DNA of 64,000 nt, taken from an uncultured delta proteobacterium. GTDB taxonomy: Bacteria; Myxococcota_A; Polyangia; Polyangiales; Polyangiaceae. The stretch lies in the NCBI GenBank assembly GCA_963696385.1, contig CAVOKF010000007.1, positions 608,001 through 672,000 of the forward strand, read 5' to 3'. Position 1 is the stretch's first letter; each line of letters opens with the position of its first letter. Both the position numbers and the translations under genes were made by a program. The notes beneath the pieces are model-generated. The model was not told the DNA's origin and did no database searches. It saw only the letters and a program-made list of their open reading frames with translations. Positions 1-64,000 of the stretch are shown in pieces.

Positions 1-771
1 TCCGAAAATGCGGGGGCGAGACCTGCGAGCGCGTCCGTCGTCCCATCGCCGATTCCCCCGCGCAGCGCGCCGGCCCCTGCGCCGACGGCCACCGGATCCG
101 CACCGAATGTTGCGGTTGCGCCGACTAGCCCTGCCCCCGTGCCGACGGTCCCCGCCTTCGCCCCGCCCGCACCCACCTCCGCTCAGAACGAGTCCGCCCC
201 CCCTCAAGGGGCCCGACCCCAGCGACCCCCGCTCACGCCATCGTCGCGACGGGCTGTCCGCTTTTCGTCCGGCGTCTTCGCTGTGCTCGATACGGGCGCA
301 CTGCCGACCCTGGCTCCGGGAGTCGCTGGGAGGCTGGCCGCGATGGCGACTGCGTTTCCCCAGTTGCGCCTGGAGCTCGACGCGGCTCTCTTTCACAGCG
401 AGACGACATCCAGTCCGCCCGCGCGAAGCGGAGCGTTCGCCCTTCGCACGTTCGACGCGAGCGGATGCATCGTGACGCGAGCCGCAGGTTTCGAAATCGG
501 TCCCTGCGTGAGCATCGAAGTCGCGTGGTTGAGCGGGAAGGGCTTGTACGAAAGCCAGGGGTCTGCCGGCGATGCCGAATGGTTGGTGCTTCGGGCCCGA
601 GCCACGATGGCCTATCCTTGGTCTTCGGTATGGTCGATTCGCGCCGACGCGGGCGGGGGTCTTGAATTGAGCCGCCCGGAATTCGTGTCGGAAGGCGCCC
701 CAGGAGGCCTCGTCTACCAACCGGATCGATGGACGGGGCGAGTCGCACTGGGGATCGAGCTGCACTTTTAG
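1..771 (+). CDS. Hypothetical protein, 5'-partial; Pro-rich linker followed by a probable beta-stranded outer-membrane domain
   Basis: Frame is open from base 1 (SENAGARPAS...) into ORF 139..771; ends GRVALGIELHF with the terminal aromatic residue typical of OM beta-barrels. Confidence 0.55.
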   Translation, partial: SENAGARPASASVVPSPIPPRSAPAPAPTATGSAPNVAVAPTSPAPVPTVPAFAPPAPTSAQNESAPPQGARPQRPPLTPSSRRAVRFSSGVFAVLDTGALPTLAPGVAGRLAAMATAFPQLRLELDAALFHSETTSSPPARSGAFALRTFDASGCIVTRAAGFEIGPCVSIEVAWLSGKGLYESQGSAGDAEWLVLRARATMAYPWSSVWSIRADAGGGLELSRPEFVSEGAPGGLVYQPDRWTGRVALGIELHF

Positions 772-1306
772 CCACGAAGCCAAGCGCGGCCGGCCACTCA
801 CGGGCAGTGTGCCCATCACACGACCTGGATCGGTCGCTGCGCCGCAAACCGGCCCATCTGGGGGGAGGCGGTCGTATATGCTACTCGAAATTCCGCGCCG
901 AGCCCGCACGAGACGCTCGCCGCCGGTGAAGCGTGCGGACGCTTCGTGGCGTGCTCGACGCCATGGCCAAGGTGGGACGCGGCAGCCTTCCGCATGCGGC
1001 TTGCCGCCGACCGAGTTGACAGCGAGTCGACTGTATGCTTGCGGCGGCACCGAGAGCCCTGGGACCGCCGGGGCCCGGGCCTAGCCCGACCGTGGGCGCC
1101 ACGAGCGCCTCACGGCGACGGGCCCCACCGCACCGCGCGAGGGTCGTTGCCGGCCTGGCCAGGACAGGATTGTCAGGGGTCGCCCCGGCCACCCGCTGAG
1201 GATGGCCCCGCGTTAGTGGCCGTCCGGTCGATCTGCCGCCACAATGCTCGCGCGCGGCACGCTCCGTGTAACCACAGGGGCGTTCCCCCTTCGAACCTTT
1301 GCTTCG

Positions 1307-2236
1307 ATGACCCCCCGCTCCTTCTTCTTTGTCGCCTTTTGCATCGTATCGCCGTCGGCCACCCTCGGTGTCGCATGCGCGGTCGTGCCGAGCTCGTCCA
1401 ATGGCGCTGCGGGGGCCGGGACCACGGTTTACCATTCGTCATCCGACGCCGCGGAGGATGCGGGGACGGCTCCCCTGGTCTTGGCGGATGCGAGCATGAT
1501 CCCCTCCAATCCGGTTCAAGGAAACCCTCTCTGCAACGCCTCGCCCGCCGGGGGCATCAGCAGCTGCTTCCCGGACGACCCCTCCTCCGCCGAGGCGTGC
1601 CGAATTGCGCTCGACGGCGGCGTCTACAATCCGACGGCGGACTACGAAGGTGGGGTTCTTGGCTGCCACGTCGTCGCCGAAGCGGGCATGCTCTCCGCAC
1701 CCACCGCAGCCTGCCTGCCTTCCGGACCGGGCACAGACGGCATACCCTGCCACGTGTCCACCGATTGCGCCGCGACGCTCGAGTGTGTGGGGACCGGTTC
1801 GTGTCGCCGCTACTGCTGCTCGGACCCCTGCGATCCGTCCCACTTTTGTGACATTCAGCCGGAGACCCAAGACCCGGCGCTCACGGTACCGGTATGCATG
1901 CCCATCCAGCCGTGCGGCCTCTTCGAGAGCGTCGACGCTGCGGGGTCGTGTGGGGCGAACGCGACGTGCGCCGCGATTGTGGCCACCAACGGCACTCCGC
2001 TCACTACATGCGTCGAGATCGGCCTGGCTCAGGCGGGAGACAGCTGCGACTCGCAGCACTGCGCGGAAAATCTCGTGTGCACCGGCAACTGGGGCGAGAG
2101 GCTGTGCCGCAAGCTCTGCCACACCGAAGCCGACGCGGGCGATTGCGCACCCTCCGAGACGTGCATGGGCGGACTGCCGTTCTTTCTGGGTTCGGCGGTC
2201 GGCCTTTGCGAGAGTACCGTCGGCCCCGACCTTTGA
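1307..2236 (+). CDS. Cys-rich secreted/lipoprotein (myxobacterial disulfide-rich type)
   Basis: ATG 1307 MTPRSFFFVAFC..LGVAC signal/lipobox; many Cys in CxxxxxC/CC patterns. Confidence 0.7.
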   Translation: MTPRSFFFVAFCIVSPSATLGVACAVVPSSSNGAAGAGTTVYHSSSDAAEDAGTAPLVLADASMIPSNPVQGNPLCNASPAGGISSCFPDDPSSAEACRIALDGGVYNPTADYEGGVLGCHVVAEAGMLSAPTAACLPSGPGTDGIPCHVSTDCAATLECVGTGSCRRYCCSDPCDPSHFCDIQPETQDPALTVPVCMPIQPCGLFESVDAAGSCGANATCAAIVATNGTPLTTCVEIGLAQAGDSCDSQHCAENLVCTGNWGERLCRKLCHTEADAGDCAPSETCMGGLPFFLGSAVGLCESTVGPDL

Positions 2237-2298
2237 GGGCGAACCCGCTCGCCACGAAATCCGGTCCGGCGCCGAGAAACGACAGCGTCCCATCCGCG

Positions 2299-3651
2299 TC
2301 AGCGACTCCTCAGGAACGGAGGCGAAGGGGCGGTGGGCGTACGGGCCGGCAGCGGGGGCTGCGAGGGCGTACTCGGCGCGGATGGGGGCGGATCGGGCTC
2401 CCGGCGGGTCGAGCGTGGCCCCCCCCCGTCGTTGCGGGAAATGACTTGTGCGGCGAGAAGCGTCTGAACCACACGCATCACGTCGTTCGAACCCGCAGCG
2501 GCAGCTCCGGTGCCGTCCGCGCCGGTCGTACCGAAGTTGACGAACTGCCCGTTGGACAAGGCCACCGCGACCTCGCGCGTCAACGCGGGGGCAAGCTCGA
2601 GGCGACGCAAGTCCATGTACGCTTCGCCGGCCTCGATGAGCGCCTGGGCCTTCATCCGAATGGCGTCGGCTTCGGCCTCTGCGATCGCGCGGATGCGAGC
2701 GGCCTGCGCGCGTCCCTCGGCTTCCTGCTGGATCACGTTCTGTTCCGCGTCCGCGCGGGCCTGGGTAATTTGAGAGGCGCCAAGCTCCGCCTCCCGCTGC
2801 TTGCGCACCATCGCCTGCTTGATCGCCTCGGCGTTTGCGACTTCCGCTCCGTTGGACGCGATTTGCATGTTGAGCGCACGCTCTTGGTCATTGATTTTTT
2901 GGGCAGCCTCGAGCTGCGCCACCCTCGCACGTCGCTCTTCCTGAGCTTGCACCACGTCGGCGTCCGCCTTGGCCCGGGCGGCCGACTCGCGGCGCCGCGC
3001 TTCGGCCACTTCGCTCAAGACGGCCTTGATATTGAGGCTGTTGAAAGATAGCCCCAGATCGAGCAGCTCGCGCGAGCACGCGTCTTTGATGATCACGGCG
3101 AGCTCGTCGTCCTCGCTGCGCTTGGCCAACGCCAGGCCCTCGCTGCTCGCCGTCGCGACGGCGATTGCGGTGCTCGCGACCGGCGTCGGTCGCGCGTTGA
3201 ACAGCTGATCGTGGCGGAGCAAGTTGATGGCGCGACGGCCGGCGGAAGACAAGACGTCGGTCAGGGTCGAAAGCTGCTCCGACGGGGGCTTCGAAAAGAA
3301 CTTGTTGGCGGCGGTGTTCACCATCGCCTCGTCTTCGCCGACGCTCACGATCGCCGACGCGCGAACCGTGACCTTGACGGGAGACGGGCGAGCGTTGGCG
3401 TCCACGTCGGCCGTTTGGTCGGTGATTTCGATGTCGACGTTGATCGCTTGCGCCGGAATCCTGCGAACCTGAGTGATGACCGGAATGATCAGGGCCTTGC
3501 ACGGACCGCGATAGATATGCAGGTTGCGGCCCCGGCTCGCGAGAAAGATCTCTCCTGCTTCGACGCTCCGGAGAAATGTCGTCACGATGAACGACGTGAG
3601 CACCAGGACGGCGACGGCGGAAAGGGCAGCGACGATCAGAGAAAGCTCCAC
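2299..3651 (-). CDS. SPFH/band 7 (flotillin-like) membrane protein
   Basis: N-terminal TM helix, SPFH-like domain, AEA-rich coiled coil (AEAEADAIRMKAQAL); GTG start with GGAGG SD. Confidence 0.8.
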   Translation of the reverse strand: MELSLIVAALSAVAVLVLTSFIVTTFLRSVEAGEIFLASRGRNLHIYRGPCKALIIPVITQVRRIPAQAINVDIEITDQTADVDANARPSPVKVTVRASAIVSVGEDEAMVNTAANKFFSKPPSEQLSTLTDVLSSAGRRAINLLRHDQLFNARPTPVASTAIAVATASSEGLALAKRSEDDELAVIIKDACSRELLDLGLSFNSLNIKAVLSEVAEARRRESAARAKADADVVQAQEERRARVAQLEAAQKINDQERALNMQIASNGAEVANAEAIKQAMVRKQREAELGASQITQARADAEQNVIQQEAEGRAQAARIRAIAEAEADAIRMKAQALIEAGEAYMDLRRLELAPALTREVAVALSNGQFVNFGTTGADGTGAAAAGSNDVMRVVQTLLAAQVISRNDGGGPRSTRREPDPPPSAPSTPSQPPLPARTPTAPSPPFLRSR

Positions 3652-3732
3652 GGGATGCCTCCTTCAAGGACATGGGACGGAAAAACGGCAGCGCTGGCGA
3701 AAGTTCGGGCGAAGGGGCTTAGCCCCGTGACG

Positions 3733-4407
3733 TCATGAGACGCGACGCTCAGAAAGCGAGACGGTGAGACGCTCGCGATCGGCATCGACGTCCTCGATGC
3801 GCAAGCGGTCCCCGACGCGAACGGGCAAGTCACTCTGCGGATTGACGAGGTGCGCGGAAAACTGAACGAGGCGGCCGTCGCGAACGACAGCGACCACCCC
3901 GCGTCCGTTGCGAAAGGGCGTGACGGCACTGGCTTCTTCAAGCACCAGGGCGGACAAGGGGGAGCTCGGCGCCGACTGAAACCGGAGCGCGAAGTTCCAG
4001 AGCGGCGTGACCGCCAAACGCTCGACCGCCAAGGCAGGGACAAGCGCCAGGAGCGCAGCGGCGAGCGGATGAATGTGCTCAACGTGCGCAAGCACATTGC
4101 CGGACGCCCCGTAAAGAGCGAGCAGGCTAAAGACGACCCTCGGGGAAGGCAGAAGCCGCCACCACCGAGACCGGGGGGCGGCACGATCGGCCCCCCGACC
4201 ACGTTCCAACGCGAAGGGGTCCGTCCCCGCTTTGGAAGGCACTTGCAGTTTGCCGATGGACGCCGCGTGGCTCCGAACCGATCCGCCCATGTGATGCGCG
4301 TGCCCGCCCGCGGAATGACCGTGCTTGCCGCCGCCCAGCGCGGGCAGCGCCATGACCGCAAGGCCTGCCAATCCAATGACCATCAACACGAGAAACATCG
4401 AGATCAT
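3733..4407 (-). CDS. NfeD-like/YuaF-type membrane protein with C-terminal OB fold
   Basis: Three hydrophobic segments plus C-terminal VRVGDRLRIEDVD OB-like motif; immediately upstream of the SPFH gene. Confidence 0.65.
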   Translation of the reverse strand: MISMFLVLMVIGLAGLAVMALPALGGGKHGHSAGGHAHHMGGSVRSHAASIGKLQVPSKAGTDPFALERGRGADRAAPRSRWWRLLPSPRVVFSLLALYGASGNVLAHVEHIHPLAAALLALVPALAVERLAVTPLWNFALRFQSAPSSPLSALVLEEASAVTPFRNGRGVVAVVRDGRLVQFSAHLVNPQSDLPVRVGDRLRIEDVDADRERLTVSLSERRVS

Positions 4408-4584
4408 TCAGCCTAAGTCCTCGGCAGGCCGAGGGCGACCCCGAAGGCTCCGCGCCGAGCCTTCCGGCCCCCGGCCCGGGGGGGGTTCGCTGGGAAAGTC
4501 GCCCAGGCGCCAAGATGCGCAACGGTAGCGCCCTCTGCCGCATCCGAGCCAGTCGACCCACCGGTCGCCGACAGGAGAATCCCC

Positions 4585-5025
4585 ATGCAGACCGCGGACT
4601 ACGCCCAGAACGTCGCTACCTCGGGCGAGGCCGCGCCGTCGCGCCCCACGCCGTCCCCGAAAAAGTCCGTGCTTTGGACCGGGCGAGTCTTGAGCGCGCT
4701 GCCCGCGCTCATGATGGTCCTGAGTGCCGCGATGAAGATCTCTCACGCTCCGCAATTCGTGACCGTGTGGACCGGCAAGCTCGGCTACGCCGAAAGTCAA
4801 CTTCTGCCCATTGGCCTGCTGGAGTTGACGTGCGTGGCCTTCTTCGTCTTTCCCCGCACGGCAGTGCTCGGAGCCATCCTGCTGACCGGCTATCTCGGTG
4901 GGGCCGTGGCGACGCACGTCCGAGTCGGGGACATGTTCCTGATTCCGGTCGTTCTGGGCGTGCTCGCGTGGACGGGAGTCTACCTCCGCGACGAACGGCT
5001 CCGCGCTCTCATCCCGCTTCGGTGA
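4585..5025 (+). CDS. DoxX family membrane protein
   Basis: PRTAVLGAILLTGYLGGAVATHVR motif, about 4 TM segments; AGGAG SD. Confidence 0.85.
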   Translation: MQTADYAQNVATSGEAAPSRPTPSPKKSVLWTGRVLSALPALMMVLSAAMKISHAPQFVTVWTGKLGYAESQLLPIGLLELTCVAFFVFPRTAVLGAILLTGYLGGAVATHVRVGDMFLIPVVLGVLAWTGVYLRDERLRALIPLR

Positions 5026-5064
5026 CGTCTGAATCGACGGCGCGGGGTTCGCCCGCGCGCCGAA

Positions 5065-5607
5065 TCAGCGTCCGGAACGGGCAGGAGCGTCTTCGATCCG
5101 AACGTCGACCATCAAGTCCTTTGCGGTCCGTTCGAGCTCCGCGCGCAGGGCTGCGCGATCGGTCGATGCGGGGACGTGTACGTGAGCTCGGGCTTCGAAC
5201 AACATCTCGCCCGACATGGGGGCGCTCCGCCGATCGGTCGAAAGCTCCTCGACGTTGACGGCGGCGGCGGCGAGGAGCTGGGCAATCTCGCGCACGATCC
5301 CAGGCCGATCGACGCCCAACACGTCGAGCACCATGCCCACTTGCCCGGCGGTCACCTGCCGGTCCACTCGGTGTTCGGTCTCCGCAAGGACCTTGAGCCC
5401 GCCCGTTTCGAGGCCCGCGAGCGCGCGGAGCGCGGCGGGGACGTGTTCCGCAGGGAGTTCCGCACGGAGAATCCCGGCGAATTTCCCACCGAGCCGGATC
5501 ATCCGGCTCTCGAGCCAGTTGCCGCTATGCGACGCGACGATGGCGGCCACGGATCCGACGAGGCCCGGGCGATCCGGCCCAATGAGGGTCATCACGAGGT
5601 CGGTCAT
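5065..5607 (-). CDS. GcvR-like tandem ACT domain protein
   Basis: Two ACT motifs: GPDRPGLV...GNWLESRM and GVDRPGIVREI...NVEEL. Confidence 0.85.
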   Translation of the reverse strand: MTDLVMTLIGPDRPGLVGSVAAIVASHSGNWLESRMIRLGGKFAGILRAELPAEHVPAALRALAGLETGGLKVLAETEHRVDRQVTAGQVGMVLDVLGVDRPGIVREIAQLLAAAAVNVEELSTDRRSAPMSGEMLFEARAHVHVPASTDRAALRAELERTAKDLMVDVRIEDAPARSGR

Positions 5608-5651
5608 GCAAAGCCTTGTACCAGGGCGGAGACATGAGGCGAGCGGGGATC

Positions 5652-5671
5652 TCGGGGTCGGGGTCGGGGTC
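5652..5671. repeat. Short (GGGGTC)3 tandem repeat
   Basis: tcggggtcggggtcggggtc just downstream of the Anbu stop. Confidence 0.8.
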
Positions 5672-5678
5672 GAGGGGG

Positions 5679-6504
5679 TCAGACTAGCTTTTCGTGGGGA
5701 CTTCCGATTTTGTGCAGGACTTCGTAGCGATCGGACCGGACCCGCAGTGGGAACCTTGCGACGGAAGCCTCCCAGTCGGGATCGTCGATGCTCGCGAAGG
5801 CCTCGTTCAAGCGCCGGCCCCAGGAGTCTCGGATCATCGAAAAATACGGATTGGCTTCATCAATGCAAACGATGTCGTCGCAGCGCAGCGCGTCCGCTTG
5901 ATAGACGACCAGGTCGATGGGCAACCCGACGGAGAGATTGGACTTGAGGGTCGAGTCGATCGACACGAGGGCGCACTTGGCAGCCACGGGCAGCGGAGTG
6001 CTCGGCACGAGCATGCGATCGAGTATCGGTTTTCCGTACTTGGCCTCGCCGATCTGGAAGTAACAAGTCTCGGAAGTCGCTTCGATGAAGTTGCCGGTCG
6101 AGTAAACGAGGAAGAGCCGCATCGGCTCTCCCCTAATCTGCCCCCCGAAGATGAGCGTGCAGCCCGAATCGATGCCGGCCGCACGCAAAGCGGGACCATC
6201 TTCATCATAGACGCGGCGCACGGCGTGCCCGAGGACGCGGGCCGCATCGAACATGCTCGTCGCGCTCCAAATGGTCGTGGGCTCCGGGCCGTCGGTTCGG
6301 ACCCGTTCGACCTGCAGCATTTCGCGTACCGACTGCGTGACCGAAAGGTTCCCCGAGGAGAGCAGAACCATGAACCGATCCCCAGGTCGCTCGTAGACGA
6401 CCATCTTGCGAAACGTGCTGATTCTGATCGAAGCCGGCGTTGGTGCGAGAGTCGGACGCGAACACCATGCCGGCCGTCACCTTGAGCGAGACGCAATACG
6501 TCAT
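5679..6504 (-). CDS. Proteasome-type Ntn protease (Anbu) with an apparent 1-nt insertion near 6422
   Basis: N-terminus MTYCV...SDSRTNAGFDQ (Thr2 nucleophile) in ORF 6205..6504; removing one A gives DQISTFRKMVV, joining ORF 5679..6404 (SGNLSVTQ, QIGEAKYGKPILDR, SNLSVGLPID). Confidence 0.88.
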
Positions 6505-6707
6505 GACGCTTTCATGACGCTACCGCGCAGCGCCGCGAATCGGCAACAGGTGCGCCTTCCGCACCCCCCCTGCCGCAGGGTGACGCGCGTTGCGACATCC
6601 ATCCGGAACTCGTGGCACTTTGCCTCGGTCCAACGGGCAACGTGACAAATGGGCCGCGCCCAATGAAGTCCGGCGACACAGGCGAGGCTTGTGAAAGCGG
6701 GGGGCGC

Positions 6708-7064
6708 TCAGGGGTCGAGGTCGCTGAATAGGTCGTCGGCGCTCGAGGCTGCCGTAGTCGCGGGGGTATGGGTCGCCGCGGGATCCGAAACCGCGGCGGC
6801 GCCCAGATCGCCGTGGGTCACGCCGATCGCGTGGTCGAGCTCCGCGTCGTGGGCACTTTTCCGCCGGGCTTCGTCGTCGAGCACTTTACCGGCGAGCCCT
6901 CCCGCTACGCTGCCGATCATCATTCCTGCGACCGCGCCGGCCGGACCTGCGGCGCTGCCGATGAGCGCCCCCGCGAGCTCGCCCGCAACAGCGCCGACGT
7001 CCACACCGTGCTCATGAGCGTGGCCTATCGTCGGTCGATTCGTCCTCTGCTTCTTCATGGCCAT
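6708..7064 (-). CDS. Small glycine-zipper protein, paralogue of 12971..13357
   Basis: GAVAGELAGALIGSAAGPAGAVAG..GSVAGGLAG followed by ELDHAIGVTHGDLGA. Confidence 0.65.
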   Translation of the reverse strand: MAMKKQRTNRPTIGHAHEHGVDVGAVAGELAGALIGSAAGPAGAVAGMMIGSVAGGLAGKVLDDEARRKSAHDAELDHAIGVTHGDLGAAAVSDPAATHTPATTAASSADDLFSDLDP

Positions 7065-7210
7065 TGCCCTTATGGAGACGACAAAGCCGTCGGATGACGG
7101 GGCTCGATTGTTCGGGTCTCTGCATTCATCGCAAAAGGCTTCGAGTCGAGTCATGGCAGAGGACTCGGGCGCGCGACCGCCGGACACTCCCGCGGTCGCG
7201 GCCGCGCCGC

Positions 7211-7702
7211 TTACGACCTCTTTGCCGCCGTTTGAATCTCGACCTTCTTGGGCTGAAGGGCGGGGCTCTTTCTCACAGTGACGGTCAGCACGCCTTCCTT
7301 GAGATCCGCGACGACGTTGGCCGCGTCGACGCCGTCCGGAAGCGTGAATGTGCGGCTGAAGTCACCGAACGAGCGCTCGTACGTGTAGAACGTGTCGGTC
7401 TGCTCCTGATGCTCTGCCTCGCGCTTGCCGGCGATCGCGAGTCGGTTGCCCGTGACGGTGACTTGCAGATCGGATTCCTTGACGCCGGGCACATCCGCCT
7501 TGAACACGAAACCGTCCTTGGTCTCTTTGACCTCGAACTGGGGCGCAAAGCCTGCCGGCAAGTGCGGAAGAAGCGGAGACATCTCGATGAAGGGGTCCCA
7601 GTTCAACAGATCCCTCAGCACGCGACCGGGCTCCCACCGCACGGGAGCCGAGCTCGACGTGGGACGATTTCCGTCTTCCCTTCGAATGTTGATGTTGGGC
7701 AT
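7211..7702 (-). CDS. Hsp20/alpha-crystallin small heat-shock protein
   Basis: FKADVPGV, ERSFGDFSRTFTLP, ADLKEGVLTV; ATG 7702 with AAAGGA SD. Confidence 0.93.
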   Translation of the reverse strand: MPNINIRREDGNRPTSSSAPVRWEPGRVLRDLLNWDPFIEMSPLLPHLPAGFAPQFEVKETKDGFVFKADVPGVKESDLQVTVTGNRLAIAGKREAEHQEQTDTFYTYERSFGDFSRTFTLPDGVDAANVVADLKEGVLTVTVRKSPALQPKKVEIQTAAKRS

Positions 7703-7765
7703 GGATCGTTTCCTTTCGCCATAGACACCCGCGCTGTGCGCGACGTGTCCGTTGGTAGAAGGAAA

Positions 7766-7781
7766 TGCACGACCCGGGCCA
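7766..7781 (-). promoter_or_regulatory. Sigma-54 -24/-12 promoter for hsp20
   Basis: TGGCCCG-GGTC-GTGCA on minus strand (GG-N10-GC). Confidence 0.6.
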
Positions 7782-8089
7782 AGCGCGGCCTTGCGCACGA
7801 GGGCGCCGTCTCTTCCTTCATCTGCTTCCTGCTTCTCCCTCCAGGGTCCATCCACGGATTCTTCTTTTCCACCTCGCTCCACGCCTCATCCACGGATCCT
7901 CCACGGAGTTTCTTCATATATTTTTCCCTTCTTTCCTTTCTTGTCTTCCCTGCCCTGCCCCCTGCCCGCCGATTTTCCTCCCCGCGGAAATTGCACCGAA
8001 GAAGATGCCGTCCGCGGCAAAGGATGCGCATCGGACGCGCTGCCAGCGGCGCGATGCTCGTCACGGTCGGGGTGCCGCGCTTGTCCCGT

Positions 8090-8105
8090 GGGCACGATCC
8101 CTGCT
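8090..8105 (+). promoter_or_regulatory. Sigma-54 -24/-12 promoter for the phosphate acyltransferase
   Basis: GGGCACG-ATCC-CTGCT, 13 nt before ATG 8119. Confidence 0.65.
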
Positions 8106-8118
8106 CTCGGCAACGCCG

Positions 8119-9078
8119 ATGTTGCCAGCCCCTGCCCACGCCGGCGCAACGCACCGGGTGTTCGACGACCTGATTGAAGCGTGTCGTCGAGCGGCCGGCC
8201 CCGTACCCATGGCGGTGGTGGCGCCGACGACGGAGTTCGCCATGGGCGGCGTCGTCGTCGCAACCCAAGAGCACCTCATCGAGCCGATTTTCGTCGGAGA
8301 GATCGCCGCCATTCGCAGGGTCGCGCAGACGATGGGGTTTGACCTGACGCCCTACTCGATCGTGGACGCCAGCGACGACTTGGACGCGGCCCGAAAGAGC
8401 GTCGCTCTCTGCCGGTCGGGGCGATCGCATGCCCTGATGAAGGGAAGCTTGCACACCGACACGTTGATGCATGCGGTCCTCGAACACGACAGCGGCCTTC
8501 AAACGTCCAGACGCGTCAGCCACGTCTTCGTTCTCGACGCTCCGGCCTATCCGCGACCGCTCATCATCACCGACGCGGGGATCAACATTTATCCGACGCT
8601 CGAGGACAAGGTGCACATCGTTGCCAATGCGATCGACCTCGCGCACGCCATCGGAATCGAGATGCCCAACGTGGCGATCTTATCGGCCGTCGAAACCGTG
8701 AACCCGAAAATCATATCGACGATCGACGCGGCGGCGCTCTGCAAAATGGCGGACCGAAAGCAAATCACCGGCGCGGTGCTCGATGGGCCGCTTGCGTTCG
8801 ACACGGCCGTGAGCGCGCAGGCCGCGAGCGTCAAGGGGCTCACTTCCCGCGTCGCGGGGGTGGCCGATATCCTGGTCGTGCCCGACCTCGAATCCGGCAA
8901 CATGCTTGCCAAACAACTCGAGTATCTGGGGGGAGCCGAGCTCGCGGGGATCGTCGTCGGTGCGCGCGTGCCCATCGTCCTTACAAGCCGCGCCGATGCG
9001 TCGCGGGCGCGACTGGCGTCGTGCGCGGTCGCCGCAGCCTGGGTTCGCGCCGGTCAAAGCTCCCGGCTCCCGGCATAG
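8119..9078 (+). CDS. Phosphate acetyl/butyryltransferase (PTA_PTB family)
   Basis: LMKGSLHTD, TDAGINIYP, LSAVETVN, DGPLAFD, PDLESGNMLAK, PIVLTSRAD. Confidence 0.9.
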   Translation: MLPAPAHAGATHRVFDDLIEACRRAAGPVPMAVVAPTTEFAMGGVVVATQEHLIEPIFVGEIAAIRRVAQTMGFDLTPYSIVDASDDLDAARKSVALCRSGRSHALMKGSLHTDTLMHAVLEHDSGLQTSRRVSHVFVLDAPAYPRPLIITDAGINIYPTLEDKVHIVANAIDLAHAIGIEMPNVAILSAVETVNPKIISTIDAAALCKMADRKQITGAVLDGPLAFDTAVSAQAASVKGLTSRVAGVADILVVPDLESGNMLAKQLEYLGGAELAGIVVGARVPIVLTSRADASRARLASCAVAAAWVRAGQSSRLPA

Positions 9079-9152
<74 letters not shown>

Positions 9153-9162
9153 ACCCCCGGGG

Positions 9163-9675
9163 TCAGGATCTCGGCTTTTCTGCGGTGGACAGCTCGCGGC
9201 GGATCTCTTCCAGGGTGTCCTCGAAGAAGCGGTGCACCGCCGCTTGCGCGACACGATGGCCCACCGCCCGGTCCAGGGCAGTTCCGATCGGCCCGAACGG
9301 CGGCCGATAGTACCCCTCCATCTCGAGCTGCGTTTCCCCCGCGCTCACTTGCCACGCGGACAATTGCGCCTCCATCAAAGGAAACATCGGCGCCCCATGC
9401 GACGCTTCCCAAGCGATCTCGAGAGACAGCGACGGCGGCAGTCCCGCGATCGATTCTTCGTCACGGATTCGACGAATGTGCGTTCGAACGTCGACGGCCA
9501 CTTCGACACCGCCCACGCCGACGCGCAGACTTGCGGCGATCGAACCCGCCCGCGCCGCAGCCGAAGCCGTCGCACGCTGAAATAAGTCCAGCGGAGCACG
9601 CTGCAGCAGGGCACGGACCTGCTCGTAAGGATAGCCAACGTAGCCGTAGCAATGAACCCGTCTCCGATCATCCAT
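9163..9675 (-). CDS. Conserved hypothetical protein, possible SRPBCC/START-like fold
   Basis: FPLMEAQL..ETQLEMEGYYRPPFGPIGTALDRAVGHRVAQAAVHRF; ATG 9675 lies downstream of a sigma-54 motif. Confidence 0.65.
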   Translation of the reverse strand: MDDRRRVHCYGYVGYPYEQVRALLQRAPLDLFQRATASAAARAGSIAASLRVGVGGVEVAVDVRTHIRRIRDEESIAGLPPSLSLEIAWEASHGAPMFPLMEAQLSAWQVSAGETQLEMEGYYRPPFGPIGTALDRAVGHRVAQAAVHRFFEDTLEEIRRELSTAEKPRS

Positions 9676-9687
9676 GACGCCCACCAA

Positions 9688-9703
9688 AGCACGACGGGTG
9701 CCT
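9688..9703 (-). promoter_or_regulatory. Sigma-54 -24/-12 promoter
   Basis: AGGCACC-CGTC-GTGCT on minus strand, 12 nt before ATG 9675. Confidence 0.55.
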
Positions 9704-9829
9704 GCGTCACCCCTCGGGCCCTGACCGAGCGCGAGGCCGTCGCCGCGGCCGACGGCCCGCGCAGGGATTGCGCCGCCGCGAATGTTCTTCCGACAGCTCC
9801 CGGGCCATGGTCGAAGGGCCTCGGGGGGT

Positions 9830-9845
9830 TGGATTGAAAGTTGCT
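9830..9845 (+). promoter_or_regulatory. Sigma-54 -24/-12 promoter for the response regulator
   Basis: TGGATTG-AAAG-TTGCT; GGAGG SD and ATG 9872 follow. Confidence 0.55.
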
Positions 9846-9871
9846 CCGGTGTCGCGCGGAGGCATGCGACG

Positions 9872-10510
9872 ATGACGCGCGACGATGATCCCCCGACGTC
9901 GACGACTGTACGAACCCAAAACGCGGTCCTCCGAACCTTGGCACACGAACTGCGCCGCCAACGATCGGAACCCGAGACGACGGACGATCTGGAGGGGCAG
10001 GTCGTCGAGGAGTCCGCGCGATTGGCATCCGCGATGCGGGAGGCGAACCGCGCGCGGCAAAGTCGATCGCCGGGCGCTCCCGAGCTGGACAGTGCCGTCG
10101 GCGACCCGATTTCAGGTCGCCGGTGCCGGATTCTGATCGTCGATGACGACGAAGGCGCGCGGACCGCGCTCGCGGCTTGGCTCGGACGAGACTACGAGGT
10201 CGTCACGGCGGGCGACGGTATCGAGGGTCTCGAGCGAGCGGCCGAAATGGCGCCCGACATCGTCATCGCGGACGTCTGGATGCCGAGGCTCGACGGCGTT
10301 TCGATGGTGAACCGAATGAAGCGCATCGACTCGCTGCGCGATGTCCCCGTCGTCTTTCTCAGTGGCCAAACAGAGCCCGTGAGCATCGCCGCAGGCTTTT
10401 CGGCCGGGGGTCATTCGTATCTGACCAAGCCCATCGATCTCGGGTTGTTGGAGGACGAGCTGCGCTTGGCGTTGGGGTCGCAAAGCCCACGACCGGAGGG
10501 CTCTCCATGA
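9872..10510 (+). CDS. Receiver-domain (REC) protein with N-terminal extension
   Basis: ILIVDDD, IADVWMPRLDG, FLSG, YLTKP; no output domain. Confidence 0.85.
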   Translation: MTRDDDPPTSTTVRTQNAVLRTLAHELRRQRSEPETTDDLEGQVVEESARLASAMREANRARQSRSPGAPELDSAVGDPISGRRCRILIVDDDEGARTALAAWLGRDYEVVTAGDGIEGLERAAEMAPDIVIADVWMPRLDGVSMVNRMKRIDSLRDVPVVFLSGQTEPVSIAAGFSAGGHSYLTKPIDLGLLEDELRLALGSQSPRPEGSP

Positions 10511-11067
10511 ACGACGGCAGACCCCTGCACGACGCCGGTATCCAAAAGCCCCGTTGGGCGGCGGCGCCGCCGCTGTCGGTCGAGATTTCGGATCCGGACC
10601 GGATTCGGTTCGAGCCCATACCCGACGGTGCCGCGCCGGGGCGGAGCGACGACGCCGAGCTCACGCCGGGCCCTTCGTTTCGGGTCACCCTCGTCGGTTT
10701 CGCAGGGCGACAACCGGAGCGCACCATGCCGCTATGGGTGATTCGCCAGGTTCATGTGACGACCGCCATGACCCGTGAATGGGATCGGGTCGCGGCGCAG
10801 CCGCCTTCGAGCGTCGCACGGCCTCTTGGGACTGCGGACCGCCAAGACGTCGAGGCGCGCGGCGCAAGCGAGCGCTGGCTTCGTCGCCCTTCGGAACACC
10901 CGCTCGGATCGAGCGAGGCGCTCGCTCGACGCGCGTCCGAACACCCGCCGACCGGGCATCGGGATCCCGGCGCGTCGCACGATCCACGACCCGGTCCAGA
11001 CCCCGCAGAGCCTTTCGGCTCGAGCGACCGATGGCACGACGGGCCCGGAGAACGACGCTACGGGTGA
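10507..11067 (+). CDS. Hypothetical protein with degenerate GASE/SSE repeats
   Basis: ATGA overlap with REC gene stop and GGAGG SD; RGASERW, RPSEHP, GSSEAL, RASEHP. Confidence 0.5.
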   Translation: MNDGRPLHDAGIQKPRWAAAPPLSVEISDPDRIRFEPIPDGAAPGRSDDAELTPGPSFRVTLVGFAGRQPERTMPLWVIRQVHVTTAMTREWDRVAAQPPSSVARPLGTADRQDVEARGASERWLRRPSEHPLGSSEALARRASEHPPTGHRDPGASHDPRPGPDPAEPFGSSDRWHDGPGERRYG

Positions 11068-11140
11068 GTCGGTCGAAGCCACGGAACTCGATACTCTCGC
11101 TGCCCGACCGGGTTTTGTGGGCCACCGCCGAGGGCGACGG

Positions 11141-11569
11141 CTACCGGCTCTCGCTCGCGTCCGATTGGTTCTGAATGCCTTCGCAAACGCTCGACAGCTC
11201 CCGACCCAGCAGCACGAACAGGTCGTCGGCGGTCACGATCCCGACGGTCTGACCTTGGTCGTCCACGACCGGAAGCCGGCGGATGCCGTGCAGGCGCATG
11301 CGCTCGGCGGCCGTCTCGAGGCCTTCGTGAACCGAAACCGTGATGGCGCCGTACGTGACGAAGTCGCCGACGCGCGCCGAGGTCGCGTCAATTCCTTCGG
11401 CCAGCACGCGAACGACGAGGTCGCGGTCGGTGACGATGCCGGCAAGGTGCCCCGACTCCTGGACAATCAGGCACCCGACGCCTCGGTCACGCATGGTGCG
11501 CGCGGCCCCTTCGACGGTTTCTTCGGGAGACACGGTGGCCACTGGAGCCCTGAATCGATCGAGCGACAT
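11141..11569 (-). CDS. CBS-pair protein (Hrp1/Rv2626c-like)
   Basis: AARTMRDRGVGCLIV, GIVTDRDL, MRLHGIRRLPVVD, GIVTADD. Confidence 0.9.
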   Translation of the reverse strand: MSLDRFRAPVATVSPEETVEGAARTMRDRGVGCLIVQESGHLAGIVTDRDLVVRVLAEGIDATSARVGDFVTYGAITVSVHEGLETAAERMRLHGIRRLPVVDDQGQTVGIVTADDLFVLLGRELSSVCEGIQNQSDASESR

Positions 11570-11582
11570 GGGGGGCGCACAC

Positions 11583-11598
11583 TGCAGCCGACATGCCC
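11583..11598 (-). promoter_or_regulatory. Sigma-54 -24/-12 promoter for the CBS gene
   Basis: GGGCATG-TCGG-CTGCA on minus strand, 13 nt before ATG 11569. Confidence 0.6.
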
Positions 11599-11734
11599 GC
11601 GGCCTGGGTCGCGCAACCGGCCGCTGGGTTTGCGCACTGGCGCAGCACGCCACCCCCGGCCCGGGCCGATGCGGGCTCTGCCGGGGCGCGCATGAATTGC
11701 ACCCTGACCGACCGCGTGACTGGTGAAAAGAGCA

Positions 11735-11750
11735 CGGCGCGGGGTTTGCC
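11735..11750 (+). promoter_or_regulatory. Sigma-54 -24/-12 promoter for the lipoprotein gene
   Basis: CGGCGCG-GGGT-TTGCC, 13 nt before ATG 11764. Confidence 0.55.
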
Positions 11751-11763
11751 CGTTGCACGCGGG

Positions 11764-12816
11764 ATGAGAACCGTCGTCTGCTCGGCCTCTGCTCTGCTTC
11801 TGGCAACCGCCTGTGCCTCGGAGAGGCCGGTGGACGCCGCTGCCATCGGGCCGATCGCACCGCAAGCGGAGGCTAGGGCGCCGGGTCATGCGCTCGTGAC
11901 GCAGGCGACATCCTGCTGGATGGGAGGACTCTGGAGCGATGCGCTCGGCGAGACCGACGAGGCCCGCACGGCCGGAATCGACCGCCGCTGCAATGCGCTG
12001 CTGCACGACATCGATCTCGCGGCAGCGGAACGCGGGCGTGCGCTTGCCGACCGGGTGCCGCCGCCGGCGCCCGAGGAAGCGTATTACCCGCTTCGAGCGG
12101 TGGAGCCGCACATCGTCGACGCCCTGGCGCACAAGGTCGAAGAGAGAGCGGCGCGCGACGCCGAGGAGGCCCCCCACGCGCGCGACCTCGTCGTCCTGCT
12201 TCGCGCGATAGCGGCCGCGGCGCGAGAGACCGTGCAGGCACGACGCGCCGCCGATTTCGTCAAAGACGACATCCGGGCGCAGTCCGGCGCGGCCGAGAAG
12301 ACCGCAGACGAAGCGGCGGCCGCCACCAAACTGGGACGCGGTGAGGGCCTCGACTCGCTCTGGCGTGCCGACGCGGGAGTGTACGCCCACGAGGCCCGGA
12401 GCCTTGCCATCCTGACCGCGCTCGATCGAATGCAGATTGCCCGGGGGCTGCCCAAGGCCCTCAAGATCGAAACAGTGCGCACGGGCTTTGCCGACCTGTT
12501 CGGAGTTTCCGCGCCGGCCGCTTCGAACGACGCCGCCAACGCCCCGCCGGAAGGCACGTGGCTCGCCTATTTGACCGAGGTTGCCGGAGCCGCCGGTCAT
12601 CCGATCCCGACCGACGCGCGCCATCCGCAAAACCGCGAGCCGCTCGCGTGGACGGGCGTCTTGGAAGGCATCGCCGATAGGCTTCGCGCCGATTCGGTCG
12701 TATTCCCTACAGGCACCCCCCTCGGCGATGTCGAGCGCGCCATCGCGATCCGCCTCGACGCGGAGTACGCGGACGAGCGAGCCGCCTACGCGGCCCATGC
12801 GGCGGCGGATCGCTGA
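11764..12816 (+). CDS. Hypothetical helical lipoprotein
   Basis: MRTVVCSASALLLATAC lipobox; SCWMGGLWSDALGE, WLAYL..VAGAAGHP, REPLAWTGVL motifs. Confidence 0.7.
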   Translation: MRTVVCSASALLLATACASERPVDAAAIGPIAPQAEARAPGHALVTQATSCWMGGLWSDALGETDEARTAGIDRRCNALLHDIDLAAAERGRALADRVPPPAPEEAYYPLRAVEPHIVDALAHKVEERAARDAEEAPHARDLVVLLRAIAAAARETVQARRAADFVKDDIRAQSGAAEKTADEAAAATKLGRGEGLDSLWRADAGVYAHEARSLAILTALDRMQIARGLPKALKIETVRTGFADLFGVSAPAASNDAANAPPEGTWLAYLTEVAGAAGHPIPTDARHPQNREPLAWTGVLEGIADRLRADSVVFPTGTPLGDVERAIAIRLDAEYADERAAYAAHAAADR

Positions 12817-12909
12817 TGCGGGCACCCACGGACGAGCTGAGAAGCTCTTCTTTAGCCACGACGCGCGAGCTCTTCCGTGGAGAACGCCGGAAGCACGCCC
12901 GCATCGACA

Positions 12910-12925
12910 CGGCACGAGGCTCGCT
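12910..12925 (+). promoter_or_regulatory. Sigma-54 -24/-12 promoter for the glycine-zipper gene
   Basis: CGGCACG-AGGC-TCGCT; GGAGGT SD and ATG 12971 follow. Confidence 0.55.
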
Positions 12926-12970
12926 TGCACAATGGGGAAGGGTTCCTCAAAACCTTTGGAGGTCGCCGTC

Positions 12971-13357
12971 ATGAGTTCAAAGCGCAAGGACAAGAGCACC
13001 GGAAGCCAAACGGACAAGCACCGCATGGCGCACGAGGCGGAAGGCGCGGCATCCGGAGCGGTCGCCGGAGGCGTGGTTGGAGCGGCCGCGGGCCCGCCCG
13101 GAATGGTGGCGGGCGCCATCATCGGCGGGGTGGCAGGTGCGATTGCCGGCGCCGTGCTCGATCGCGAATCGTCGAGGCAGGCCTCTCACACGCGCGAGCT
13201 CGACGCTCAGATCGGGGTGAGCGAAGGCGACCTTGGAGCGCCCAATCTCGAGCACCCGACCGCCGAGCGTGGCGCCTACTCGAACGCCTCGACCGGGGTG
13301 GAGTCGTCGTCCGCCGAACAGCCGGCGGAGGGGCCGATGCAGACGCCGGAGAGCTAG
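12971..13357 (+). CDS. Small glycine-zipper protein, paralogue of 6708..7064
   Basis: GAASGAVAGGVVGAAAGPPGMVAGAIIGGVAGAIAG followed by ELDAQIGVSEGDLGA. Confidence 0.7.
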   Translation: MSSKRKDKSTGSQTDKHRMAHEAEGAASGAVAGGVVGAAAGPPGMVAGAIIGGVAGAIAGAVLDRESSRQASHTRELDAQIGVSEGDLGAPNLEHPTAERGAYSNASTGVESSSAEQPAEGPMQTPES

Positions 13358-13677
13358 AGAGGGCTCGAGAGACGGCGAGGGGGGCGCTGGTCGGAAAGGT
13401 GGGCGGCATGCTGGCCGGCAGGCATGTACGAGTCGTAGAGCCCTCGCGCTTCGTACAGGGGCTTGTGCATACCCTAAGCCTAAGCGCCGCCGCGGGCGAC
13501 GAGGAGATCGTTGTACAGCGCACCCGCTTGGGCCGCGGTGGAGCGTGACGCCCGAGTTCGAGGGGCAGGATCCGTAAGACGCAGAATCTGCAGCTCAGCG
13601 TAATGTTGGCCAGCGGACCGATCCGTGCACCAATCATCCTCCCGCGCCTGCTGTCGAGCCTGTAAGCTTCCCGCCGG

Positions 13678-15240
13678 ATGTTGCCCGACGATCTGCTGCA
13701 CCCCGAAGCATGGCCGCAGCCGGCCCCACCGAGTGTCAAGCTGATTGAGACTCATGTGTCGTGGGTGTTTGTGGGTGGCCGCCAGGTCATCAAGATCAAA
13801 AAGCCCGTGGCGCTGGGGTTCGTGGACTTTCGGTCGGTGGAACGCCGACGGGTGGCTTGCGAGGACGAGGTCCGGCTCAACACCCGCCTGGCGCCGGGCG
13901 TCTATCTGGGGGTGCTTCCCATCGTCCGAGACCCGGGCGGGCAGATCTCCATCGCGGGAGACGGCGAGATCGTCGATTGGGCCGTGCACATGCGGCGTCT
14001 CGATGACGATACGCGCGCGGACGTATTGCTTGGACGAGGGGCACTCACCCACGACCACATCAACTCCGTGGCACGCGCCATCGCCGATCTCCACCGGCAG
14101 TCGGCGGTGAGCGAAACCACCGCGGCGCGTTGGGCGTCGGTATCGGCGATCGAAAGGAACGTGCTGGAAAACTTCGGCCAAACCGCCAAGCTGTCGTCCG
14201 CGTACATGGAGGATCGGGCCGCCGATGAGATCGAGCAGGCGCAGGTGAAGTTCGTGGCCGAGCACGAGTCGCTGATCTCGGCGCGCGTTCGGGCCGGCCG
14301 GATTCGCGACGGACACGGCGATCTTCGGCTCGAACACATTTATTTCGACAGCGAAGGTCTGCGGATCATCGACTGCGTCGAGTTCGACGAGCGGTACCGC
14401 GTCGAGGACGTGTGCTCGGATGTGGCCTTTCTATCGATGGACCTCGCGGGTCAGAACCGGGTCGATTTGGCCGAGTGGCTGCTCGCCCGCTACGCGCGCC
14501 TGTCGGGCGATTACGATCTGTACGCCCTCGTGGACTTCTACGAGGGATACCGCGCATGGGTACGCGCAAAGGTCTCGGCCTTGCTCGCGGCGGACGCCGG
14601 AGTCGACGAGGGCACTCGCATGCGCGCCGCGCGCGAGGCTCGCCGTCATTTTCTTCTCGCGCTCGCCTGCACTCGGCCGCCCCTGGTCGCACCGCAGCTC
14701 GTTTGCGTGTGCGGCGTGATCGGTTCGGGCAAGAGCAGCATCGCCGACGCGCTGTCAAGAGAGCTGTCGTGGCCGGTGGTCGACAGCGATCGAACCCGAA
14801 AGCAGCTGCTCGGCGTGGAAGAAACGCGGCCGCTGACCGATCCCTTGTGGAGCGGCGCCTACAGCCCAGACGTCACGGCGCAGGTCTACACAGAGACGTT
14901 CCGCCGGGCCTCCGTCGTGCTGGCGTCGAAACGCCCGGTCATCGTCGACGCGTCGTTTCGGTCGAGCGCGACCCGGCGCAGCGCGCGCGAGCTCGCCCAT
15001 GCCCACGGCGTTCCGTTCGTGCTGCTCGAGTGCCAGGCTCCTGCCGAAGTCTGTCGCGCCCGGCTGAGCCGTCGACCCCCGGGTGCGAGCGACGGGCGCC
15101 CGGCCATGTTCGAACCCTTCGCCGCGTCGTTCGAGCCGATCCGGGAGCTCGCTCCCGCCGAACACGTGGTCGTGGACACGACCGAGACCTTGGAACACAC
15201 GCTCGACATGCTGCGCAGTCGACTGCGCGGCGCTTCGTGA
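13678..15240 (+). CDS. Bifunctional APH-like phosphotransferase / AAA_33 P-loop kinase (Rv2004c-like)
   Basis: IETHVSWVF, KIKKPV, EVRLNTRLAP, DGHGDLRLEH, IDCVEF, DVAFLSMDL; Walker A GVIGSGKS. Confidence 0.9.
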   Translation: MLPDDLLHPEAWPQPAPPSVKLIETHVSWVFVGGRQVIKIKKPVALGFVDFRSVERRRVACEDEVRLNTRLAPGVYLGVLPIVRDPGGQISIAGDGEIVDWAVHMRRLDDDTRADVLLGRGALTHDHINSVARAIADLHRQSAVSETTAARWASVSAIERNVLENFGQTAKLSSAYMEDRAADEIEQAQVKFVAEHESLISARVRAGRIRDGHGDLRLEHIYFDSEGLRIIDCVEFDERYRVEDVCSDVAFLSMDLAGQNRVDLAEWLLARYARLSGDYDLYALVDFYEGYRAWVRAKVSALLAADAGVDEGTRMRAAREARRHFLLALACTRPPLVAPQLVCVCGVIGSGKSSIADALSRELSWPVVDSDRTRKQLLGVEETRPLTDPLWSGAYSPDVTAQVYTETFRRASVVLASKRPVIVDASFRSSATRRSARELAHAHGVPFVLLECQAPAEVCRARLSRRPPGASDGRPAMFEPFAASFEPIRELAPAEHVVVDTTETLEHTLDMLRSRLRGAS

Positions 15241-15256
15241 CCGGGCTCGATCGGTC

Positions 15257-16400
15257 CTACGCCGATCGCGGGCCGTCGACCCAGTGGACCACGAAGACGG
15301 CGCCAGGGGCCGCGTCCTCGACCCCAATCGAATCCGCCGTGAGCCTCGACCGCGAGCTTGCAGAACGCGAGCCCCAGCCCGTGACCGGTCCGAGCCGTCC
15401 GCCCATCGTCGGCCTCGAGCCGTACGAACGGGTCGAAGATGCTCTCGCGCATCTTGGCAGGAACGCCGACTCCCGCATCCGTCACTCGAATCTCGGTCGC
15501 GCCGGCTTGCTGCCCGCTCGTTACACGGACGACGGAGCCCCTCGGCGCGTGGCGAATGGCGTTCTCGATGAGGTTGGCGAGCGTGCGGCGGAGCAGATCC
15601 TCATCGGCGCGAACGCGACCGATGCCGAGCTCCAGGTCGATCCTCACGTGCCGCTCGGCGGCCGCGCCCTCGAGCTCCCCGCTCACGCGCTCCAAAAGGG
15701 CCGCGAGATCGATGTCCGATCTCTTTGCGACCAGCTTGCCCTCGTCGGCTTTGCTGATGTCGAGCAGGTTGAGAATCATCCGGTTGAGCTGGCGCGCCGA
15801 GCTGCGGATTTGCGCAGCGGACTGCCGGGCCCCGTCGCGCAGGGTGGGGTCTCGCAGCAGGACCTGGGCATGCAAATCCATCGCGTTAACGTGATTTTTG
15901 AGGTCATGGACGACGAAAGCCATGAGCCGCTCTTTTTGCAGCTGCAGCCGCAGCAGGTCGTCGCGCTGGTGCTTGATGAGATCGAAGTGCTCGCGCAGTT
16001 CGGCCCCCATTCGGCGCAGTTTCAAGACCGTCTGCACACGTGCGATGAGCTCCGCCGGTCGAACGGGCTTGGTCAGGAAATCGTCCCCACCCGCCCGCAA
16101 CGCGCGATCGAAGGTGTCCACGTCGCGCAATGCCGTAAGAAAGAGCACGGGGATCGTCGCGCCCTCGGGACGCGCGCGGATCTGCTCGCACACCGCGAAG
16201 CCGTCGACCTCGGGCATTCGCACGTCCAACACGACACAATCGGGGCGCTCTCGATCGAACGCCGCGATCCCCTCGGCGCCTCCGGTCGCGGTCGCGACCC
16301 GATACCCCTCGTCCTCGAGCGTGTGCCGAGCCAGCAGGCGATTCGCCTCGTTGTCGTCGACGACCAGGATCAGCGCCGGTGGATTCGGGGCAGTCGGCAT
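15257..16400 (-). CDS. Hybrid REC-HisKA-HATPase histidine kinase with an apparent 1-nt insertion near 15331
   Basis: ILVVDD, LDVRMP, HDLKN, NLIENAIRH, DAGVG, GHGLGL; removing one T after AHGG gives SIGVEDAAPGAVFVVHW..stop at 15257 and removes a 350-nt overlap with the opposite gene. Confidence 0.85.
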
Positions 16401-16600
16401 GGGACGGGGGACAGGTGCAGGCCATCGGGCGCGCGATCCGGCTGCACCGGCGCCGGAGTGGCAGGCTGCCGGGACCGCTGCTCGACGTCAAGGGCTGCAC
16501 CGGGAAAGGCTCCCTTCGAACGACCCGCCTCGGCGGCAAGGTTTGTCCCTCTCGGCCCCTTTGGACACCCCGACCGCGAAGGGCCCGACTGCCCTTCGAA

Positions 16601-17338
16601 TTAGGTTCGATGATTGGGACAGCACGCGTGCCCGGTCGGCCACCCGGCGTCCGCCCAGGCTTGGCCCACGTGCACGATCTGCAGCAGACCCAAGGCGACC
16701 ATGGCCATACCCGCGGCCACGCGCACCATCCGGAGGCGAGCCATGCGTGCGATGGCCGCGCCGGCGGAGCCCATGGCCATGAGCATGGGCAACGTGCCCA
16801 GTCCAAAGGCCGCCATCGTCGCTGCCCCCCCGAGCGCCGAGCCGCTGGTCACGGCGGCCGCCAACGCCGCGTACACGAGCCCGCACGGCATCCATCCCCA
16901 CACGAGGCCGAGCGCCCACGCCGACAGAGGGTGCCGAATCGGCACGAGGCGCTGGGCAGCCGGGGCGATGCCGCGCCAAATCGGCGCCGCCGCCCGTTCC
17001 ACCCAGCGAAGGGCGCGAGACACCCCGGCGATGTACAAGCCGACGGCCAACATCATCAGAGCGGCGGCGAGACGCAGGGTCAATTCGGCGTGCCAGAGCA
17101 ACCCGAGAGCCGCCAAAGACGAACCGAGGCCCCCGGCCGCCGCGCCCGCCGCGGCATAGGATGAAATGCGGCCCGCGTTGTAGGTCAAGAGGTAAGGTAG
17201 CTGAGCGGCCAGTCGCCGCCGCCGCGCCAAGGGCAGCGCGGAGCAGGTCATCGCGACGACGCCGCCGCACATCACGACGCAATGCGTGCTGCCGAGCAGG
17301 CCCATGACCAGAGCCGAGGCGAGGAGCACCGCGCTCAT
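16601..17338 (-). CDS. DsbD_2 / sulfite exporter TauE-SafE-type cbb3 maturation protein
   Basis: GSTHCVVMCGG, YNAGRISSY, GWMPCGLVY, FGLGTLP. Confidence 0.88.
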   Translation of the reverse strand: MSAVLLASALVMGLLGSTHCVVMCGGVVAMTCSALPLARRRRLAAQLPYLLTYNAGRISSYAAAGAAAGGLGSSLAALGLLWHAELTLRLAAALMMLAVGLYIAGVSRALRWVERAAAPIWRGIAPAAQRLVPIRHPLSAWALGLVWGWMPCGLVYAALAAAVTSGSALGGAATMAAFGLGTLPMLMAMGSAGAAIARMARLRMVRVAAGMAMVALGLLQIVHVGQAWADAGWPTGHACCPNHRT

Positions 17339-18729
17339 CGCGACGGCCCGAGGAACATCCCGCTCACGACGACGGGACGACCGGACCCGTCGTCTCGCGA
17401 GATGCGAATGCGAAACGGAAGGTCCGATCGAAATCGGTCGCGCGAAACGGACAGGAAAACCGGGATTCGCACGTTGGACAGCGACGAAACAAGAGGCGCG
17501 GGAATCGAGACGAGCGCGCGCATCGCGTCATCGGCTTGGACGTCGATGCGGTAGCGTTGCTCGATCGCGCGCTTGTTGACCAGGTGCAGCTGCACCGCTT
17601 CGCGCACCTCGCCGCCTTCGACGACGAACGGCTCACCGGGCAAGCGCAAGAGCGTGGCTTCGAAGTCGTTGCGGCCGCGAACCGCCACGAGCGCGACGAC
17701 CGCACCCAACACGAGCAGCGCCGCATAAAAGACCAGGCGCGGGCGCACGAACCTTCGGCGACGGCCGGCGAGTCCCTCTTCCGAGTCGTAGCGGATGAGA
17801 CCCCGCGGGCGTCCGAGCCTATCCATGACGTCGTCGCACGCGTCGATGCACGCCGTGCACGCCACGCACTCGAGCTGAGTGCCATTTCGAATGTCGATGC
17901 CGGTCGGGCACACCACGACGCAGCGCTTGCAGTCGACGCAATCGCCGGCGCCCGCGGTCGCCTTCTTGCCGCGCGGCTCGCCCCGCCGTCTGTCGTAGCC
18001 GATGACCCACGAGTGCTTGTCGAGCAGCGCCGACTGCAATCGCCCGTACGGACACAGAACGACGCAAAGCTGCTCTCGAAACCACGCGAAGTTCAAGTAG
18101 AAGACCGTGCTCATGGCCAGCACCCACCCGAAGGCTTCGGGGTGCGCGGAGGGCCTCTGGCGCACCATACGGAGGGTCGCCGGAAGCGACGCAAAGTAGC
18201 TCAGAAAGATGTGAGCCACGATCACCGCGCATAGCGCGTAGAGCGCGTGGGTCGCCGTCTTTCGCGCGACCTTACCCGCGTTCCACGGCCCGCGGTTGCG
18301 GCGAATTCGCTTCTCGCGCGGTCCCTCGACCCAGCGCTCCACACGCCGAAAGATCCCCTCGAGAAACACGGTCTGGGGGCATGCCCATCCACACCAGACT
18401 CGGCCGGCCACGGCCGTGGCCACCACGAGAGCGAACCCAATGCCTGTCAGCAAGAAAAACAGCAGCCACGTGTCCTGCGCATTGAACGTCGTGCCGAATA
18501 GATAGAGAGCGCGCGCATCGACATCGACGAACAGGGCCGGATGCCCGCCGACCCGAAGCCAGGGCAGCACCGCCCACAACGCGATGAGCGCGGCGTACAC
18601 CAGGCTCCGGGCGCGCTGAAATCGTCCGTGCACGTCGGCCGGTTGAATGGCATGACGCCGGCCGTCCGAAGGCAGCGAGTCGGAGGGCCAATCGCGAGCG
18701 TTGGCGAGCGGCAGAGGCGTCCGGCTCAT
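17335..18729 (-). CDS. ccoG: cbb3 oxidase accessory 4Fe-4S protein CcoG/FixG
   Basis: GRVWCGWACPQT, REQLCVVLCPYGRLQS, CVDCKRCVVVCP, ECVACTACIDACD. Confidence 0.93.
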   Translation of the reverse strand: MSRTPLPLANARDWPSDSLPSDGRRHAIQPADVHGRFQRARSLVYAALIALWAVLPWLRVGGHPALFVDVDARALYLFGTTFNAQDTWLLFFLLTGIGFALVVATAVAGRVWCGWACPQTVFLEGIFRRVERWVEGPREKRIRRNRGPWNAGKVARKTATHALYALCAVIVAHIFLSYFASLPATLRMVRQRPSAHPEAFGWVLAMSTVFYLNFAWFREQLCVVLCPYGRLQSALLDKHSWVIGYDRRRGEPRGKKATAGAGDCVDCKRCVVVCPTGIDIRNGTQLECVACTACIDACDDVMDRLGRPRGLIRYDSEEGLAGRRRRFVRPRLVFYAALLVLGAVVALVAVRGRNDFEATLLRLPGEPFVVEGGEVREAVQLHLVNKRAIEQRYRIDVQADDAMRALVSIPAPLVSSLSNVRIPVFLSVSRDRFRSDLPFRIRISRDDGSGRPVVVSGMFLGPSR

Positions 18730-19295
18730 GGGACCGCAAGCTCGCCTTGCGGCGCCTTGCCGCCCGGCGCGTTCGTGTCCTTGATGGACAACACGAACGC
18801 GACGACGGATTCCACTCGATCGTCGCCGAGCTGCGGGCCCCAAGCAGGCATGCCCTTGTTCGGAACGCCCCCGGACACCGTCCGGAACAGGTCCATGGGG
18901 CGGCTGCCGTGCAGCCAATAGGCGTCGGTCAAGTTGGGGCCGATGTTGCCGCCCCCATCGGCCCGATGGCAGGGAGCGCACGTGCTCGTGAAAGTCTCCC
19001 TCCCCTTGGCCAGAGTGGCCGGATCTTTGGACAGCGTGACGAGAAGCGCGTCATCAATCGTGCCGCGCGATCGGGCGCGCTCGGCGTCGGCCGCCCGCTC
19101 GGCCGCGATCTCCTTCGCATAGGCCTGCAGAGGCGTTTCGATCGCGTCCAACCGTCGGCCAAACCAGTAGACGAGTGCGAATACCACGGCGCCGTACAGC
19201 GTGAGCTGCCACCAGAGCGGCAGCTTGTTGTCGTGTTCGACGATGTCGTCGTAGACGTGAACCCGCTCGCGAGCGGAGGAGTCAGTGTCGCTCAC
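18726..19295 (-). CDS. ccoP: cbb3 cytochrome c oxidase subunit III, monoheme
   Basis: HVYDDIVEHDNKLPLWW N-terminus, a single CAPCH, GPNLTD, KGMPAW; GTG start inferred. Confidence 0.88.
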   Translation of the reverse strand: MSDTDSSARERVHVYDDIVEHDNKLPLWWQLTLYGAVVFALVYWFGRRLDAIETPLQAYAKEIAAERAADAERARSRGTIDDALLVTLSKDPATLAKGRETFTSTCAPCHRADGGGNIGPNLTDAYWLHGSRPMDLFRTVSGGVPNKGMPAWGPQLGDDRVESVVAFVLSIKDTNAPGGKAPQGELAVP

Positions 19296-19458
19296 GGCGA
19301 ACCTCGCCTTCGAGGGGCATCCGTGCCGCATCCGCCATTTCATCGGCGGACCTCGTCAGCACGCGCACGGCGGCGACGACCCAGATGCCGAGAAAACCAA
19401 ACATGGCGAACAGCGGCAAGAGGAGCAATGGAGAATGCTGCAGGAGCTCGTTGTGCAT
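19282..19458 (-). CDS. ccoQ: CcoQ-like small subunit
   Basis: 58 aa with one TM helix and AARMPLE tail; position between ccoO and ccoP; AAAGGA SD. Confidence 0.65.
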   Translation of the reverse strand: MHNELLQHSPLLLLPLFAMFGFLGIWVVAAVRVLTRSADEMADAARMPLEGEVRRERH

Positions 19459-19480
19459 GAGAGTCCTTTGGGGTCGGTTC

Positions 19481-21844
19481 TTACTTTGCGACGGACACGG
19501 CGGCGCCCGGCCCTCGCAACGGTTGGGGGTGGACGCCGAGCCGCTGCAAGTACGCGATGAGCGCGACGATCTCGGACTTCGGATCGACGTTGGCGGCGCC
19601 GTCGTCCTGCAGGTTCTTTGCAATGTCCCGACCTTGCGCCTCGGCATCGGCACGCGCGTCCGCGAGATCCTGGGCGCCGTAGGGAACGCCGACCGATCGC
19701 ATCGCGCGCATCTTGGTCTCGGTCCGCGCCAGATCGACTTCATCGGTCGCGAGCACGGGGAAGGGCGGCATGTTGGACCCGGGCGAGATCGCGCGCGGGT
19801 CCACCAAGTGCCGATAGTGCCAGAGGCTCGGATACTTGCCGCCCTCGCGTGCCAGATCGGGTCCGGTGCGCTTGGATCCCCACTGGAACGGGTGGTCGTA
19901 GGTGGACTCGGCCAACGTCGAGGGATCGCCGTAGCGGCGGGTCTCGAACGCGAAGGGCCGAATCATCTGCGAGTGGCACGTGTAGCACCCCTCTCGCACG
20001 TACACGTCCCGGCCTTCGAGCTCGAGAGCCCGATAGGGCTTGGTCTCGGCCGCGACGGCCGCGTCGCTCGGAGTGGCGAGCAAGGACGGCACGAGCTCTG
20101 CGATCCCGCCGGCGAGCACGGCGATCACCGCAAAGGACGTGAAGTAGAGCGCCCGCCCTTCCAGGATCCGGTGCCACTGCGGCTTGTTGCGGTCCACGGC
20201 CAGCCGGATCGCGATCACCCCGAGGATGGCCGTCACGACCGCAACCGTTGCCAACAGGATGCTGGCCTCGTTGTTCACGACGGCCATCGACCCCGCGAGA
20301 ACCGCCACGATCGTGATGAGAATCACCGGCTTGCCGAAAAGAACCTCTTCCCAAGGGGCCTCGGGGACCCGGGAGCGGGCCACGGTCACCGTGACCTCGC
20401 CGTCGACGGCGTGGCCCGCGAGAGCGGTGCGGGCCAGATTGTAGGCCATCGCGATCATGCCGATGAGGTACATCGATCCGCCGGTCAGCCGCATCCAGTA
20501 CATCGGGCGAATCGCGTCGATCGTCTCGACGAAGTTGGGGTACGTGAGCGCACCTTGCGCGTCGGTCGCACGCCACATCAGACCCTGGGTGATTCCGCTC
20601 ACCCACATCGACACGACGTACAGCAGAATGCCGAACGTGCCGATCCAAAAGTGCGCGTCCGCGAGCCTTCTCGACCAGAGCTCGCGGCCGTACAGGCGCG
20701 GCACCATCCAGTAGAACATCCCGGCCGCCATGAAGCCGTTCCACCCAAGCGCGCCGCTGTGCACGTGACCGATGATCCAATCGGTGTAATGGGCCAGACC
20801 GTTCACCGCCTTGATCGACAGGAGAGGTCCCTCGAAGGTCGCCATGCCGTAGAAGGTCACCGCCGCCGCCATGAACTTGAGAACGGGGTCTGTGCGGACC
20901 TTGTCCCAGGCTCCCCGGAGCGTCAAAAGGCCGTTGAGCATTCCGCCCCAGCTCGGCGCCCAAAGCATCACGCTGAACACCATTCCGAGCGTCTGGGCCC
21001 AGTCGGGCAGCGCCGTGTTGAGAAGGTGATGGGGCCCGGCCCAGATGTACACGAAGATGAGCGACCAAAAATGAATGACGCTCAACCGATAGGAGTACAC
21101 GGGCCGGTTGGCCGCCTTCGGCAGGAAGTAGTACATGATACCGAGCACGGGCGTCGTGAGGAAAAACGCGACCGCGTTGTGCCCGTACCACCACTGGACC
21201 AGAGCGTCCTGGGCCCCACCGTAAATGGAATAGCTCTTGAAACCGGAAACGGGGACCGACAGCGAATTGACGACGTGCAAGACGGCGACGGTCACGATGG
21301 TGGCGATGTAAAACCAGATCGCCACGTACAAATGCTTCTCGGCGCGGCGCGCCAGGGTCCAGAAGAACTGGATGGCAAACACGATCCACACCACGGCTAT
21401 CGCGATGTCGATCGGCCACTCGAGCTCCGCGTACTCCTTGCCCTGCGTCAGCCCGAGCGGCAGGGTGATCGCCGCGGCGACGATGATGAGCTGCCACCCC
21501 CAGAAGTGAACCTTGGCCAACAGATCGCTCGGGAGCCTGGCTTTGACCAGCCGCTGGGTCGAGTAGTAGATGCCCGCGAAGATCATGTTGCCGACGAAGG
21601 CGAAGATCACCGCGTTCGTATGCAGCGGTCTCAAGCGCCCGTACGTGAGGTAGGGGGGCAGATTGGCCTGCCAGAACGCGAGCTGGAGTGCGATGGTCGC
21701 TCCGACCAGCATTCCGACGAGGCCCCAGATCACCGAGGCGGCGACGAACCAGCGGGCGATCGAGTCGTTGTAGACGATGCGCCGCGTTTCGAACTCGACC
21801 GGATGGCCGGGAGGCGTGGATTCAACCGTCACCGGTACGCTCAT
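19481..21844 (-). CDS. ccoNO: Fused cbb3 cytochrome c oxidase subunits I and II (CcoN-CcoO)
   Basis: [30 protein letters not shown]; CcoO part [23 protein letters not shown]. Confidence 0.95.
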
Positions 21845-21984
21845 TTCTTCTCGTCCTCCAGGGGCAACAACGCGAGTCGGTCGGCATGATCGAAGTCGCG
21901 CTGGCGGCAGGTGAACGCGAAGAGCAGCACCGAACCAACGACGAGCATCAGGCTGACGAACACTTGTAGGGTCACGACTTCCAC
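21841..21984 (-). CDS. ccoS: cbb3 assembly protein CcoS/FixS
   Basis: 47 aa with TM helix then [15 protein letters not shown]; lies between ccoI and ccoN with overlapping stop/start. Confidence 0.72.
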
Positions 21985-24353
21985 AGCGAACTCCTTGGCG
22001 AGAGCGCAACCAGCGTGGCTGCAATCGTCGTCAGTGAGCTCACGGGCATGAGCACCGCGCATGCCAGCGGCGGCATACGCCCCGCGAGCGCAAGACCGAC
22101 GGTTAGAATGTTGTAAGCGAGGGCGATCGCGAGATCGACGCGCACGACTTGCGCCAGAGCGCGAGAAGTGCGTAAAGCCAGTCGGATCGGCGCGAGTCCT
22201 GGCGTGACGAAGAAAAAGTCGGCTCGCGCCGGTACGAAGGGGCGGTCGACTGAGGGCGTACCCGACACGTACGCCCGATCGATGGCGAGCGCGTCGTTGA
22301 CGCCATCGCCCACGAACAGGGTGTCGTCCCAATCCACGCGCCCGAGAAAGCGGGCCTTGTCCTCGGGGTTCTGATTGCCGATGCACCGGCGCTCGGCCAT
22401 GTGGCTTGCGCGGCCGGCGGCATCGACGCGGGCCTGAGTGTCTCCGCTCAGGAGCCACACCTCGTAGCCATCGCGAACCAGGGCATCCACCTCACCGGCG
22501 GCATCCGGACGCAGGCGCTCGGTGGTGGCAAAGCGAGCCAGAAGATCACCATCGACGCCGAAGGCGACGTCGAAGGCAACGTCGGCGCACGCCCGAGGGG
22601 CCACCCACGAGAGCCGCCCCAGCCGAAAGCGCCGGCTCGAGGAGACGAGCTCCACTCCCAGGCCGGGCGATTCGACCACCCGCGCGCCGGCGTCGAGGGT
22701 CGCGCCGTGGGCGTCGAGGACTTCGCGGATCGCTTGACTCTTCGGATGTGCGCTTCGACTCACGAGATCGACCAGGGCCTGGCGCGACACCGAATCGAGC
22801 GCCAGCGCGGCCTCGGGGTTGGCAAGCTCCAAGGCGCCGGTCGTGAGGGTCCCGGTCTTGTCGAAGACAATGCGTCGGACGGATCGTGCCCGATCGAGAA
22901 ACCCCGCCCGCCGGACAAACAGGCCGCGCCGGCGCAAGCCTGCCTGAACGATTTCGTACGCGAGCGGAGTCGCGATTCCGAACGCGCAGGGGCATGTCAC
23001 GATGAGGATCGACGTCGTGACGCTCAGGGCACGCGCGATGTCTCGCGTGGCGGCGTACCAGGCTCCGAAGCCGACGATCGCGATGCCCAGCACGCCGAGC
23101 ACGTAGAACCGTGCGAGCCGCTGCCACCAGGCCGACGTCCGCCCGCCGTCGCCCCCTCGCCGTTCGGGCTGACGAAGCAAGACGCGGAGCGGCGACGACG
23201 CGAACGCGGTCCGTGCGATCAGCGTGCAGGCTTCGGTCCCGGCGGCAAAGGCCCCGGCCGGCACGGTTTGCCCCGCAACGTAGGTGCGGGGCATGCTCTC
23301 GCCGTTGATCCAGTCGAGTGAGAACCAGGCGCTCGGGGCCTCCAACCGGGCGTCCACGGCCAGCAAGTCACCCGGTGCGAGCAGCAGCGTGTCGTCTGCG
23401 GCGATCTCCGCACATCGCGTGAGGCGAACCCGCCCATCCACGATGCGCCGTGCGAGTAGGCTATCGGTGCCGTCGCTTGCGAGCAGCCAGGCTCGGTTGC
23501 GCTCGACGACCCGTTCCTGAAGCCACCGCCCGACGAGCATGAGGGCGATGAACACGTTCAACGTGTCGAAGTACGCCCCCGCCGATCGCCGTGTCACGTA
23601 CGAATGGATGGATCCGGCGAAGGCGAGCGCGATGCCGAGCGCGATAGGCAAATCGAGGTGAATCAGACGCTGACGCAGCGCCTGGAGAGCGGAGCGGAAG
23701 AATACGGATCCCCCCACCGCGACCGCGACGGCGCTCAGCGCCACGTTGAGGGTGGTAAACAGCGAAAAGAGGGGCCCCTGGTCGAGCCCGGCATAGATCG
23801 CGATGCCGAAAATCATCGAGTTCATCGCGACGGCCGCGCAGATGCCCATGCGCCACACCAGATCCTGCGACGGCGGCGCCCGCTTCGACGGCGGCCCGAA
23901 GAGGTAGCCGAACCGTTCGACGCTCAAGACGAACGCGCGCAGGTCGAAATCCGCACGAACGATGAGATCGACGCGCCCGAGCGAGGGGTTGACCAAAACG
24001 CTCTCGTGACCCTCTTGGCGGGCAAACATTTGCTCGACGAGCCACACGCATCCGACGCAGTGGAGGCCTTGCACGTCGAGCGTGACACGCGCATGGCCCC
24101 GAGCGGTCCGCACGTCGTCCTCAACGGGCTCGAGCCACTTCGTGTCCCGCCGGTCGGCGCGCGTCGGCGGAGGCGCCGCCCCGCGTGCGCCGCCCAAGGC
24201 ATAGTAGCGATCCAGGCGCTCGTGGCGCAGGAGGGCGTGCACGGCCTCGCAGCCGGGGCAGCAAAAGTCACCCCGAGCTTGGGCGTCCAAGGACAATCCG
24301 CAATGAAGGCACGCTCCGGGGCCGCACGGGATGGAGTCGGCGGCGAGGACCAT
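21972..24353 (-). CDS. ccoI: Cu-translocating P1B-type ATPase CcoI/FixI
   Basis: CLHC..CCPGC, HCVGC HMA motif, TCPCA, DKTGT, HP, GDGVND, YN; TGES appears as NGES. Confidence 0.9.
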
Positions 24354-24419
24354 GGTGGGGATTCGCTGACGGGGGGCATCGTCCTGCAGGGTCCAGATGC
24401 CCGGTCAGAACACCCTGGC

Positions 24420-24917
24420 TCAGCCCGCGCCCTGGGCAGGCGACGTTGCGCCGGGCAAGGCCTGGTCAGTTTGCGGCCCGTGGACGGTCAGCACCGGGCA
24501 GCCGGCCATTCTCACGACGTGTTCGGCAACGCTTCCGAGCAAGGCCCGGGGCAGACCGTGGCGGCCTTGGGTGCCCATGACGATGAGATCCGCTCCCATG
24601 CTTTCCGCGACCTCCCGGATCTCGTTGTATGGCGTGCCGCGCCGAAGCATTCCGCCGATCTCGACGTCGACCGCCCGGGCCCGCGCCACGACGCCATCGA
24701 GCGCGTTTTGCGCCGCACGTGCGACCGCCGATTCGAATTCAAAAGTTGCCACCATCGAGTCGGGAAAACCGTAGGACGGGCATTCGTAGACGTGCAGGAC
24801 CGTGATGGTTGCGCCCAACCTCCCGGCCAAGGCGATCGCGTAACCGAGGGCACATTCGGCCGGCTCGCCGAAGTCGTGCGGCACCAGGATCCGGCGAATC
24901 TCGGGAGTGAAGGTCAT
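24420..24917 (-). CDS. Universal stress protein (UspA family)
   Basis: RILVPHDF, LHV, ADLIVMGTQGRHG...LLGSVAEHVVR..CPVLTV. Confidence 0.93.
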   Translation of the reverse strand: MTFTPEIRRILVPHDFGEPAECALGYAIALAGRLGATITVLHVYECPSYGFPDSMVATFEFESAVARAAQNALDGVVARARAVDVEIGGMLRRGTPYNEIREVAESMGADLIVMGTQGRHGLPRALLGSVAEHVVRMAGCPVLTVHGPQTDQALPGATSPAQGAG

Positions 24918-25357
24918 GCCCGCCGGGCCGATGCAACGGCCCGGCCATCGCCACTCGGCCCGAGCAGAACCACGAGCGCGCGCAACGCATCGACGGATGT
25001 AAAAATGCCCGCGACATGGCCGTGGTCCACCACGGCGACGCACCCGTACTTGTGCTGCGCCATCTCGGCCGCCACCTCCGCCAAGGGCACGTCGGGGGCA
25101 ACGGCGTACACCTCGGTCGACATGGCCTCTTCGACCCTGACCGTCGATGGATCGACGTCGCGCAGCGTTTCGACGAAGAGCACGTCGCGCTGCGAGAGCA
25201 CTCCGACGATTCGTCCGCCATCGAGCACCGGAAGATGCCGGACGTCGTGGGCACGCATCCGGTCGAGCGCGGTCGACAACGACTGGCTGCGGCCGATCGA
25301 GTGCGGCGAGGGGGTCATGAAATCGCGTATGGGGCAATGCAGTTCATGCCTGGTCAT
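24914..25357 (-). CDS. CBS-pair protein
   Basis: MTPSP, MRAHDVRHLPVL, GVLSQRD, MAQHKYGCVAVV, GIFTSVD; stop overlaps USP start. Confidence 0.9.
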   Translation of the reverse strand: MTRHELHCPIRDFMTPSPHSIGRSQSLSTALDRMRAHDVRHLPVLDGGRIVGVLSQRDVLFVETLRDVDPSTVRVEEAMSTEVYAVAPDVPLAEVAAEMAQHKYGCVAVVDHGHVAGIFTSVDALRALVVLLGPSGDGRAVASARRA

Positions 25358-25370
25358 GGCGATCGACACC

Positions 25371-25386
25371 AGCAAGGATGTGGCCA
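25371..25386 (-). promoter_or_regulatory. Sigma-54 -24/-12 promoter heading the CBS-USP-cco operon
   Basis: TGGCCAC-ATCC-TTGCT on minus strand, 13 nt before ATG 25357. Confidence 0.7.
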
Positions 25387-25550
25387 GCCGAAGCGGCGGC
25401 ACTCTTGAACGGCCATGCTGCGCACGGGATGCGCGGAAGCGCAAATCGTGCATGCGCCTTCGACGTGCGCGAGGAACGTGCGCTAGGAAGAAGGATCCAG
25501 GTGGGCGACTCCGCCCCAGGGTGGGAACAGTCGGTGCAGGAGACCTGACG

Positions 25551-26627
25551 ATGCTGCTCGACCCTCTCACGTTCCGAAACGGCATTCGCGCGAATAACAG
25601 GGCATGGCTCGCACCGATGACCAACCAGCAGAGCCACGCCGATGGAACGCTCTCCGACGCCGAACTCGAATGGCTGGCGATGCGCGCGCAAGGCGGGTTC
25701 GGCGTCGTCGAGACGTGCGCCGCCCACGTGGCCAAGGACGGACAGGGCTGGCCCGGTGAACTCGGCGTCTTCGACGATAGCCTCGGCCCCGGGCTCGCGC
25801 GGCTCGCAGCGGCGCTGGCCCAACACGGGTCGCTCGGAATCGTGCAGATCTTCCACGGGGGCGTGCGATCGCCCTCCGCTCTCACGGGCGAGCAGCCCTG
25901 GAGCGCCATGGCGACGAGTGTCCCAGGGGCCGAGACACCCCGTGCCGCCACGATCGGGGACCTCACACGAGTCATCGCCCAGTTCCGCGACGCCGCGGTC
26001 CGATGCCATGCCGCCGGGTTTGCCGGCGTCGAGCTTCACGGCGCTCACGGCTACCTTCTGTGTCAGTTTCTGAGCTCGATGAACACGCGCACCGACGGAT
26101 GGGGCGGATCGATCGAGGGGCGCGCGCGCCTCGTGCGCGAGGCGACACGCGCGGTGCGCAGCGCAACCCCCGACCGTTTCCTCGTGGGTGTGCGCCTGTC
26201 GGCCGAAGACTTTGGAAACGCGCGAGGCCTCGACCTGGACGAGTCCGCCCGAGTCGCGCGTTGGCTCTGCGAAGACGGCGCGGACTTCGTCCATCTCTCT
26301 CTGTGGGATTGGACTCAGAACTCGCACAAGCGGCCGGACCAGCACCCCGTATCGATCTTCCGGGCGGCGATCCCGCGCGATGTGGTGCTCGTTGCCGCCG
26401 GGGACGTATGGACGCGAGCCGATGCCGAGGCGCTGATCGACAAAGGCGCGAGCGCCGTCGCCGTCGGGCGCGCCGCCATCGCGAACCCGGACTGGGCATC
26501 GCGCGTCGGCCAAGCCGAATGGGTCCCTCGACGTCCGCCGCTCACTCGAGCCGAGCTCGTCGCGCGGGGTTTGACTCCTGCCTTCGCCGAAACGATGCGC
26601 CGATGGAAAGGTTTCGTCGCGGACTAA
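25551..26627 (+). CDS. NADH:flavin oxidoreductase (Old Yellow Enzyme family)
   Basis: NRAWLAPMT, QIFHGG, GFAGVELHGAHGYLLCQFLS, RTDGWGGS. Confidence 0.92.
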   Translation: MLLDPLTFRNGIRANNRAWLAPMTNQQSHADGTLSDAELEWLAMRAQGGFGVVETCAAHVAKDGQGWPGELGVFDDSLGPGLARLAAALAQHGSLGIVQIFHGGVRSPSALTGEQPWSAMATSVPGAETPRAATIGDLTRVIAQFRDAAVRCHAAGFAGVELHGAHGYLLCQFLSSMNTRTDGWGGSIEGRARLVREATRAVRSATPDRFLVGVRLSAEDFGNARGLDLDESARVARWLCEDGADFVHLSLWDWTQNSHKRPDQHPVSIFRAAIPRDVVLVAAGDVWTRADAEALIDKGASAVAVGRAAIANPDWASRVGQAEWVPRRPPLTRAELVARGLTPAFAETMRRWKGFVAD

Positions 26628-26803
26628 TCGGCACGCCGGCCTGGGGCTTCGAAAGCCGGTCTCAGCCGTCGTCGGCGCGGGGTCCGTCGGCGCTCCGCCG
26701 GCAGCACGCTCCACAACGCGGGCTGCGGACGGTGCATCGAAGGACGCGTGAGCCACGCCACTTCGAGACCATCGCGCCGGCGCCCCCCGGGAAGCCCGAG
26801 AAC

Positions 26804-27439
26804 ATGAACCTGCTGATCATCGGCGCGTCGAAGGGGACCGGGGCGCTCGCCGTACGCGCGGCACTCGACAGGGGTCACCGCGTGACGGCGTTCGCGCGCA
26901 ACCCGCAGAAGCTCGAGCTGGACCATCCGCAGCTCCAAAAGGTCATCGGCGATTTCCATCAAGCGGCGTCGGTGGACGCGGCGGTGCCCGGGCACGATGC
27001 GGTCATCGTCACGGCCTCGGCGACCAGCCTCCGCGCCTTCAAGCAAAACCCCCGCTACTTCTCCCAGGGGACCGGCTACACCATCGACGCCATGAAGAGC
27101 GCCGGGGTCAGGCGTCTGGTGGTGCTGAGCGCCCTCGGCGTCGGAGACAGCCGGCCGTTGTTCCATCCGGTGATCCGGGCGATCGTGATCGACTGGCTGC
27201 TCAAGGTGGCCTTCGAGGATCACGAGAGACAAGAGCAGCAGGTGCGAGCGAGCGGCCTGGATTGGGTCATCGCGCGTCCGGGTCGCCTCTCGAACCGCCC
27301 GGCAGGCCGACAGTATGTCAAGAAGACGGCCATCGAATCGGTGCCGGGGTCGATCTCCCGCGCCGACGTGGCCGACTTTCTCGTGCAAGCATGCGAGGTA
27401 TCGACCTGGGTGGGTCACGCCGTGCAGCTCGGCGGCTGA
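26804..27439 (+). CDS. NAD(P)H-binding flavin reductase-like protein (BVR-B type)
   Basis: IIGASKGTG Rossmann motif, LDWVIARPG, ISRADVA. Confidence 0.88.
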   Translation: MNLLIIGASKGTGALAVRAALDRGHRVTAFARNPQKLELDHPQLQKVIGDFHQAASVDAAVPGHDAVIVTASATSLRAFKQNPRYFSQGTGYTIDAMKSAGVRRLVVLSALGVGDSRPLFHPVIRAIVIDWLLKVAFEDHERQEQQVRASGLDWVIARPGRLSNRPAGRQYVKKTAIESVPGSISRADVADFLVQACEVSTWVGHAVQLGG

Positions 27440-27560
27440 CGACGCGGACGCCTTTCGCCGATCCGCCTTGCCTGCCATCAGGCCCACCTGTCCCATGGTA
27501 TGGGCGCGGTCTTGCCGTAGGATGGGATCGCACCCGCAGGAGAACCCATGCGCGAGATCG

Positions 27561-29519
27561 TCAGTCGTCCAGGTAAAACGGGGTGTTCACGACGACGACC
27601 CGCGGGCCGCCGCGGAGCCGGAGCAGACTGCGGAGCACTGCGCCTCGGTTGTTGTGCAGAAACGCGTGGTAAAAGCGATGGACGACCAGGTCGGGAACGA
27701 TGACCACGATGTCTCGGCCCGGGTGGCCGTCGCGAAGCTGTAGGACGTAGTCCACGAGTGGCGCGAAGAACTGCCGGTACGTCGATTTGCGCAAGATGAG
27801 TTGCGGGGGCGGAAAGCCGGCGGCGCGCGCCGGCCCGGCGACCAGCTCCTCCCAGACGGCGGTCAGATCCGAGATCGTGCTGTCTTGAGTCAGGATGTGC
27901 AGCGCGCGCACGTCGGGCGAGAGCTCCAACGCGAAGCGAAGTCCACGACTCGTCAGCTTGCTCCACGACTGCACCGGAACGAGCACGATGGGCGGCTCTG
28001 CTTTCGACAGAACCAGGGGCTCATCGTCGGCCACTTGCTTCGCGACAGACCGGTAATGCCGGTTGATCCGCGCGAACAGCAGCACGACCAGGGGCACCAC
28101 GATGACGGCCAGCCAAGCTCCTTCCATGAACTTCGAGACCACCACCACGACGAGCGTGAGTCCTGTGGCCACGGCACCGACTGCGTTGATCCAGAGCGAG
28201 TGATGCTTGGCCGGCCCTCCGACTCGCCGCCAGTGCTGCACCATGCCCGCCTGCGAGAGCGTGAAGGCCAAAAACGCCCCGATGGCGAAGAGCGGGATGA
28301 GCCGATCGGTGACGCCACCGAACGCGATGAGAAGCGCCGCCGAGAAGAGCGACAGGACGACAACGCCGTACGAAAAGACCAGGCGCCGGCCGCGCGTCGC
28401 GAACGTGTCGGGCAGGAACCGATCCAGCGCGAGGACCCGGCATAGCCGCGGGAAGTCGGCGAAGCTCGTGTTGGCGGAAAGCGCGAGAACGGCTACGACC
28501 GAGCCCATCGTCACGTAGTAGAAGGCCCCCCGGCCCGCCACCGCGGCGGTCAACTGCGAGAGGATGCTCTGGTACCCGTCGCCTCCCGGCTCGGTCGCGC
28601 CAATGGCGTACGCGCGGCAGAGAAGGGCGATGCCTCCGAGGAGCCCCACGAGGATGGCGATGATGCTGGTCAGCGTCCACTCCGCATTGCGGATCGTCGG
28701 AGCCTTGAAGATGGGCACCCCGTTGCTGACGGCCTCGACGCCCGTCATGGCCGTACAGCCGCTCGAGAACGCGCGCATGAGCAGCCAGAGGCTCACGGTC
28801 GTCGTGGGCGCGGCCAACGCCGGTGGGGCCGTCACGGACACGGGATGACCGCCCGCGAGGGCCGCCTTGACCCCTCCGATGACGATGACGGTCGCGAGGG
28901 TCGCAACGAAGAGGTACGTCGGAAGAAGGAAGGTCAGCCCCGATTCGCGCGTACCCCGGAGATTGACGACCGTCAGCAGCGCCAGAATCGCGAGGCACAG
29001 CGGCAAAGTGAACGGCAGAAGCGAGGGCGCCGCCGAAACGAGCGCGCCGACGCCCGCAGAGATCCCCACGGCCACGTTGAGCACGTAATCGAGCGCGAGC
29101 GCGGCGCCCGCGAGCAGCGCCGCAGGCTGACCGAGGTTCTCCTTCGCAACCGTGTACGACCCTCCTCCGTTCGGGTAGGTCGCGATCGTCTGCCGGTACG
29201 AGAAGTACACGATGAGCAGCACGCCAATGATGATGGCGCTGATCGGGAGCACGTAGGCGAGGCCGAGCACGCCTACGGGCAGCAGCAGCGTGAGCGCCGC
29301 CTCGGGCCCGTACGCTGCGGAAGAGAGCGCGTCGAGGCCCAGCACCGCCACGCCGGCCATTGGCCCGATCTTCTGTTCCTCTTCGTCGGCAGACGCCAGT
29401 CGGCGACCGAAAATGACGTCTCCCAGCGTGCGCGCTTTGCCCGCGTGCGCCGTGCCCTCGACGACGGTAACGATCGGGGCGCGGGCTGATCTCGTGGGGT
29501 CGGGCGGGGCGTCGGTCAT
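27561..29519 (-). CDS. APC family permease, KimA/YdaO-like K+ transporter
   Basis: DALSSAAYGPE, YPNGGGSY, TGVEAVSNG, ANTSFADFP, LIPLFAIG; C-terminal cytoplasmic domain. Confidence 0.88.
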   Translation of the reverse strand: MTDAPPDPTRSARAPIVTVVEGTAHAGKARTLGDVIFGRRLASADEEEQKIGPMAGVAVLGLDALSSAAYGPEAALTLLLPVGVLGLAYVLPISAIIIGVLLIVYFSYRQTIATYPNGGGSYTVAKENLGQPAALLAGAALALDYVLNVAVGISAGVGALVSAAPSLLPFTLPLCLAILALLTVVNLRGTRESGLTFLLPTYLFVATLATVIVIGGVKAALAGGHPVSVTAPPALAAPTTTVSLWLLMRAFSSGCTAMTGVEAVSNGVPIFKAPTIRNAEWTLTSIIAILVGLLGGIALLCRAYAIGATEPGGDGYQSILSQLTAAVAGRGAFYYVTMGSVVAVLALSANTSFADFPRLCRVLALDRFLPDTFATRGRRLVFSYGVVVLSLFSAALLIAFGGVTDRLIPLFAIGAFLAFTLSQAGMVQHWRRVGGPAKHHSLWINAVGAVATGLTLVVVVVSKFMEGAWLAVIVVPLVVLLFARINRHYRSVAKQVADDEPLVLSKAEPPIVLVPVQSWSKLTSRGLRFALELSPDVRALHILTQDSTISDLTAVWEELVAGPARAAGFPPPQLILRKSTYRQFFAPLVDYVLQLRDGHPGRDIVVIVPDLVVHRFYHAFLHNNRGAVLRSLLRLRGGPRVVVVNTPFYLDD

Positions 29520-29573
29520 GGCGTCACGGGGCGATGCTAGGGTACGCGGCCCGAGACCGGCCATAGGAACCCG

Positions 29574-30299
29574 ATGACCGACCTCCCCGACGCGCGCGAT
29601 CACGCGTTTCCGTGTCGCCCGACGATCTCGTGCACGGCTGAGATCGCCACGCCCGGAACGCTCGAAGCCGAAGGCGGACTTCTCGGCTCCGGAGCCAAGG
29701 GTCCTATGCGCGAGTGGTCGTATCCACTCTTGCTCAAGCAAACGGTGACGCGGTGGCTGCAGGTTCAGGTGGCGTCGGGCGGTCTCACGACAATTCACGG
29801 GCCCGCACCGGCGCAGTACTTCGACAACGTGGGCGCTGGCCTCAAGATCCATCTCCACGATCAGGGGCCACTGTGGCCCTCGCTCGCCGTGACGGCGCTG
29901 GCCAGCGTCCCCACGCTCCGCAGCAACGGTTACCGCCGCATCGAGGACGGTCTCGTGACGGCGCACGCCTCGAAGGACGTCGCCTGGCTCCACGTCGATT
30001 GGAACGTCGGGCTGAATCTCTGGCGGCTGGAGGGCAAGCCTCTGTCGCAAGGATTCACGGCGATCGCCTTTTCGAGGAGCTTGCCGCCTCCGTTCTCGAT
30101 CGCGGTCGAAGGGTACGCCTTCTCCGACGCCGCTCCGATCGCGTCGCGCAACGGCGGCATTCTCGCCGCGCTCGGCATGACCCCGCGGCCATGGCTCGTC
30201 TTCGACTTCGGCGGAGACCTAGGGTTCTTCCCGTCGACGCGATCCTACAGCGTGTTCGTCGGGATGACGATCATTCCGGTCGTCTGGTGGCGATCGTAG
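29574..30299 (+). CDS. Putative outer-membrane beta-barrel transporter-like protein
   Basis: RPTISCTA..PGTLEAEGG and alternating amphipathic strands; no signal peptide (in-frame stop at 29538). Confidence 0.55.
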   Translation: MTDLPDARDHAFPCRPTISCTAEIATPGTLEAEGGLLGSGAKGPMREWSYPLLLKQTVTRWLQVQVASGGLTTIHGPAPAQYFDNVGAGLKIHLHDQGPLWPSLAVTALASVPTLRSNGYRRIEDGLVTAHASKDVAWLHVDWNVGLNLWRLEGKPLSQGFTAIAFSRSLPPPFSIAVEGYAFSDAAPIASRNGGILAALGMTPRPWLVFDFGGDLGFFPSTRSYSVFVGMTIIPVVWWRS

Positions 30300-30389
30300 C
30301 CGTCCCGCTCGGTCGAGATGGACCGCGTGCGGCTCCGCCGCGTCGTCGACGCCACTCGGCATTTCGGTCGGGCCACGCGCCGACCGGGG

Positions 30390-31700
30390 TCAGTTCTCCT
30401 GATAGTTTTCCCAGAGCCAGATCAGGCCGGCCGGCATGACTTCATTTCTCGCGTTGTGGTCGCAGTGCCCCGCCCCCAGTGCGTAGATGAAGCGGTAGTG
30501 ATTGCCTTTGGTCATGAGGGCAGACGCCATGTTTTGATTGGCAATCACCCAGTTGCTGTCCGATGACGCCGGCGTAGTGGAGCCGTTGTCGTTCTGACCC
30601 ACCTCCAGGAACACCCGTAAGTCCGGTCTCAGGGGTGCGGCCGTGATCAAACTCGGGTACTCCCAAGCGCCCTCGGGGTAGGCCGTGGTCTTCTGGATCG
30701 CAACGTAGGACCCCGAGAACGAGAACACGCGATTGAAGTCTCCGAACCAGGCCAGACCCATGACGGCCGGGCCGCCGGAGCTGCATCCGTAGCCACCGCG
30801 CCCGTTGGGGTCGCTCGTGAGCGCGAAGTTCGGATACTTGGCCTTGAGCGCGGCGTTCGACAGCACGGCGGGAAGGACCTCTGTGGTCACGAACTCCCAG
30901 TAGGCGCTGGAAACCGTGTCGTACTCGTAGCTGCGCTCACTATTCGGATAGACGTTCGGGCCGTTTTGAATGCCAATGACCACGAGCGGGGGCACATGGT
31001 TGGGCGGCGGCGAACCGGCCAGATCCTGGACGACCGTCTGAATCGACGCGTAATACCCGTCCGACGTGACCATGAACGGCGATTCGGTGCCGTCCACGTA
31101 TTGTGCGGGAACCCAGACCTGGATCTGACGCGTGAAAGTGATCGGAGGGGTAAAGTAACTCCCGTTGTAAATTTTACTGTCCGCAGAAGACATGGTGAAC
31201 GTGGTCGTGAAGCCCGCCGGAGCGCCGGGATCCAGCGTCAAATAGGGCGAGGGCGTGTAGGTCGGCCCCACCATGAATTCGCCGTCCCCGACGCTGGTGT
31301 CCGTATCGTCGTCACCGCCGTCAGGACCCAGGACCGCGAGGTTTGCGCCACCGTCGGAAGCGGACGCACTGCTCGACGCGTCGTCGGCGGCTTGGGCCAT
31401 TCCCGCGTCACCGACGCCGCCCGTTGCCGAGCTCGCACCGGTGCCGGTGCCGCCGCCGGTTCCGGTGCCGCCACCGGTCCCCGCGCCGCTCGACGTACTT
31501 GCAGTTCCGGAGGTCGCCCCGGTACTTCCCGCCGCTGACGACGAGGCCGCCGCCGTCGTGTTCCCGCCCGTGGCGACGGCGGTGCCGGAGCCGGTCTGTC
31601 CGCCGGTCCCCTGAGCGGCGTTATTCGATCCGCAAGACGAGCAAGCACTCGTGACGAGAGTACCGATGACCCAGGCCTGAAAAGAAAGAGATCGACCCAT
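30390..31700 (-). CDS. Lipoprotein alpha/beta-hydrolase esterase (Fes-like)
   Basis: Lipobox TSAC, T/G/S linker, VWVPAQY, ERSYEYD, nucleophile GCSSGG, GAGHC. Confidence 0.8.
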   Translation of the reverse strand: MGRSLSFQAWVIGTLVTSACSSCGSNNAAQGTGGQTGSGTAVATGGNTTAAASSSAAGSTGATSGTASTSSGAGTGGGTGTGGGTGTGASSATGGVGDAGMAQAADDASSSASASDGGANLAVLGPDGGDDDTDTSVGDGEFMVGPTYTPSPYLTLDPGAPAGFTTTFTMSSADSKIYNGSYFTPPITFTRQIQVWVPAQYVDGTESPFMVTSDGYYASIQTVVQDLAGSPPPNHVPPLVVIGIQNGPNVYPNSERSYEYDTVSSAYWEFVTTEVLPAVLSNAALKAKYPNFALTSDPNGRGGYGCSSGGPAVMGLAWFGDFNRVFSFSGSYVAIQKTTAYPEGAWEYPSLITAAPLRPDLRVFLEVGQNDNGSTTPASSDSNWVIANQNMASALMTKGNHYRFIYALGAGHCDHNARNEVMPAGLIWLWENYQEN

Positions 31701-32000
31701 GGCATTGACCCTTGCGTCGTGAAACCGGCGTTGTCGGCGAACTCCCAAAGTTGAGAGTGCGCTCCTAGACTACCACCGGGCACTCAGGAGGCCCGGGATT
31801 TCGCGCAAGGTTCTCGCGGCCCCGCGCGCCAACAGTATGGACGAAAAACTCCACCCGCCCTCGGCGAGCTTCGCTCCTGGTTGCCCACAAACCTGCATCA
31901 CCGCCAGCGGACGGACCGGAGCCCGAGTTCGCCAACGCGCCGCGCCGGCGCATCGTCGTCCCGATCCGCGGCCGCGCGACCGGTGCGCTACCCTGTCGCC

Positions 32001-32357
32001 GTGGTCTGGAACCCGGCGCAGATCGAGCCTCGAACGTGGGACGCGGTGATCGATTTCTACCGCCAGCTCGCGGAGCGAAACGAGGACTTCCGGCCGATGC
32101 ATGCGCTTGCCCAGCACATCGCCTCGGTCCCGCGTGCATCCGATCTGTCCGGCGCGACGTCGGGAACGGCTCTTCTCGTGGCGCCCCACGGCGTAGACTG
32201 GGCGTCCGGCGCCCTGCGGATCGACGTCGATTTCGCCGGAACGATTCGCTTCGTGCGCCAGCGTCGCCCGCCGGCACGGCCCAGCGTCACCCGGCACTCG
32301 ACCCCATTTCTCATCGCCGCCTTTGACGCATTCGTTCGCCGGTCCGAATGGGGATAA
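32001..32357 (+). CDS. Hypothetical protein
   Basis: Coding-like 3' part of ORF 31881..32357; GTG start uncertain. Confidence 0.45.
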   Translation: MVWNPAQIEPRTWDAVIDFYRQLAERNEDFRPMHALAQHIASVPRASDLSGATSGTALLVAPHGVDWASGALRIDVDFAGTIRFVRQRRPPARPSVTRHSTPFLIAAFDAFVRRSEWG

Positions 32358-32568
32358 AGGTGCGCACCGCCCCGTCGACGTCCTTGCGACCTCCGGCCGC
32401 GGGGCGCCCGGAAGCGCAGGGGCAACGCCTGGTCACGGCACGACGAAGGCTACTCGAGCGTGGGTCATCCTTGCAGTCTGGTTGCCTCGGACGCTTTCTC
32501 GGACGAGTCCGGCTCGCCCCGGGGGTGACCCGTTTTCAGGGGCCAAGGATACCAACCCCGCACCGGCG

Positions 32569-34818
32569 ATGGGGTTTCTCGGACACATAAGGCCTCTGGC
32601 GATCGGACCAAGCGGTAAGAAAACGCGTGCACTCCGAGGACCCGGCGACCGGGGCGGGCTGGCCCTGGGATCCCAGGCACGGATTCGCCCGCCGCCGTTG
32701 TTCGGGGTCGTCGCGATCGCGGCCGGCGCCGGCGCGGCCGTGTGCAACGGGGCGTCGCCCGCGCTCGCTCAAACGGCCACGGCCGTAACCATTTCGGTGG
32801 ACGCGACCGCGGCGGGGACCCCGCTCGAGCCGATTTGGGCATTCCACGGGTTCGACGAAGTCAACTACACAACCACCGCCGAAGGTCAGGCACTGCTCCA
32901 AACGCTGGGACAGATGGCGCCGAGCCCGCACATTCGGTCGCATTTCCTGCTCAATACGGGAGACGGAGTGCCCTCGTTCAAGTGGGGCTCGACCAACGTG
33001 TACACCGTCGACGCAACAGGGGATCCGATTTACGACTGGACCTTGATGGACGGGATCATGGATACCGTCACCAGCGCGGGCGCCGTGCCGTTTGCGGAAA
33101 TCGGTTTCATGCCGGAAGCTCTGTCGACGCACCCCACGCCCTACCAAAACTCGGGCATTTACACGCTCGACGGCGGTTGCTTCTATCCGCCGACCGATTA
33201 CGCGAAATGGGGAGCGCTCATCCAAGCCTGGGCGACGCACTCGACTACCCGTTACCCCTCTGCCGCAAGCAGCTGGCAATGGGAACTGTGGAACGAGCCC
33301 GACATCGGTTATTGGCAAGGCACGTCCGCGGAATACGATGAGCTCTTCGATTACACCGAGTCCGCCCTGCATCAGGTGATGCCCACCGCCCCCCTCGGAG
33401 GTCCCGCGACGTCGGGGGCCGGAGCCTTTTTGACCCAGTTTCTTCAACACTGCGCGACGGGAACGGATGCCGTGACGGGCCAGACGGGCGTGCGCCTCGA
33501 CATGGTGACCTTCCACGCCAAGGGGGGCGTCGCCATGGCAGGCGGGAACGTCGAAATGAACCTGGGCCACCAGCTCCAGCTCCACAGCAACGGCTTCAGC
33601 ATCGTCGCGGGGTTTCCGCAGTACAAGCAAACCCCCATCGTCATCAGCGAAGCCGATCCCGACGGCTGTGCCGCGTGTCCCGAAAGTCAGGACGCGGCGT
33701 ATGCCTACCGCACCTCGCCCGCCTACGGCGCGTACGAAGTGGCGATGATGAAGCACACCCTCGAGCTCGAGTCGAGCCTGGGCGTCAACGTCCGAGGGGT
33801 TCTCGCCTGGGCCTTTCTTTTCGAAAATCAACCGTATTTTGCCGGCTATCGCGTGCTTTCGAGCAACGGAATCGACCTGCCTGTGCTCAATGCGTTCAAG
33901 CTCTTGGGGGGCTTACGCGGCATGAGCATCCCGGCCACGAGCACCGGTGCGCTGACGGTCGCCGACATTCTCGCCAACGGCGTTCGCGGGCAGGCCGACG
34001 TCAACGCGATGGCGACTCTCAACGGGCAGCAGGTTCAGGTTCTCATTTGGAACTACCACGACGACATCGTGACGGTGCCTGCGTCCCCGGTGCACTTGAG
34101 CGTTCAAGTGCCTGCCGCCTTCGGTCCACTCGCCATCGTCGACCACCTACGCGTCGACGACACACACGGCGACGCGTACACGACGTGGGTCGCGCAAGGC
34201 AGCCCGGCCAGTCCGTCCGCGGCGCAGTTGACGGCGCTGCAGCAAGCCATGACGCCGCAGCCGCTGCAGCCCGAGCAAATGGTGGCGGTGACCGCGGGCA
34301 CAGTCAGTCTCGATTTCAACTTGCCTCGCTTCGGGATCTCGCTCGTGAGTCTGGTTCCCCCCGGCGATGCACCCGATGCGTCGATCGGAGCCGCACCCCT
34401 TGACGCCGGGTTGGCGAGCGGCTCGTTGCCGGACGCCACCGCTACCGTTGTCGCGCAGGACGCCAGCGTCACGAGCGGAGGCGCCGGGGCCTCGAGCGCA
34501 GCGTCGTCGTCATTCGCGGGGCCATCCTCGTCGAGCAGTCCCGCCCCCGCGTCGATCGGGACCGCGCCGGCATCGGGTGGATCCGCGTCTTCTTCGGCCG
34601 GGCCGATCGAGGCCAACCGCGCGAACGCCGGATGCGGCTGTCGCGTCCTTGCCGACCCAGGTGACCCGCCGGCATGGCTGGCTGGGGTCCCGCTTTTGGT
34701 GTTGCTGGTCCGACGGCGTACGCAAAACCGCGAAGGGTGCCCGCGCCTCGTCCGCGGGCGAGAGCGTTCTTCACCCGAGGCGAGCGGTCGGGCTGCGCCG
34801 ACGCGGGCCAAGCGGTGA
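32569..34818 (+). CDS. GH39 beta-xylosidase-like glycoside hydrolase with C-terminal MYXO-CTERM; start uncertain
   Basis: KWGSTNVY, WELWNEPD (acid/base), ISEADPDGC (nucleophile); tail GCGCRV..W..LLVLLVRRR. Confidence 0.88.
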   Translation: MGFLGHIRPLAIGPSGKKTRALRGPGDRGGLALGSQARIRPPPLFGVVAIAAGAGAAVCNGASPALAQTATAVTISVDATAAGTPLEPIWAFHGFDEVNYTTTAEGQALLQTLGQMAPSPHIRSHFLLNTGDGVPSFKWGSTNVYTVDATGDPIYDWTLMDGIMDTVTSAGAVPFAEIGFMPEALSTHPTPYQNSGIYTLDGGCFYPPTDYAKWGALIQAWATHSTTRYPSAASSWQWELWNEPDIGYWQGTSAEYDELFDYTESALHQVMPTAPLGGPATSGAGAFLTQFLQHCATGTDAVTGQTGVRLDMVTFHAKGGVAMAGGNVEMNLGHQLQLHSNGFSIVAGFPQYKQTPIVISEADPDGCAACPESQDAAYAYRTSPAYGAYEVAMMKHTLELESSLGVNVRGVLAWAFLFENQPYFAGYRVLSSNGIDLPVLNAFKLLGGLRGMSIPATSTGALTVADILANGVRGQADVNAMATLNGQQVQVLIWNYHDDIVTVPASPVHLSVQVPAAFGPLAIVDHLRVDDTHGDAYTTWVAQGSPASPSAAQLTALQQAMTPQPLQPEQMVAVTAGTVSLDFNLPRFGISLVSLVPPGDAPDASIGAAPLDAGLASGSLPDATATVVAQDASVTSGGAGASSAASSSFAGPSSSSSPAPASIGTAPASGGSASSSAGPIEANRANAGCGCRVLADPGDPPAWLAGVPLLVLLVRRRTQNREGCPRLVRGRERSSPEASGRAAPTRAKR

Positions 34819-34948
34819 TCGCTGAGCCGGAGGTCGCGCTTTCCGTTGCGTGCCGATGCGGACGATGAAGGCGGAACCGGCGGTGTGCCGCACGAAGATC
34901 GTCGAGGGTACGATGCGTGCATCACCCCGTGACGCCGAAAGAGAACCC

Positions 34949-35998
34949 ATGCATCCTCGCATTGCGCTTCGCTGGTGGATCATCCTGGGGGCGTTCTGGG
35001 GCGTGGCGCTTGCGGTTCGCACAGCGCAGGCCCGCTTGTGCGCCGCCGCCGCCGATTGTCCGACTGGTTTCACGTGCCAACCAGGCGGAACGGCGGCAGA
35101 CGGAGGGGTCGCGGGCCTCTGCGCGTCAATCGATTGTCAGAGCGATTCGGATTGCGGGCCGGCGCTGCGCTGCGATTTCAACATCGGCACGATATGCACG
35201 ACCGGTTCGGACGACGCGTCATCGTGCGTTGCGGACAATGCGTGCGTTCCGCAGTGGCAGGCGCCCTGCTTGACCGACGGCGACTGCGGTCCGGGGTTCG
35301 CCTGCTCCGGGAGCGACGTCATCTACGACTGCGGCCCGAGCCAGTACGACGCCGCTTTGCCGCCGTATGCGACTGGAACGAGCATTCCATGCGCCGATGT
35401 GCCCATGCCACCTTCTCCCGCGTGCTCGCCGGACGCGCAGGCGAACGCGTGCCCGAGGGGGCCTCCGATCTGCGACGCGGCCAGCAGCTGTCTCGCCGTC
35501 ACCTGGAATACGTGCGTCGCGCCGCCGACCATTTCCTGCACAGCGGACTCGGACTGTCCTTCGACCTGGACGTGTCCATGCCCGAACGGCATGTCTGTGG
35601 CTACCATCGCCAATGGCCCAGCCATCCTCGCCGACGCCAACGTGAGCCCGAGCGATGCGGACGTGTCCCCGAGCGACTCGGCGTGCGCGGCCGTCTGCAC
35701 GCCTCCCAACGCGGACCTGTCGCTCGGCTATGGCATCTACAATGGGGGTAACGCAAGCGCTCCGGCTGCGCTCGCAGGGGCCGTCGATGCCTCGGCCGCG
35801 CCCGCAGCCACGACGGGAACGGCCAGTAGTACCCCCGGTGAGCGAGCGGCGGGGGGCAACTCGACGGGGGGATGCCAGCTGGCGTTCGGGGTTGCGCCGG
35901 CGGGCTTGGCGCAAGAAGCGTCTTCGATCTTCGGGCTCGGCCTGGCTTGTCTTGCTTGCCTTCGAAGCTGCCGGCGCGCGCAACGTTTGCGTCGCTGA
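34949..35998 (+). CDS. Cys-rich secreted protein with MYXO-CTERM-like tail
   Basis: Signal peptide; repeated CxxDxDC motifs; GGCQL..hydrophobic..RR tail. Confidence 0.7.
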   Translation: MHPRIALRWWIILGAFWGVALAVRTAQARLCAAAADCPTGFTCQPGGTAADGGVAGLCASIDCQSDSDCGPALRCDFNIGTICTTGSDDASSCVADNACVPQWQAPCLTDGDCGPGFACSGSDVIYDCGPSQYDAALPPYATGTSIPCADVPMPPSPACSPDAQANACPRGPPICDAASSCLAVTWNTCVAPPTISCTADSDCPSTWTCPCPNGMSVATIANGPAILADANVSPSDADVSPSDSACAAVCTPPNADLSLGYGIYNGGNASAPAALAGAVDASAAPAATTGTASSTPGERAAGGNSTGGCQLAFGVAPAGLAQEASSIFGLGLACLACLRSCRRAQRLRR

Positions 35999-36004
35999 GG
36001 GTCC

Positions 36005-36083
36005 GGGGGTCGCGGTGTCCGCGTTTGCGGTAGTCGCGGTCGGGGTTGTCGGGGTCGGGGTCGGGGTAGTCAGGGTCGCGGTC
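36005..36083. repeat. Degenerate (GGGGTC)n array
   Basis: cggggtcggggtcggggt core plus variants, between convergent genes. Confidence 0.6.
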
Positions 36084-36099
36084 GGTTGGACGACTTGCC

Positions 36100-37107
36100 C
36101 TAGCCCAAAGCCTGTTGCATGACCCAGGTCGTGCGAATCGCAGTTTGACCGTTGCTGGGAGACACCGGCCCTACGCCGCGCAGCTCGTCGACGATCGCCT
36201 GAATGAGAGGCTGCTGGATGTGCTCCGGGTGCCCGATCGCCTCTTGCCGCGTGTCGCCGGACGCGAGTCTCACGCGGATCGGATCGTCGGCGAACGTGGC
36301 AAAGCGCAGCTCGCCTTCGCTTCCGGTCACCACGACCTCGTCGGCCACGTTGCCGGCAGCAAAGCAGAAACGCCCCACCCCGAGAATCCCGGATGCAAAT
36401 TGAAAGACCATGCCGACCGCGTCCTCGGCTGGATACAAGGACGCCTGGCGGCCGGCGATGCCGCTCACCTTCACGATGGGCCCGAGCGCGAAATCGAGAA
36501 AGTCCAAGATGTGGGACGCCAGATCGACGAAATGACCGCCGCCCGCGATCTCCGGGCGCACGCGCCACGGCAGCGTGTTCGGATCGCGCTCCGCCGGCGT
36601 CACCGAGCGCTGCAACGCGATGGAAACGAAGCGAATCGCGCCGATTTCGCCGCTTTGCAGGATCCGTCGAACCGCCAGGAACCGCGGCAATGCGCGACGA
36701 TAGTACGCGACGAAGAGCGGCGTTTCCGCAGCGCGGAAGGCGTCAATCATGCCCTGGCATTCCGCCACTGTGCGCGCCATCGGCTTTTCGACGTAACACG
36801 GCTTTTTCGCGCGTGCGCAGCGCAGCGCGAGATGGGCGTGGCTTTCCGGCGGCGTCGCGACATAGACGGCGTCGACGTCCGGATCGGCGATGAGTGCGTC
36901 GGCGTCGTCGTACCAGCGGCTGACCCCGTGGCGCGCCGCGTAGTCGCGCGCGAGCCCCGGGCTTCGACGCATGACCGCCACGAGGCGCGACCCCCGGGCC
37001 TTCTGAAATGCGGGACCGCTCTTCTTCTCCGTCACGTCACCGCACCCAAGGATGCCCCATCCAATGGGTCGGGGCTGCCCCGGATCGTGTCCACTCGCGC
37101 CGTCCAC
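36100..37107 (-). CDS. Gfo/Idh/MocA family oxidoreductase
   Basis: WGILGCG, VYVATPP, YVEKPM, GGHFVDLASH; GTG start with GGAGG. Confidence 0.9.
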   Translation of the reverse strand: MDGASGHDPGQPRPIGWGILGCGDVTEKKSGPAFQKARGSRLVAVMRRSPGLARDYAARHGVSRWYDDADALIADPDVDAVYVATPPESHAHLALRCARAKKPCYVEKPMARTVAECQGMIDAFRAAETPLFVAYYRRALPRFLAVRRILQSGEIGAIRFVSIALQRSVTPAERDPNTLPWRVRPEIAGGGHFVDLASHILDFLDFALGPIVKVSGIAGRQASLYPAEDAVGMVFQFASGILGVGRFCFAAGNVADEVVVTGSEGELRFATFADDPIRVRLASGDTRQEAIGHPEHIQQPLIQAIVDELRGVGPVSPSNGQTAIRTTWVMQQALG

Positions 37108-37429
37108 GCCTCCAGAGTATCGCAAAGGGACGGGGGCGCACCTACGGAGGCGCTTGCTGCCCACGGCGGGGTATGGTGCCAAGCCGGCAACCGGGTGACA
37201 GGGTTGCGGCGTGTGGCCTGCCTCCGCGATCAGCGACCGTACTCGTCGCGTCGTCGTACCCAAAACGGTCCGCGGTCCCCCTCGTCACCGAGGTTCGGGA
37301 CGAGATCCGGGTAGTGGTACGCGGTGTTCATCCTATCGGTCCCGCGACGGTACGCCGAAACCGTGGGAAACACGGCTCCGAGTCATCTTTGTAGAAGACG
37401 CTGACGGCCTCGCAATCGGAGGGCAATCT

Positions 37430-37682
<253 letters not shown>

Positions 37683-37721
37683 CATGCTATGGCAACGGCT
37701 CAAGAAACGGGGTCGAAGTCC

Positions 37722-38435
37722 ATGCCGGGCCAACTCGAAGGCAGACGAATTGTCATTACGGGTGTTTCGCGCGGGGTCGGATTCGAGACCGCAAAACGTT
37801 TCCTTCGCGAGGGTGCGCGCGTGTTGGGGGTCGCCCGCGACCCGGCGCGGCTATCGCTCGCCGCCGAGTCCCTTTCCTCGCTCGGTGACTTCGCCGCGGT
37901 GCACGCGGATCTCTCGGACGCGGTCGCGCGTCACGCCGTAGTCGACGCGGTCCAGCGGCGCTGGGGTGCGCTCGACGTGCTCTTCAACAACGCCGCGATC
38001 CTGGTCAACACCGGCGAGCCTCGCTCGTTCGAAGAGGAGCCGGCCGGCACGCTGGAGCGATCGATCGAGACCAACGCTCTCGCCCCTCACCGTCTGTCGA
38101 TGGCGCTCTTGCCGCTGCTCCGGCGAGGCCGTGAGCCGCGAATCGTTCACGTCGGCTCGGGCGCGGGGTCTTTCGAGGGCATGCGCCAGAGCGGACTTGC
38201 GAGTTATCGGCTGAGCAAATGGGCCCTGCACGGCTTGACGATGCTTTCGGCCGCGCATCTGCGCGGGGAAGTCGCCGTCAACGCGTTCGATCCCGGTTGG
38301 GTCAAAACGGATATGGGGGGCCCCAACGCGCCCGGCAGCCCGGTGGAATCGGCCGAGGGGGCGCTCGCGGTCGTGACACTACCCTTTCCCGTGACGGGCA
38401 AGTTCTGGAAAGACGGTCGCGAAATCCCGTTTTGA
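37722..38435 (+). CDS. Short-chain dehydrogenase/reductase
   Basis: [28 protein letters not shown]. Confidence 0.92.
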
Positions 38436-38456
38436 GGATCGCGCGACCGTGGAGCG

Positions 38457-41176
38457 TCACGGGCACCGAAGAATGGCCGTTGCCCCCGCCGGCGGCGAAC
38501 CGGGCGGAAAGGCGATCGCTTGCGCGCACGCGTTCGCGTTGGTGACGTAGCACCAGCCCGGATCGGTCGTCTCCGACTCGCAGGACCCGTTCGTGAAGTC
38601 AGCGCCGCTCGCCAAGACGCCGGGCGACGACGTGCCGGTCGGGACGAGTTGCTGAAGAACGCAGACCGACTGTGCGGCCGGATCCTGCAACCCAGAGCTT
38701 TTGCCGCCGTTGGACGTGTACGTGGCCTCGGCCGTCGCGCAGAACTGGGTGAGAACGGCGGACTCCGGCACGCTCAGGCCGTTGCCCGTGCACGTCGGAT
38801 TCAGACAAGTGCCGCCGTTGGTCGCAGGCATCTGGACGAGAATCAGGCACGACACGGCCGCCGATCCTCCGGTCCCGGCGGCGAGCGGCTCGGGCAAGCA
38901 CTGATTCGTGAGAGCATTCTTCAGCCGGTTGATGATCGTCGCGACCGCGGGCCGATAGCCGTAGTTGGGATCGTCGCCCGTAGCGTTGTCCGACACGTCG
39001 ATGGGGCAGAGCGACGAGACGATTCCCTGGTTGCCGAGCAGACGCGCCACCTGAAGCTCGCGGATCGTCGGGTAGGCCTTCGCCGACACTTGCTGCGTCG
39101 GAGTCTGCGCGTTGCAGAGCGGCGGAACTTCATCCGCGGTGAGACCGGTGGCGACAGCCGGACAGTCGCACTGGTAGTCGTTCTGGGCCTGCGTGCAGTC
39201 GCGTGGGGTCGCGAGCGGGAAGATGCACGCGTATTGCCGGTCGACCGGCAAGACATGCGGCGCGTAGGGCGTCACGCTCGTCGCGACGTACGGCATATTG
39301 GTGGTCCATTCGCGGCCATTCGTCGCGTCCGTTCCGTTCGCCGAGTTCGCCGCTGCAAGAGGATTGGTGCCTCCGGAATCGAAGGTCACGCCCGTGATGG
39401 TGGTTCGATCCACGTACGATTCGACCATGTGCGGATCGATCCCGTTGTAGTCGAAATTCGACGGATCGTTGGACGGCGTGCTGATGGTGACGGTCGCGGG
39501 GCCTTGGCCGAGAATCCTCACCCAGTCGTTCTGGTTCAGCTGGCTATTTTGCGCGCTGTTCGGATCGAAATGCAGCAGTTTGTTCGGAACACCGCCGATG
39601 ATCGCGTAGAAGATGAGGTCCGAGGTGCGCGTCCCGACCGGGAGATTGCACAGCGTGGACGCCGAAATATTCCCCGTGAGGGTCGCGCCGCTCGGAAGAC
39701 TCGCCGCGAAGAGTGGATTGGTGCAGTCGTTGGTCCCCACGTAGTAGTTCGCTCCGGCCGGATACTCACCCGCGCGATCCGGAACGACCGGCGACGACAG
39801 CCCGATGACATACCGCTGCCACGGATACTGCGGGTCGATGCCGTACTTCGCCCGCATGTGCACGTGCCGAAGGTTCGGGTCGTAGCCCCAATCGTTGAGC
39901 GCCGTGTACAGGGTCCCGGTATTTCCTTGCGTCGTGCAGTTCGGATCGGACGGGCCCGTTCCCCCGTTGCCACCCGAGCACTCGGGCGTGCCCATGGGCG
40001 GGTCGAAGCCCGCCCCCATGAAGAGGTAGCCGGCCCCGCCGAGCGACCGAACGTCAATCTCCGAGTCGTTCTCGTCGCTGAGGACAATCACGGCCACGAG
40101 CGAGTCCGGCCGCAGAAAGTCGGCCCGCTCTTGCAAAATCGTCGTGTCGACCCCGCTCCACTGGGCTTGATCGTAGCCCGTGCCGCCGACGACCAGGCTC
40201 GCATACGGGTCCGGCTGAACGAGGAAGCGATACCAGCTCTCGAGCTGCGATTCGATGCCGCAGCCGTAGATGCCGGCACCCTGCACCATCTCCGTGAAGT
40301 CGCTGACCAGCGTGGCCTGAGAGGCCTCCGGCATCAATCCGGTAGGAAGTGGGTTGGCCACTCCCATGTTCGCGGCGGTCTGCGGAAACCAGTCGAGAAA
40401 CCCGCTCGGCGACGCGGTCGTCGAAGGCGTGTAGGACGCCACGACCGCGTCGGCGACACTGCCTTCGGTGGCCGTGGCCATCCCGGCACCGTACGTCAGC
40501 GAACGCGCGATGAGATGCCCCTGGTCGTCGTTGTGGTCGGAGAGGTTTTGAAAGGGCGCCGACGCCATGGCGGTCGCTTGGCAGATGATTTCACCGCCTT
40601 GGCCCGGCCGCTGGTCGCTCAGCCGCTGGCCCAACGACGATGTCACAATGCCGAGGTGCATGTTGTGCACAGCCGGAAACTCGGGCTGGGTGTTCGGGTA
40701 CGCCGCGCAACTGGCGACGCCGTCGGCCACCGTCGAAGGCCCGGAGGAGATCGTCCCGGTCGCGTCGTCGACGCAATTGGGCGTCAAGAGACGGCCGATG
40801 AGGTCGGGAATGGCCTGGACAAGATAGGTCTGCTTGTCGCCCATCGACGCCGAATTATCGACGTCGAAGAGGATATCGACTTTCTGAATGGGCGCGCTCC
40901 GCAGGATCGTAGAAACTCCGCTCGACATCGCGCCGCTGCTGTCAACGCCCGTGCCCGCATCGTCGCGCCGTCGCCGGAGGCGCAATCGGAGCACGCGCCG
41001 CCGCTCGATCCAGCCGCGGTCGCCGTGTTTTGGGCCGATCCCGGACCGCCGTCCCCGTGGCCTGGGCCGACATCCACTTCGGCCGGAGCGATCTGCCCCG
41101 AACAAGATGCCGCCACGAGCGTCAACGTAACGCTTCGCCCGAGCGCACCCAACGACGAACCAACGACTCTCATCAT
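38457..41176 (-). CDS. Large Cys-rich vWA-like lipoprotein with an apparent 1-nt deletion near 40967
   Basis: Signal/lipobox LVAASC in ORF 40784..41293 joins ORF 38457..41105 if one G is added; KVDILFDVDNSASM (MIDAS-like DxSxS), GCGIESQLES, LSDEND. Confidence 0.75.
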
Positions 41177-41449
41177 CCAGACCTCCCCACGCCTCCCGCT
41201 CACCCCGTCACTTCTCGATCGAACCGCTCGCAGACGCCCTCCCGGGTATCTGGCTATACCCGTCCCATGGCCGAGACGGACACCGCCCGTCACGGGGACG
41301 CAAGCCTGCGCTCACCCCAGTCTCGAGTCCACGTCGCGCTGCAACGATCGCACCAGGCATAACTTCGGTCCGAATAGGCGCCATTCGGCCTGAACGGTCG
41401 GATCCGAGGATCCGAGTGGCACCCCTTGGCGCATGCAGCGGGTTCCACC

Positions 41450-42736
41450 CTACACCGGAGACGCCTCGCGCGCGTTCCGATGGCTTGCCCTCGCAAGCGC
41501 CAGAGCGACGACCATAAAGGCCGCCGCGAGATAGACCGCGGTGCCCGCGCCGAGCCCGACGTGCGGGCCACCAATCGACCAAGCAAAGACACCCGTGAAC
41601 AGCACCGGGCCGACGATCCCCGCAATGGCCATGAGCCCCGAATGGGCGCCCTGAAGGCGCCCCTGCTCGTGCTGCGCGACCCGCCGAGTGAGAAGGCCTT
41701 GATAGCCGGGTTGAACCAAGCCCATCAGCGAGAAGATGGGCAACGCGAGCCAGAACTGAAAACCCGTCGTGGCCAAGCCGTAGCCCATGAAGCCCACGGC
41801 CCCGGCAGCGAGGCCCGTGTAGAGGGCGCCGCGCTCGCCGAAGCGCCGGACAAATGGACCGACGACGAGGCCTTGGACCAGAACGCTTCCGATACCCACC
41901 CCCATGAGATTGAAGCCCACGGCCGACGGCCCCCACCCATACCGGTATCCCGTGTACAGAACGAAGGTGCTTTGGAGCACTTGGTGGGCGAGAAAGTAAA
42001 GAAATACGACGGAGGCCAGAGCGAGAAGCTCCGGATGGGAGCGCAGAAGCAAGAACGATCCGACGGGGTTGGCCTTCCGAGGGCTGAATGCGGCGCGCCG
42101 ATGCCTGGGCAACGATTCCGGGAGCACGAAGAGACCGTAGATGCCGTTCGTCAGGGCCAAACCAGCCGAGATCCAGAACGGGAGTCTGAGGTCGATGCCG
42201 CCGAGAAAGCCCCCCATGGCCGGCCCAAACACGAAACCGACGCCAAAGGCGGCCCCCATCAAGCCGAAACTCTTGGCTCGCCTTTCGGGCGGGGTGATGT
42301 CGGCGACGTAGGCGTTGGCGGTCGAGAAGCTTGCCGCCGTGATGCCCGAGAGCGTGCGGCCAACGAAGAGCCAGCCGATCGAGGGAGCCAGCCCCATGAT
42401 CGCATAATCGAAGCCCAATCCGAAAATCGAGACGAGCAACACCGGCCGACGCCCGAAGCGGTCCGAAAGCGCGCCCACGACCGGAGAGAAGACGAACTGC
42501 ATGACACCGAAGATCAAGCCGAACCAACCGACGTAGCGAGCCGCCTGCGCCGTATCGCCGTGCGTGAAGTTCTTGACGAGGTTGGGCAGGACCGGAATGA
42601 CGATGCCGAGCGCCAGGACGTCCATCAGGGCCGCGGCAAAGATGAAGCCAAGGGCCGCGCGACGCGTCCCTTGGCTCAGTGCCCCCTGCGGTGGCGGGGG
42701 CTTGCGCTCGTCGGGCGCTGCGGAAGTCTCGGCCAT
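41450..42736 (-). CDS. MFS transporter, TetA/DHA1-like
   Basis: GALSDRFGRRPVLL motif A, AYVADIT, GFVFGPAMGG, LPESL. Confidence 0.9.
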   Translation of the reverse strand: MAETSAAPDERKPPPPQGALSQGTRRAALGFIFAAALMDVLALGIVIPVLPNLVKNFTHGDTAQAARYVGWFGLIFGVMQFVFSPVVGALSDRFGRRPVLLVSIFGLGFDYAIMGLAPSIGWLFVGRTLSGITAASFSTANAYVADITPPERRAKSFGLMGAAFGVGFVFGPAMGGFLGGIDLRLPFWISAGLALTNGIYGLFVLPESLPRHRRAAFSPRKANPVGSFLLLRSHPELLALASVVFLYFLAHQVLQSTFVLYTGYRYGWGPSAVGFNLMGVGIGSVLVQGLVVGPFVRRFGERGALYTGLAAGAVGFMGYGLATTGFQFWLALPIFSLMGLVQPGYQGLLTRRVAQHEQGRLQGAHSGLMAIAGIVGPVLFTGVFAWSIGGPHVGLGAGTAVYLAAAFMVVALALARASHRNAREASPV

Positions 42737-42869
42737 GTCGATCCTCGAGCCGCGCCTGTATCACGGCCGACCGCCCAGGGGCACCGCGCCGGTGCCCTCA
42801 CCCGGTCACCACCTCCCGCCCGTCAGAGCCCGAGGACGTGGCCGTTGCGCAGCGGCCGGCCGCCCGACC

Positions 42870-45515
42870 TCAGGTGCACGTTTCGTAATCCTCGGTCGCG
42901 TACGTGACGCAGACGTCGTCGTCCTCGATGCCGTCCCAGTCGGTCGCGGACGGCGTCGTCGCGTTTCCGTCGCCGTTGGTGTCGCCCCCGTTCGCGTCGT
43001 CGCGAATGGACGTGAAGATGTCTCCGGTTCCGGTCGTGAGGGCGCCGCCCGAGTCGATGTCCAACGATCCGCCAGCGAAGAACTTGAGGATCACGTCGTT
43101 GCCGAGCGTGAGAACGCCAGTGCCGGCGACGTTCAGGGTGTCGCCCGAGGTGCTGTCGCCGATGACGATGGGCACGTCCGTTTCGGACCAAGTGATATTG
43201 GCGGAGACCGTGCCCCCGCCCACGACGACGACGCCGTTGTACTCGTTGGGTTGGGGCGTCAAGGGCGCGGCCACCGAGTTGTCGAACGAGTTCGAGTCGT
43301 CGATCGAGAACGTCGTATCGATCCCCAGGGGAACGCGGTTGTCGTAAAAGAGGTTACCGGTAATGACCGTGGACGTCGCCGCCGAGCGCGCGTCGAGAGC
43401 TGGCGGCAACGAGATCGAATCCGTCGCCGTTCGATCGTGCGCGAAGACGCTGCTGGTCACAGTGATTGCGGCGGACCCATACGTCGAAAGCGCCGCCGAG
43501 TCACCGTTTCCGGCGTAGTAGAACTGGCAATAGGCGAACGCCGAACCGCTGACTTCGACGGTGATCCCCGCCCAGTCCGCGGACGCGGGGGTCGTCGCCG
43601 AACCGTCGCCGTTGGTATCTCCACCGTGGGTGTCGTCGGCGATCGAGGTGAAGACGATCCCGGTCGTGCCCCTGGCCGAAAGCACTCCCTGGACGTCGAC
43701 AGACCCCCCGGAAAGAAACTTCACCACGACCCCATCGGCGATCGTCAGCGCCCCTGTGCCGTTGATGTCGAAGTAGTCATTTGCGGCGGTGTTGCCCACG
43801 ACCAGAGGCACCTTCGTCTCGGACCACGTGATGTTGGCCGCAACAGTGGCTCCGTTGACGATCACCACGCCGTTGTACTCGTTGGGCTGGGGCATCGATG
43901 GTGCGGCCGCCGAGTTGTCGAACGAGTTGGAGTCGTCGATCGAGTACGTCGCGTTGATCGCCAAGGGAACGCGGTTGTCGTAAAACAGGTTGCCGGTGAC
44001 GACGGTACCGGTCGCCGCGGAGCTCAAATCGAGCGCGGCAGCGGAGCTGAGCGAATCGGTCGGCGCCTTGTTGTGCGCGAAAATGCTATCGGTCACCGTG
44101 GCCGATACGCTGCCTTCGGTCGAGAGCGCCGAGGAGTCGTCGCCGCCCGCGTAATAAAATCGGCAGTAGCGGAATGCCGAACCGCTCTCTTGGAGCGTGA
44201 TGCCTTGCCAGTCCGCGGGCGCCGGCGTCGTCGTCGATCCGTCGCCGTTGGTGTCTCCGCCCTGAGCGTCGTCGGCGATGGACGTGAAGACAATCGCGCT
44301 CGCGCCGATCGCCGAGAGCCGTCCCTGGACGTCGACGAAGCCCCCGGCCAGAAACTTCACGACGACCCCGTCGGCGAGGGTCAGCACGCCGGTGCTGTTA
44401 ATCGCCAGGAAGTCGTTGTCGGAGCTGTTGCCGATGACGAGGGGGACCTTCGTCTCGGCCCACGTCACGTTGCCGGCCACCGTGGCTCCGTTGGCGACCA
44501 CGACGCCGTTGTACTCGTTGGGCTGCGGCTGCGAGGGGGCCGAGAAGGAGTTGTCGAACGAGTTCGAGTCGTCGATCGAGAACGTCGTATTGATCGCCAG
44601 GGGAACCCGGTTGTCGTAAAAGACATTGCCTGTGACCACAGTACCGGTGGCGGCCGAGCTCAGGTCGAGCGCCGGCGCGGCCGAGAGCGCGTCGGTCGTC
44701 GGCTTGTCGTGCGCGAATACGCCGTAGGTCACGGTGATCGACTCGCTGCCACTGATGACAAGGGCCGAGGATTCGTTGGCGCCCGCGTAATAGAACTGGC
44801 AGTCCTGGAGGGTCGACCCGTCACCCTGAACGCTGATGCCCGACCAGTCGCCCGGCGCCGGAGTGGTGGCCGAGCCATCGCCGTTGGTGTCTCCCGCGTG
44901 TGCGTCATCCGTGAGAGACGTGAACACGATGGGGTACGCGGAGCCACCGAGTGCTTGGACCGTCCCAGTCGCTTCGACGGTTGCCCCGTATCCGGTGTCG
45001 AACTTTACGACCGTCCCCTGGTCGATCGACAGCGAACTCTGGATATCGAGGACGCACTCGACCACGTACACGGCCGCCGTCCAGGTGGTGGGCGTCGAAA
45101 TGATGCACGCGTCTCCCGTGACCATGACCATGGGCAGAGACGCGGGCGGCACCGAGCCCGCACCCATGGTCGGGCCGATCGGTTGGGTCGAGCCGTCCTC
45201 GCCGCCCCCGTCCGCTGTGTTGGCGGCGTCGCCGGAGTCGGTCCCCGCATCGATGGATGGACTCGCGCCGTCGGGTCCCGTGCCCCCGTCCGGCGACCCC
45301 GTAGCCGTTGCCGTCGCCGTGCTCGTTGGGGTGGTGGCGGTGGACGTCGCCACGCCGGTTCCGGTCGGGCCGCTGCCGGTTCCCGTGCCGGTCCCGGTTC
45401 CCGTGCCGGTGTCGGTTCCCGTATCGGTCGAGGGGTTGCCGCCACTGCCGCTGCAGCCCACGGCACCGGCCACCAAGCCAAGTCCTACGCTCACTAGAAG
45501 CCATCGTCCGTTCAT
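42870..45515 (-). CDS. Large lipoprotein with tandem 212-aa beta-helix-like repeats
   Basis: Lipobox AVGC, TG linker; (V)FTSxxDDxxxGDTNGDG..W occurs four times at a 636-nt period. Confidence 0.82.
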   Translation of the reverse strand: MNGRWLLVSVGLGLVAGAVGCSGSGGNPSTDTGTDTGTGTGTGTGTGSGPTGTGVATSTATTPTSTATATATGSPDGGTGPDGASPSIDAGTDSGDAANTADGGGEDGSTQPIGPTMGAGSVPPASLPMVMVTGDACIISTPTTWTAAVYVVECVLDIQSSLSIDQGTVVKFDTGYGATVEATGTVQALGGSAYPIVFTSLTDDAHAGDTNGDGSATTPAPGDWSGISVQGDGSTLQDCQFYYAGANESSALVISGSESITVTYGVFAHDKPTTDALSAAPALDLSSAATGTVVTGNVFYDNRVPLAINTTFSIDDSNSFDNSFSAPSQPQPNEYNGVVVANGATVAGNVTWAETKVPLVIGNSSDNDFLAINSTGVLTLADGVVVKFLAGGFVDVQGRLSAIGASAIVFTSIADDAQGGDTNGDGSTTTPAPADWQGITLQESGSAFRYCRFYYAGGDDSSALSTEGSVSATVTDSIFAHNKAPTDSLSSAAALDLSSAATGTVVTGNLFYDNRVPLAINATYSIDDSNSFDNSAAAPSMPQPNEYNGVVIVNGATVAANITWSETKVPLVVGNTAANDYFDINGTGALTIADGVVVKFLSGGSVDVQGVLSARGTTGIVFTSIADDTHGGDTNGDGSATTPASADWAGITVEVSGSAFAYCQFYYAGNGDSAALSTYGSAAITVTSSVFAHDRTATDSISLPPALDARSAATSTVITGNLFYDNRVPLGIDTTFSIDDSNSFDNSVAAPLTPQPNEYNGVVVVGGGTVSANITWSETDVPIVIGDSTSGDTLNVAGTGVLTLGNDVILKFFAGGSLDIDSGGALTTGTGDIFTSIRDDANGGDTNGDGNATTPSATDWDGIEDDDVCVTYATEDYETCT

Positions 45516-45970
45516 TTCAATTCTCCCTGGAGTGATGATGGTGCACCTTCCGACCTGGCATTCGGTGTCCGCACACCATGCCCGACTCGAGAGGTTGGCC
45601 GAATCCACAGCAACCTGCGGGCCGGCGCGGAAGCCATGGATCCTCAACGACTTTTTGTCCATGTCACGATCCGTGCGGGCCTGTGTCACGCCCTTGCCTT
45701 GAGGCGCGCACGTCGTTCGTCGCGCGCAGCCGGAACGGTCGGAGGCTCCATTGAAGCCACCAGATGCCCGCGAGCCCAATGCCGCGCGAGGCCCCTTCCA
45801 CGCCCATGGTCAGGGCTATGCGAGGAGCCTGGTCATTGTCAACGACGCCGTCACTTTCCAGCCTGGCGGTTACGACTACGGAGAACAGACTACGGTTCGC
45901 GCCTCTTGCCGACTTCTCGCACCTTCGGTCGCACGCTTGCCGTGTCCGCGTCGCGCACCTTCCCCCGCCC

Positions 45971-46024
45971 CGGGCTGGTTCCCCCGGGCTGGTTCCCTCG
46001 GGCTGGTTCCCCGGGCTGGGTTCC
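45971..46024. repeat. Four copies of a 13-14 bp unit CGGGCTGGTTCCC
   Basis: Directly visible tandem repeat in a divergent intergenic region. Confidence 0.8.
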
Positions 46025-46165
46025 GGCGTACACATGTATATCGCATGTGTGGTGAGGACGGAATCGACCGCCTATGGTATGTCCTGTCGCCGTGATTCGC
46101 CCTAGGGGAAGGGGCGCGCTAAGGTGAGATCCCCGCGCATGCTGGCCTCGTGCCGAAATGACCCG

Positions 46166-47176
46166 ATGCGCCACCTTCTACGGCTTTGCGGCTGCACGGC
46201 CGCACGGGCCGTGGGCGGCTTGGTGGCCGGTCTCGCGTGCGCCTGCGGGGGTGCGACCGACATCGCGCCGGCCACCGATGGCGGCAGTTCCCCCCTGAAC
46301 CACACTGTCGGAGCGGCCGACTCAGGCGTGATACCGATCTTGAGCGCGGAAGACTCCGGAACGGCCACGAGCGGCTGCTCCGCGGCCTCCCAGCTCGCCT
46401 ACGTGCTCTCGACCCAAAACGTGATCTACAGCTTCGACCCGCCGACGAAGTCGTTCACGCCGGTTGCGACTCTCGATTGCGATGCCGGATCCATGGTGCC
46501 CAATTCCATGGCGGTCGATCGGCAGGGCAATGCGTGGGTCGACTACGTCTCACTCAATGGCCAGGGAAACGTCACAGGCGGCGCGATTTTCGAAGTGAAT
46601 CTCCAAGTCGGCAATTGTACCCCAACCAACGTCGTACTCGGCCCGGGGTGGTATCAAGTCGGAATGGGGTACTCGACCGCATCCGCCACCGACCCCACCG
46701 ACACGCTTTACCTGGCGGGCGACAACGACATCCAGAGCTGCGTGCTGGTCGGAGACGCGACCAGCGCGGGCTTGGCCACGGTCGATACGGCGACCGGCGC
46801 ACTGACGCCGGTGGGATCGTTCTCGAACGGACTCGGCGGGCAGAACGCCGAGCTCACGGGGACCGGAGACGGAAGACTCTTCGGCTTTTTCGATCTGGCG
46901 GAGGTCGAGATCGCCCAGATCAACAAAACGACCGCGGCGACGCCGATCCAGAACGCGATTCCGGGAGTGCAGTGCCCGTGGGCCTACGCGTTTTCGTTCT
47001 GGGGAGGGGACTTTTACCTCTACACAGCCGCGGGTCAGAACATCAACTCGAGCGTAACGCACTATACGAGCGCGGACGGCGGAATCGACACGAGCTACAT
47101 CCCCGACGTGGGGTTTGCGATTATCGGAGCGGGCGTATCGACCTGTGCGCCGACGACTTCTATCCTACCCCGCTGA
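46166..47176 (+). CDS. Myxobacterial lipoprotein, probable beta-propeller
   Basis: Lipobox ACAC; PNSMAVDR, AELTGTGDGRLFGF, FSFWGGDFYLYT, GAGVSTCAP. Confidence 0.75.
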   Translation: MRHLLRLCGCTAARAVGGLVAGLACACGGATDIAPATDGGSSPLNHTVGAADSGVIPILSAEDSGTATSGCSAASQLAYVLSTQNVIYSFDPPTKSFTPVATLDCDAGSMVPNSMAVDRQGNAWVDYVSLNGQGNVTGGAIFEVNLQVGNCTPTNVVLGPGWYQVGMGYSTASATDPTDTLYLAGDNDIQSCVLVGDATSAGLATVDTATGALTPVGSFSNGLGGQNAELTGTGDGRLFGFFDLAEVEIAQINKTTAATPIQNAIPGVQCPWAYAFSFWGGDFYLYTAAGQNINSSVTHYTSADGGIDTSYIPDVGFAIIGAGVSTCAPTTSILPR

Positions 47177-47209
47177 GGCCGACGATTCGCCGCGTCCGGA
47201 CCCGCCGCG

Positions 47210-48325
47210 ATGAACGCGATGAGCAAGATGGGTCTGGGCGCCGCGGCGCTGACCGGGGCGATCGGACTCTTGGCGGACTGCTCGCCGTCGACTCCGATGG
47301 GCATGGACAACGACGGCGGGACCGAGGCGACCTGCGTTGGATCCACAGGCATCGCTCCGGAGAGCGACGGCGGTCCGCCGAGTTGTCAGGAGGCCGCGCC
47401 AGGGACGACCAACTGCGGCCCCGGCGGCGTCGGCACGGCGAGTTGCTGCGCGAGCCTCGAGGTGCCCAGCGGAACCTACTATCGGACGTTTCAAGTCGCG
47501 GGGGACACGGACGCCGGCCCAACGGCGGAGGCCGACCCAGCGACCGTCAGCGCGTTCCGTCTGGATCAGTACTTGGTCACGGTCGGGCGCTTTCGCTCCT
47601 TCGTCCGTGCTTGGGACGGGGGAAGGGGGTACACGCCGCCGGCCGGATCGGGCAAGCACATCCACCTGAACGGCGGCCAGGGCCTGGCCAACAGTGCAAA
47701 CCCGGGCACGTTCGAGCCAGGCTGGGTCGCTTCGGACGACTGCAACATCGCGCCGACGGACCTCAACTTGAACTGCACCCCGGCCCCCGCGACGTGGACG
47801 GCGTCGGCCGGCGATGACGAAAGCCTGCCGATCAACTGCGTCACCTGGTACGAAGCGTACGCCTTCTGCATCTGGGACGGCGGTTTCCTTCCGAGCGAGA
47901 CGGAGTGGGAGTACGCGGCTGCCGCCGGGAGCCAGCAGCGCGAATACCCGTGGGGGCAGACGGATCCGGGGATCGCGAATCAGTACGCGATCTACGGCGA
48001 CGGAATGGGCAGCTGCTACTTCCCATTCGGCACCCAATGCAACGGAGTCTTCAACATTGCGCCGGTGGGGACTCCGGCGCAGGGTGCGGGGTATTGGGGC
48101 CAGCTCGATTTGGCCGGCGAGACCTTCGAGTGGAATCTGGATTGGTACGCGGCGTATGTCGATCCGTGCGTCGACTGCGCCTATCTGTCACCGAGCCCCG
48201 GCCGCGTCTACCGGGGCGGTGCCTTCTCCCAACCAGTGACGTATCTCGCCACGTGGCAGCGAAATGACCCGACGGCGACGACTCGCTTCAACTACCTCGG
48301 CGTCCGGTGTGCCAGGACGCCGTAG
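47210..48325 (+). CDS. FGE-sulfatase (SUMF1-like) domain lipoprotein
   Basis: FRLDQYLVTVGRF, PINCVTW, LPSETEWEYAA, YPWG, DLAG..EW, RGG, GVRCAR. Confidence 0.88.
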   Translation: MNAMSKMGLGAAALTGAIGLLADCSPSTPMGMDNDGGTEATCVGSTGIAPESDGGPPSCQEAAPGTTNCGPGGVGTASCCASLEVPSGTYYRTFQVAGDTDAGPTAEADPATVSAFRLDQYLVTVGRFRSFVRAWDGGRGYTPPAGSGKHIHLNGGQGLANSANPGTFEPGWVASDDCNIAPTDLNLNCTPAPATWTASAGDDESLPINCVTWYEAYAFCIWDGGFLPSETEWEYAAAAGSQQREYPWGQTDPGIANQYAIYGDGMGSCYFPFGTQCNGVFNIAPVGTPAQGAGYWGQLDLAGETFEWNLDWYAAYVDPCVDCAYLSPSPGRVYRGGAFSQPVTYLATWQRNDPTATTRFNYLGVRCARTP

Positions 48326-48352
48326 CGGGGGAGTAGCGCGCCCCCTTCTCAC

Positions 48353-48898
48353 TCAGCGTCGGCCGCGGCCGAGGCGCCCGGCGGCGCCGGGGCGCGCTAC
48401 CCAATAGCCGTGCAGCCCCACCGGGTGCCACGGGTGCCTGACCCAGAGGCCATAATGGTACGGTCCCCACCCCCAGGGCGAGACGTACCAGGTCCAGCCG
48501 TACGCCGGCGTATAGAGGTACGTGTACGGGACGCCTTCCATTTCCACGGCCGACGCTCCGGCCGGAACCCATACCCATCCGTTGCCGGCCAAGTAGACCC
48601 ACTGGCCGGTTGGATAGGCATTGACGAGCGGCGGCGCGGAGGCAGGCTGCGCCGGCGGTCCCGAAGGGGGCCCCTCGGTGGCGGGGGGCGGCGGCGCCTG
48701 GGGCGGCGGCGGAGAAGCCGGCCCTTGATTCGGAGGTGCGGCCTGCGTGTACGGCTCTGGAAGCGGAGCCGGCTCAGCCGATGGCGCTGCCGGCGGCGCC
48801 GGCGGCACCTGCGGCGGGGGCTCGGACTCCGTCGTGTCCGCGCAGCCTACGATCAGACACGCGACAAGCAAGGGGAGGGTACGCAAATGAGGGATCAT
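48353..48898 (-). CDS. Pro-rich lipoprotein with W/Y-rich C-terminus
   Basis: Lipobox IVGC; GQWVY..GWVWVP, YGWTW..PWGWG. Confidence 0.7.
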   Translation of the reverse strand: MIPHLRTLPLLVACLIVGCADTTESEPPPQVPPAPPAAPSAEPAPLPEPYTQAAPPNQGPASPPPPQAPPPPATEGPPSGPPAQPASAPPLVNAYPTGQWVYLAGNGWVWVPAGASAVEMEGVPYTYLYTPAYGWTWYVSPWGWGPYHYGLWVRHPWHPVGLHGYWVARPGAAGRLGRGRR

Positions 48899-49086
48899 AG
48901 GAGTGCTCGATTGGATAACATCCGAGAAGGTCCTGGCGGCCTGTCCGAAAAGTTATAGCCGACGAGCCGTCGATTCACGATGACCAGCGGCAGCGATTCG
49001 ACGTTTCAACCGCACGAGCCGCCAAAACCGCACAGCCTGCGGAGACCCTTGACACCCGACAATTCACGGCGCACGAGCTTGCACGC

Positions 49087-49392
49087 ATGACCGTCGACGA
49101 GCTCTTCGCCGCCGCGACCGACCGCGAGCTTCCGCCCGACCTCGCCCCGCTGCTTCGCGCGCTGTGGCTCGACGCACGGGGAGATTGGGCCGGCGCGCAT
49201 CGCATCGCGCAGGACGATGCCAGCCGAGACGGTGCCTGGGTCCACGCGTACTTGCATCGCAAGGAAGGCGACACCCCAAACGCGGCGTACTGGTATCGCC
49301 AAGCCAAGCGGCCCGAAGCGGACGGGGCATTCGACGAGGAGTGGAGGAGGCTTGCCAGCGAGCTGATTTCCAGGTCGATTCCGGTACCATGA
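49087..49392 (+). CDS. Conserved hypothetical protein
   Basis: GDWAGAHRIAQ..AWVHAYLHRKEGD..NAAYWY motif of a widespread small family. Confidence 0.8.
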   Translation: MTVDELFAAATDRELPPDLAPLLRALWLDARGDWAGAHRIAQDDASRDGAWVHAYLHRKEGDTPNAAYWYRQAKRPEADGAFDEEWRRLASELISRSIPVP

Positions 49393-49544
49393 AATTCGCG
49401 CGGCGCGGCATCCCGGCACGGGACGATCCCGCAGGCCGACCCATGCGTCTGACGAGCGGAGCGGCCTCAGCGGGGCCCGCACGCGGGTCCCGCTTTTGCC
49501 TCAAGGCTTCTGGAGACGAGCCGTTTGCCGCTGGGAGGAATGCC

Positions 49545-49748
49545 GTGGCCGACCGCTACAGGACGTTGCGCGCACTCGCGCTTCGCCTGCTCAACGGCGA
49601 AGTCATCGAACACGTGGACGGTCGGGGACGCCGGTGGAGGGCGACGGCCAAGCGTCTCACACTGGTTTCGCCCGAAACCGGCGAAGCCGCTCCGGTCGTC
49701 GACGGCGACGCCTACGAGATCGCCGATCGGCTCACGAAGCTGCCGTGA
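49545..49748 (+). CDS. Small hypothetical protein
   Basis: GGGAGG SD before GTG 49545; stop overlaps next gene (GTGA). Confidence 0.5.
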   Translation: MADRYRTLRALALRLLNGEVIEHVDGRGRRWRATAKRLTLVSPETGEAAPVVDGDAYEIADRLTKLP

Positions 49749-51312
49749 GCCATGAGATGCCCGGCCGGGGCAGCGATCACGGATACCTCACCGACGTCGC
49801 GTACGTGCGGCAGTTCTGCGCGGAGCTCAACCCCAACCTATGGCGCGCAGCGGCCGCACTCGCCGGCTGTCCAGCTCCCGCTTGCAACGACTTCGACTAT
49901 TGCGAGCTCGGCTCCGGTCTGGGCGATACCCTCGCGACGTTCGCAGCGGCCTATCCGCGCGCACGCTTCGTCGGTTTCGACCTCAACCCCGCGCACGTCG
50001 GGGCCGCGCAAAGCCTGGCGGCGCGCAGCGCCCTTAGCAACGTGCGGTTTCTCGAACGCGATTTCGAAGATCTGCGCGGCGACGAGCTACCGCCGCTCGA
50101 CTACGTGTGTGCGCACGGCTTGCTCACCTGGATCCCCCCGAAAAGCGAAGGGCGCTTTTCGGGCGCGCGGCGGCCTGGCTCAAGCCGGGAGGCCTGCTCT
50201 ACCTCGGTTACAACGCGCTGCCCGGGTGGGCTGCCGTCGAGCCACTGCGCAGACTCATGCTCGACACGTCGGCCGGCGTCGAGGGAGGCAGCGAGGCGCG
50301 CGCGCGGCACGGGCTCGCATTCGCAAAGACCCTGTGCGACGGCCACGCGGGGTACTTCGTGTCCAACCCATCGGCCAAGGAGATTCTCGCGACGATGCTC
50401 AAGATGGGCGTTCCGTACACGGCCCACGAGTTCTTTCACGCGCACTGGCATCCAATGTACTTCGCGGACGTCGCCGCGGAGGCCGCCGAGCACGATCTGC
50501 GCTTTGTCGGGCAAATCCCGCTGCATCTCAACTATCGCGATCTGACGATCCCGGCGCCTTTGCAGGAGGCCTTTCGGTCGGTCTCCGATCGGCGCGCCTG
50601 GGAGCATCTGAAGGATTTCGCGACCAACGAGAGTTTCCGGCGCGACGTCTACGTCAAGGGCGCGGTGGGCCGTGCCGAAAACACGAGCCGAACGTATCTC
50701 GATGGCACCCCGTTCGGGACGCTGGTTCCGGCCGACCGGGTGAAGCGAGACGTGCCGCTCGCGAGCCGATCGCTCCGCTTTACCGGGCCGCTGTTCGACG
50801 CCGTCATCGCTCGGATCGCCCGGCGCTCGTGGACGGCGAGCGATCTGGCCCGGGAGCCTTCGTTGGCGGCGTTCGACTCCGACGCGATACGCCAGGCCGT
50901 GCTGCACCTGCTCATGGGAGGGGACGTCGTTCCGGTGGCCCTTGGCTCGACCGAATGCCTCGCGACCGGATCGCGCTACCGTGTGGCGTCCGCATTCAAC
51001 CGGGCCATTCTGTCGCAACCCTTGTCCAACCGGGCCGCGGTCGTGCTCGCCTCGCCGGTCGCGGGAACCGGGGTGCGCCTATCGATGATCCAGGCGGTGA
51101 TGCTGCGCGCCCTCTCCGAAGGGCGACCGGACGAGCGGACGGCGTGGATCCGATCGTTCGTCGACCGGAGCCCGCTCAGGGCATGGGACCACGGCAGTCC
51201 GCTCGACACCAAAGAAGACGTCACACGCCTCATTGGTCAAAGACTCGAGTCCTTTTGCACCACGTGGCTGCCCAAGCTCGTCGAGCTCGGCGTCGTCGAG
51301 CCGGAGCCGTGA
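49745..51312 (+). CDS. SAM-dependent methyltransferase with methyltransferase-regulatory domain; apparent 1-nt deletion in C6 run near 50135
   Basis: GYLTDVAY, ELGSGLG, GFDLNPAH, DYVCAHG..WI in one frame continuing as LKPGGLLYLGYNALPGW, HEFF, NESFRRDVYVK in the other. Confidence 0.82.
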
Positions 51313-51380
51313 TGCCGCCCAGCGGGGCCACCGTCGACGATCGGGGCCGCCGCCAGCGTGGACTCGCGGGACGCGCTCCC

Positions 51381-51878
51381 CTACGGGGCCGCGAGGGCCT
51401 TTTCGATTGCCTGCTTCACGGGCAAGCTCGTCGGCTCGATCTCGGGCTCGAAGCGCGCGAGCACCTCCCCGTTCTTGCCGATGAGAAACTTGTTGAAGTT
51501 CCATCGGATATCGCCGGCGAAAGAAGCATTGGTCTTCGGGCTCGTGAGATAGTCGAACAGAGGGTCGATGCCCGGACCTTTGACCTTGACCTTCGCGAAC
51601 AGATCGAACTTTACGTCGTAGCGCCGTGTGCAAAACTCCTTGATGGCGTCGTTGGTGCCGGGCTCCTGCGCGCCGAACTCGTTGGCCGGGAAGGCGAGTA
51701 CGGCGAGCCCCGTGGGTGCATAAGTCTCGTGCAGCGTTTCGAGGCCCGCATACTGAGGAGTGAGCCCGCACTGGGACGCGACGTTGACGATGAGGAGAGC
51801 TTTGCCTCGATACTCGCTCAGCGTTTTCGGTTCGCCGTCGATAGTGAGCACCGAAAAGTCGTAAATGCCTTTGGACAT
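51381..51878 (-). CDS. gpx: Glutathione peroxidase, Cys-type
   Basis: NVASQCGLT, FPANEFGAQEPG, WNFNKFL. Confidence 0.93.
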   Translation of the reverse strand: MSKGIYDFSVLTIDGEPKTLSEYRGKALLIVNVASQCGLTPQYAGLETLHETYAPTGLAVLAFPANEFGAQEPGTNDAIKEFCTRRYDVKFDLFAKVKVKGPGIDPLFDYLTSPKTNASFAGDIRWNFNKFLIGKNGEVLARFEPEIEPTSLPVKQAIEKALAAP

Positions 51879-51969
51879 GAGTCACCCGCGGTGGGAGGGG
51901 GCCGTGGGATAAAAGCCCGGCGCGCCCCCTTTGGCAAGGCGGTTCAGCGAGAACGGATCGGCCGGCGTT

Positions 51970-54102
51970 CTACTTCCGGCCGGCCTCGGCCGCGAGCTTT
52001 TCGCGGTACTTCTTGACCATCTCTTCCTGCTCGCCCTTCGGAACGGTCGCGTACTTCGCAAATTCCATGGTGAAGGTGCCTTTGCCTTGGGTCGCCGAGC
52101 GCAAATCGGTCGAGTACCCGAACATCGCATTGAGCGGAACCTCGCAGGTGACGCTCACATTTTCGCCACCGACCGTTTCCAAAATCACTCCGCGCCGCTG
52201 GTTGACCTGTCCGACGACCGCCCCCTGAAACTCGATCGGAGCATCAATTTCCACTTTCATGATGGGCTCCAAGATCGTGGGGGCGGACTTCGCGTAGGCC
52301 TCACGAAAGCCCATCAAGGCGGCGGTTTTGAAGGCCAATTCCGACGAATCGACCGCGTGCGCCGCGCCGTCTGTGACCGCGCACCGGATGCCCACCACCG
52401 GAAACCCGATGAGGGTCCCTTTGCGCACCCCTTCCTTGAAACCTTTGTCGCACGACGGAATGTACTCGCGGGGAATCGCGCCTCCTGTGATGTCGTCCAC
52501 GAACTCGTAGGTCTCGACCGCGTCGGCCGGCAGCGGCTCGATGTATCCGAGCACGCGAGCGTACTGCCCGGAGCCGCCGGTTTGCTTTTTGTGGGTGTAG
52601 TTGATGTCCGCCCTCCGCGTGATCGTTTCGCGGTAAGCGACTTGGGGTTTGCCGGCAACGACTTCGCAGTTGTACTCGCGCCGCATGCGCTCCATGTAGA
52701 TGTCGAGATGGAGCTCGCCCATGCCGCTGATGATCGTCTGCTGAGACTCTTCGTCTTGGTGCACCCGGAACGTCGGATCCTCTTTGGTAAAGCGGTTCAG
52801 CGCTTTGGAGAAATTCGTCTCGGCCGCGCGGTCTTTCGGTGCGACGGCCAGCGAGATGACGGCGGCCGGTACGTGCATCGACGTGAGCGTGACGTTGACC
52901 TTGCCGTCGGTGAACGTCTCCCCGGAGCTCGCCTCGACCCCGTAGAACGCGACGATGTCGCCGCTCTCGGCGACCTCGATCTCCTCCCGATCGTCGGAAT
53001 GCATGCGAAACATGCGAGGAACGCGCACTTTGCGCATCTCGTTGCTGGCGTTGTAGATGGTATCGCCCGCAGCCACCTGTCCCTGATAGATGCGAAAGTA
53101 GGTCAGCTGGCCGTATTTGTCCTGCTGGAGCTTGAAGGCGAGCCCGACGAACGGCTTGCTGGGGTCGGAGTCGATGACGATCTTCTCTTCCCGATTGCTC
53201 TGGTCGTGACCCTCGTTGACGACCTCGGTCGGATTGGGCAAGTAGTAGACGACGGCATCGAGCAAAAGCTGGACCCCCTTGTTCTTGATGGCCGATCCGC
53301 ACATCACGGGGGTCATTTTCAGCGCCAAGGTGGCGCGCCGGATGGCCGCTCGGAGCTCGTCGACCGTGATGGGCTCGTCGTTGATGAATTTCTCGGCGAG
53401 CGCGTCGTCCACGTCGGCGACGCGATGGATGATGTCGTGTCGAGCTTCGGCGGCTCGATCGGCGTACTCCGCCGGGATCGGCTCTTCTCGCACCGTCTCG
53501 CCGTCATCGCCGTCGAAGAAAAATGCCTTGCCCACGATGGGATCGATGATCCCCTTGAACCCGGATTCCGCGCCCATCGGAACCTGAAGCTTGACGGGAT
53601 GATGCCCGAGCTTGTCCTTGAGCATGTCGGCGACGCGGTCGTAGTTGGCGCCGGGATTGTCCATCTTGTTGACGAAGGCGATGCGCGGCACGCGGTAGCG
53701 TTTCATCTGCCGATCGACGGTGATCGACTGGCTCTGGACGCCTTTGCCGGAGTCGAGCACCAGGATCGCCCCGTCCAGCACGCGGAGGGCACGCTCGACC
53801 TCGATCGTGAAGTCGACGTGTCCGGGGGTGTCGATGATGTTGATGTTGTGAGGTTGGAGCTGCTGCTGCGAGCCGTTCCAGACGCAGTACGTCGCGGCCG
53901 ACTGGATCGTGATGCCCTTTTCGCGTTCGAGGTCCATCGAGTCCATCTTGGCGCCGACGCCGTCTTTGCCGCGGACCTCGTGAATTTTATGGATGCGCCC
54001 CGTGTAATAGAGAATGCGCTCGGTCAGCGTCGTTTTGCCGGAGTCGATGTGCGCCGAGATGCCGATGTTTCGGATGCGTTCGAGGGGGATGCGTGTAGCC
54101 AC
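51970..54102 (-). CDS. fusA: Elongation factor G, stand-alone spd/mitochondrial-EFG1-like
   Basis: [40 protein letters not shown]. Confidence 0.96.
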
Positions 54103-54241
54103 GGGAGTGTATTTTTCTTTCGTAGGGGTTATTTGCGACCGTCCGAGGGTAGCGCGGCCACCGCGACGTCTGCCATCTCCGGGAGAGCCGACCGCGCTCT
54201 GCCGCGACGACTTCGGCGGGCGGGGAGGCTACACTTTCTTC

Positions 54242-54706
54242 GTGCGATTTTTTGGCTCTGCCGTTCTTCTCGTTGCCGCGGCGTGCGCCGCCGGGGATGG
54301 GGTGCGCTTTCAGGTGATCAGCATGGAGCGTCCGCCTGAAGGCCTCGGACTTCGGCCTCCTCCCGACTACGAGCCGTGCTACACGGGCGAGGCACGCGGT
54401 TACGATCGCAATGGGGACGGAAAAATCGACGAAATTCGGATCACCATCAAAGGTCGCGAGCGTTGCTACGGCGAGGACTCGAACCACGACGGGCTCATCG
54501 ACACCTGGGACGTGATGGACGAAGGTGGCCATCTCGTGAAGCGGGCGCATGATGCCAAGGGCGACGGGCGGGCCAACGAGGCTTGGACGTTCGACCCGAC
54601 CCGCCAAGGATGCGCGACGTTGGTGGTCGACCGCAAAGGGGGCGGCGAACCAGACTTTGCAAGCCCGATCGACCTGTGCCCGCCCCTCGCGGACGGAGGG
54701 CGATGA
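54242..54706 (+). CDS. Hypothetical lipoprotein with DxNxDG loops
   Basis: Lipobox AAAC; DRNGDGKID, DSNHDGLID, DAKGDGRAN. Confidence 0.6.
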   Translation: MRFFGSAVLLVAAACAAGDGVRFQVISMERPPEGLGLRPPPDYEPCYTGEARGYDRNGDGKIDEIRITIKGRERCYGEDSNHDGLIDTWDVMDEGGHLVKRAHDAKGDGRANEAWTFDPTRQGCATLVVDRKGGGEPDFASPIDLCPPLADGGR

Positions 54707-54955
54707 GCGGGCTCCATGGCTCTCGCTCGTATCGGCGCCGAACGCTCCAGCTAGCCCCGCTCCGGGTGAACCCGCGGCCCCGTGGACCGTGGCCTGGAAT
54801 GCGAGCGAATCGGGAGGTCCCGCTTTCTGCACGGCACCGCTTGCCGCCCGTCCCGACCGCGTTCAATATAACTGCAAGCGCTCGATAGCGGCCCCCCGCA
54901 CGGGCAGTGATGGACCCTGACGAGTCGCGATGGGGTCAAAGCGGCACCCCTCTGG

Positions 54956-54990
54956 TGGTCAGGCCATCTTGTGGTCAAGTGGACTGATCA
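54956..54990. promoter_or_regulatory. Putative GntR/FadR-type operator sites upstream of the GH79 genes
   Basis: TGGTCAGGCCA and GTGGTCAAGTGGACTGATCA; the latter matches the reverse complement of 60510-60529 at 15/20 positions. Confidence 0.45.
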
Positions 54991-55103
54991 ATCGCCACAA
55001 GGTATGGCTAGAAAAGCCCCTTGTAACGGTTAAGGGCGCGACCTCCACATCGTAACTAACCACAATATCGTACATCGCATCACCCTATGACAGGAATAAT
55101 GGG

Positions 55104-56918
55104 ATGACTTCCATCTATCGATTTGCAGGTCCCGCGCTCTTGGCCGTCGTCGCTCCTGTGGTGGTCAGTGCGGCATGCAGTTCTGGAACGGGCTCCACGC
55201 CGGGATCCAACGCCGGCACGATTCCGACAGGCCAGGGCGCGACGACAACGCCCACGTCAACGTCGACGGCGCCCTCGACCAATTCGACGCCGGCCAGCAC
55301 GGTCGGCGGGCAGTCCGACGATAGCGGATCCCCGCCGCCCGACACGACGGGCGACGCGACAACCGGAAGCGGGACGACGGGCACGACGACCGGCACGGGG
55401 ACCAGCACAGGGACCAGCACGAGCGACGCCGCGCCCGTCTCGACCAGCCCGCCCGTAACGCCGGTGCCCGCCCAGGACTCGGGGGCCGCCACGACGCTTG
55501 CGGCGTGGGGAACGCCGACCGCCGGGGGTCCCACAGGCACAGGGCTGACGGCCTCTGTGACCGTGGACACAAGCACCACCGTCGGCAACATCGGGGCCGA
55601 CTTCATCGGGTTCAGCTACGAGAAAACGCACATCACCAACGACTCGCTCAACAGCACGAATACGGACTTGGTGGGGCTCTACAAGCTCCTCGGTTCTCCG
55701 GTGATGCGACTCGGAGCCGACGACGTCGACAATTGCAATTGGGGTGGAACGGGAACGGCACCCACCGCGGCCTCGGGGCCACCCTTTTCAAAGAGCGTCA
55801 CAACGGGGATGGTCGACGACCTCTGCGCCTTCCTGGGCGCGACGGGAACCAAGATTCTCTACGGCGTCAACTTCCATTCGGACAACGTCACGGCTTCCGC
55901 CGCGGAGGCCGCCTACGCGATGGGCAAGTGCGGATCGAGCATCATCGGGTTCGAGATCGGCAACGAGATCAACCGATACGGATCCTGGTCTTCGCTCCAG
56001 TCGGAGTGGGAATCGTTTGCGACCGCCATTACGGCGACGGCCGGCGCCAACCTGGTCGGTCCGGTGGCCGGCGGAGGAGACGCCCTATCGCTTTCCACGC
56101 CGTTTGCCGCCGACGAATCGGTCAAGTTTGGGAGCAAGCTCGTTCTTCTGACGCAGCATTATTACGCCGGCACCGCCGGCCAGACCACCGCAACGGTGGC
56201 CCGTCTCCAGACACCGGATCCCGACCCTGCGACCTCGCAAGACGGACTCGTCGGCACCTCTTCAACGATGGACAAGGCGGCGACCACCAACAAGATCCCC
56301 GATGCCTGGCGCATGGGTGAGGTCAACACGTTCTCCGGTCACGGCCAGCAGGGAATCAGCGATGCGCTCATCGCAGGCCTCTGGTCGCTCGATCTGATGT
56401 TCGTGGTGGCCGAAAACGGCGGCAGCGGCGTCAACTTCCACGGTGGAGAGGAGGGGATGGATGGATCGAGGGACTTCTATTACGAGCCGATCGAAGAATT
56501 GGACGGCGTCGTACAGCAAGTGCACCCGGTGTATTACGGCATGCTGATGTTCGTCCTCGCCGGAACCGGCCCGATGGTGTCCACAACGGTCACGACCACC
56601 AACCCGTACTTTACTTCGTACGCCATCAAAGCGAACGGATTCGTGAGCGTGGTGCTCGACAACAAGAACGCCACGAGCGGCGTCAACGCCACGGTGAATC
56701 TCGGATCCGCGGTCACCAGCGCAAGCGCGATTTATCTCGAGGGCACGCCGGCCGGCGATCTAACCGCTGCGGCAGGGGACGTGACCGTGGGTGGGAGCCT
56801 GGTCTCGAACGCGGGAGCGTGGACGAGCACTGGGACTTACACTCAGTCGACGTCGGGCAGCTCCGTTACGGTGTACATCCCGCCGGCGGCCGCAGCGCTC
56901 GTCCGCGTCATTCAGTAG
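55104..56918 (+). CDS. GH79-like glycoside hydrolase lipoprotein (beta-glucuronidase/heparanase-like), copy 1
   Basis: Lipobox SAAC, S/T linker, GFSYE, MRLGA, EIGNE, HYY, MGEVN, GVNFHGG, PVYYG. Confidence 0.85.
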   Translation: MTSIYRFAGPALLAVVAPVVVSAACSSGTGSTPGSNAGTIPTGQGATTTPTSTSTAPSTNSTPASTVGGQSDDSGSPPPDTTGDATTGSGTTGTTTGTGTSTGTSTSDAAPVSTSPPVTPVPAQDSGAATTLAAWGTPTAGGPTGTGLTASVTVDTSTTVGNIGADFIGFSYEKTHITNDSLNSTNTDLVGLYKLLGSPVMRLGADDVDNCNWGGTGTAPTAASGPPFSKSVTTGMVDDLCAFLGATGTKILYGVNFHSDNVTASAAEAAYAMGKCGSSIIGFEIGNEINRYGSWSSLQSEWESFATAITATAGANLVGPVAGGGDALSLSTPFAADESVKFGSKLVLLTQHYYAGTAGQTTATVARLQTPDPDPATSQDGLVGTSSTMDKAATTNKIPDAWRMGEVNTFSGHGQQGISDALIAGLWSLDLMFVVAENGGSGVNFHGGEEGMDGSRDFYYEPIEELDGVVQQVHPVYYGMLMFVLAGTGPMVSTTVTTTNPYFTSYAIKANGFVSVVLDNKNATSGVNATVNLGSAVTSASAIYLEGTPAGDLTAAAGDVTVGGSLVSNAGAWTSTGTYTQSTSGSSVTVYIPPAAAALVRVIQ

Positions 56919-56939
56919 CGTTTGTGACCGACCGGGGGA

Positions 56940-56972
56940 CCTCGACGGGGCGCACCCAGCGCACCGTCGAGG
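56940..56972 (+). terminator. Hairpin after GH79 copy 1
   Basis: CCTCGACGG-GGCGC-ACCCA-GCGC-A-CCGTCGAGG inverted repeat; no strong U tract. Confidence 0.45.
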
Positions 56973-57076
56973 CTTCGGCTTTCAGAAAAGGCCCTTTGTG
57001 GACTGTTAAGAGCATCTCCACATCGTGGCCGACCACAATACCCTACACCGCATGACCCTTTCACAGGAATAATGGG

Positions 57077-58894
57077 ATGACTTCCATCTATCGATTTGCG
57101 GGTCCCGCGCTCATGGCCGTCGTAGCTCCCGTGGCGCTCAATGCGGCGTGCAGTTCTGGAACGGGCTCCACCACGCCGGGGTCCAACGTCGGCTCGATTC
57201 CGACCGGGGCCGGCACAACGACGGCGCCCACGTCAACGTCGACGGCGCCCGCGTCAACGTCGACGGCGCCTTCGACGGCTTCGGCGCCGACCAGCACGGT
57301 CGGCGGGCAGTCCGACGATAGCGGATCCCCACCGTCCGAAACGACCGGCGACGCGACCACCGGAAGCGGGACGTCCGGCACAATGACGGGCATGGGGACC
57401 GGCACGGGCGACGCCGCTCCGGTCACGACCGGAACGCCGGTGCCCGCCCAGGACTCGGGGGCCGCCACGACGCTTGCGGCGTGGGGAACGCCGACCGCCG
57501 GGGGTCCCACAGGCACAGGGCTGACGGCCTCTGTGACCGTGGACACAAGCACCACCGTCGGCAACATCGGGGCCGACTTCATCGGGTTCAGCTACGAGAA
57601 AACGCACATCACCAACGACTCGCTCAACAGCACGAATACGGACTTGGTGGGGCTCTACAAGCTCCTCGGTTCTCCGGTGATGCGACTGGGAGCCGACGAC
57701 GTCGACAATTGCAATTGGGGTGGAACGGGAACGGCACCCACCGCGGCCTCGGGGCCACCCTTTTCAAAGAGCGTCACAACGGGGATGGTCGACGACCTCT
57801 GCGCCTTCCTGGGCGCGACGGGAACCAAGATTCTCTACGGCGTCAACTTCCATTCGGACAACGTCACGGCTTCCGCCGCGGAGGCCGCCTACGCGATGGG
57901 CAAGTGCGGATCGAGCATCATCGGGTTCGAGATCGGCAACGAGATCAACCGATACGGATCCTGGTCTTCGCTCCAGTCGGAGTGGGAATCGTTTGCGACC
58001 GCCATTACGGCGACGGCCGGCGCCAACCTGGTCGGTCCGGTGGCCGGCGGAGGAGACGCCCTATCGCTTTCCACGCCGTTTGCCGCCGACGAATCGGTCA
58101 AGTTTGGGAGCAAGCTCGTTCTTCTGACGCAGCATTATTACGCCGGCACCGCCGGCCAGACCACCGCAACGGTGGCCCGTCTCCAGACACCGGATCCCGA
58201 CCCTGCGACCTCGCAAGCTGGACTCGTCGGCACCTCTTCCACGATGGACAAGGCGGCGACCACCAACAAGATCCCCGATGCCTGGCGCATGGGTGAGGTC
58301 AACACGTTCTCCGGTCACGGCCAGCAGGGAATCAGCGATGCGCTCATCGCAGGCCTCTGGTCGCTCGATCTGATGTTCGTGGTGGCCGAAAACGGCGGCA
58401 GCGGCGTCAACTTCCACGGTGGAGAGGAGGGGATGGATGGATCGAGGGACTTCTATTACGAGCCGATCGAAGAATTGGACGGCGTCGTACAGCAAGTGCA
58501 CCCGGTGTATTACGGCATGCTGATGTTCGTCCTCGCCGGAACCGGCCCGATGGTGTCCACAACGGTCACGACCACCAACCCGTACTTTACTTCGTACGCC
58601 ATCAAAGCGAACGGATTCGTGAGCGTGGTGCTCGACAACAAGAACGCCACGAGCGGCGTCAACGCCACGGTGAATCTCGGATCCGCGGTCACCAGCGCAA
58701 GTGCGATTTATCTCGAGGGCACGCCGGCCGGCGACCTGACCGCTGCGGCAGGGGACGTGACCGTGGGTGGGAGCCTGGTCTCGAACGCGGGAGCGTGGAC
58801 GAGCACTGGGACTTACACTCAGTCGACGTCGGGCAGCTCCGTTACGGTGTACATCCCGCCGGCGGCCGCAGCGCTGGTTCGGGTGTATCAGTAG
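57077..58894 (+). CDS. GH79-like glycoside hydrolase lipoprotein, copy 2 (tandem duplicate)
   Basis: Near-identical to copy 1 from PVPAQDSG onward, offset 1976 nt. Confidence 0.85.
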   Translation: MTSIYRFAGPALMAVVAPVALNAACSSGTGSTTPGSNVGSIPTGAGTTTAPTSTSTAPASTSTAPSTASAPTSTVGGQSDDSGSPPSETTGDATTGSGTSGTMTGMGTGTGDAAPVTTGTPVPAQDSGAATTLAAWGTPTAGGPTGTGLTASVTVDTSTTVGNIGADFIGFSYEKTHITNDSLNSTNTDLVGLYKLLGSPVMRLGADDVDNCNWGGTGTAPTAASGPPFSKSVTTGMVDDLCAFLGATGTKILYGVNFHSDNVTASAAEAAYAMGKCGSSIIGFEIGNEINRYGSWSSLQSEWESFATAITATAGANLVGPVAGGGDALSLSTPFAADESVKFGSKLVLLTQHYYAGTAGQTTATVARLQTPDPDPATSQAGLVGTSSTMDKAATTNKIPDAWRMGEVNTFSGHGQQGISDALIAGLWSLDLMFVVAENGGSGVNFHGGEEGMDGSRDFYYEPIEELDGVVQQVHPVYYGMLMFVLAGTGPMVSTTVTTTNPYFTSYAIKANGFVSVVLDNKNATSGVNATVNLGSAVTSASAIYLEGTPAGDLTAAAGDVTVGGSLVSNAGAWTSTGTYTQSTSGSSVTVYIPPAAAALVRVYQ

Positions 58895-58916
58895 TAGCCT
58901 TGTGACCGACCGGCGA

Positions 58917-58949
58917 CCTCGACGGGGCGCACCCAGCGCACCGTCGAGG
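58917..58949 (+). terminator. Hairpin after GH79 copy 2
   Basis: Same inverted repeat as 56940-56972. Confidence 0.45.
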
Positions 58950-58986
58950 TTTCGGCGTTAACGGACTCGCCGACCCCGACCCCGAG

Positions 58987-60360
58987 CTAATCGGAATTCA
59001 GTTCTGGCGCGTGGAGTTCCGAGCCGGGCTGCACGGGTTCGCGCAGCAAGGCCCACAAAACCGCGGACCCGATCAGGTCAAAGAACGCGATCGCTGTGAA
59101 GAGCGGACCGTATCCGATCTTCATCGCTACGATTCCTACCGCCATCGTAAAGAGCGTCCCTCCGAGCCCACCCACCGAACCCGAAAGACCGTTGGCCGTA
59201 GCGACGGCACGCTTCGGAAAGAGGTCGGCCGGAAGGGTCAAGAGCGTAGAGGACATGGCCTGGTGGGCGAACGCGGCGATGCAGAAGAACACGATCGCCC
59301 AGGGCGCAGTCGGGGCTCGGCCGATGAAGATGGCGAACACCATCAGAACGGCGCAGACCGAGGCCGATAGCTTGCGCGCCGTGAGGACCGAGCATCGGAG
59401 CCGGATGAAAAGCGGCGACAGAACGCCGCCAAAGAGGCATCCCACGTCGCCCGCCACGAAGGGCAGCCAGGCAAAATACCCGATCTGCTTCAGGTTCATG
59501 TGCCGCTCGCTCACGAGGTAGAGCGGAATCCAATACGTAAAAAACTGCCACGCCGGCTCCGAGAAGAAGCGAGCAACGGCCAGGGCCCAGAAGTCTCTCC
59601 GCGACAGCACCAGCTTCCAGGTGCCCTTTTGCGCGGGCTCGTCCCTCGCGACGAGTTCGTCCTCGCCCTGCTCGAGATACGCCCGCTCGGAAGGGGAGAG
59701 CCAGGGATGATCTTCCGGCGCACGATAGAGCAGCGTCCAAACCGCCACCCACACGAGGCCGACGGCCCCCGTCACCACGAAAGCCGACCGCCAGCTGTAA
59801 TGCAGAATGAGGTACACGACGAGCGGCGGCGCGATCGCGGCGCCGAGGCCCGCTCCCACATTGAGAATGCCCATCGCGACGGTGCGCTCGCGGGGTCGAA
59901 ACCATTGAGCGACGGTCTTCGCGGCCCCGGGAAAGCTGCCGGCTTCCCCCATGCCCAGCAGGCCGCGGAAAAGCGCGAACGATCGCCATCCGCCCGCGAA
60001 GGCTCCGAGCGCCTGCGCCAGCGACCACCAGAAGATGGAGAGAGCCAGGCCTACGCGGATATTGAGCCAGTCGATGATGCGCCCCGCCACCGGCTGCATC
60101 ACGAGGTACGTGATCTGAAAGGCCATCACGATATGCGAAAAGTCCACCTCGTTGATGGCCAGATCGCGTTTGAGCGACGGCGCGGCCACGGAGAGGCAGG
60201 CCCGATCCAGGTAATTGACGACGGTGACCCCCATCAAGAGGACCGCGATCCACCAGCGAAGGCCTGGGATGTAGAACGCGCGCGAAGCCGCTCTGGTTGT
60301 GGACACGTGCGCCGCCTTCTCCCCGCCCGTCCCGAGCCCGCCCGTCCCTCCCCCGTGCAT
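58987..60360 (-). CDS. exuT: MFS hexuronate transporter, ExuT-like
   Basis: GLRWWI, NYLDR, EAGSFPG, WFRPRER, ARFFSEPAW..FTYWIPLYL, DLFPK. Confidence 0.85.
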   Translation of the reverse strand: MHGGGTGGLGTGGEKAAHVSTTRAASRAFYIPGLRWWIAVLLMGVTVVNYLDRACLSVAAPSLKRDLAINEVDFSHIVMAFQITYLVMQPVAGRIIDWLNIRVGLALSIFWWSLAQALGAFAGGWRSFALFRGLLGMGEAGSFPGAAKTVAQWFRPRERTVAMGILNVGAGLGAAIAPPLVVYLILHYSWRSAFVVTGAVGLVWVAVWTLLYRAPEDHPWLSPSERAYLEQGEDELVARDEPAQKGTWKLVLSRRDFWALAVARFFSEPAWQFFTYWIPLYLVSERHMNLKQIGYFAWLPFVAGDVGCLFGGVLSPLFIRLRCSVLTARKLSASVCAVLMVFAIFIGRAPTAPWAIVFFCIAAFAHQAMSSTLLTLPADLFPKRAVATANGLSGSVGGLGGTLFTMAVGIVAMKIGYGPLFTAIAFFDLIGSAVLWALLREPVQPGSELHAPELNSD

Positions 60361-60508
60361 ACTCCGCCAGCTCTAGTCCAAAGGCGGTCAAGGTGTCCAG
60401 TGGCCTTACCGAATGGCGCCGCAAGGCCGCAGCCCGCGGTCTCCCCCATGCCAAGGGTCCCCGCGCCGAACTCGGCGCGATCTAGCGCTCTTCACGGCCG
60501 AAACGCGG

Positions 60509-60529
60509 GTGGCTAGACCACTTGACCGC
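60509..60529. promoter_or_regulatory. Putative GntR/FadR-type operator overlapping a TTGACC -35-like hexamer
   Basis: GTGGCTAGACCAC near-palindrome followed by TTGACC, in the exuT/porin divergent region. Confidence 0.45.
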
Positions 60530-60820
60530 TGGACGCACACTGCGGTAGAGGTACGCCGCAACGGCTTCTTTCTTGGCCCATCGTCGTCGGCTGTCATCCG
60601 ATCACGCGCGGGGAGCTGCCTTGGATTGACTTCAATCTTATTCTGGGGTTGAGAGTGCTCGCATATCGCCGAATATGCCTTTGAATGCGTCCGGGCGCGA
60701 GGGGTCGTGGCGGGTCCGCCTCTGCGCCCCGTTTTGAGCGCGTGGTTTTCCCTCACTTGTGTCGATCTTGGGCAGAACAAGTCACGCTCCGGGAGATCGC
60801 ATCCCGAAAGGAATCTGACC

Positions 60821-62425
60821 ATGTCTCTGAAATCGTGGCCCATCCTGATCGCCGGTTCCGGTTTGCTGGTCGCGCCCGCCGCTTATGCGCAGTCCAGCGA
60901 CAAGCCGGCCAGCGATGATAAGCCGGCGGCCACGTCGGCGGAGAAACGGTCCGAAGAGCTGACTCCGCCCATCGCCCTGCCCGCCCGAGAATCCGTCTCT
61001 CCGACTCCCGTCAACCCCTGGTGGATCCGGCCCCCACTCGTCGTGACGGCCGGCGACAAGGCCCAATGGAAGCTGACGATCTACGGGTTCGCCGAAGGCG
61101 ACATGATTGGAGACTCCACCCGCAGCTTCAACGACGGATTAAACAACAGCGTCATCGCCCACAACCAGACGCAGGCGGGCGACAACACACGCGTGCAATT
61201 TACCATCCGAAATACCCGCTTGGGATTCAATGCGGTGGCCCCGGAAATCGGCGGCATCCGGTCGTCGGGGGTCCTCGAGTTCGACTTGTTCGGCAATCAG
61301 CCGAGCATCAACGCCGGCGGCGGGTCGTCCGGACAGGCCCCGGGATCGGGTGACACGACCGAGGCCGCATACTTCAACAACGCCGGACTGCGAGTTCGGC
61401 ACGCGTACGTGAAGCTGGAGGATCCCGTCGTCGACGTCTTGGCAGGCCAGTCGTATCATTTGCTGGGGTGGCAAAATTACTTCTTCGGAGCCACGTGCGG
61501 TTTCCTGGGAATGCCGAACGAGTTGTTCAATCGAACGGTGCAGCTTCGACTGAGCCACACGTTCGCGTCGGATGCGGTGAACTTCGACATCGCGGCCGCC
61601 GCGTTCCGCCCCGCTCAGCGGGATTCCGCCATGCCGGATTGGGAAGGGGGGCTTCGCCTAGCCATCAACCACTGGAAGGGGATCACCACCCCGGGCAGCG
61701 GGGGAACGGGGGCACTTCCGGCCGCCATCGGGGTGTCGGGCCTCGAACAATCATTTCGCGTGGACCCTTACGCTCCGCTTCCGGCCCCGCCCATCCCGCT
61801 CAGGGGGTGGGCGATCGCTGCAGACATCCTGTTGCCCATCCTCCCGGCGAGGGACAGCACCGACCGCGGGAACGCGTTGACGATCGTCGGAGAATTCGTC
61901 ACGGGGACGGCCGATGCCGACCAATACACGGGAATGACCGCAGGCGCGACCATGCCCAACGTGTACCCCTTGCCCCTCGACACCCCCGTCAATGGGGCGG
62001 GAGCCGCCACTTCGTCTGGAGCGGGGAATGCGGCGCAAGTCGGCAGCCCGTATACTCCCGACGTCGACCCCGGACTCGTGGCGTTCGATACGGCCGGCGT
62101 CCTTCACACCATCAATTGGACGACGTATCTCATCGACGTCCAGTACTACCTGCCTCCGAACGGTCGCCTTTTCATCACGGGCAACTACAGTCGGGGCCGT
62201 TCCGACAACATCGCGAGTCTTTATCATCCCGATTCTCCCACGCAACCGTGGGTCAACGCGCAAACGGTGTTCCAGTCCTCCTGGTACGTCGACGGCAACG
62301 TGTTTTTCGACATCACGCCAGCGGCTCGGGTGGGCCTTTCGTATCAGCGGGTCACGCAGGAATTTGCCGACGGCACGAGCGCCTACAACAATCGCTACGA
62401 GATGACCTGGCTCTACTTCTTTTAA
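60821..62425 (+). CDS. Outer-membrane porin, DcaP-like
   Basis: Signal peptide ending AYA; IYGF, NTRLGF, LEFD, RVRHAY, LAGQ; terminal YFF. Confidence 0.75.
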   Translation: MSLKSWPILIAGSGLLVAPAAYAQSSDKPASDDKPAATSAEKRSEELTPPIALPARESVSPTPVNPWWIRPPLVVTAGDKAQWKLTIYGFAEGDMIGDSTRSFNDGLNNSVIAHNQTQAGDNTRVQFTIRNTRLGFNAVAPEIGGIRSSGVLEFDLFGNQPSINAGGGSSGQAPGSGDTTEAAYFNNAGLRVRHAYVKLEDPVVDVLAGQSYHLLGWQNYFFGATCGFLGMPNELFNRTVQLRLSHTFASDAVNFDIAAAAFRPAQRDSAMPDWEGGLRLAINHWKGITTPGSGGTGALPAAIGVSGLEQSFRVDPYAPLPAPPIPLRGWAIAADILLPILPARDSTDRGNALTIVGEFVTGTADADQYTGMTAGATMPNVYPLPLDTPVNGAGAATSSGAGNAAQVGSPYTPDVDPGLVAFDTAGVLHTINWTTYLIDVQYYLPPNGRLFITGNYSRGRSDNIASLYHPDSPTQPWVNAQTVFQSSWYVDGNVFFDITPAARVGLSYQRVTQEFADGTSAYNNRYEMTWLYFF

Positions 62426-62448
62426 GGCCCGGTCGTTCGGTTTTTTTT
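62426..62448 (+). terminator. Possible weak intrinsic terminator
   Basis: Short GC stem followed by T8 directly after the porin stop. Confidence 0.35.
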
Positions 62449-62480
62449 CGATGAGCACCGGTGCCGCGAGAGGATGAATC

Positions 62481-63032
62481 ATGCAAGTACGAATGAGAGT
62501 ACGACGCCCATTGGGTATTTGCGTTGCCGCGGTCATCGGGACCGCATTCGGCTTCGGATGCTCCCAGAGCAACGATGCGTTTCAACCGATCACCGCCGGT
62601 GCCAAACCCTGGACCCCCCCTGCCGGTTTCGATCCCCAGATGGGGCAAAGCACCCCGGGGCCGTACCTTTGTGTCTTGGGCAATTACATCGCCACGCTGA
62701 GCTGTCCGGAGTGCTCCTGCGGTCCCAACGTGTCGCCGTGCCTTTCGTACGCTCTTTGTACCGGCAGCAGTTACGACCAGTGCGTCTGCGGCGGCCCGTA
62801 CACGCCCGGCGCAACGTGCCCGCAGCAGTTTGTGTGCGCGACCGACGATTTTCCGCCGCAGAACTGGATTGAGAATACGGATTACGTGGGCCCGGCCTGG
62901 GCCGGCTACGGCGGTACGACAGGAACTGGGACTGGGACTGGAACTGGAACTGGAACTGGGACTGGAACTGGGACTGGAACTGGGACTGGAACCGGGGCGG
63001 CTACGGATTCGGGCATGGGCGATGCCGGCTGA
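62481..63032 (+). CDS. Cys-rich lipoprotein with C-terminal (TG)n repeat
   Basis: Lipobox FGC; CPECSC..C; ACTGGR hexamer run near 62925-62995. Confidence 0.65.
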   Translation: MQVRMRVRRPLGICVAAVIGTAFGFGCSQSNDAFQPITAGAKPWTPPAGFDPQMGQSTPGPYLCVLGNYIATLSCPECSCGPNVSPCLSYALCTGSSYDQCVCGGPYTPGATCPQQFVCATDDFPPQNWIENTDYVGPAWAGYGGTTGTGTGTGTGTGTGTGTGTGTGTGTGAATDSGMGDAG

Positions 63033-63110
63033 CCTCACGACGGAGGTCGTTCGAAAGGGCGAGCGCCGGAGCTTGTCTCTCACTACAAACATGGGCAAGT
63101 GGAGGAATCG

Positions 63111-63578
63111 ATGAGACACGCTGTTCTAGGAGCCGCCTTCGTGCTCTCCGTCTGCATGGCGATGCTCAGCTTCGGATGCAGCTCGCCTCCGCCGGCTGCC
63201 AATTCGTTCACGGAGGTTTATACCCAAATCATTCAACCGACTTGCAGCAGCGACTACTGCCACTACAACGGCATCGGTTTACGTCTCGGCGCCCTCGACA
63301 TGAGCTCGCAGGTGATCGCGTACTGGAGTCTCGTCGGCCAACCGTGCGGCGGGCCCAGCTGCGCCGGGATGGGAGTTCGTGTCGTGCCCTACTCGCCGGA
63401 AACCAGCATTATGTATCAGAAGGTCTCGGAGACGGCGCCGTCGTGCGGAGCCCAAATGCCGGCGAACCCGTACGAGCTGACACTCAAAGGAAGCGCGATG
63501 TTTTCGGGAACGCCGCTGACCGCAGCGCAGCAGCTGCTCATTTACAATTGGATCAAGGAAGGCGCACAGAACAACTAA
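63111..63578 (+). CDS. Lipoprotein with CX4CH motif, cytochrome-c-like fold
   Basis: Lipobox FGC; FTEVY..II..CSSDYCH, VVPYSPETS, QMP, IYNWIKEGA. Confidence 0.65.
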   Translation: MRHAVLGAAFVLSVCMAMLSFGCSSPPPAANSFTEVYTQIIQPTCSSDYCHYNGIGLRLGALDMSSQVIAYWSLVGQPCGGPSCAGMGVRVVPYSPETSIMYQKVSETAPSCGAQMPANPYELTLKGSAMFSGTPLTAAQQLLIYNWIKEGAQNN

Positions 63579-63637
63579 GAGGCCTCGGAGGCCCAGGCGA
63601 CTCCGTCGCGACGGGTCACTATCGACACAGACGCGCG

Positions 63638-64000
63638 CTACTTCGGTGCCGTCTCGCGCAGCGGCGTGAGGTCGTCGCCCCGAATCTCGAGCGCTTGGAT
63701 CGGCCCGCCGAAGTAGCGAGAAAGTCCCACGTCGATGCGCCATACCTTGCCGTCGCACGCGCTATTCACACCGCGTCGCTGCACGGTATGCCCCACGACC
63801 ATGCGTTTCGCCCCGAGCTCGGCGAGAGCGGTTCCGAGGTCGGCGCAATCCGGCGGCGCATCTTCGCTCGAATACGCGCGCGTCCACACGGGGCCATCTT
63901 CCGCGACCAAAATGGCCGGCACGTCACGACGCTTTCCGGCGAGCCACGCGTCGAGCTCGTCGTTCATGCGGTCGAGCCCGTACGCCACGTGTTTGGGCAG
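63638..64000 (-). CDS. Calcineurin-like metallophosphoesterase (Shewanella-like phosphatase), 5'-partial
   Basis: GPVWTR, MVVGHTVQ, RIDVGLS; frame open to the window edge. Confidence 0.8.
   Translation of the reverse strand: MPKHVAYGLDRMNDELDAWLAGKRRDVPAILVAEDGPVWTRAYSSEDAPPDCADLGTALAELGAKRMVVGHTVQRRGVNSACDGKVWRIDVGLSRYFGGPIQALEIRGDDLTPLRETAPK

Follow-up and report, generated by a model that had tools for sequence, protein, structure and literature searches.

A sigma-54-type gene island in a peat myxobacterium of the Polyangiaceae, likely under an NmpR-related activator

The closest known system to the island described here is the NmpRSTU two-component relay of Myxococcus xanthus with its NmpR regulon (PMC11841059, PMC6211767), which a first-pass annotation of this DNA had not named. 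NmpR is described as the NtrC-type activator of an "oxygen utilisation" regulon; it binds GCGCA-N5-TGCGC, and its action requires a sigma-54 site (PMC11841059). Its reported targets are a CBS operon, a USP, a P-type ATPase with a cbb3 oxidase, hemN-hemerythrin, and its own genes, and hypoxia is reported to induce one of these targets (PMC11841059). The same account describes NmpU and AfGcHK as active with oxygen bound (PMC11841059). AfGcHK, from Anaeromyxobacter sp. Fw109-5 (PDB 5OHE, 5OHF, 6OTD), has its globin joined directly to the kinase, and its partner is described as a receiver-only, NmpT-like protein.

The DosS/DosT-DosR (DevR) system of Mycobacterium tuberculosis likewise senses gas through haem by means of a histidine kinase. 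HspX, Hrp1, and Rv2004c are members of its regulon. The first-pass annotation had likened the island to this regulon, and the likeness holds for the target families (small heat-shock protein, USPs, and CBS-pair protein) but not for the control system: DosR works with a GAF-haem sensor, a NarL/LuxR-type regulator, and sigma-70 promoters, whereas the island has a globin-haem sensor, an NtrC-type rather than DosR-type regulator, and sigma-54 promoters. What we took to be the DosR-box core matched four times in the window (the whole stretch of 64,000 nt analysed, from an uncultured peat myxobacterium of the Polyangiaceae) against 5.25 expected, with 0 matches in the island. The resemblance is one of analogy, not homology of the control system; the USPs of the DosR regulon are cited in PMC11841059. 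A high-affinity cbb3 oxidase and its ccoGHIS-type assembly genes are also tied to oxygen sensing under FixLJ-FixK and FNR/ANR control. There the sensors are of the PAS-haem or Fe-S kind and FNR/FixK boxes accompany sigma-70 promoters, whereas the island oxidase lies behind a sigma-54 promoter and an NmpR-type site, an arrangement also reported in M. xanthus (PMC11841059).

The window was compared with 31 genomes of the genus and with a family relative from another genus (G206); its own genome is called G000. Gene calls were backed by Pfam and NCBIfam profile searches, which mostly bore out the earlier gene list. The exception was an APH domain assigned to the AAA_33 protein, whose N-terminal 340 residues gave no APH match at E values up to 5. 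Five genes have no or almost no assigned family, namely 6708-7187(-) and 12971-13357(+), both with weak glycine-zipper matches, 9163-9675(-), 10507-11067(+), and 11764-12816(+). The RNA data are assembled metatranscriptome contigs, which cannot map transcript starts; three studies of wetland and peat yielded contigs with island genes.

The island shares with the Nmp system a candidate activator of the NtrC type (REC-AAA+-HTH_8) for sigma-54 promoters and GCGCA/TGCGC half-sites spaced by 5 nt. In both, a haem sensor kinase with a protoglobin domain heads the pathway, and the targets include a CBS-domain gene, a USP, the genes of the system itself, and a P-type ATPase with cbb3 oxidase. We give a probability of about 0.8 to the reading that the island holds at least eight sigma-54-type units, likely activated by one NmpR-related NtrC-family protein encoded on another contig. 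All eight GG-N10-GC motifs previously listed are present and correctly oriented, the one before the REC gene being in register at 9830-9844. They were scored with an RpoN matrix (PWM) trained on the organism's own genome, and these scores are given in bits below.

The expectation of shared control is supported by a common candidate activator site with the published NmpR sequence. Unbiased k-mer enrichment returned TTGCGC/GCGCAA, with a palindrome at spacer 4 only, and the published site was tested afterwards as an independent motif. Among 108 promoter regions, 19 contain a perfect GCGCA-N5-TGCGC, compared with 0.4% of 1720 background regions; when up to one mismatch is allowed, the figures are 56/108 and 3.4%, and half-sites at other spacers reach 3-15%. 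Sites of this type were found in seven of seven gene families tested; most lie 40-80 nt ahead of the -24 element, and many are extended by N4-GCGCA. This third half-site after 4 nt differs from M. xanthus, for which two 15-nt sites 14-15 nt apart are described. The genome holds 56 perfect sites, three of them in the window (9759, 22140, and 25420). The activator would bind these sites and open the island's sigma-54 promoters, its targets being Hsp20, phosphate acyltransferase, two CBS-pair proteins, a USP, an SRPBCC-fold protein, a REC protein, and two further proteins of unassigned family.

One such unit consists of a CBS-pair gene (24914-25357, minus strand) and a USP gene (24420-24917, minus strand) that overlaps it by 4 nt, both with Pfam matches. 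The CBS start was moved 39 nt upstream, to 25357, where the first CBS domain is complete and the same ATG is conserved among orthologues. This ATG lies 15 nt past the -12 C of the promoter TGGCCA-CATCC-TTGCT (25372..25386, minus strand; 7.2 bits). By eye, a near-identical TGGCC[GA]C..TTGCT with the ATG 13-15 nt on is found at 14 of 29 homologue loci, and 22 of the 29 pass the matrix at 2.5 bits. Upstream lies a perfect composite activator site, GCGCA-CGGGA-TGCGC-GGAA-GCGCA (25420..25443), the sole perfect 24-nt composite in intergenic DNA genome-wide.

A ccoI-like P-type (copper) ATPase gene (21972..24353; E1-E2_ATPase, Hydrolase, and ATPase-cat_bd matches) shares the minus strand with a cbb3 gene set whose start and stop codons overlap (16601..21975; NCBIfam NF011053, 1193.9 bits). 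The set runs from a 44-aa ORF in the ccoS position (21841-21975, with overlapping start and stop codons and no Pfam match) through a fused ccoNO (19481-21844; Pfam and NCBIfam), ccoP (18726-19295), and a ccoG-like gene (17335-18729) to a DsbD_2 gene (16601-17338), the last three identified by Pfam. Unlike in the Nmp system, the ATPase gene itself contains the cbb3 promoter: a -24/-12 element in its 3' end (22052..22066, minus strand; 14.1 bits) is predicted to drive the cbb3 genes, and the oxidase would thereby be activated too. The element is retained at 11 of 19 orthologue loci, with a rare GCA codon invariant, and one relative has a 20.6-bit intergenic site in its place. The ATPase gene has RNA at a depth of about 0-0.5, and ccoNO at 13-51. 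Seventy nucleotides upstream of the promoter lies a composite activator site (22140..22163), a perfect GCGCA-N5-TGCGC with an N4 pair. This promoter is a ninth, outside the first-pass list.

Divergent promoters of a 170-aa protein gene (9163..9675, minus strand) and a REC gene share the composite site GCGCA-N5-TGCGC-N4-GCGAA (9759..9782), in which the published NmpR consensus is perfect and the adjoining N4 half-site pair has one mismatch. The 170-aa protein has no Pfam or NCBIfam match. Its AlphaFold model (pLDDT 74, pTM 0.71) predicts an SRPBCC-type (Bet v 1/START-like) ligand-binding fold: the top Foldseek PDB matches shown are mostly of this type (e.g. ZhuI, 3tfz, E 2e-06, TM about 0.5), as are the nearest named Atlas clusters. 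Its promoter, AGGCAC-CCGTC-GTGCTTTG (9689..9703, minus strand), scores only 3.5 bits, with the ATG at 9675, 14 nt past the -12 C. At homologue loci, GGCA[CT]-N5-NTGC with its C 11-19 nt before the start occurs in 25/28, against 186/5496 genes genome-wide (3.4%). The REC promoter, TGGATT-GAAAG-TTGC (9830..9844, plus strand; 9.2 bits), predicts a start near 9856, with a GGAGG Shine-Dalgarno sequence preceding the ATG at 9872. TGG-N9-TTGC lies 17-34 nt ahead of the start at 11 of 12 homologue loci, and the first base of an RNA contig (X14) falls at 9857. The gene encodes a single-domain response regulator (9872-10510, plus strand; PF00072, 4.3e-22), and its stop overlaps, at 10507-10510, the start of a gene for a 186-aa protein of no assigned family (10507-11067, plus strand), which has no promoter of this type of its own. 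RNA contigs over the two genes (9878-10482 and 10453-11006) overlap.

The second CBS-pair gene (11141..11569, minus strand; PF00571, 3.4e-26) has its ATG at 11569, 15 nt past the -12 C of GGGCAT-GTCGG-CTGC (11584..11598, minus strand; 2.9 bits). Among 14 orthologue loci, the element lies 13-15 nt before the ATG in eight and about 30 nt before it, with a Shine-Dalgarno sequence, in two; one is ambiguous and three have none. An RNA contig over this gene (X5, 11073-11563) has adapters that indicate antisense, plus-strand RNA. The divergent gene (11764..12816, plus strand) encodes a 350-aa protein with a lipoprotein-like N-terminus and no Pfam or NCBIfam match, found in 16 of 41 genomes searched, all within the genus, with a paralogue at G000:C6:391763-392878. 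Its ATG at 11764 is 15 nt past the -12 C of an 11.3-bit promoter (11735..11749, plus strand), and an X5 RNA contig begins at 11771. Homologues in four other genomes have 12.8-16.4-bit sites upstream, giving 5/13 loci with our own included. Between the two promoters (11631..11702), a site search found a perfect half-site pair TGCGC-N4-GCGCA at 11631-11644 and GCGCA-N5-TGCAC at 11688-11702.

The gene hsp20 (7211-7702, minus strand; Pfam HSP20, 6.8e-27) and a downstream glycine-zipper small protein gene (6708-7187, minus strand; Gly-zipper_Omp, 3.5e-06) likely form one transcription unit (6708..7702); overlapping metatranscriptome contigs cover 6500-7744 at depths of 116-337 (X14) and 28-70 (X19). 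The promoter TGGCCC-GGGTC-GTGC (7767..7781, minus strand; 12.9 bits) predicts a start near 7755 and a 53-nt leader with a Shine-Dalgarno sequence. RNA contigs from two studies stop at 7744, and a DNA run goes on past this point. The nearest orthologues retain TGGCCCG-N4-GTGC, and sites scoring 8.9 bits or more occur inside 110 nt at 11 of 17 homologue loci. Divergently, a phosphate acetyl/butyryl transferase gene, pta (8119..9078, plus strand; PF01515, 5.3e-41), whose product falls in the NCBIfam phosphate acetyltransferase subfamily NF008852 (426.6 bits, cut-off 413), has its ATG 15 nt past the -12 C of a 12.1-bit promoter (8090..8104, plus strand). Orthologue loci have sense sites of at least 9 bits in 9/21, against 1/21 antisense, with the start codon mostly 15-18 nt past the C. 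An NmpR-type site with one mismatch, GCGCATCGGACGCGC (8026..8040), lies 50 nt upstream of the pta -24 element. The last listed promoter, a candidate for the second glycine-zipper gene (12971-13357), lies at 12910..12924 (plus strand; 11.4 bits); it is the weakest of the set, retained only in G003, the nearest relative, with a few paralogues having other sites. RNA contigs break off at 12858 and restart at 12962.

Control might be mixed, with the NmpR-type activator serving only units with clear sites (170-aa/REC, CBS/350-aa, CBS-USP, cbb3, and perhaps pta) and with hsp20 and the 12971 gene under other enhancer-binding proteins, such as a heat or envelope stress activator; we regard this as possible, if doubtful. 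The genome encodes about 44 activators, in our genome no site with at most one mismatch precedes the 12971 gene or lies 200 nt or less from the hsp20 -24 element, three TCCACGGA repeats lie upstream of hsp20, and hsp20 RNA is 40-100 times above that of other units (in X14, depth 337 with no other unit above 8.7; in X19, 69.5 with none above 3.8). Against this stand NmpR-type sites (at most one mismatch) at 9/15 hsp20 homologue promoters in the genus, an hsp20 paralogue in our own genome (C7:1284387) with a composite site and a 10.9-bit promoter, and the 8026 site, which could serve both divergent promoters. A 12000-fold hsp20 depth in X5 was discarded as a signal of this genome, its contigs being only 95-98% identical and so from a relative. 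Among the RNA contigs listed, none bridges the hsp20-pta or CBS-350-aa promoter gap. A point against the main reading is an X5 contig (9400-9770) that covers part of the 170-aa/REC gap and passes the candidate promoter, reaching 95 nt ahead of the 170-aa ATG. A DNA run belonging to the same study spans all three gaps.

Two further genes lack a promoter of this type of their own. The first encodes a protein of 520 aa whose C-terminal domain is an AAA_33 kinase (13678..15240, plus strand; PF13671, 2.4e-26); no such promoter or activator site was found in 13358-13677 upstream, RNA depth is 0-2, and the gene adjoins CBS and USP genes in G008 as well. We treat it as a neighbour of the candidate regulon. 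The second encodes a REC-HisKA-HATPase_c hybrid kinase of NmpS-like architecture (14886..16400, minus strand; Pfam). The assembly has a frameshift near 15331, where the HATPase_c match ends at 89/111 positions and resumes in another frame, and an X15 RNA contig has one base fewer at 15331. This gene has almost no RNA; of the 31 genus genomes, 14 have matches at E <= 1e-60, which mostly lie close to the activator or to other genes of the island.

Consistent with the earlier proposal of control in trans, the window holds no enhancer-binding protein gene. The candidate activator is an NtrC-type protein encoded at G000:C6:437717-439105, so that, unlike in the Nmp system, regulator and targets are on different contigs; it is likely a relative of M. 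xanthus NmpR. Its gene lies on the same contig as island genes, within 20 kb, in 20 of the 23 genus genomes that have it, and among the eight genomes without an orthologue, ccoNO and the 170-aa gene were found in only one (G022). Best matches outside the genus are at most 65% identical, compared with 63% for an own-genome paralogue on C5. Upstream of the activator gene and the gene it adjoins, which encodes the genome's only globin-coupled histidine kinase, are NmpR-type sites and a 14.5-bit sigma-54 site. G008 has the globin kinase, activator, CBS, USP, and 170-aa genes in one array, divergent from CBS-ATPase-cbb3; the own-genome orthologues are on C6, with the activator 91-93% identical.

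The kinase carries the sole Protoglobin domain in the genome, in a single Protoglobin-PAS-HisKA-HATPase protein. Its globin domain matches that of AfGcHK (5OHE; residues 5-156, E 2e-35), with a Tyr and a His kept that we take to be the distal and proximal haem residues. Unlike in AfGcHK, the globin leads into a PAS domain and an NmpS-type kinase core, and the adjoining gene encodes a sigma-54 activator. Over residues 186-529, identity is 44% (241 bits) with the REC-PAS-kinase from the full U-T-S-R array of G206 and 35% (115 bits) with the globin kinase core of that array. The kinase thus differs from the Nmp relay in being one fused protein with a core closer to NmpS than to NmpU, and NmpT is absent at the regulator locus. 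It looks like a short circuit of that relay, an NmpU-type globin on an NmpS-type PAS-kinase core, and would do the work of NmpU, NmpT, and NmpS by reporting oxygen via haem and phosphorylating the activator.

The low-oxygen link proposed in the first-pass annotation gains substance from this kinase beside the activator and from cbb3 genes with the same site and promoter type. By analogy with NmpRSTU, we lean toward a regulon that is on when oxygen is scarce. The same wiring could carry the opposite sign or another ligand: a fused kinase active with haem-bound O2 (or NO/CO) would turn the island on when oxygen appears in otherwise anoxic peat and off in strict anoxia. AfGcHK and NmpU are described as autophosphorylating with haem and O2 bound, so a one-step path from kinase to activator could switch genes on with oxygen; no NmpT or NmpS orthologue stands between sensor and activator, the sign inversion by NmpS of M. 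xanthus may be missing, and O2 is the substrate of the cbb3 oxidase. We nevertheless consider this unlikely, given that the kinase core is of the NmpS type, described as active at low oxygen in M. xanthus, and that relatives' islands carry pyruvate:ferredoxin oxidoreductase, Pta, PFK, and PPDK, which would point to oxygen limitation.

That the promoters themselves are real -24/-12 elements, as the label "sigma-54-wired" had implied, is judged decisively from motif conservation. Position is kept before orthologues at seven of the eight sites among the 31 genus genomes, the exception being the site before 12971. Matrix scores are weak singly (2.9-12.9 bits, three of them low at 3.5, 2.9, and 7.2, with a false-discovery estimate for individual sites of 0.3-0.9 for the self-trained PWM), but jointly the eight exceed chance: the island's intergenic DNA (about 2.1 kb) holds four sites of at least 11.3 bits against 0.36 expected (Poisson about 5e-4), an expectation based on 224 sites of this strength across 1.28 Mb of intergenic sequence. 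Sigma-54 is in use across the whole genome, which has one rpoN copy and 52 PF00158 matches (about 44 strong); seven of eight perfect TGGCAC-N5-TTGC copies are intergenic, and 90 intergenic sites of at least 14 bits were seen against 17 expected. The notion that the motifs are chance occurrences in GC-rich DNA, with sigma-70-type promoters under FNR/FixK-like or other regulators and a clustering that reflects shared function only, would fit the modest single scores, the lack of enrichment of the loose consensus in the window (TGGCAC-N5-TTGC, at most two mismatches; 74 matches against 58.4 +/- 7.3 in shuffles), and the description of FNR/FixK as the usual control of cbb3 oxidases (PMC11841059), but it is highly improbable and already contradicted by elements that keep their position while flanks diverge at 45-60% protein identity, as well as by the spacer-specific enrichment of the activator site, the linkage of the activator gene to the island, and the antisense control at pta.

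With its stress, fermentation, and high-affinity oxidase genes, the island represents the known Nmp system in a Polyangiaceae form: activator type, site, and core targets (CBS, USP, and ATPase-cbb3) are shared, and compared with M. xanthus it is rewired and enlarged. It departs in three respects. In place of the NmpU-T-S relay stands a fused globin-PAS-kinase. Five promoters have the start codon 14-15 nt past the -12 C, so that, unlike in the Nmp system, leaderless or nearly leaderless mRNAs are predicted. Finally, there are more targets: this promoter type is also found at the lipoprotein-like 350-aa family, the REC protein, and glycine-zipper proteins, as well as at Hsp20, phosphate acyltransferase, and the SRPBCC-fold family, and neither Hsp20 nor phosphate acetyltransferase came up in a term search of PMC11841059. 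Judged by their promoters, Hsp20, Pta, and the SRPBCC-fold family would be the targets that the Polyangiaceae version adds to the Nmp system.

Nearly all of the genes that the first-pass annotation had named in the island (6708..25443 of the window) were recovered by Pfam and NCBIfam in the source genome (G000; 6.94 Mb, 66% GC, eight contigs), of which the window is C7:608001-672000. Searches of the N-terminal half of the AAA_33 protein gave no APH domain, which that annotation had assigned to it. The hybrid histidine kinase is real, a minus-strand gene at 14886-16400(-) with REC-HisKA-HATPase_c architecture by Pfam, and the 455-aa plus-strand ORF 15237-16604, obtained from a codon-usage gene call, was rejected as spurious. 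The assembly carries a frameshift in this kinase gene near 15331, where the HATPase_c match is interrupted and resumes in a different frame; an RNA contig from a public run is one base short at exactly 15331, and the one-base frameshift reflects either an error in the assembly or a break specific to the strain. The right-end CBS gene starts at 25357, not at 25318; this ATG is conserved in orthologues and restores a complete first CBS domain. The ccoNO gene starts at 21844 and is coupled to a 44-aa ORF (21841-21975), which overlaps the stop of the ATPase gene and has no Pfam match; calling this small ORF "ccoS" is a guess from position alone. For annotation, this means that two start codons are corrected and that a missed gene and an internal promoter are added. 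Elsewhere in the window, a run of about 10 CCCGAC hexamers occupies 9079-9162, where pta and the 170-aa gene converge, and tandem paralogues of 604 and 605 aa without a Pfam family (55104-56918 and 57077-58894) have internal motif matches that recur at a 1976-nt offset.

Sigma-54 is clearly used by this genome. There is one rpoN gene, with a Sigma54_DBD domain (C8:141849), and PF00158 has 52 matches, about 44 of them strong. A matrix trained iteratively on the genome (consensus YTGGCACG-N4-TTGCW) finds 90 intergenic sites of at least 14 bits versus 17 expected. Seven of the eight perfect copies of TGGCAC-N5-TTGC are intergenic, as are 155 of the 421 one-mismatch copies, in a genome with an intergenic share of only 18% by our own gene calls. 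At C4:976000-1130000, about 20 near-consensus sigma-54 promoters are densely clustered.

The island had been proposed to be wired to sigma-54 through eight sites, and this is borne out, with comparative conservation as the main evidence. All eight sites (before hsp20, pta, the gene of a 170-aa protein, a REC gene, the CBS gene starting at 11569, the gene of a 350-aa protein, the gene at 12971, and the CBS-USP genes starting at 25357), as well as a ninth at 22052-22066(-), have GG and GC dinucleotides 10 nt apart in a gene-oriented, TGGCAC-N5-TTGC-like element. The genome-trained matrix scores the nine sites at 2.9-14.1 bits; the eight proposed ones score, in the order just given, 12.9, 12.1, 3.5, 9.2, 2.9, 11.3, 11.4, and 7.2 bits, and because of these scores they are unconvincing when taken singly. 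Four sites of at least 11.3 bits fall in the approximately 2.1 kb of island intergenic DNA, where 0.36 are expected.

For each gene, homologues were fetched from the genus (31 genomes in the collection searched), and the upstream DNA was inspected. The -24/-12 element is kept in place while the flanks drift at seven of the eight sites and at the internal cco site. Upstream of the 170-aa gene, GGCA[CT]-N5-NTGC with its -12 C 11-19 nt before the ATG is present in 25 of 28 loci (two of 30 loci, with alignments starting beyond residue 20, were dropped), among proteins that are 45-57% identical and flanks that are unalignable; the background for this geometry is 186 of 5496 genes genome-wide. The element is likewise found in 11 of 12 loci of the REC gene (two of 14 dropped by the same rule), 11 of 17 of hsp20, and 5 of 13 of the 350-aa gene, and for pta in 9 of 21 loci in the sense orientation versus 1 of 21 in antisense. 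For the CBS gene at 11569, eight of 14 loci have it at 13-15 nt, two at about 30 nt with a Shine-Dalgarno sequence, one is ambiguous, and three have none. Upstream of the CBS gene at 25357, TGGCC[GA]C..TTGCT followed by an ATG after 13-15 nt is near-identical in 14 of 29 loci, and 22 of 29 pass the matrix. The site at 12910-12924, before the glycine-zipper gene at 12971, is kept in the nearest relative only. The ninth site (14.1 bits) lies within the last codons of the ATPase gene and is retained at 11 of 19 orthologue loci, all with the same GCA codon, which is otherwise rare; in one relative, a 20.6-bit intergenic site takes its place. The 21 pta loci include L027 of genome G010, and G010 and G042 entered the presence/absence tallies; the conclusions are the same without both.

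A candidate binding site for an activator was sought in 108 regions reaching at most 200 nt upstream of the -24 elements of seven gene families. The words enriched in these regions are TTGCGC/GCGCAA and TGCGCA, and the palindrome TTGCGC-N4-GCGCAA, allowing two mismatches, occurs in 33 of the 108 versus 2.7% of 1720 background intergenic stretches, with spacer 4 only. In Myxococcus xanthus, NmpR, the regulator of the NmpU-T-S-R relay, is reported from EMSA and reporter mutations to bind GCGCA-N5-TGCGC (PMC11841059). This motif, which is independent of our own data, was tested on the same 108 regions: perfect copies are present in 19 (17.6%) versus 0.4% of the background, and in silico copies with at most one mismatch in 56 (52%) versus 3.4%. 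Other spacers from 0 to 12 give 3-15% of the regions, i.e., the enrichment is specific to spacer 5. The site occurs in all seven families, its centre mostly 40-80 nt upstream of the promoter. As judged from sequence, the N4 palindrome and the N5 site are parts of one putative composite, GCGCA-N5-TGCGC-N4-GCGCA. A candidate picked by eye, TGCGC-N4-GCGCA (40 perfect genome copies), was rejected; by itself it is not kept upstream of the CBS orthologues, and it is sensible only within the composite. A MAFFT alignment of 13 CBS upstream regions had the promoter as its sole conserved block and was set aside.

The source genome has 56 perfect 15-nt sites, 18 of them intergenic, and the island accounts for three of the 56 (9759, 22140, and 25420). 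The last of these is the sole perfect intergenic 24-nt composite in the genome, in which a third half-site after 4 nt is the common form. The site at 22140 precedes the promoter inside the ATPase gene by 70 nt, and RNA depth is about 0-0.5 over the ATPase gene versus 13-51 over ccoNO; given this position and this contrast, a separate cbb3 promoter is likely. Sites with promoters thus placed precede the CBS-USP genes (25372-25443), the cbb3 genes (22052-22163), and a pair of kinase and activator genes on contig C6, where NmpR-type sites accompany a 14.5-bit promoter. Second copies of the 170-aa gene (C7:1227294-1227788) and of hsp20 (C7:1284387-1284884) each have their own composite site and -24/-12 element. 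Between the hsp20 and pta promoters, a pyrimidine-rich stretch at 7848-7905 contains three copies of TCCACGGA (two of them CATCCACGGAT), and these repeats may be a site for another hsp20 regulator.

An activator acting in trans had been postulated, rightly, and the linked NtrC-type regulator gene is C6:437717-439105. In G008, the best-assembled relative (three contigs), the same genes lie within 75 kb, and a divergent array adjoins CBS-ATPase-cbb3. The order of this array is a Protoglobin-PAS-HisKA-HATPase kinase (hereafter the fused kinase), a REC-Sigma54_activat-HTH_8 activator, CBS, USP, an unknown gene, and the 170-aa gene. Its orthologues in the source genome are the kinase at C6:435939-437555, the activator (91-93% identical; REC, sigma-54 AAA+, and HTH_8 domains), the CBS gene at C6:439242-439967, and the USP gene at C6:435175-435660. 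Activator orthologues of at least 75% identity are present in 23 of the 31 genus genomes. In 20 of these, the activator shares a contig with cco, CBS, REC, or 170-aa genes and is less than 20 kb away from them; the other three are the source genome, its nearest relative (G003), and G016. Among the eight genomes lacking the activator, which are kin and not independent, ccoNO and the 170-aa gene are each found in one alone (G022). Outside the genus, a phylum-wide search with the activator gave identities of at most 65%; its closest homologues there (52-65% identity) define 19 loci, and in 11 of them a globin kinase lies no more than 8 kb away, often accompanied by USP, CBS, or cco genes. When the activator alignment was used to search contigs, the matches were confined to generic NtrC relatives of other phyla and included no named myxobacterium.

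A second putative regulon patch lies at C6:389487-397141, where genes for a BON protein, PFK, a Pyridox_ox_2 protein, and a PPDK-type protein stand behind such promoters (C6:389-397 kb). The BON-domain gene has a 17.1-bit sigma-54 site; a PEBP gene and a 350-aa paralogue are also present, and several genes of the patch have NmpR-type sites.

The fused kinase carries the sole Protoglobin domain of the source genome (4.7e-33). Its globin matches the AfGcHK structure 5OHE (2e-35) with a Tyr and a His aligned, which we take to be the distal and proximal haem residues. For NmpU, haem binding is reported to require the His (PMC11841059). In G206, a genome of the same family but another genus, a Protoglobin-kinase, a REC-REC protein, a REC-PAS-kinase, and the activator follow the published NmpU-T-S-R order, and two perfect GCGCA-N5-TGCGC sites, 14 nt apart, precede the activator gene. 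This array (7458-13675 of locus L383, G206:C1:1077083-1094423) has a USP gene at either end. Residues 186-529 of the fused kinase match the G206 REC-PAS-kinase at 44% identity (241 bits); against the G206 globin kinase, the globin is 37% identical, and the kinase core is weaker (35%, 115 bits). From these pairwise scores, with no tree, we read the fused kinase as an NmpS-type kinase in which the receiver would have been replaced by an NmpU-type globin. It lies directly upstream of the activator in 13 of 26 genus activator loci, and the remaining loci are mostly in genomes with a window-type REC-HisKA-HATPase kinase nearby. Neither a separate NmpT (REC-REC) nor a separate NmpS (REC-HisKA-CA) is present at the C6 locus. 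The REC-HisKA-HATPase gene of the window has NmpS architecture, but tblastn gave no match to the G206 NmpS-like gene. The island of G008 also encodes a Protoglobin-STAS protein (15374-16327 of locus L208, G008:C3) beside STAS, HATPase_c_2, and SpoIIE-phosphatase genes, which looks like a globin-headed partner-switching module.

The promoters, sites, linkage, and domain content are established, and the mechanism that we propose builds on them. The haem of the fused kinase would report O2, the kinase would phosphorylate the activator, and the activator would bind the composite sites and let sigma-54 polymerase open the promoters. The oxygen link drawn by the first-pass annotation was right, in that a protoglobin kinase adjoins the activator gene. 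The likeness that it saw to the Mycobacterium DosR regulon did not stand: DosR is a NarL/LuxR-type regulator with GAF-haem kinases, whereas the linked regulator here is of NtrC type and the promoters are of sigma-54 type. The core of the DosR box has four matches in the window versus 5.25 expected, none of them in the island. The proper comparison is with the Nmp system (PMC11841059, PMC6211767): the regulator is of the same NtrC-like type (REC, sigma-54 AAA+, HTH_8), and the predicted pathway likewise begins with a protoglobin (haem) sensor kinase, a homologue of NmpU/AfGcHK. Here, too, GCGCA-N5-TGCGC motifs predicted as sites stand upstream of the sigma-54 promoters of targets. The Nmp targets include genes for a CBS-domain protein, a USP, and a P-type ATPase with cbb3 oxidase; of their counterparts here, CBS-USP and the cbb3 genes are preceded by sites and promoters. 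The M. xanthus system also regulates itself, and the C6 kinase and activator genes are likewise preceded by sites and a promoter. The arrangement of the sites may differ: S1 and S2 of M. xanthus are 14-15 nt apart, and the source genome commonly has one site plus the N4 half-site. A literature search returned no publication joining a globin-coupled histidine kinase with sigma-54.

In M. xanthus, oxygen-bound NmpU is reported to silence NmpS, leaving NmpR active at low oxygen, and one NmpR target is described as hypoxia-induced (PMC11841059). If the globin influences the NmpS-type core in the way that the phosphorylated receiver influences it in M. xanthus, the island would be switched on at low oxygen. 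The oxygen signal could also have the opposite sign, which we regard as unlikely: the islands of relatives also encode pyruvate:ferredoxin oxidoreductase, PFK, PPDK, pyruvate kinase, and additional USPs, and these companions, together with the C6:389-397 kb patch, count toward the low-oxygen direction.

Parts of the island appear in five metatranscriptome runs; the four that were aligned come from three studies and are labelled as wetland or unspecified metagenome. Depth over contigs is a poor measure, and at 98% identity (0 mismatches) hsp20 contigs reach 337 (run X14) and 69.5 (run X19), other island genes at most 8.7 and 3.8, respectively. The hsp20 depth of 12000 in run X5 is attributed to a close relative because it vanishes at 98% identity. 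Contigs show neither starts nor strands; three assembled contig ends (7744, 9857, and 11771) are all within 11 nt of predicted starts, which is a weak hint, and the X5 contig 9400-9770, which extends into the 170-aa/REC gap, disagrees with the predicted start position. None of the RNA contigs listed bridges the hsp20-pta or CBS-350-aa gaps, and the DNA run of X5's study bridges every promoter gap. The ATPase gene, the AAA_33 gene, and the promoter gaps have no RNA contigs, which is not proof of silence. Another X5 contig (11073-11563), which begins just past the stop of a 186-aa gene, has adapters at both ends that suggest plus-strand RNA antisense to CBS 11141-11569.

The predicted structure of the 170-aa protein has a helix-grip fold (pLDDT 74, pTM 0.71), and the Foldseek matches listed are mostly of SRPBCC/Bet v 1 type (ZhuI, PYL receptors, CoxG; best E 2e-06, TM about 0.5). 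The model suggests a small hydrophobic-ligand binder, of an SRPBCC-fold family of which each genome has two to three copies.

At five promoters (pta, 170-aa, CBS 11569, 350-aa, and CBS 25357), the ATG follows the -12 C by 14-15 nt, with no space for a Shine-Dalgarno sequence; hsp20, REC, and the 12971 gene have leaders with GGAGG. The short spacing is conserved in those families, and genome-wide there is a peak at 14-16 nt among high-scoring sites, with 48 genes having a site of at least 8 bits at 11-19 nt versus about 15 expected by arithmetic from intergenic density. RNA contigs agree loosely for pta (beginning at 8135-8155) and for the 350-aa gene (11771), and one contig reaches 95 nt upstream of the 170-aa ATG. 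The contig 11073-11563, once taken as support for a leaderless CBS mRNA, was dropped, as its adapters show plus-strand, antisense RNA. A limited literature search gave no description of sigma-54-driven leaderless mRNAs, and excerpts of the PexR paper describe a leaderless mRNA for a sigma-A promoter only (PMC12754779). A bolder reading, held tentatively at a probability of about 0.4, is that in this genus a four-protein oxygen relay has collapsed into a chimeric kinase, an NmpU globin on an NmpS PAS-kinase core, driving a sigma-54 regulon with leaderless mRNAs whose ATG spacing is conserved across paralogues and genomes.

Judging by the very strong hsp20 signal in wetland metatranscriptomes, these genes are active in situ. 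About a dozen genes whose function is unknown or only vaguely defined are assigned a likely regulator with its DNA site, and the analysis extends the oxygen circuit of one laboratory species, M. xanthus, to uncultured Polyangiaceae of peat and wetland. The fused kinase would illustrate how domain fusion can rewire the circuit, and, if the leaderless geometry proves correct, transcripts from sigma-54 promoters could pass directly to ribosomes with no Shine-Dalgarno leader.
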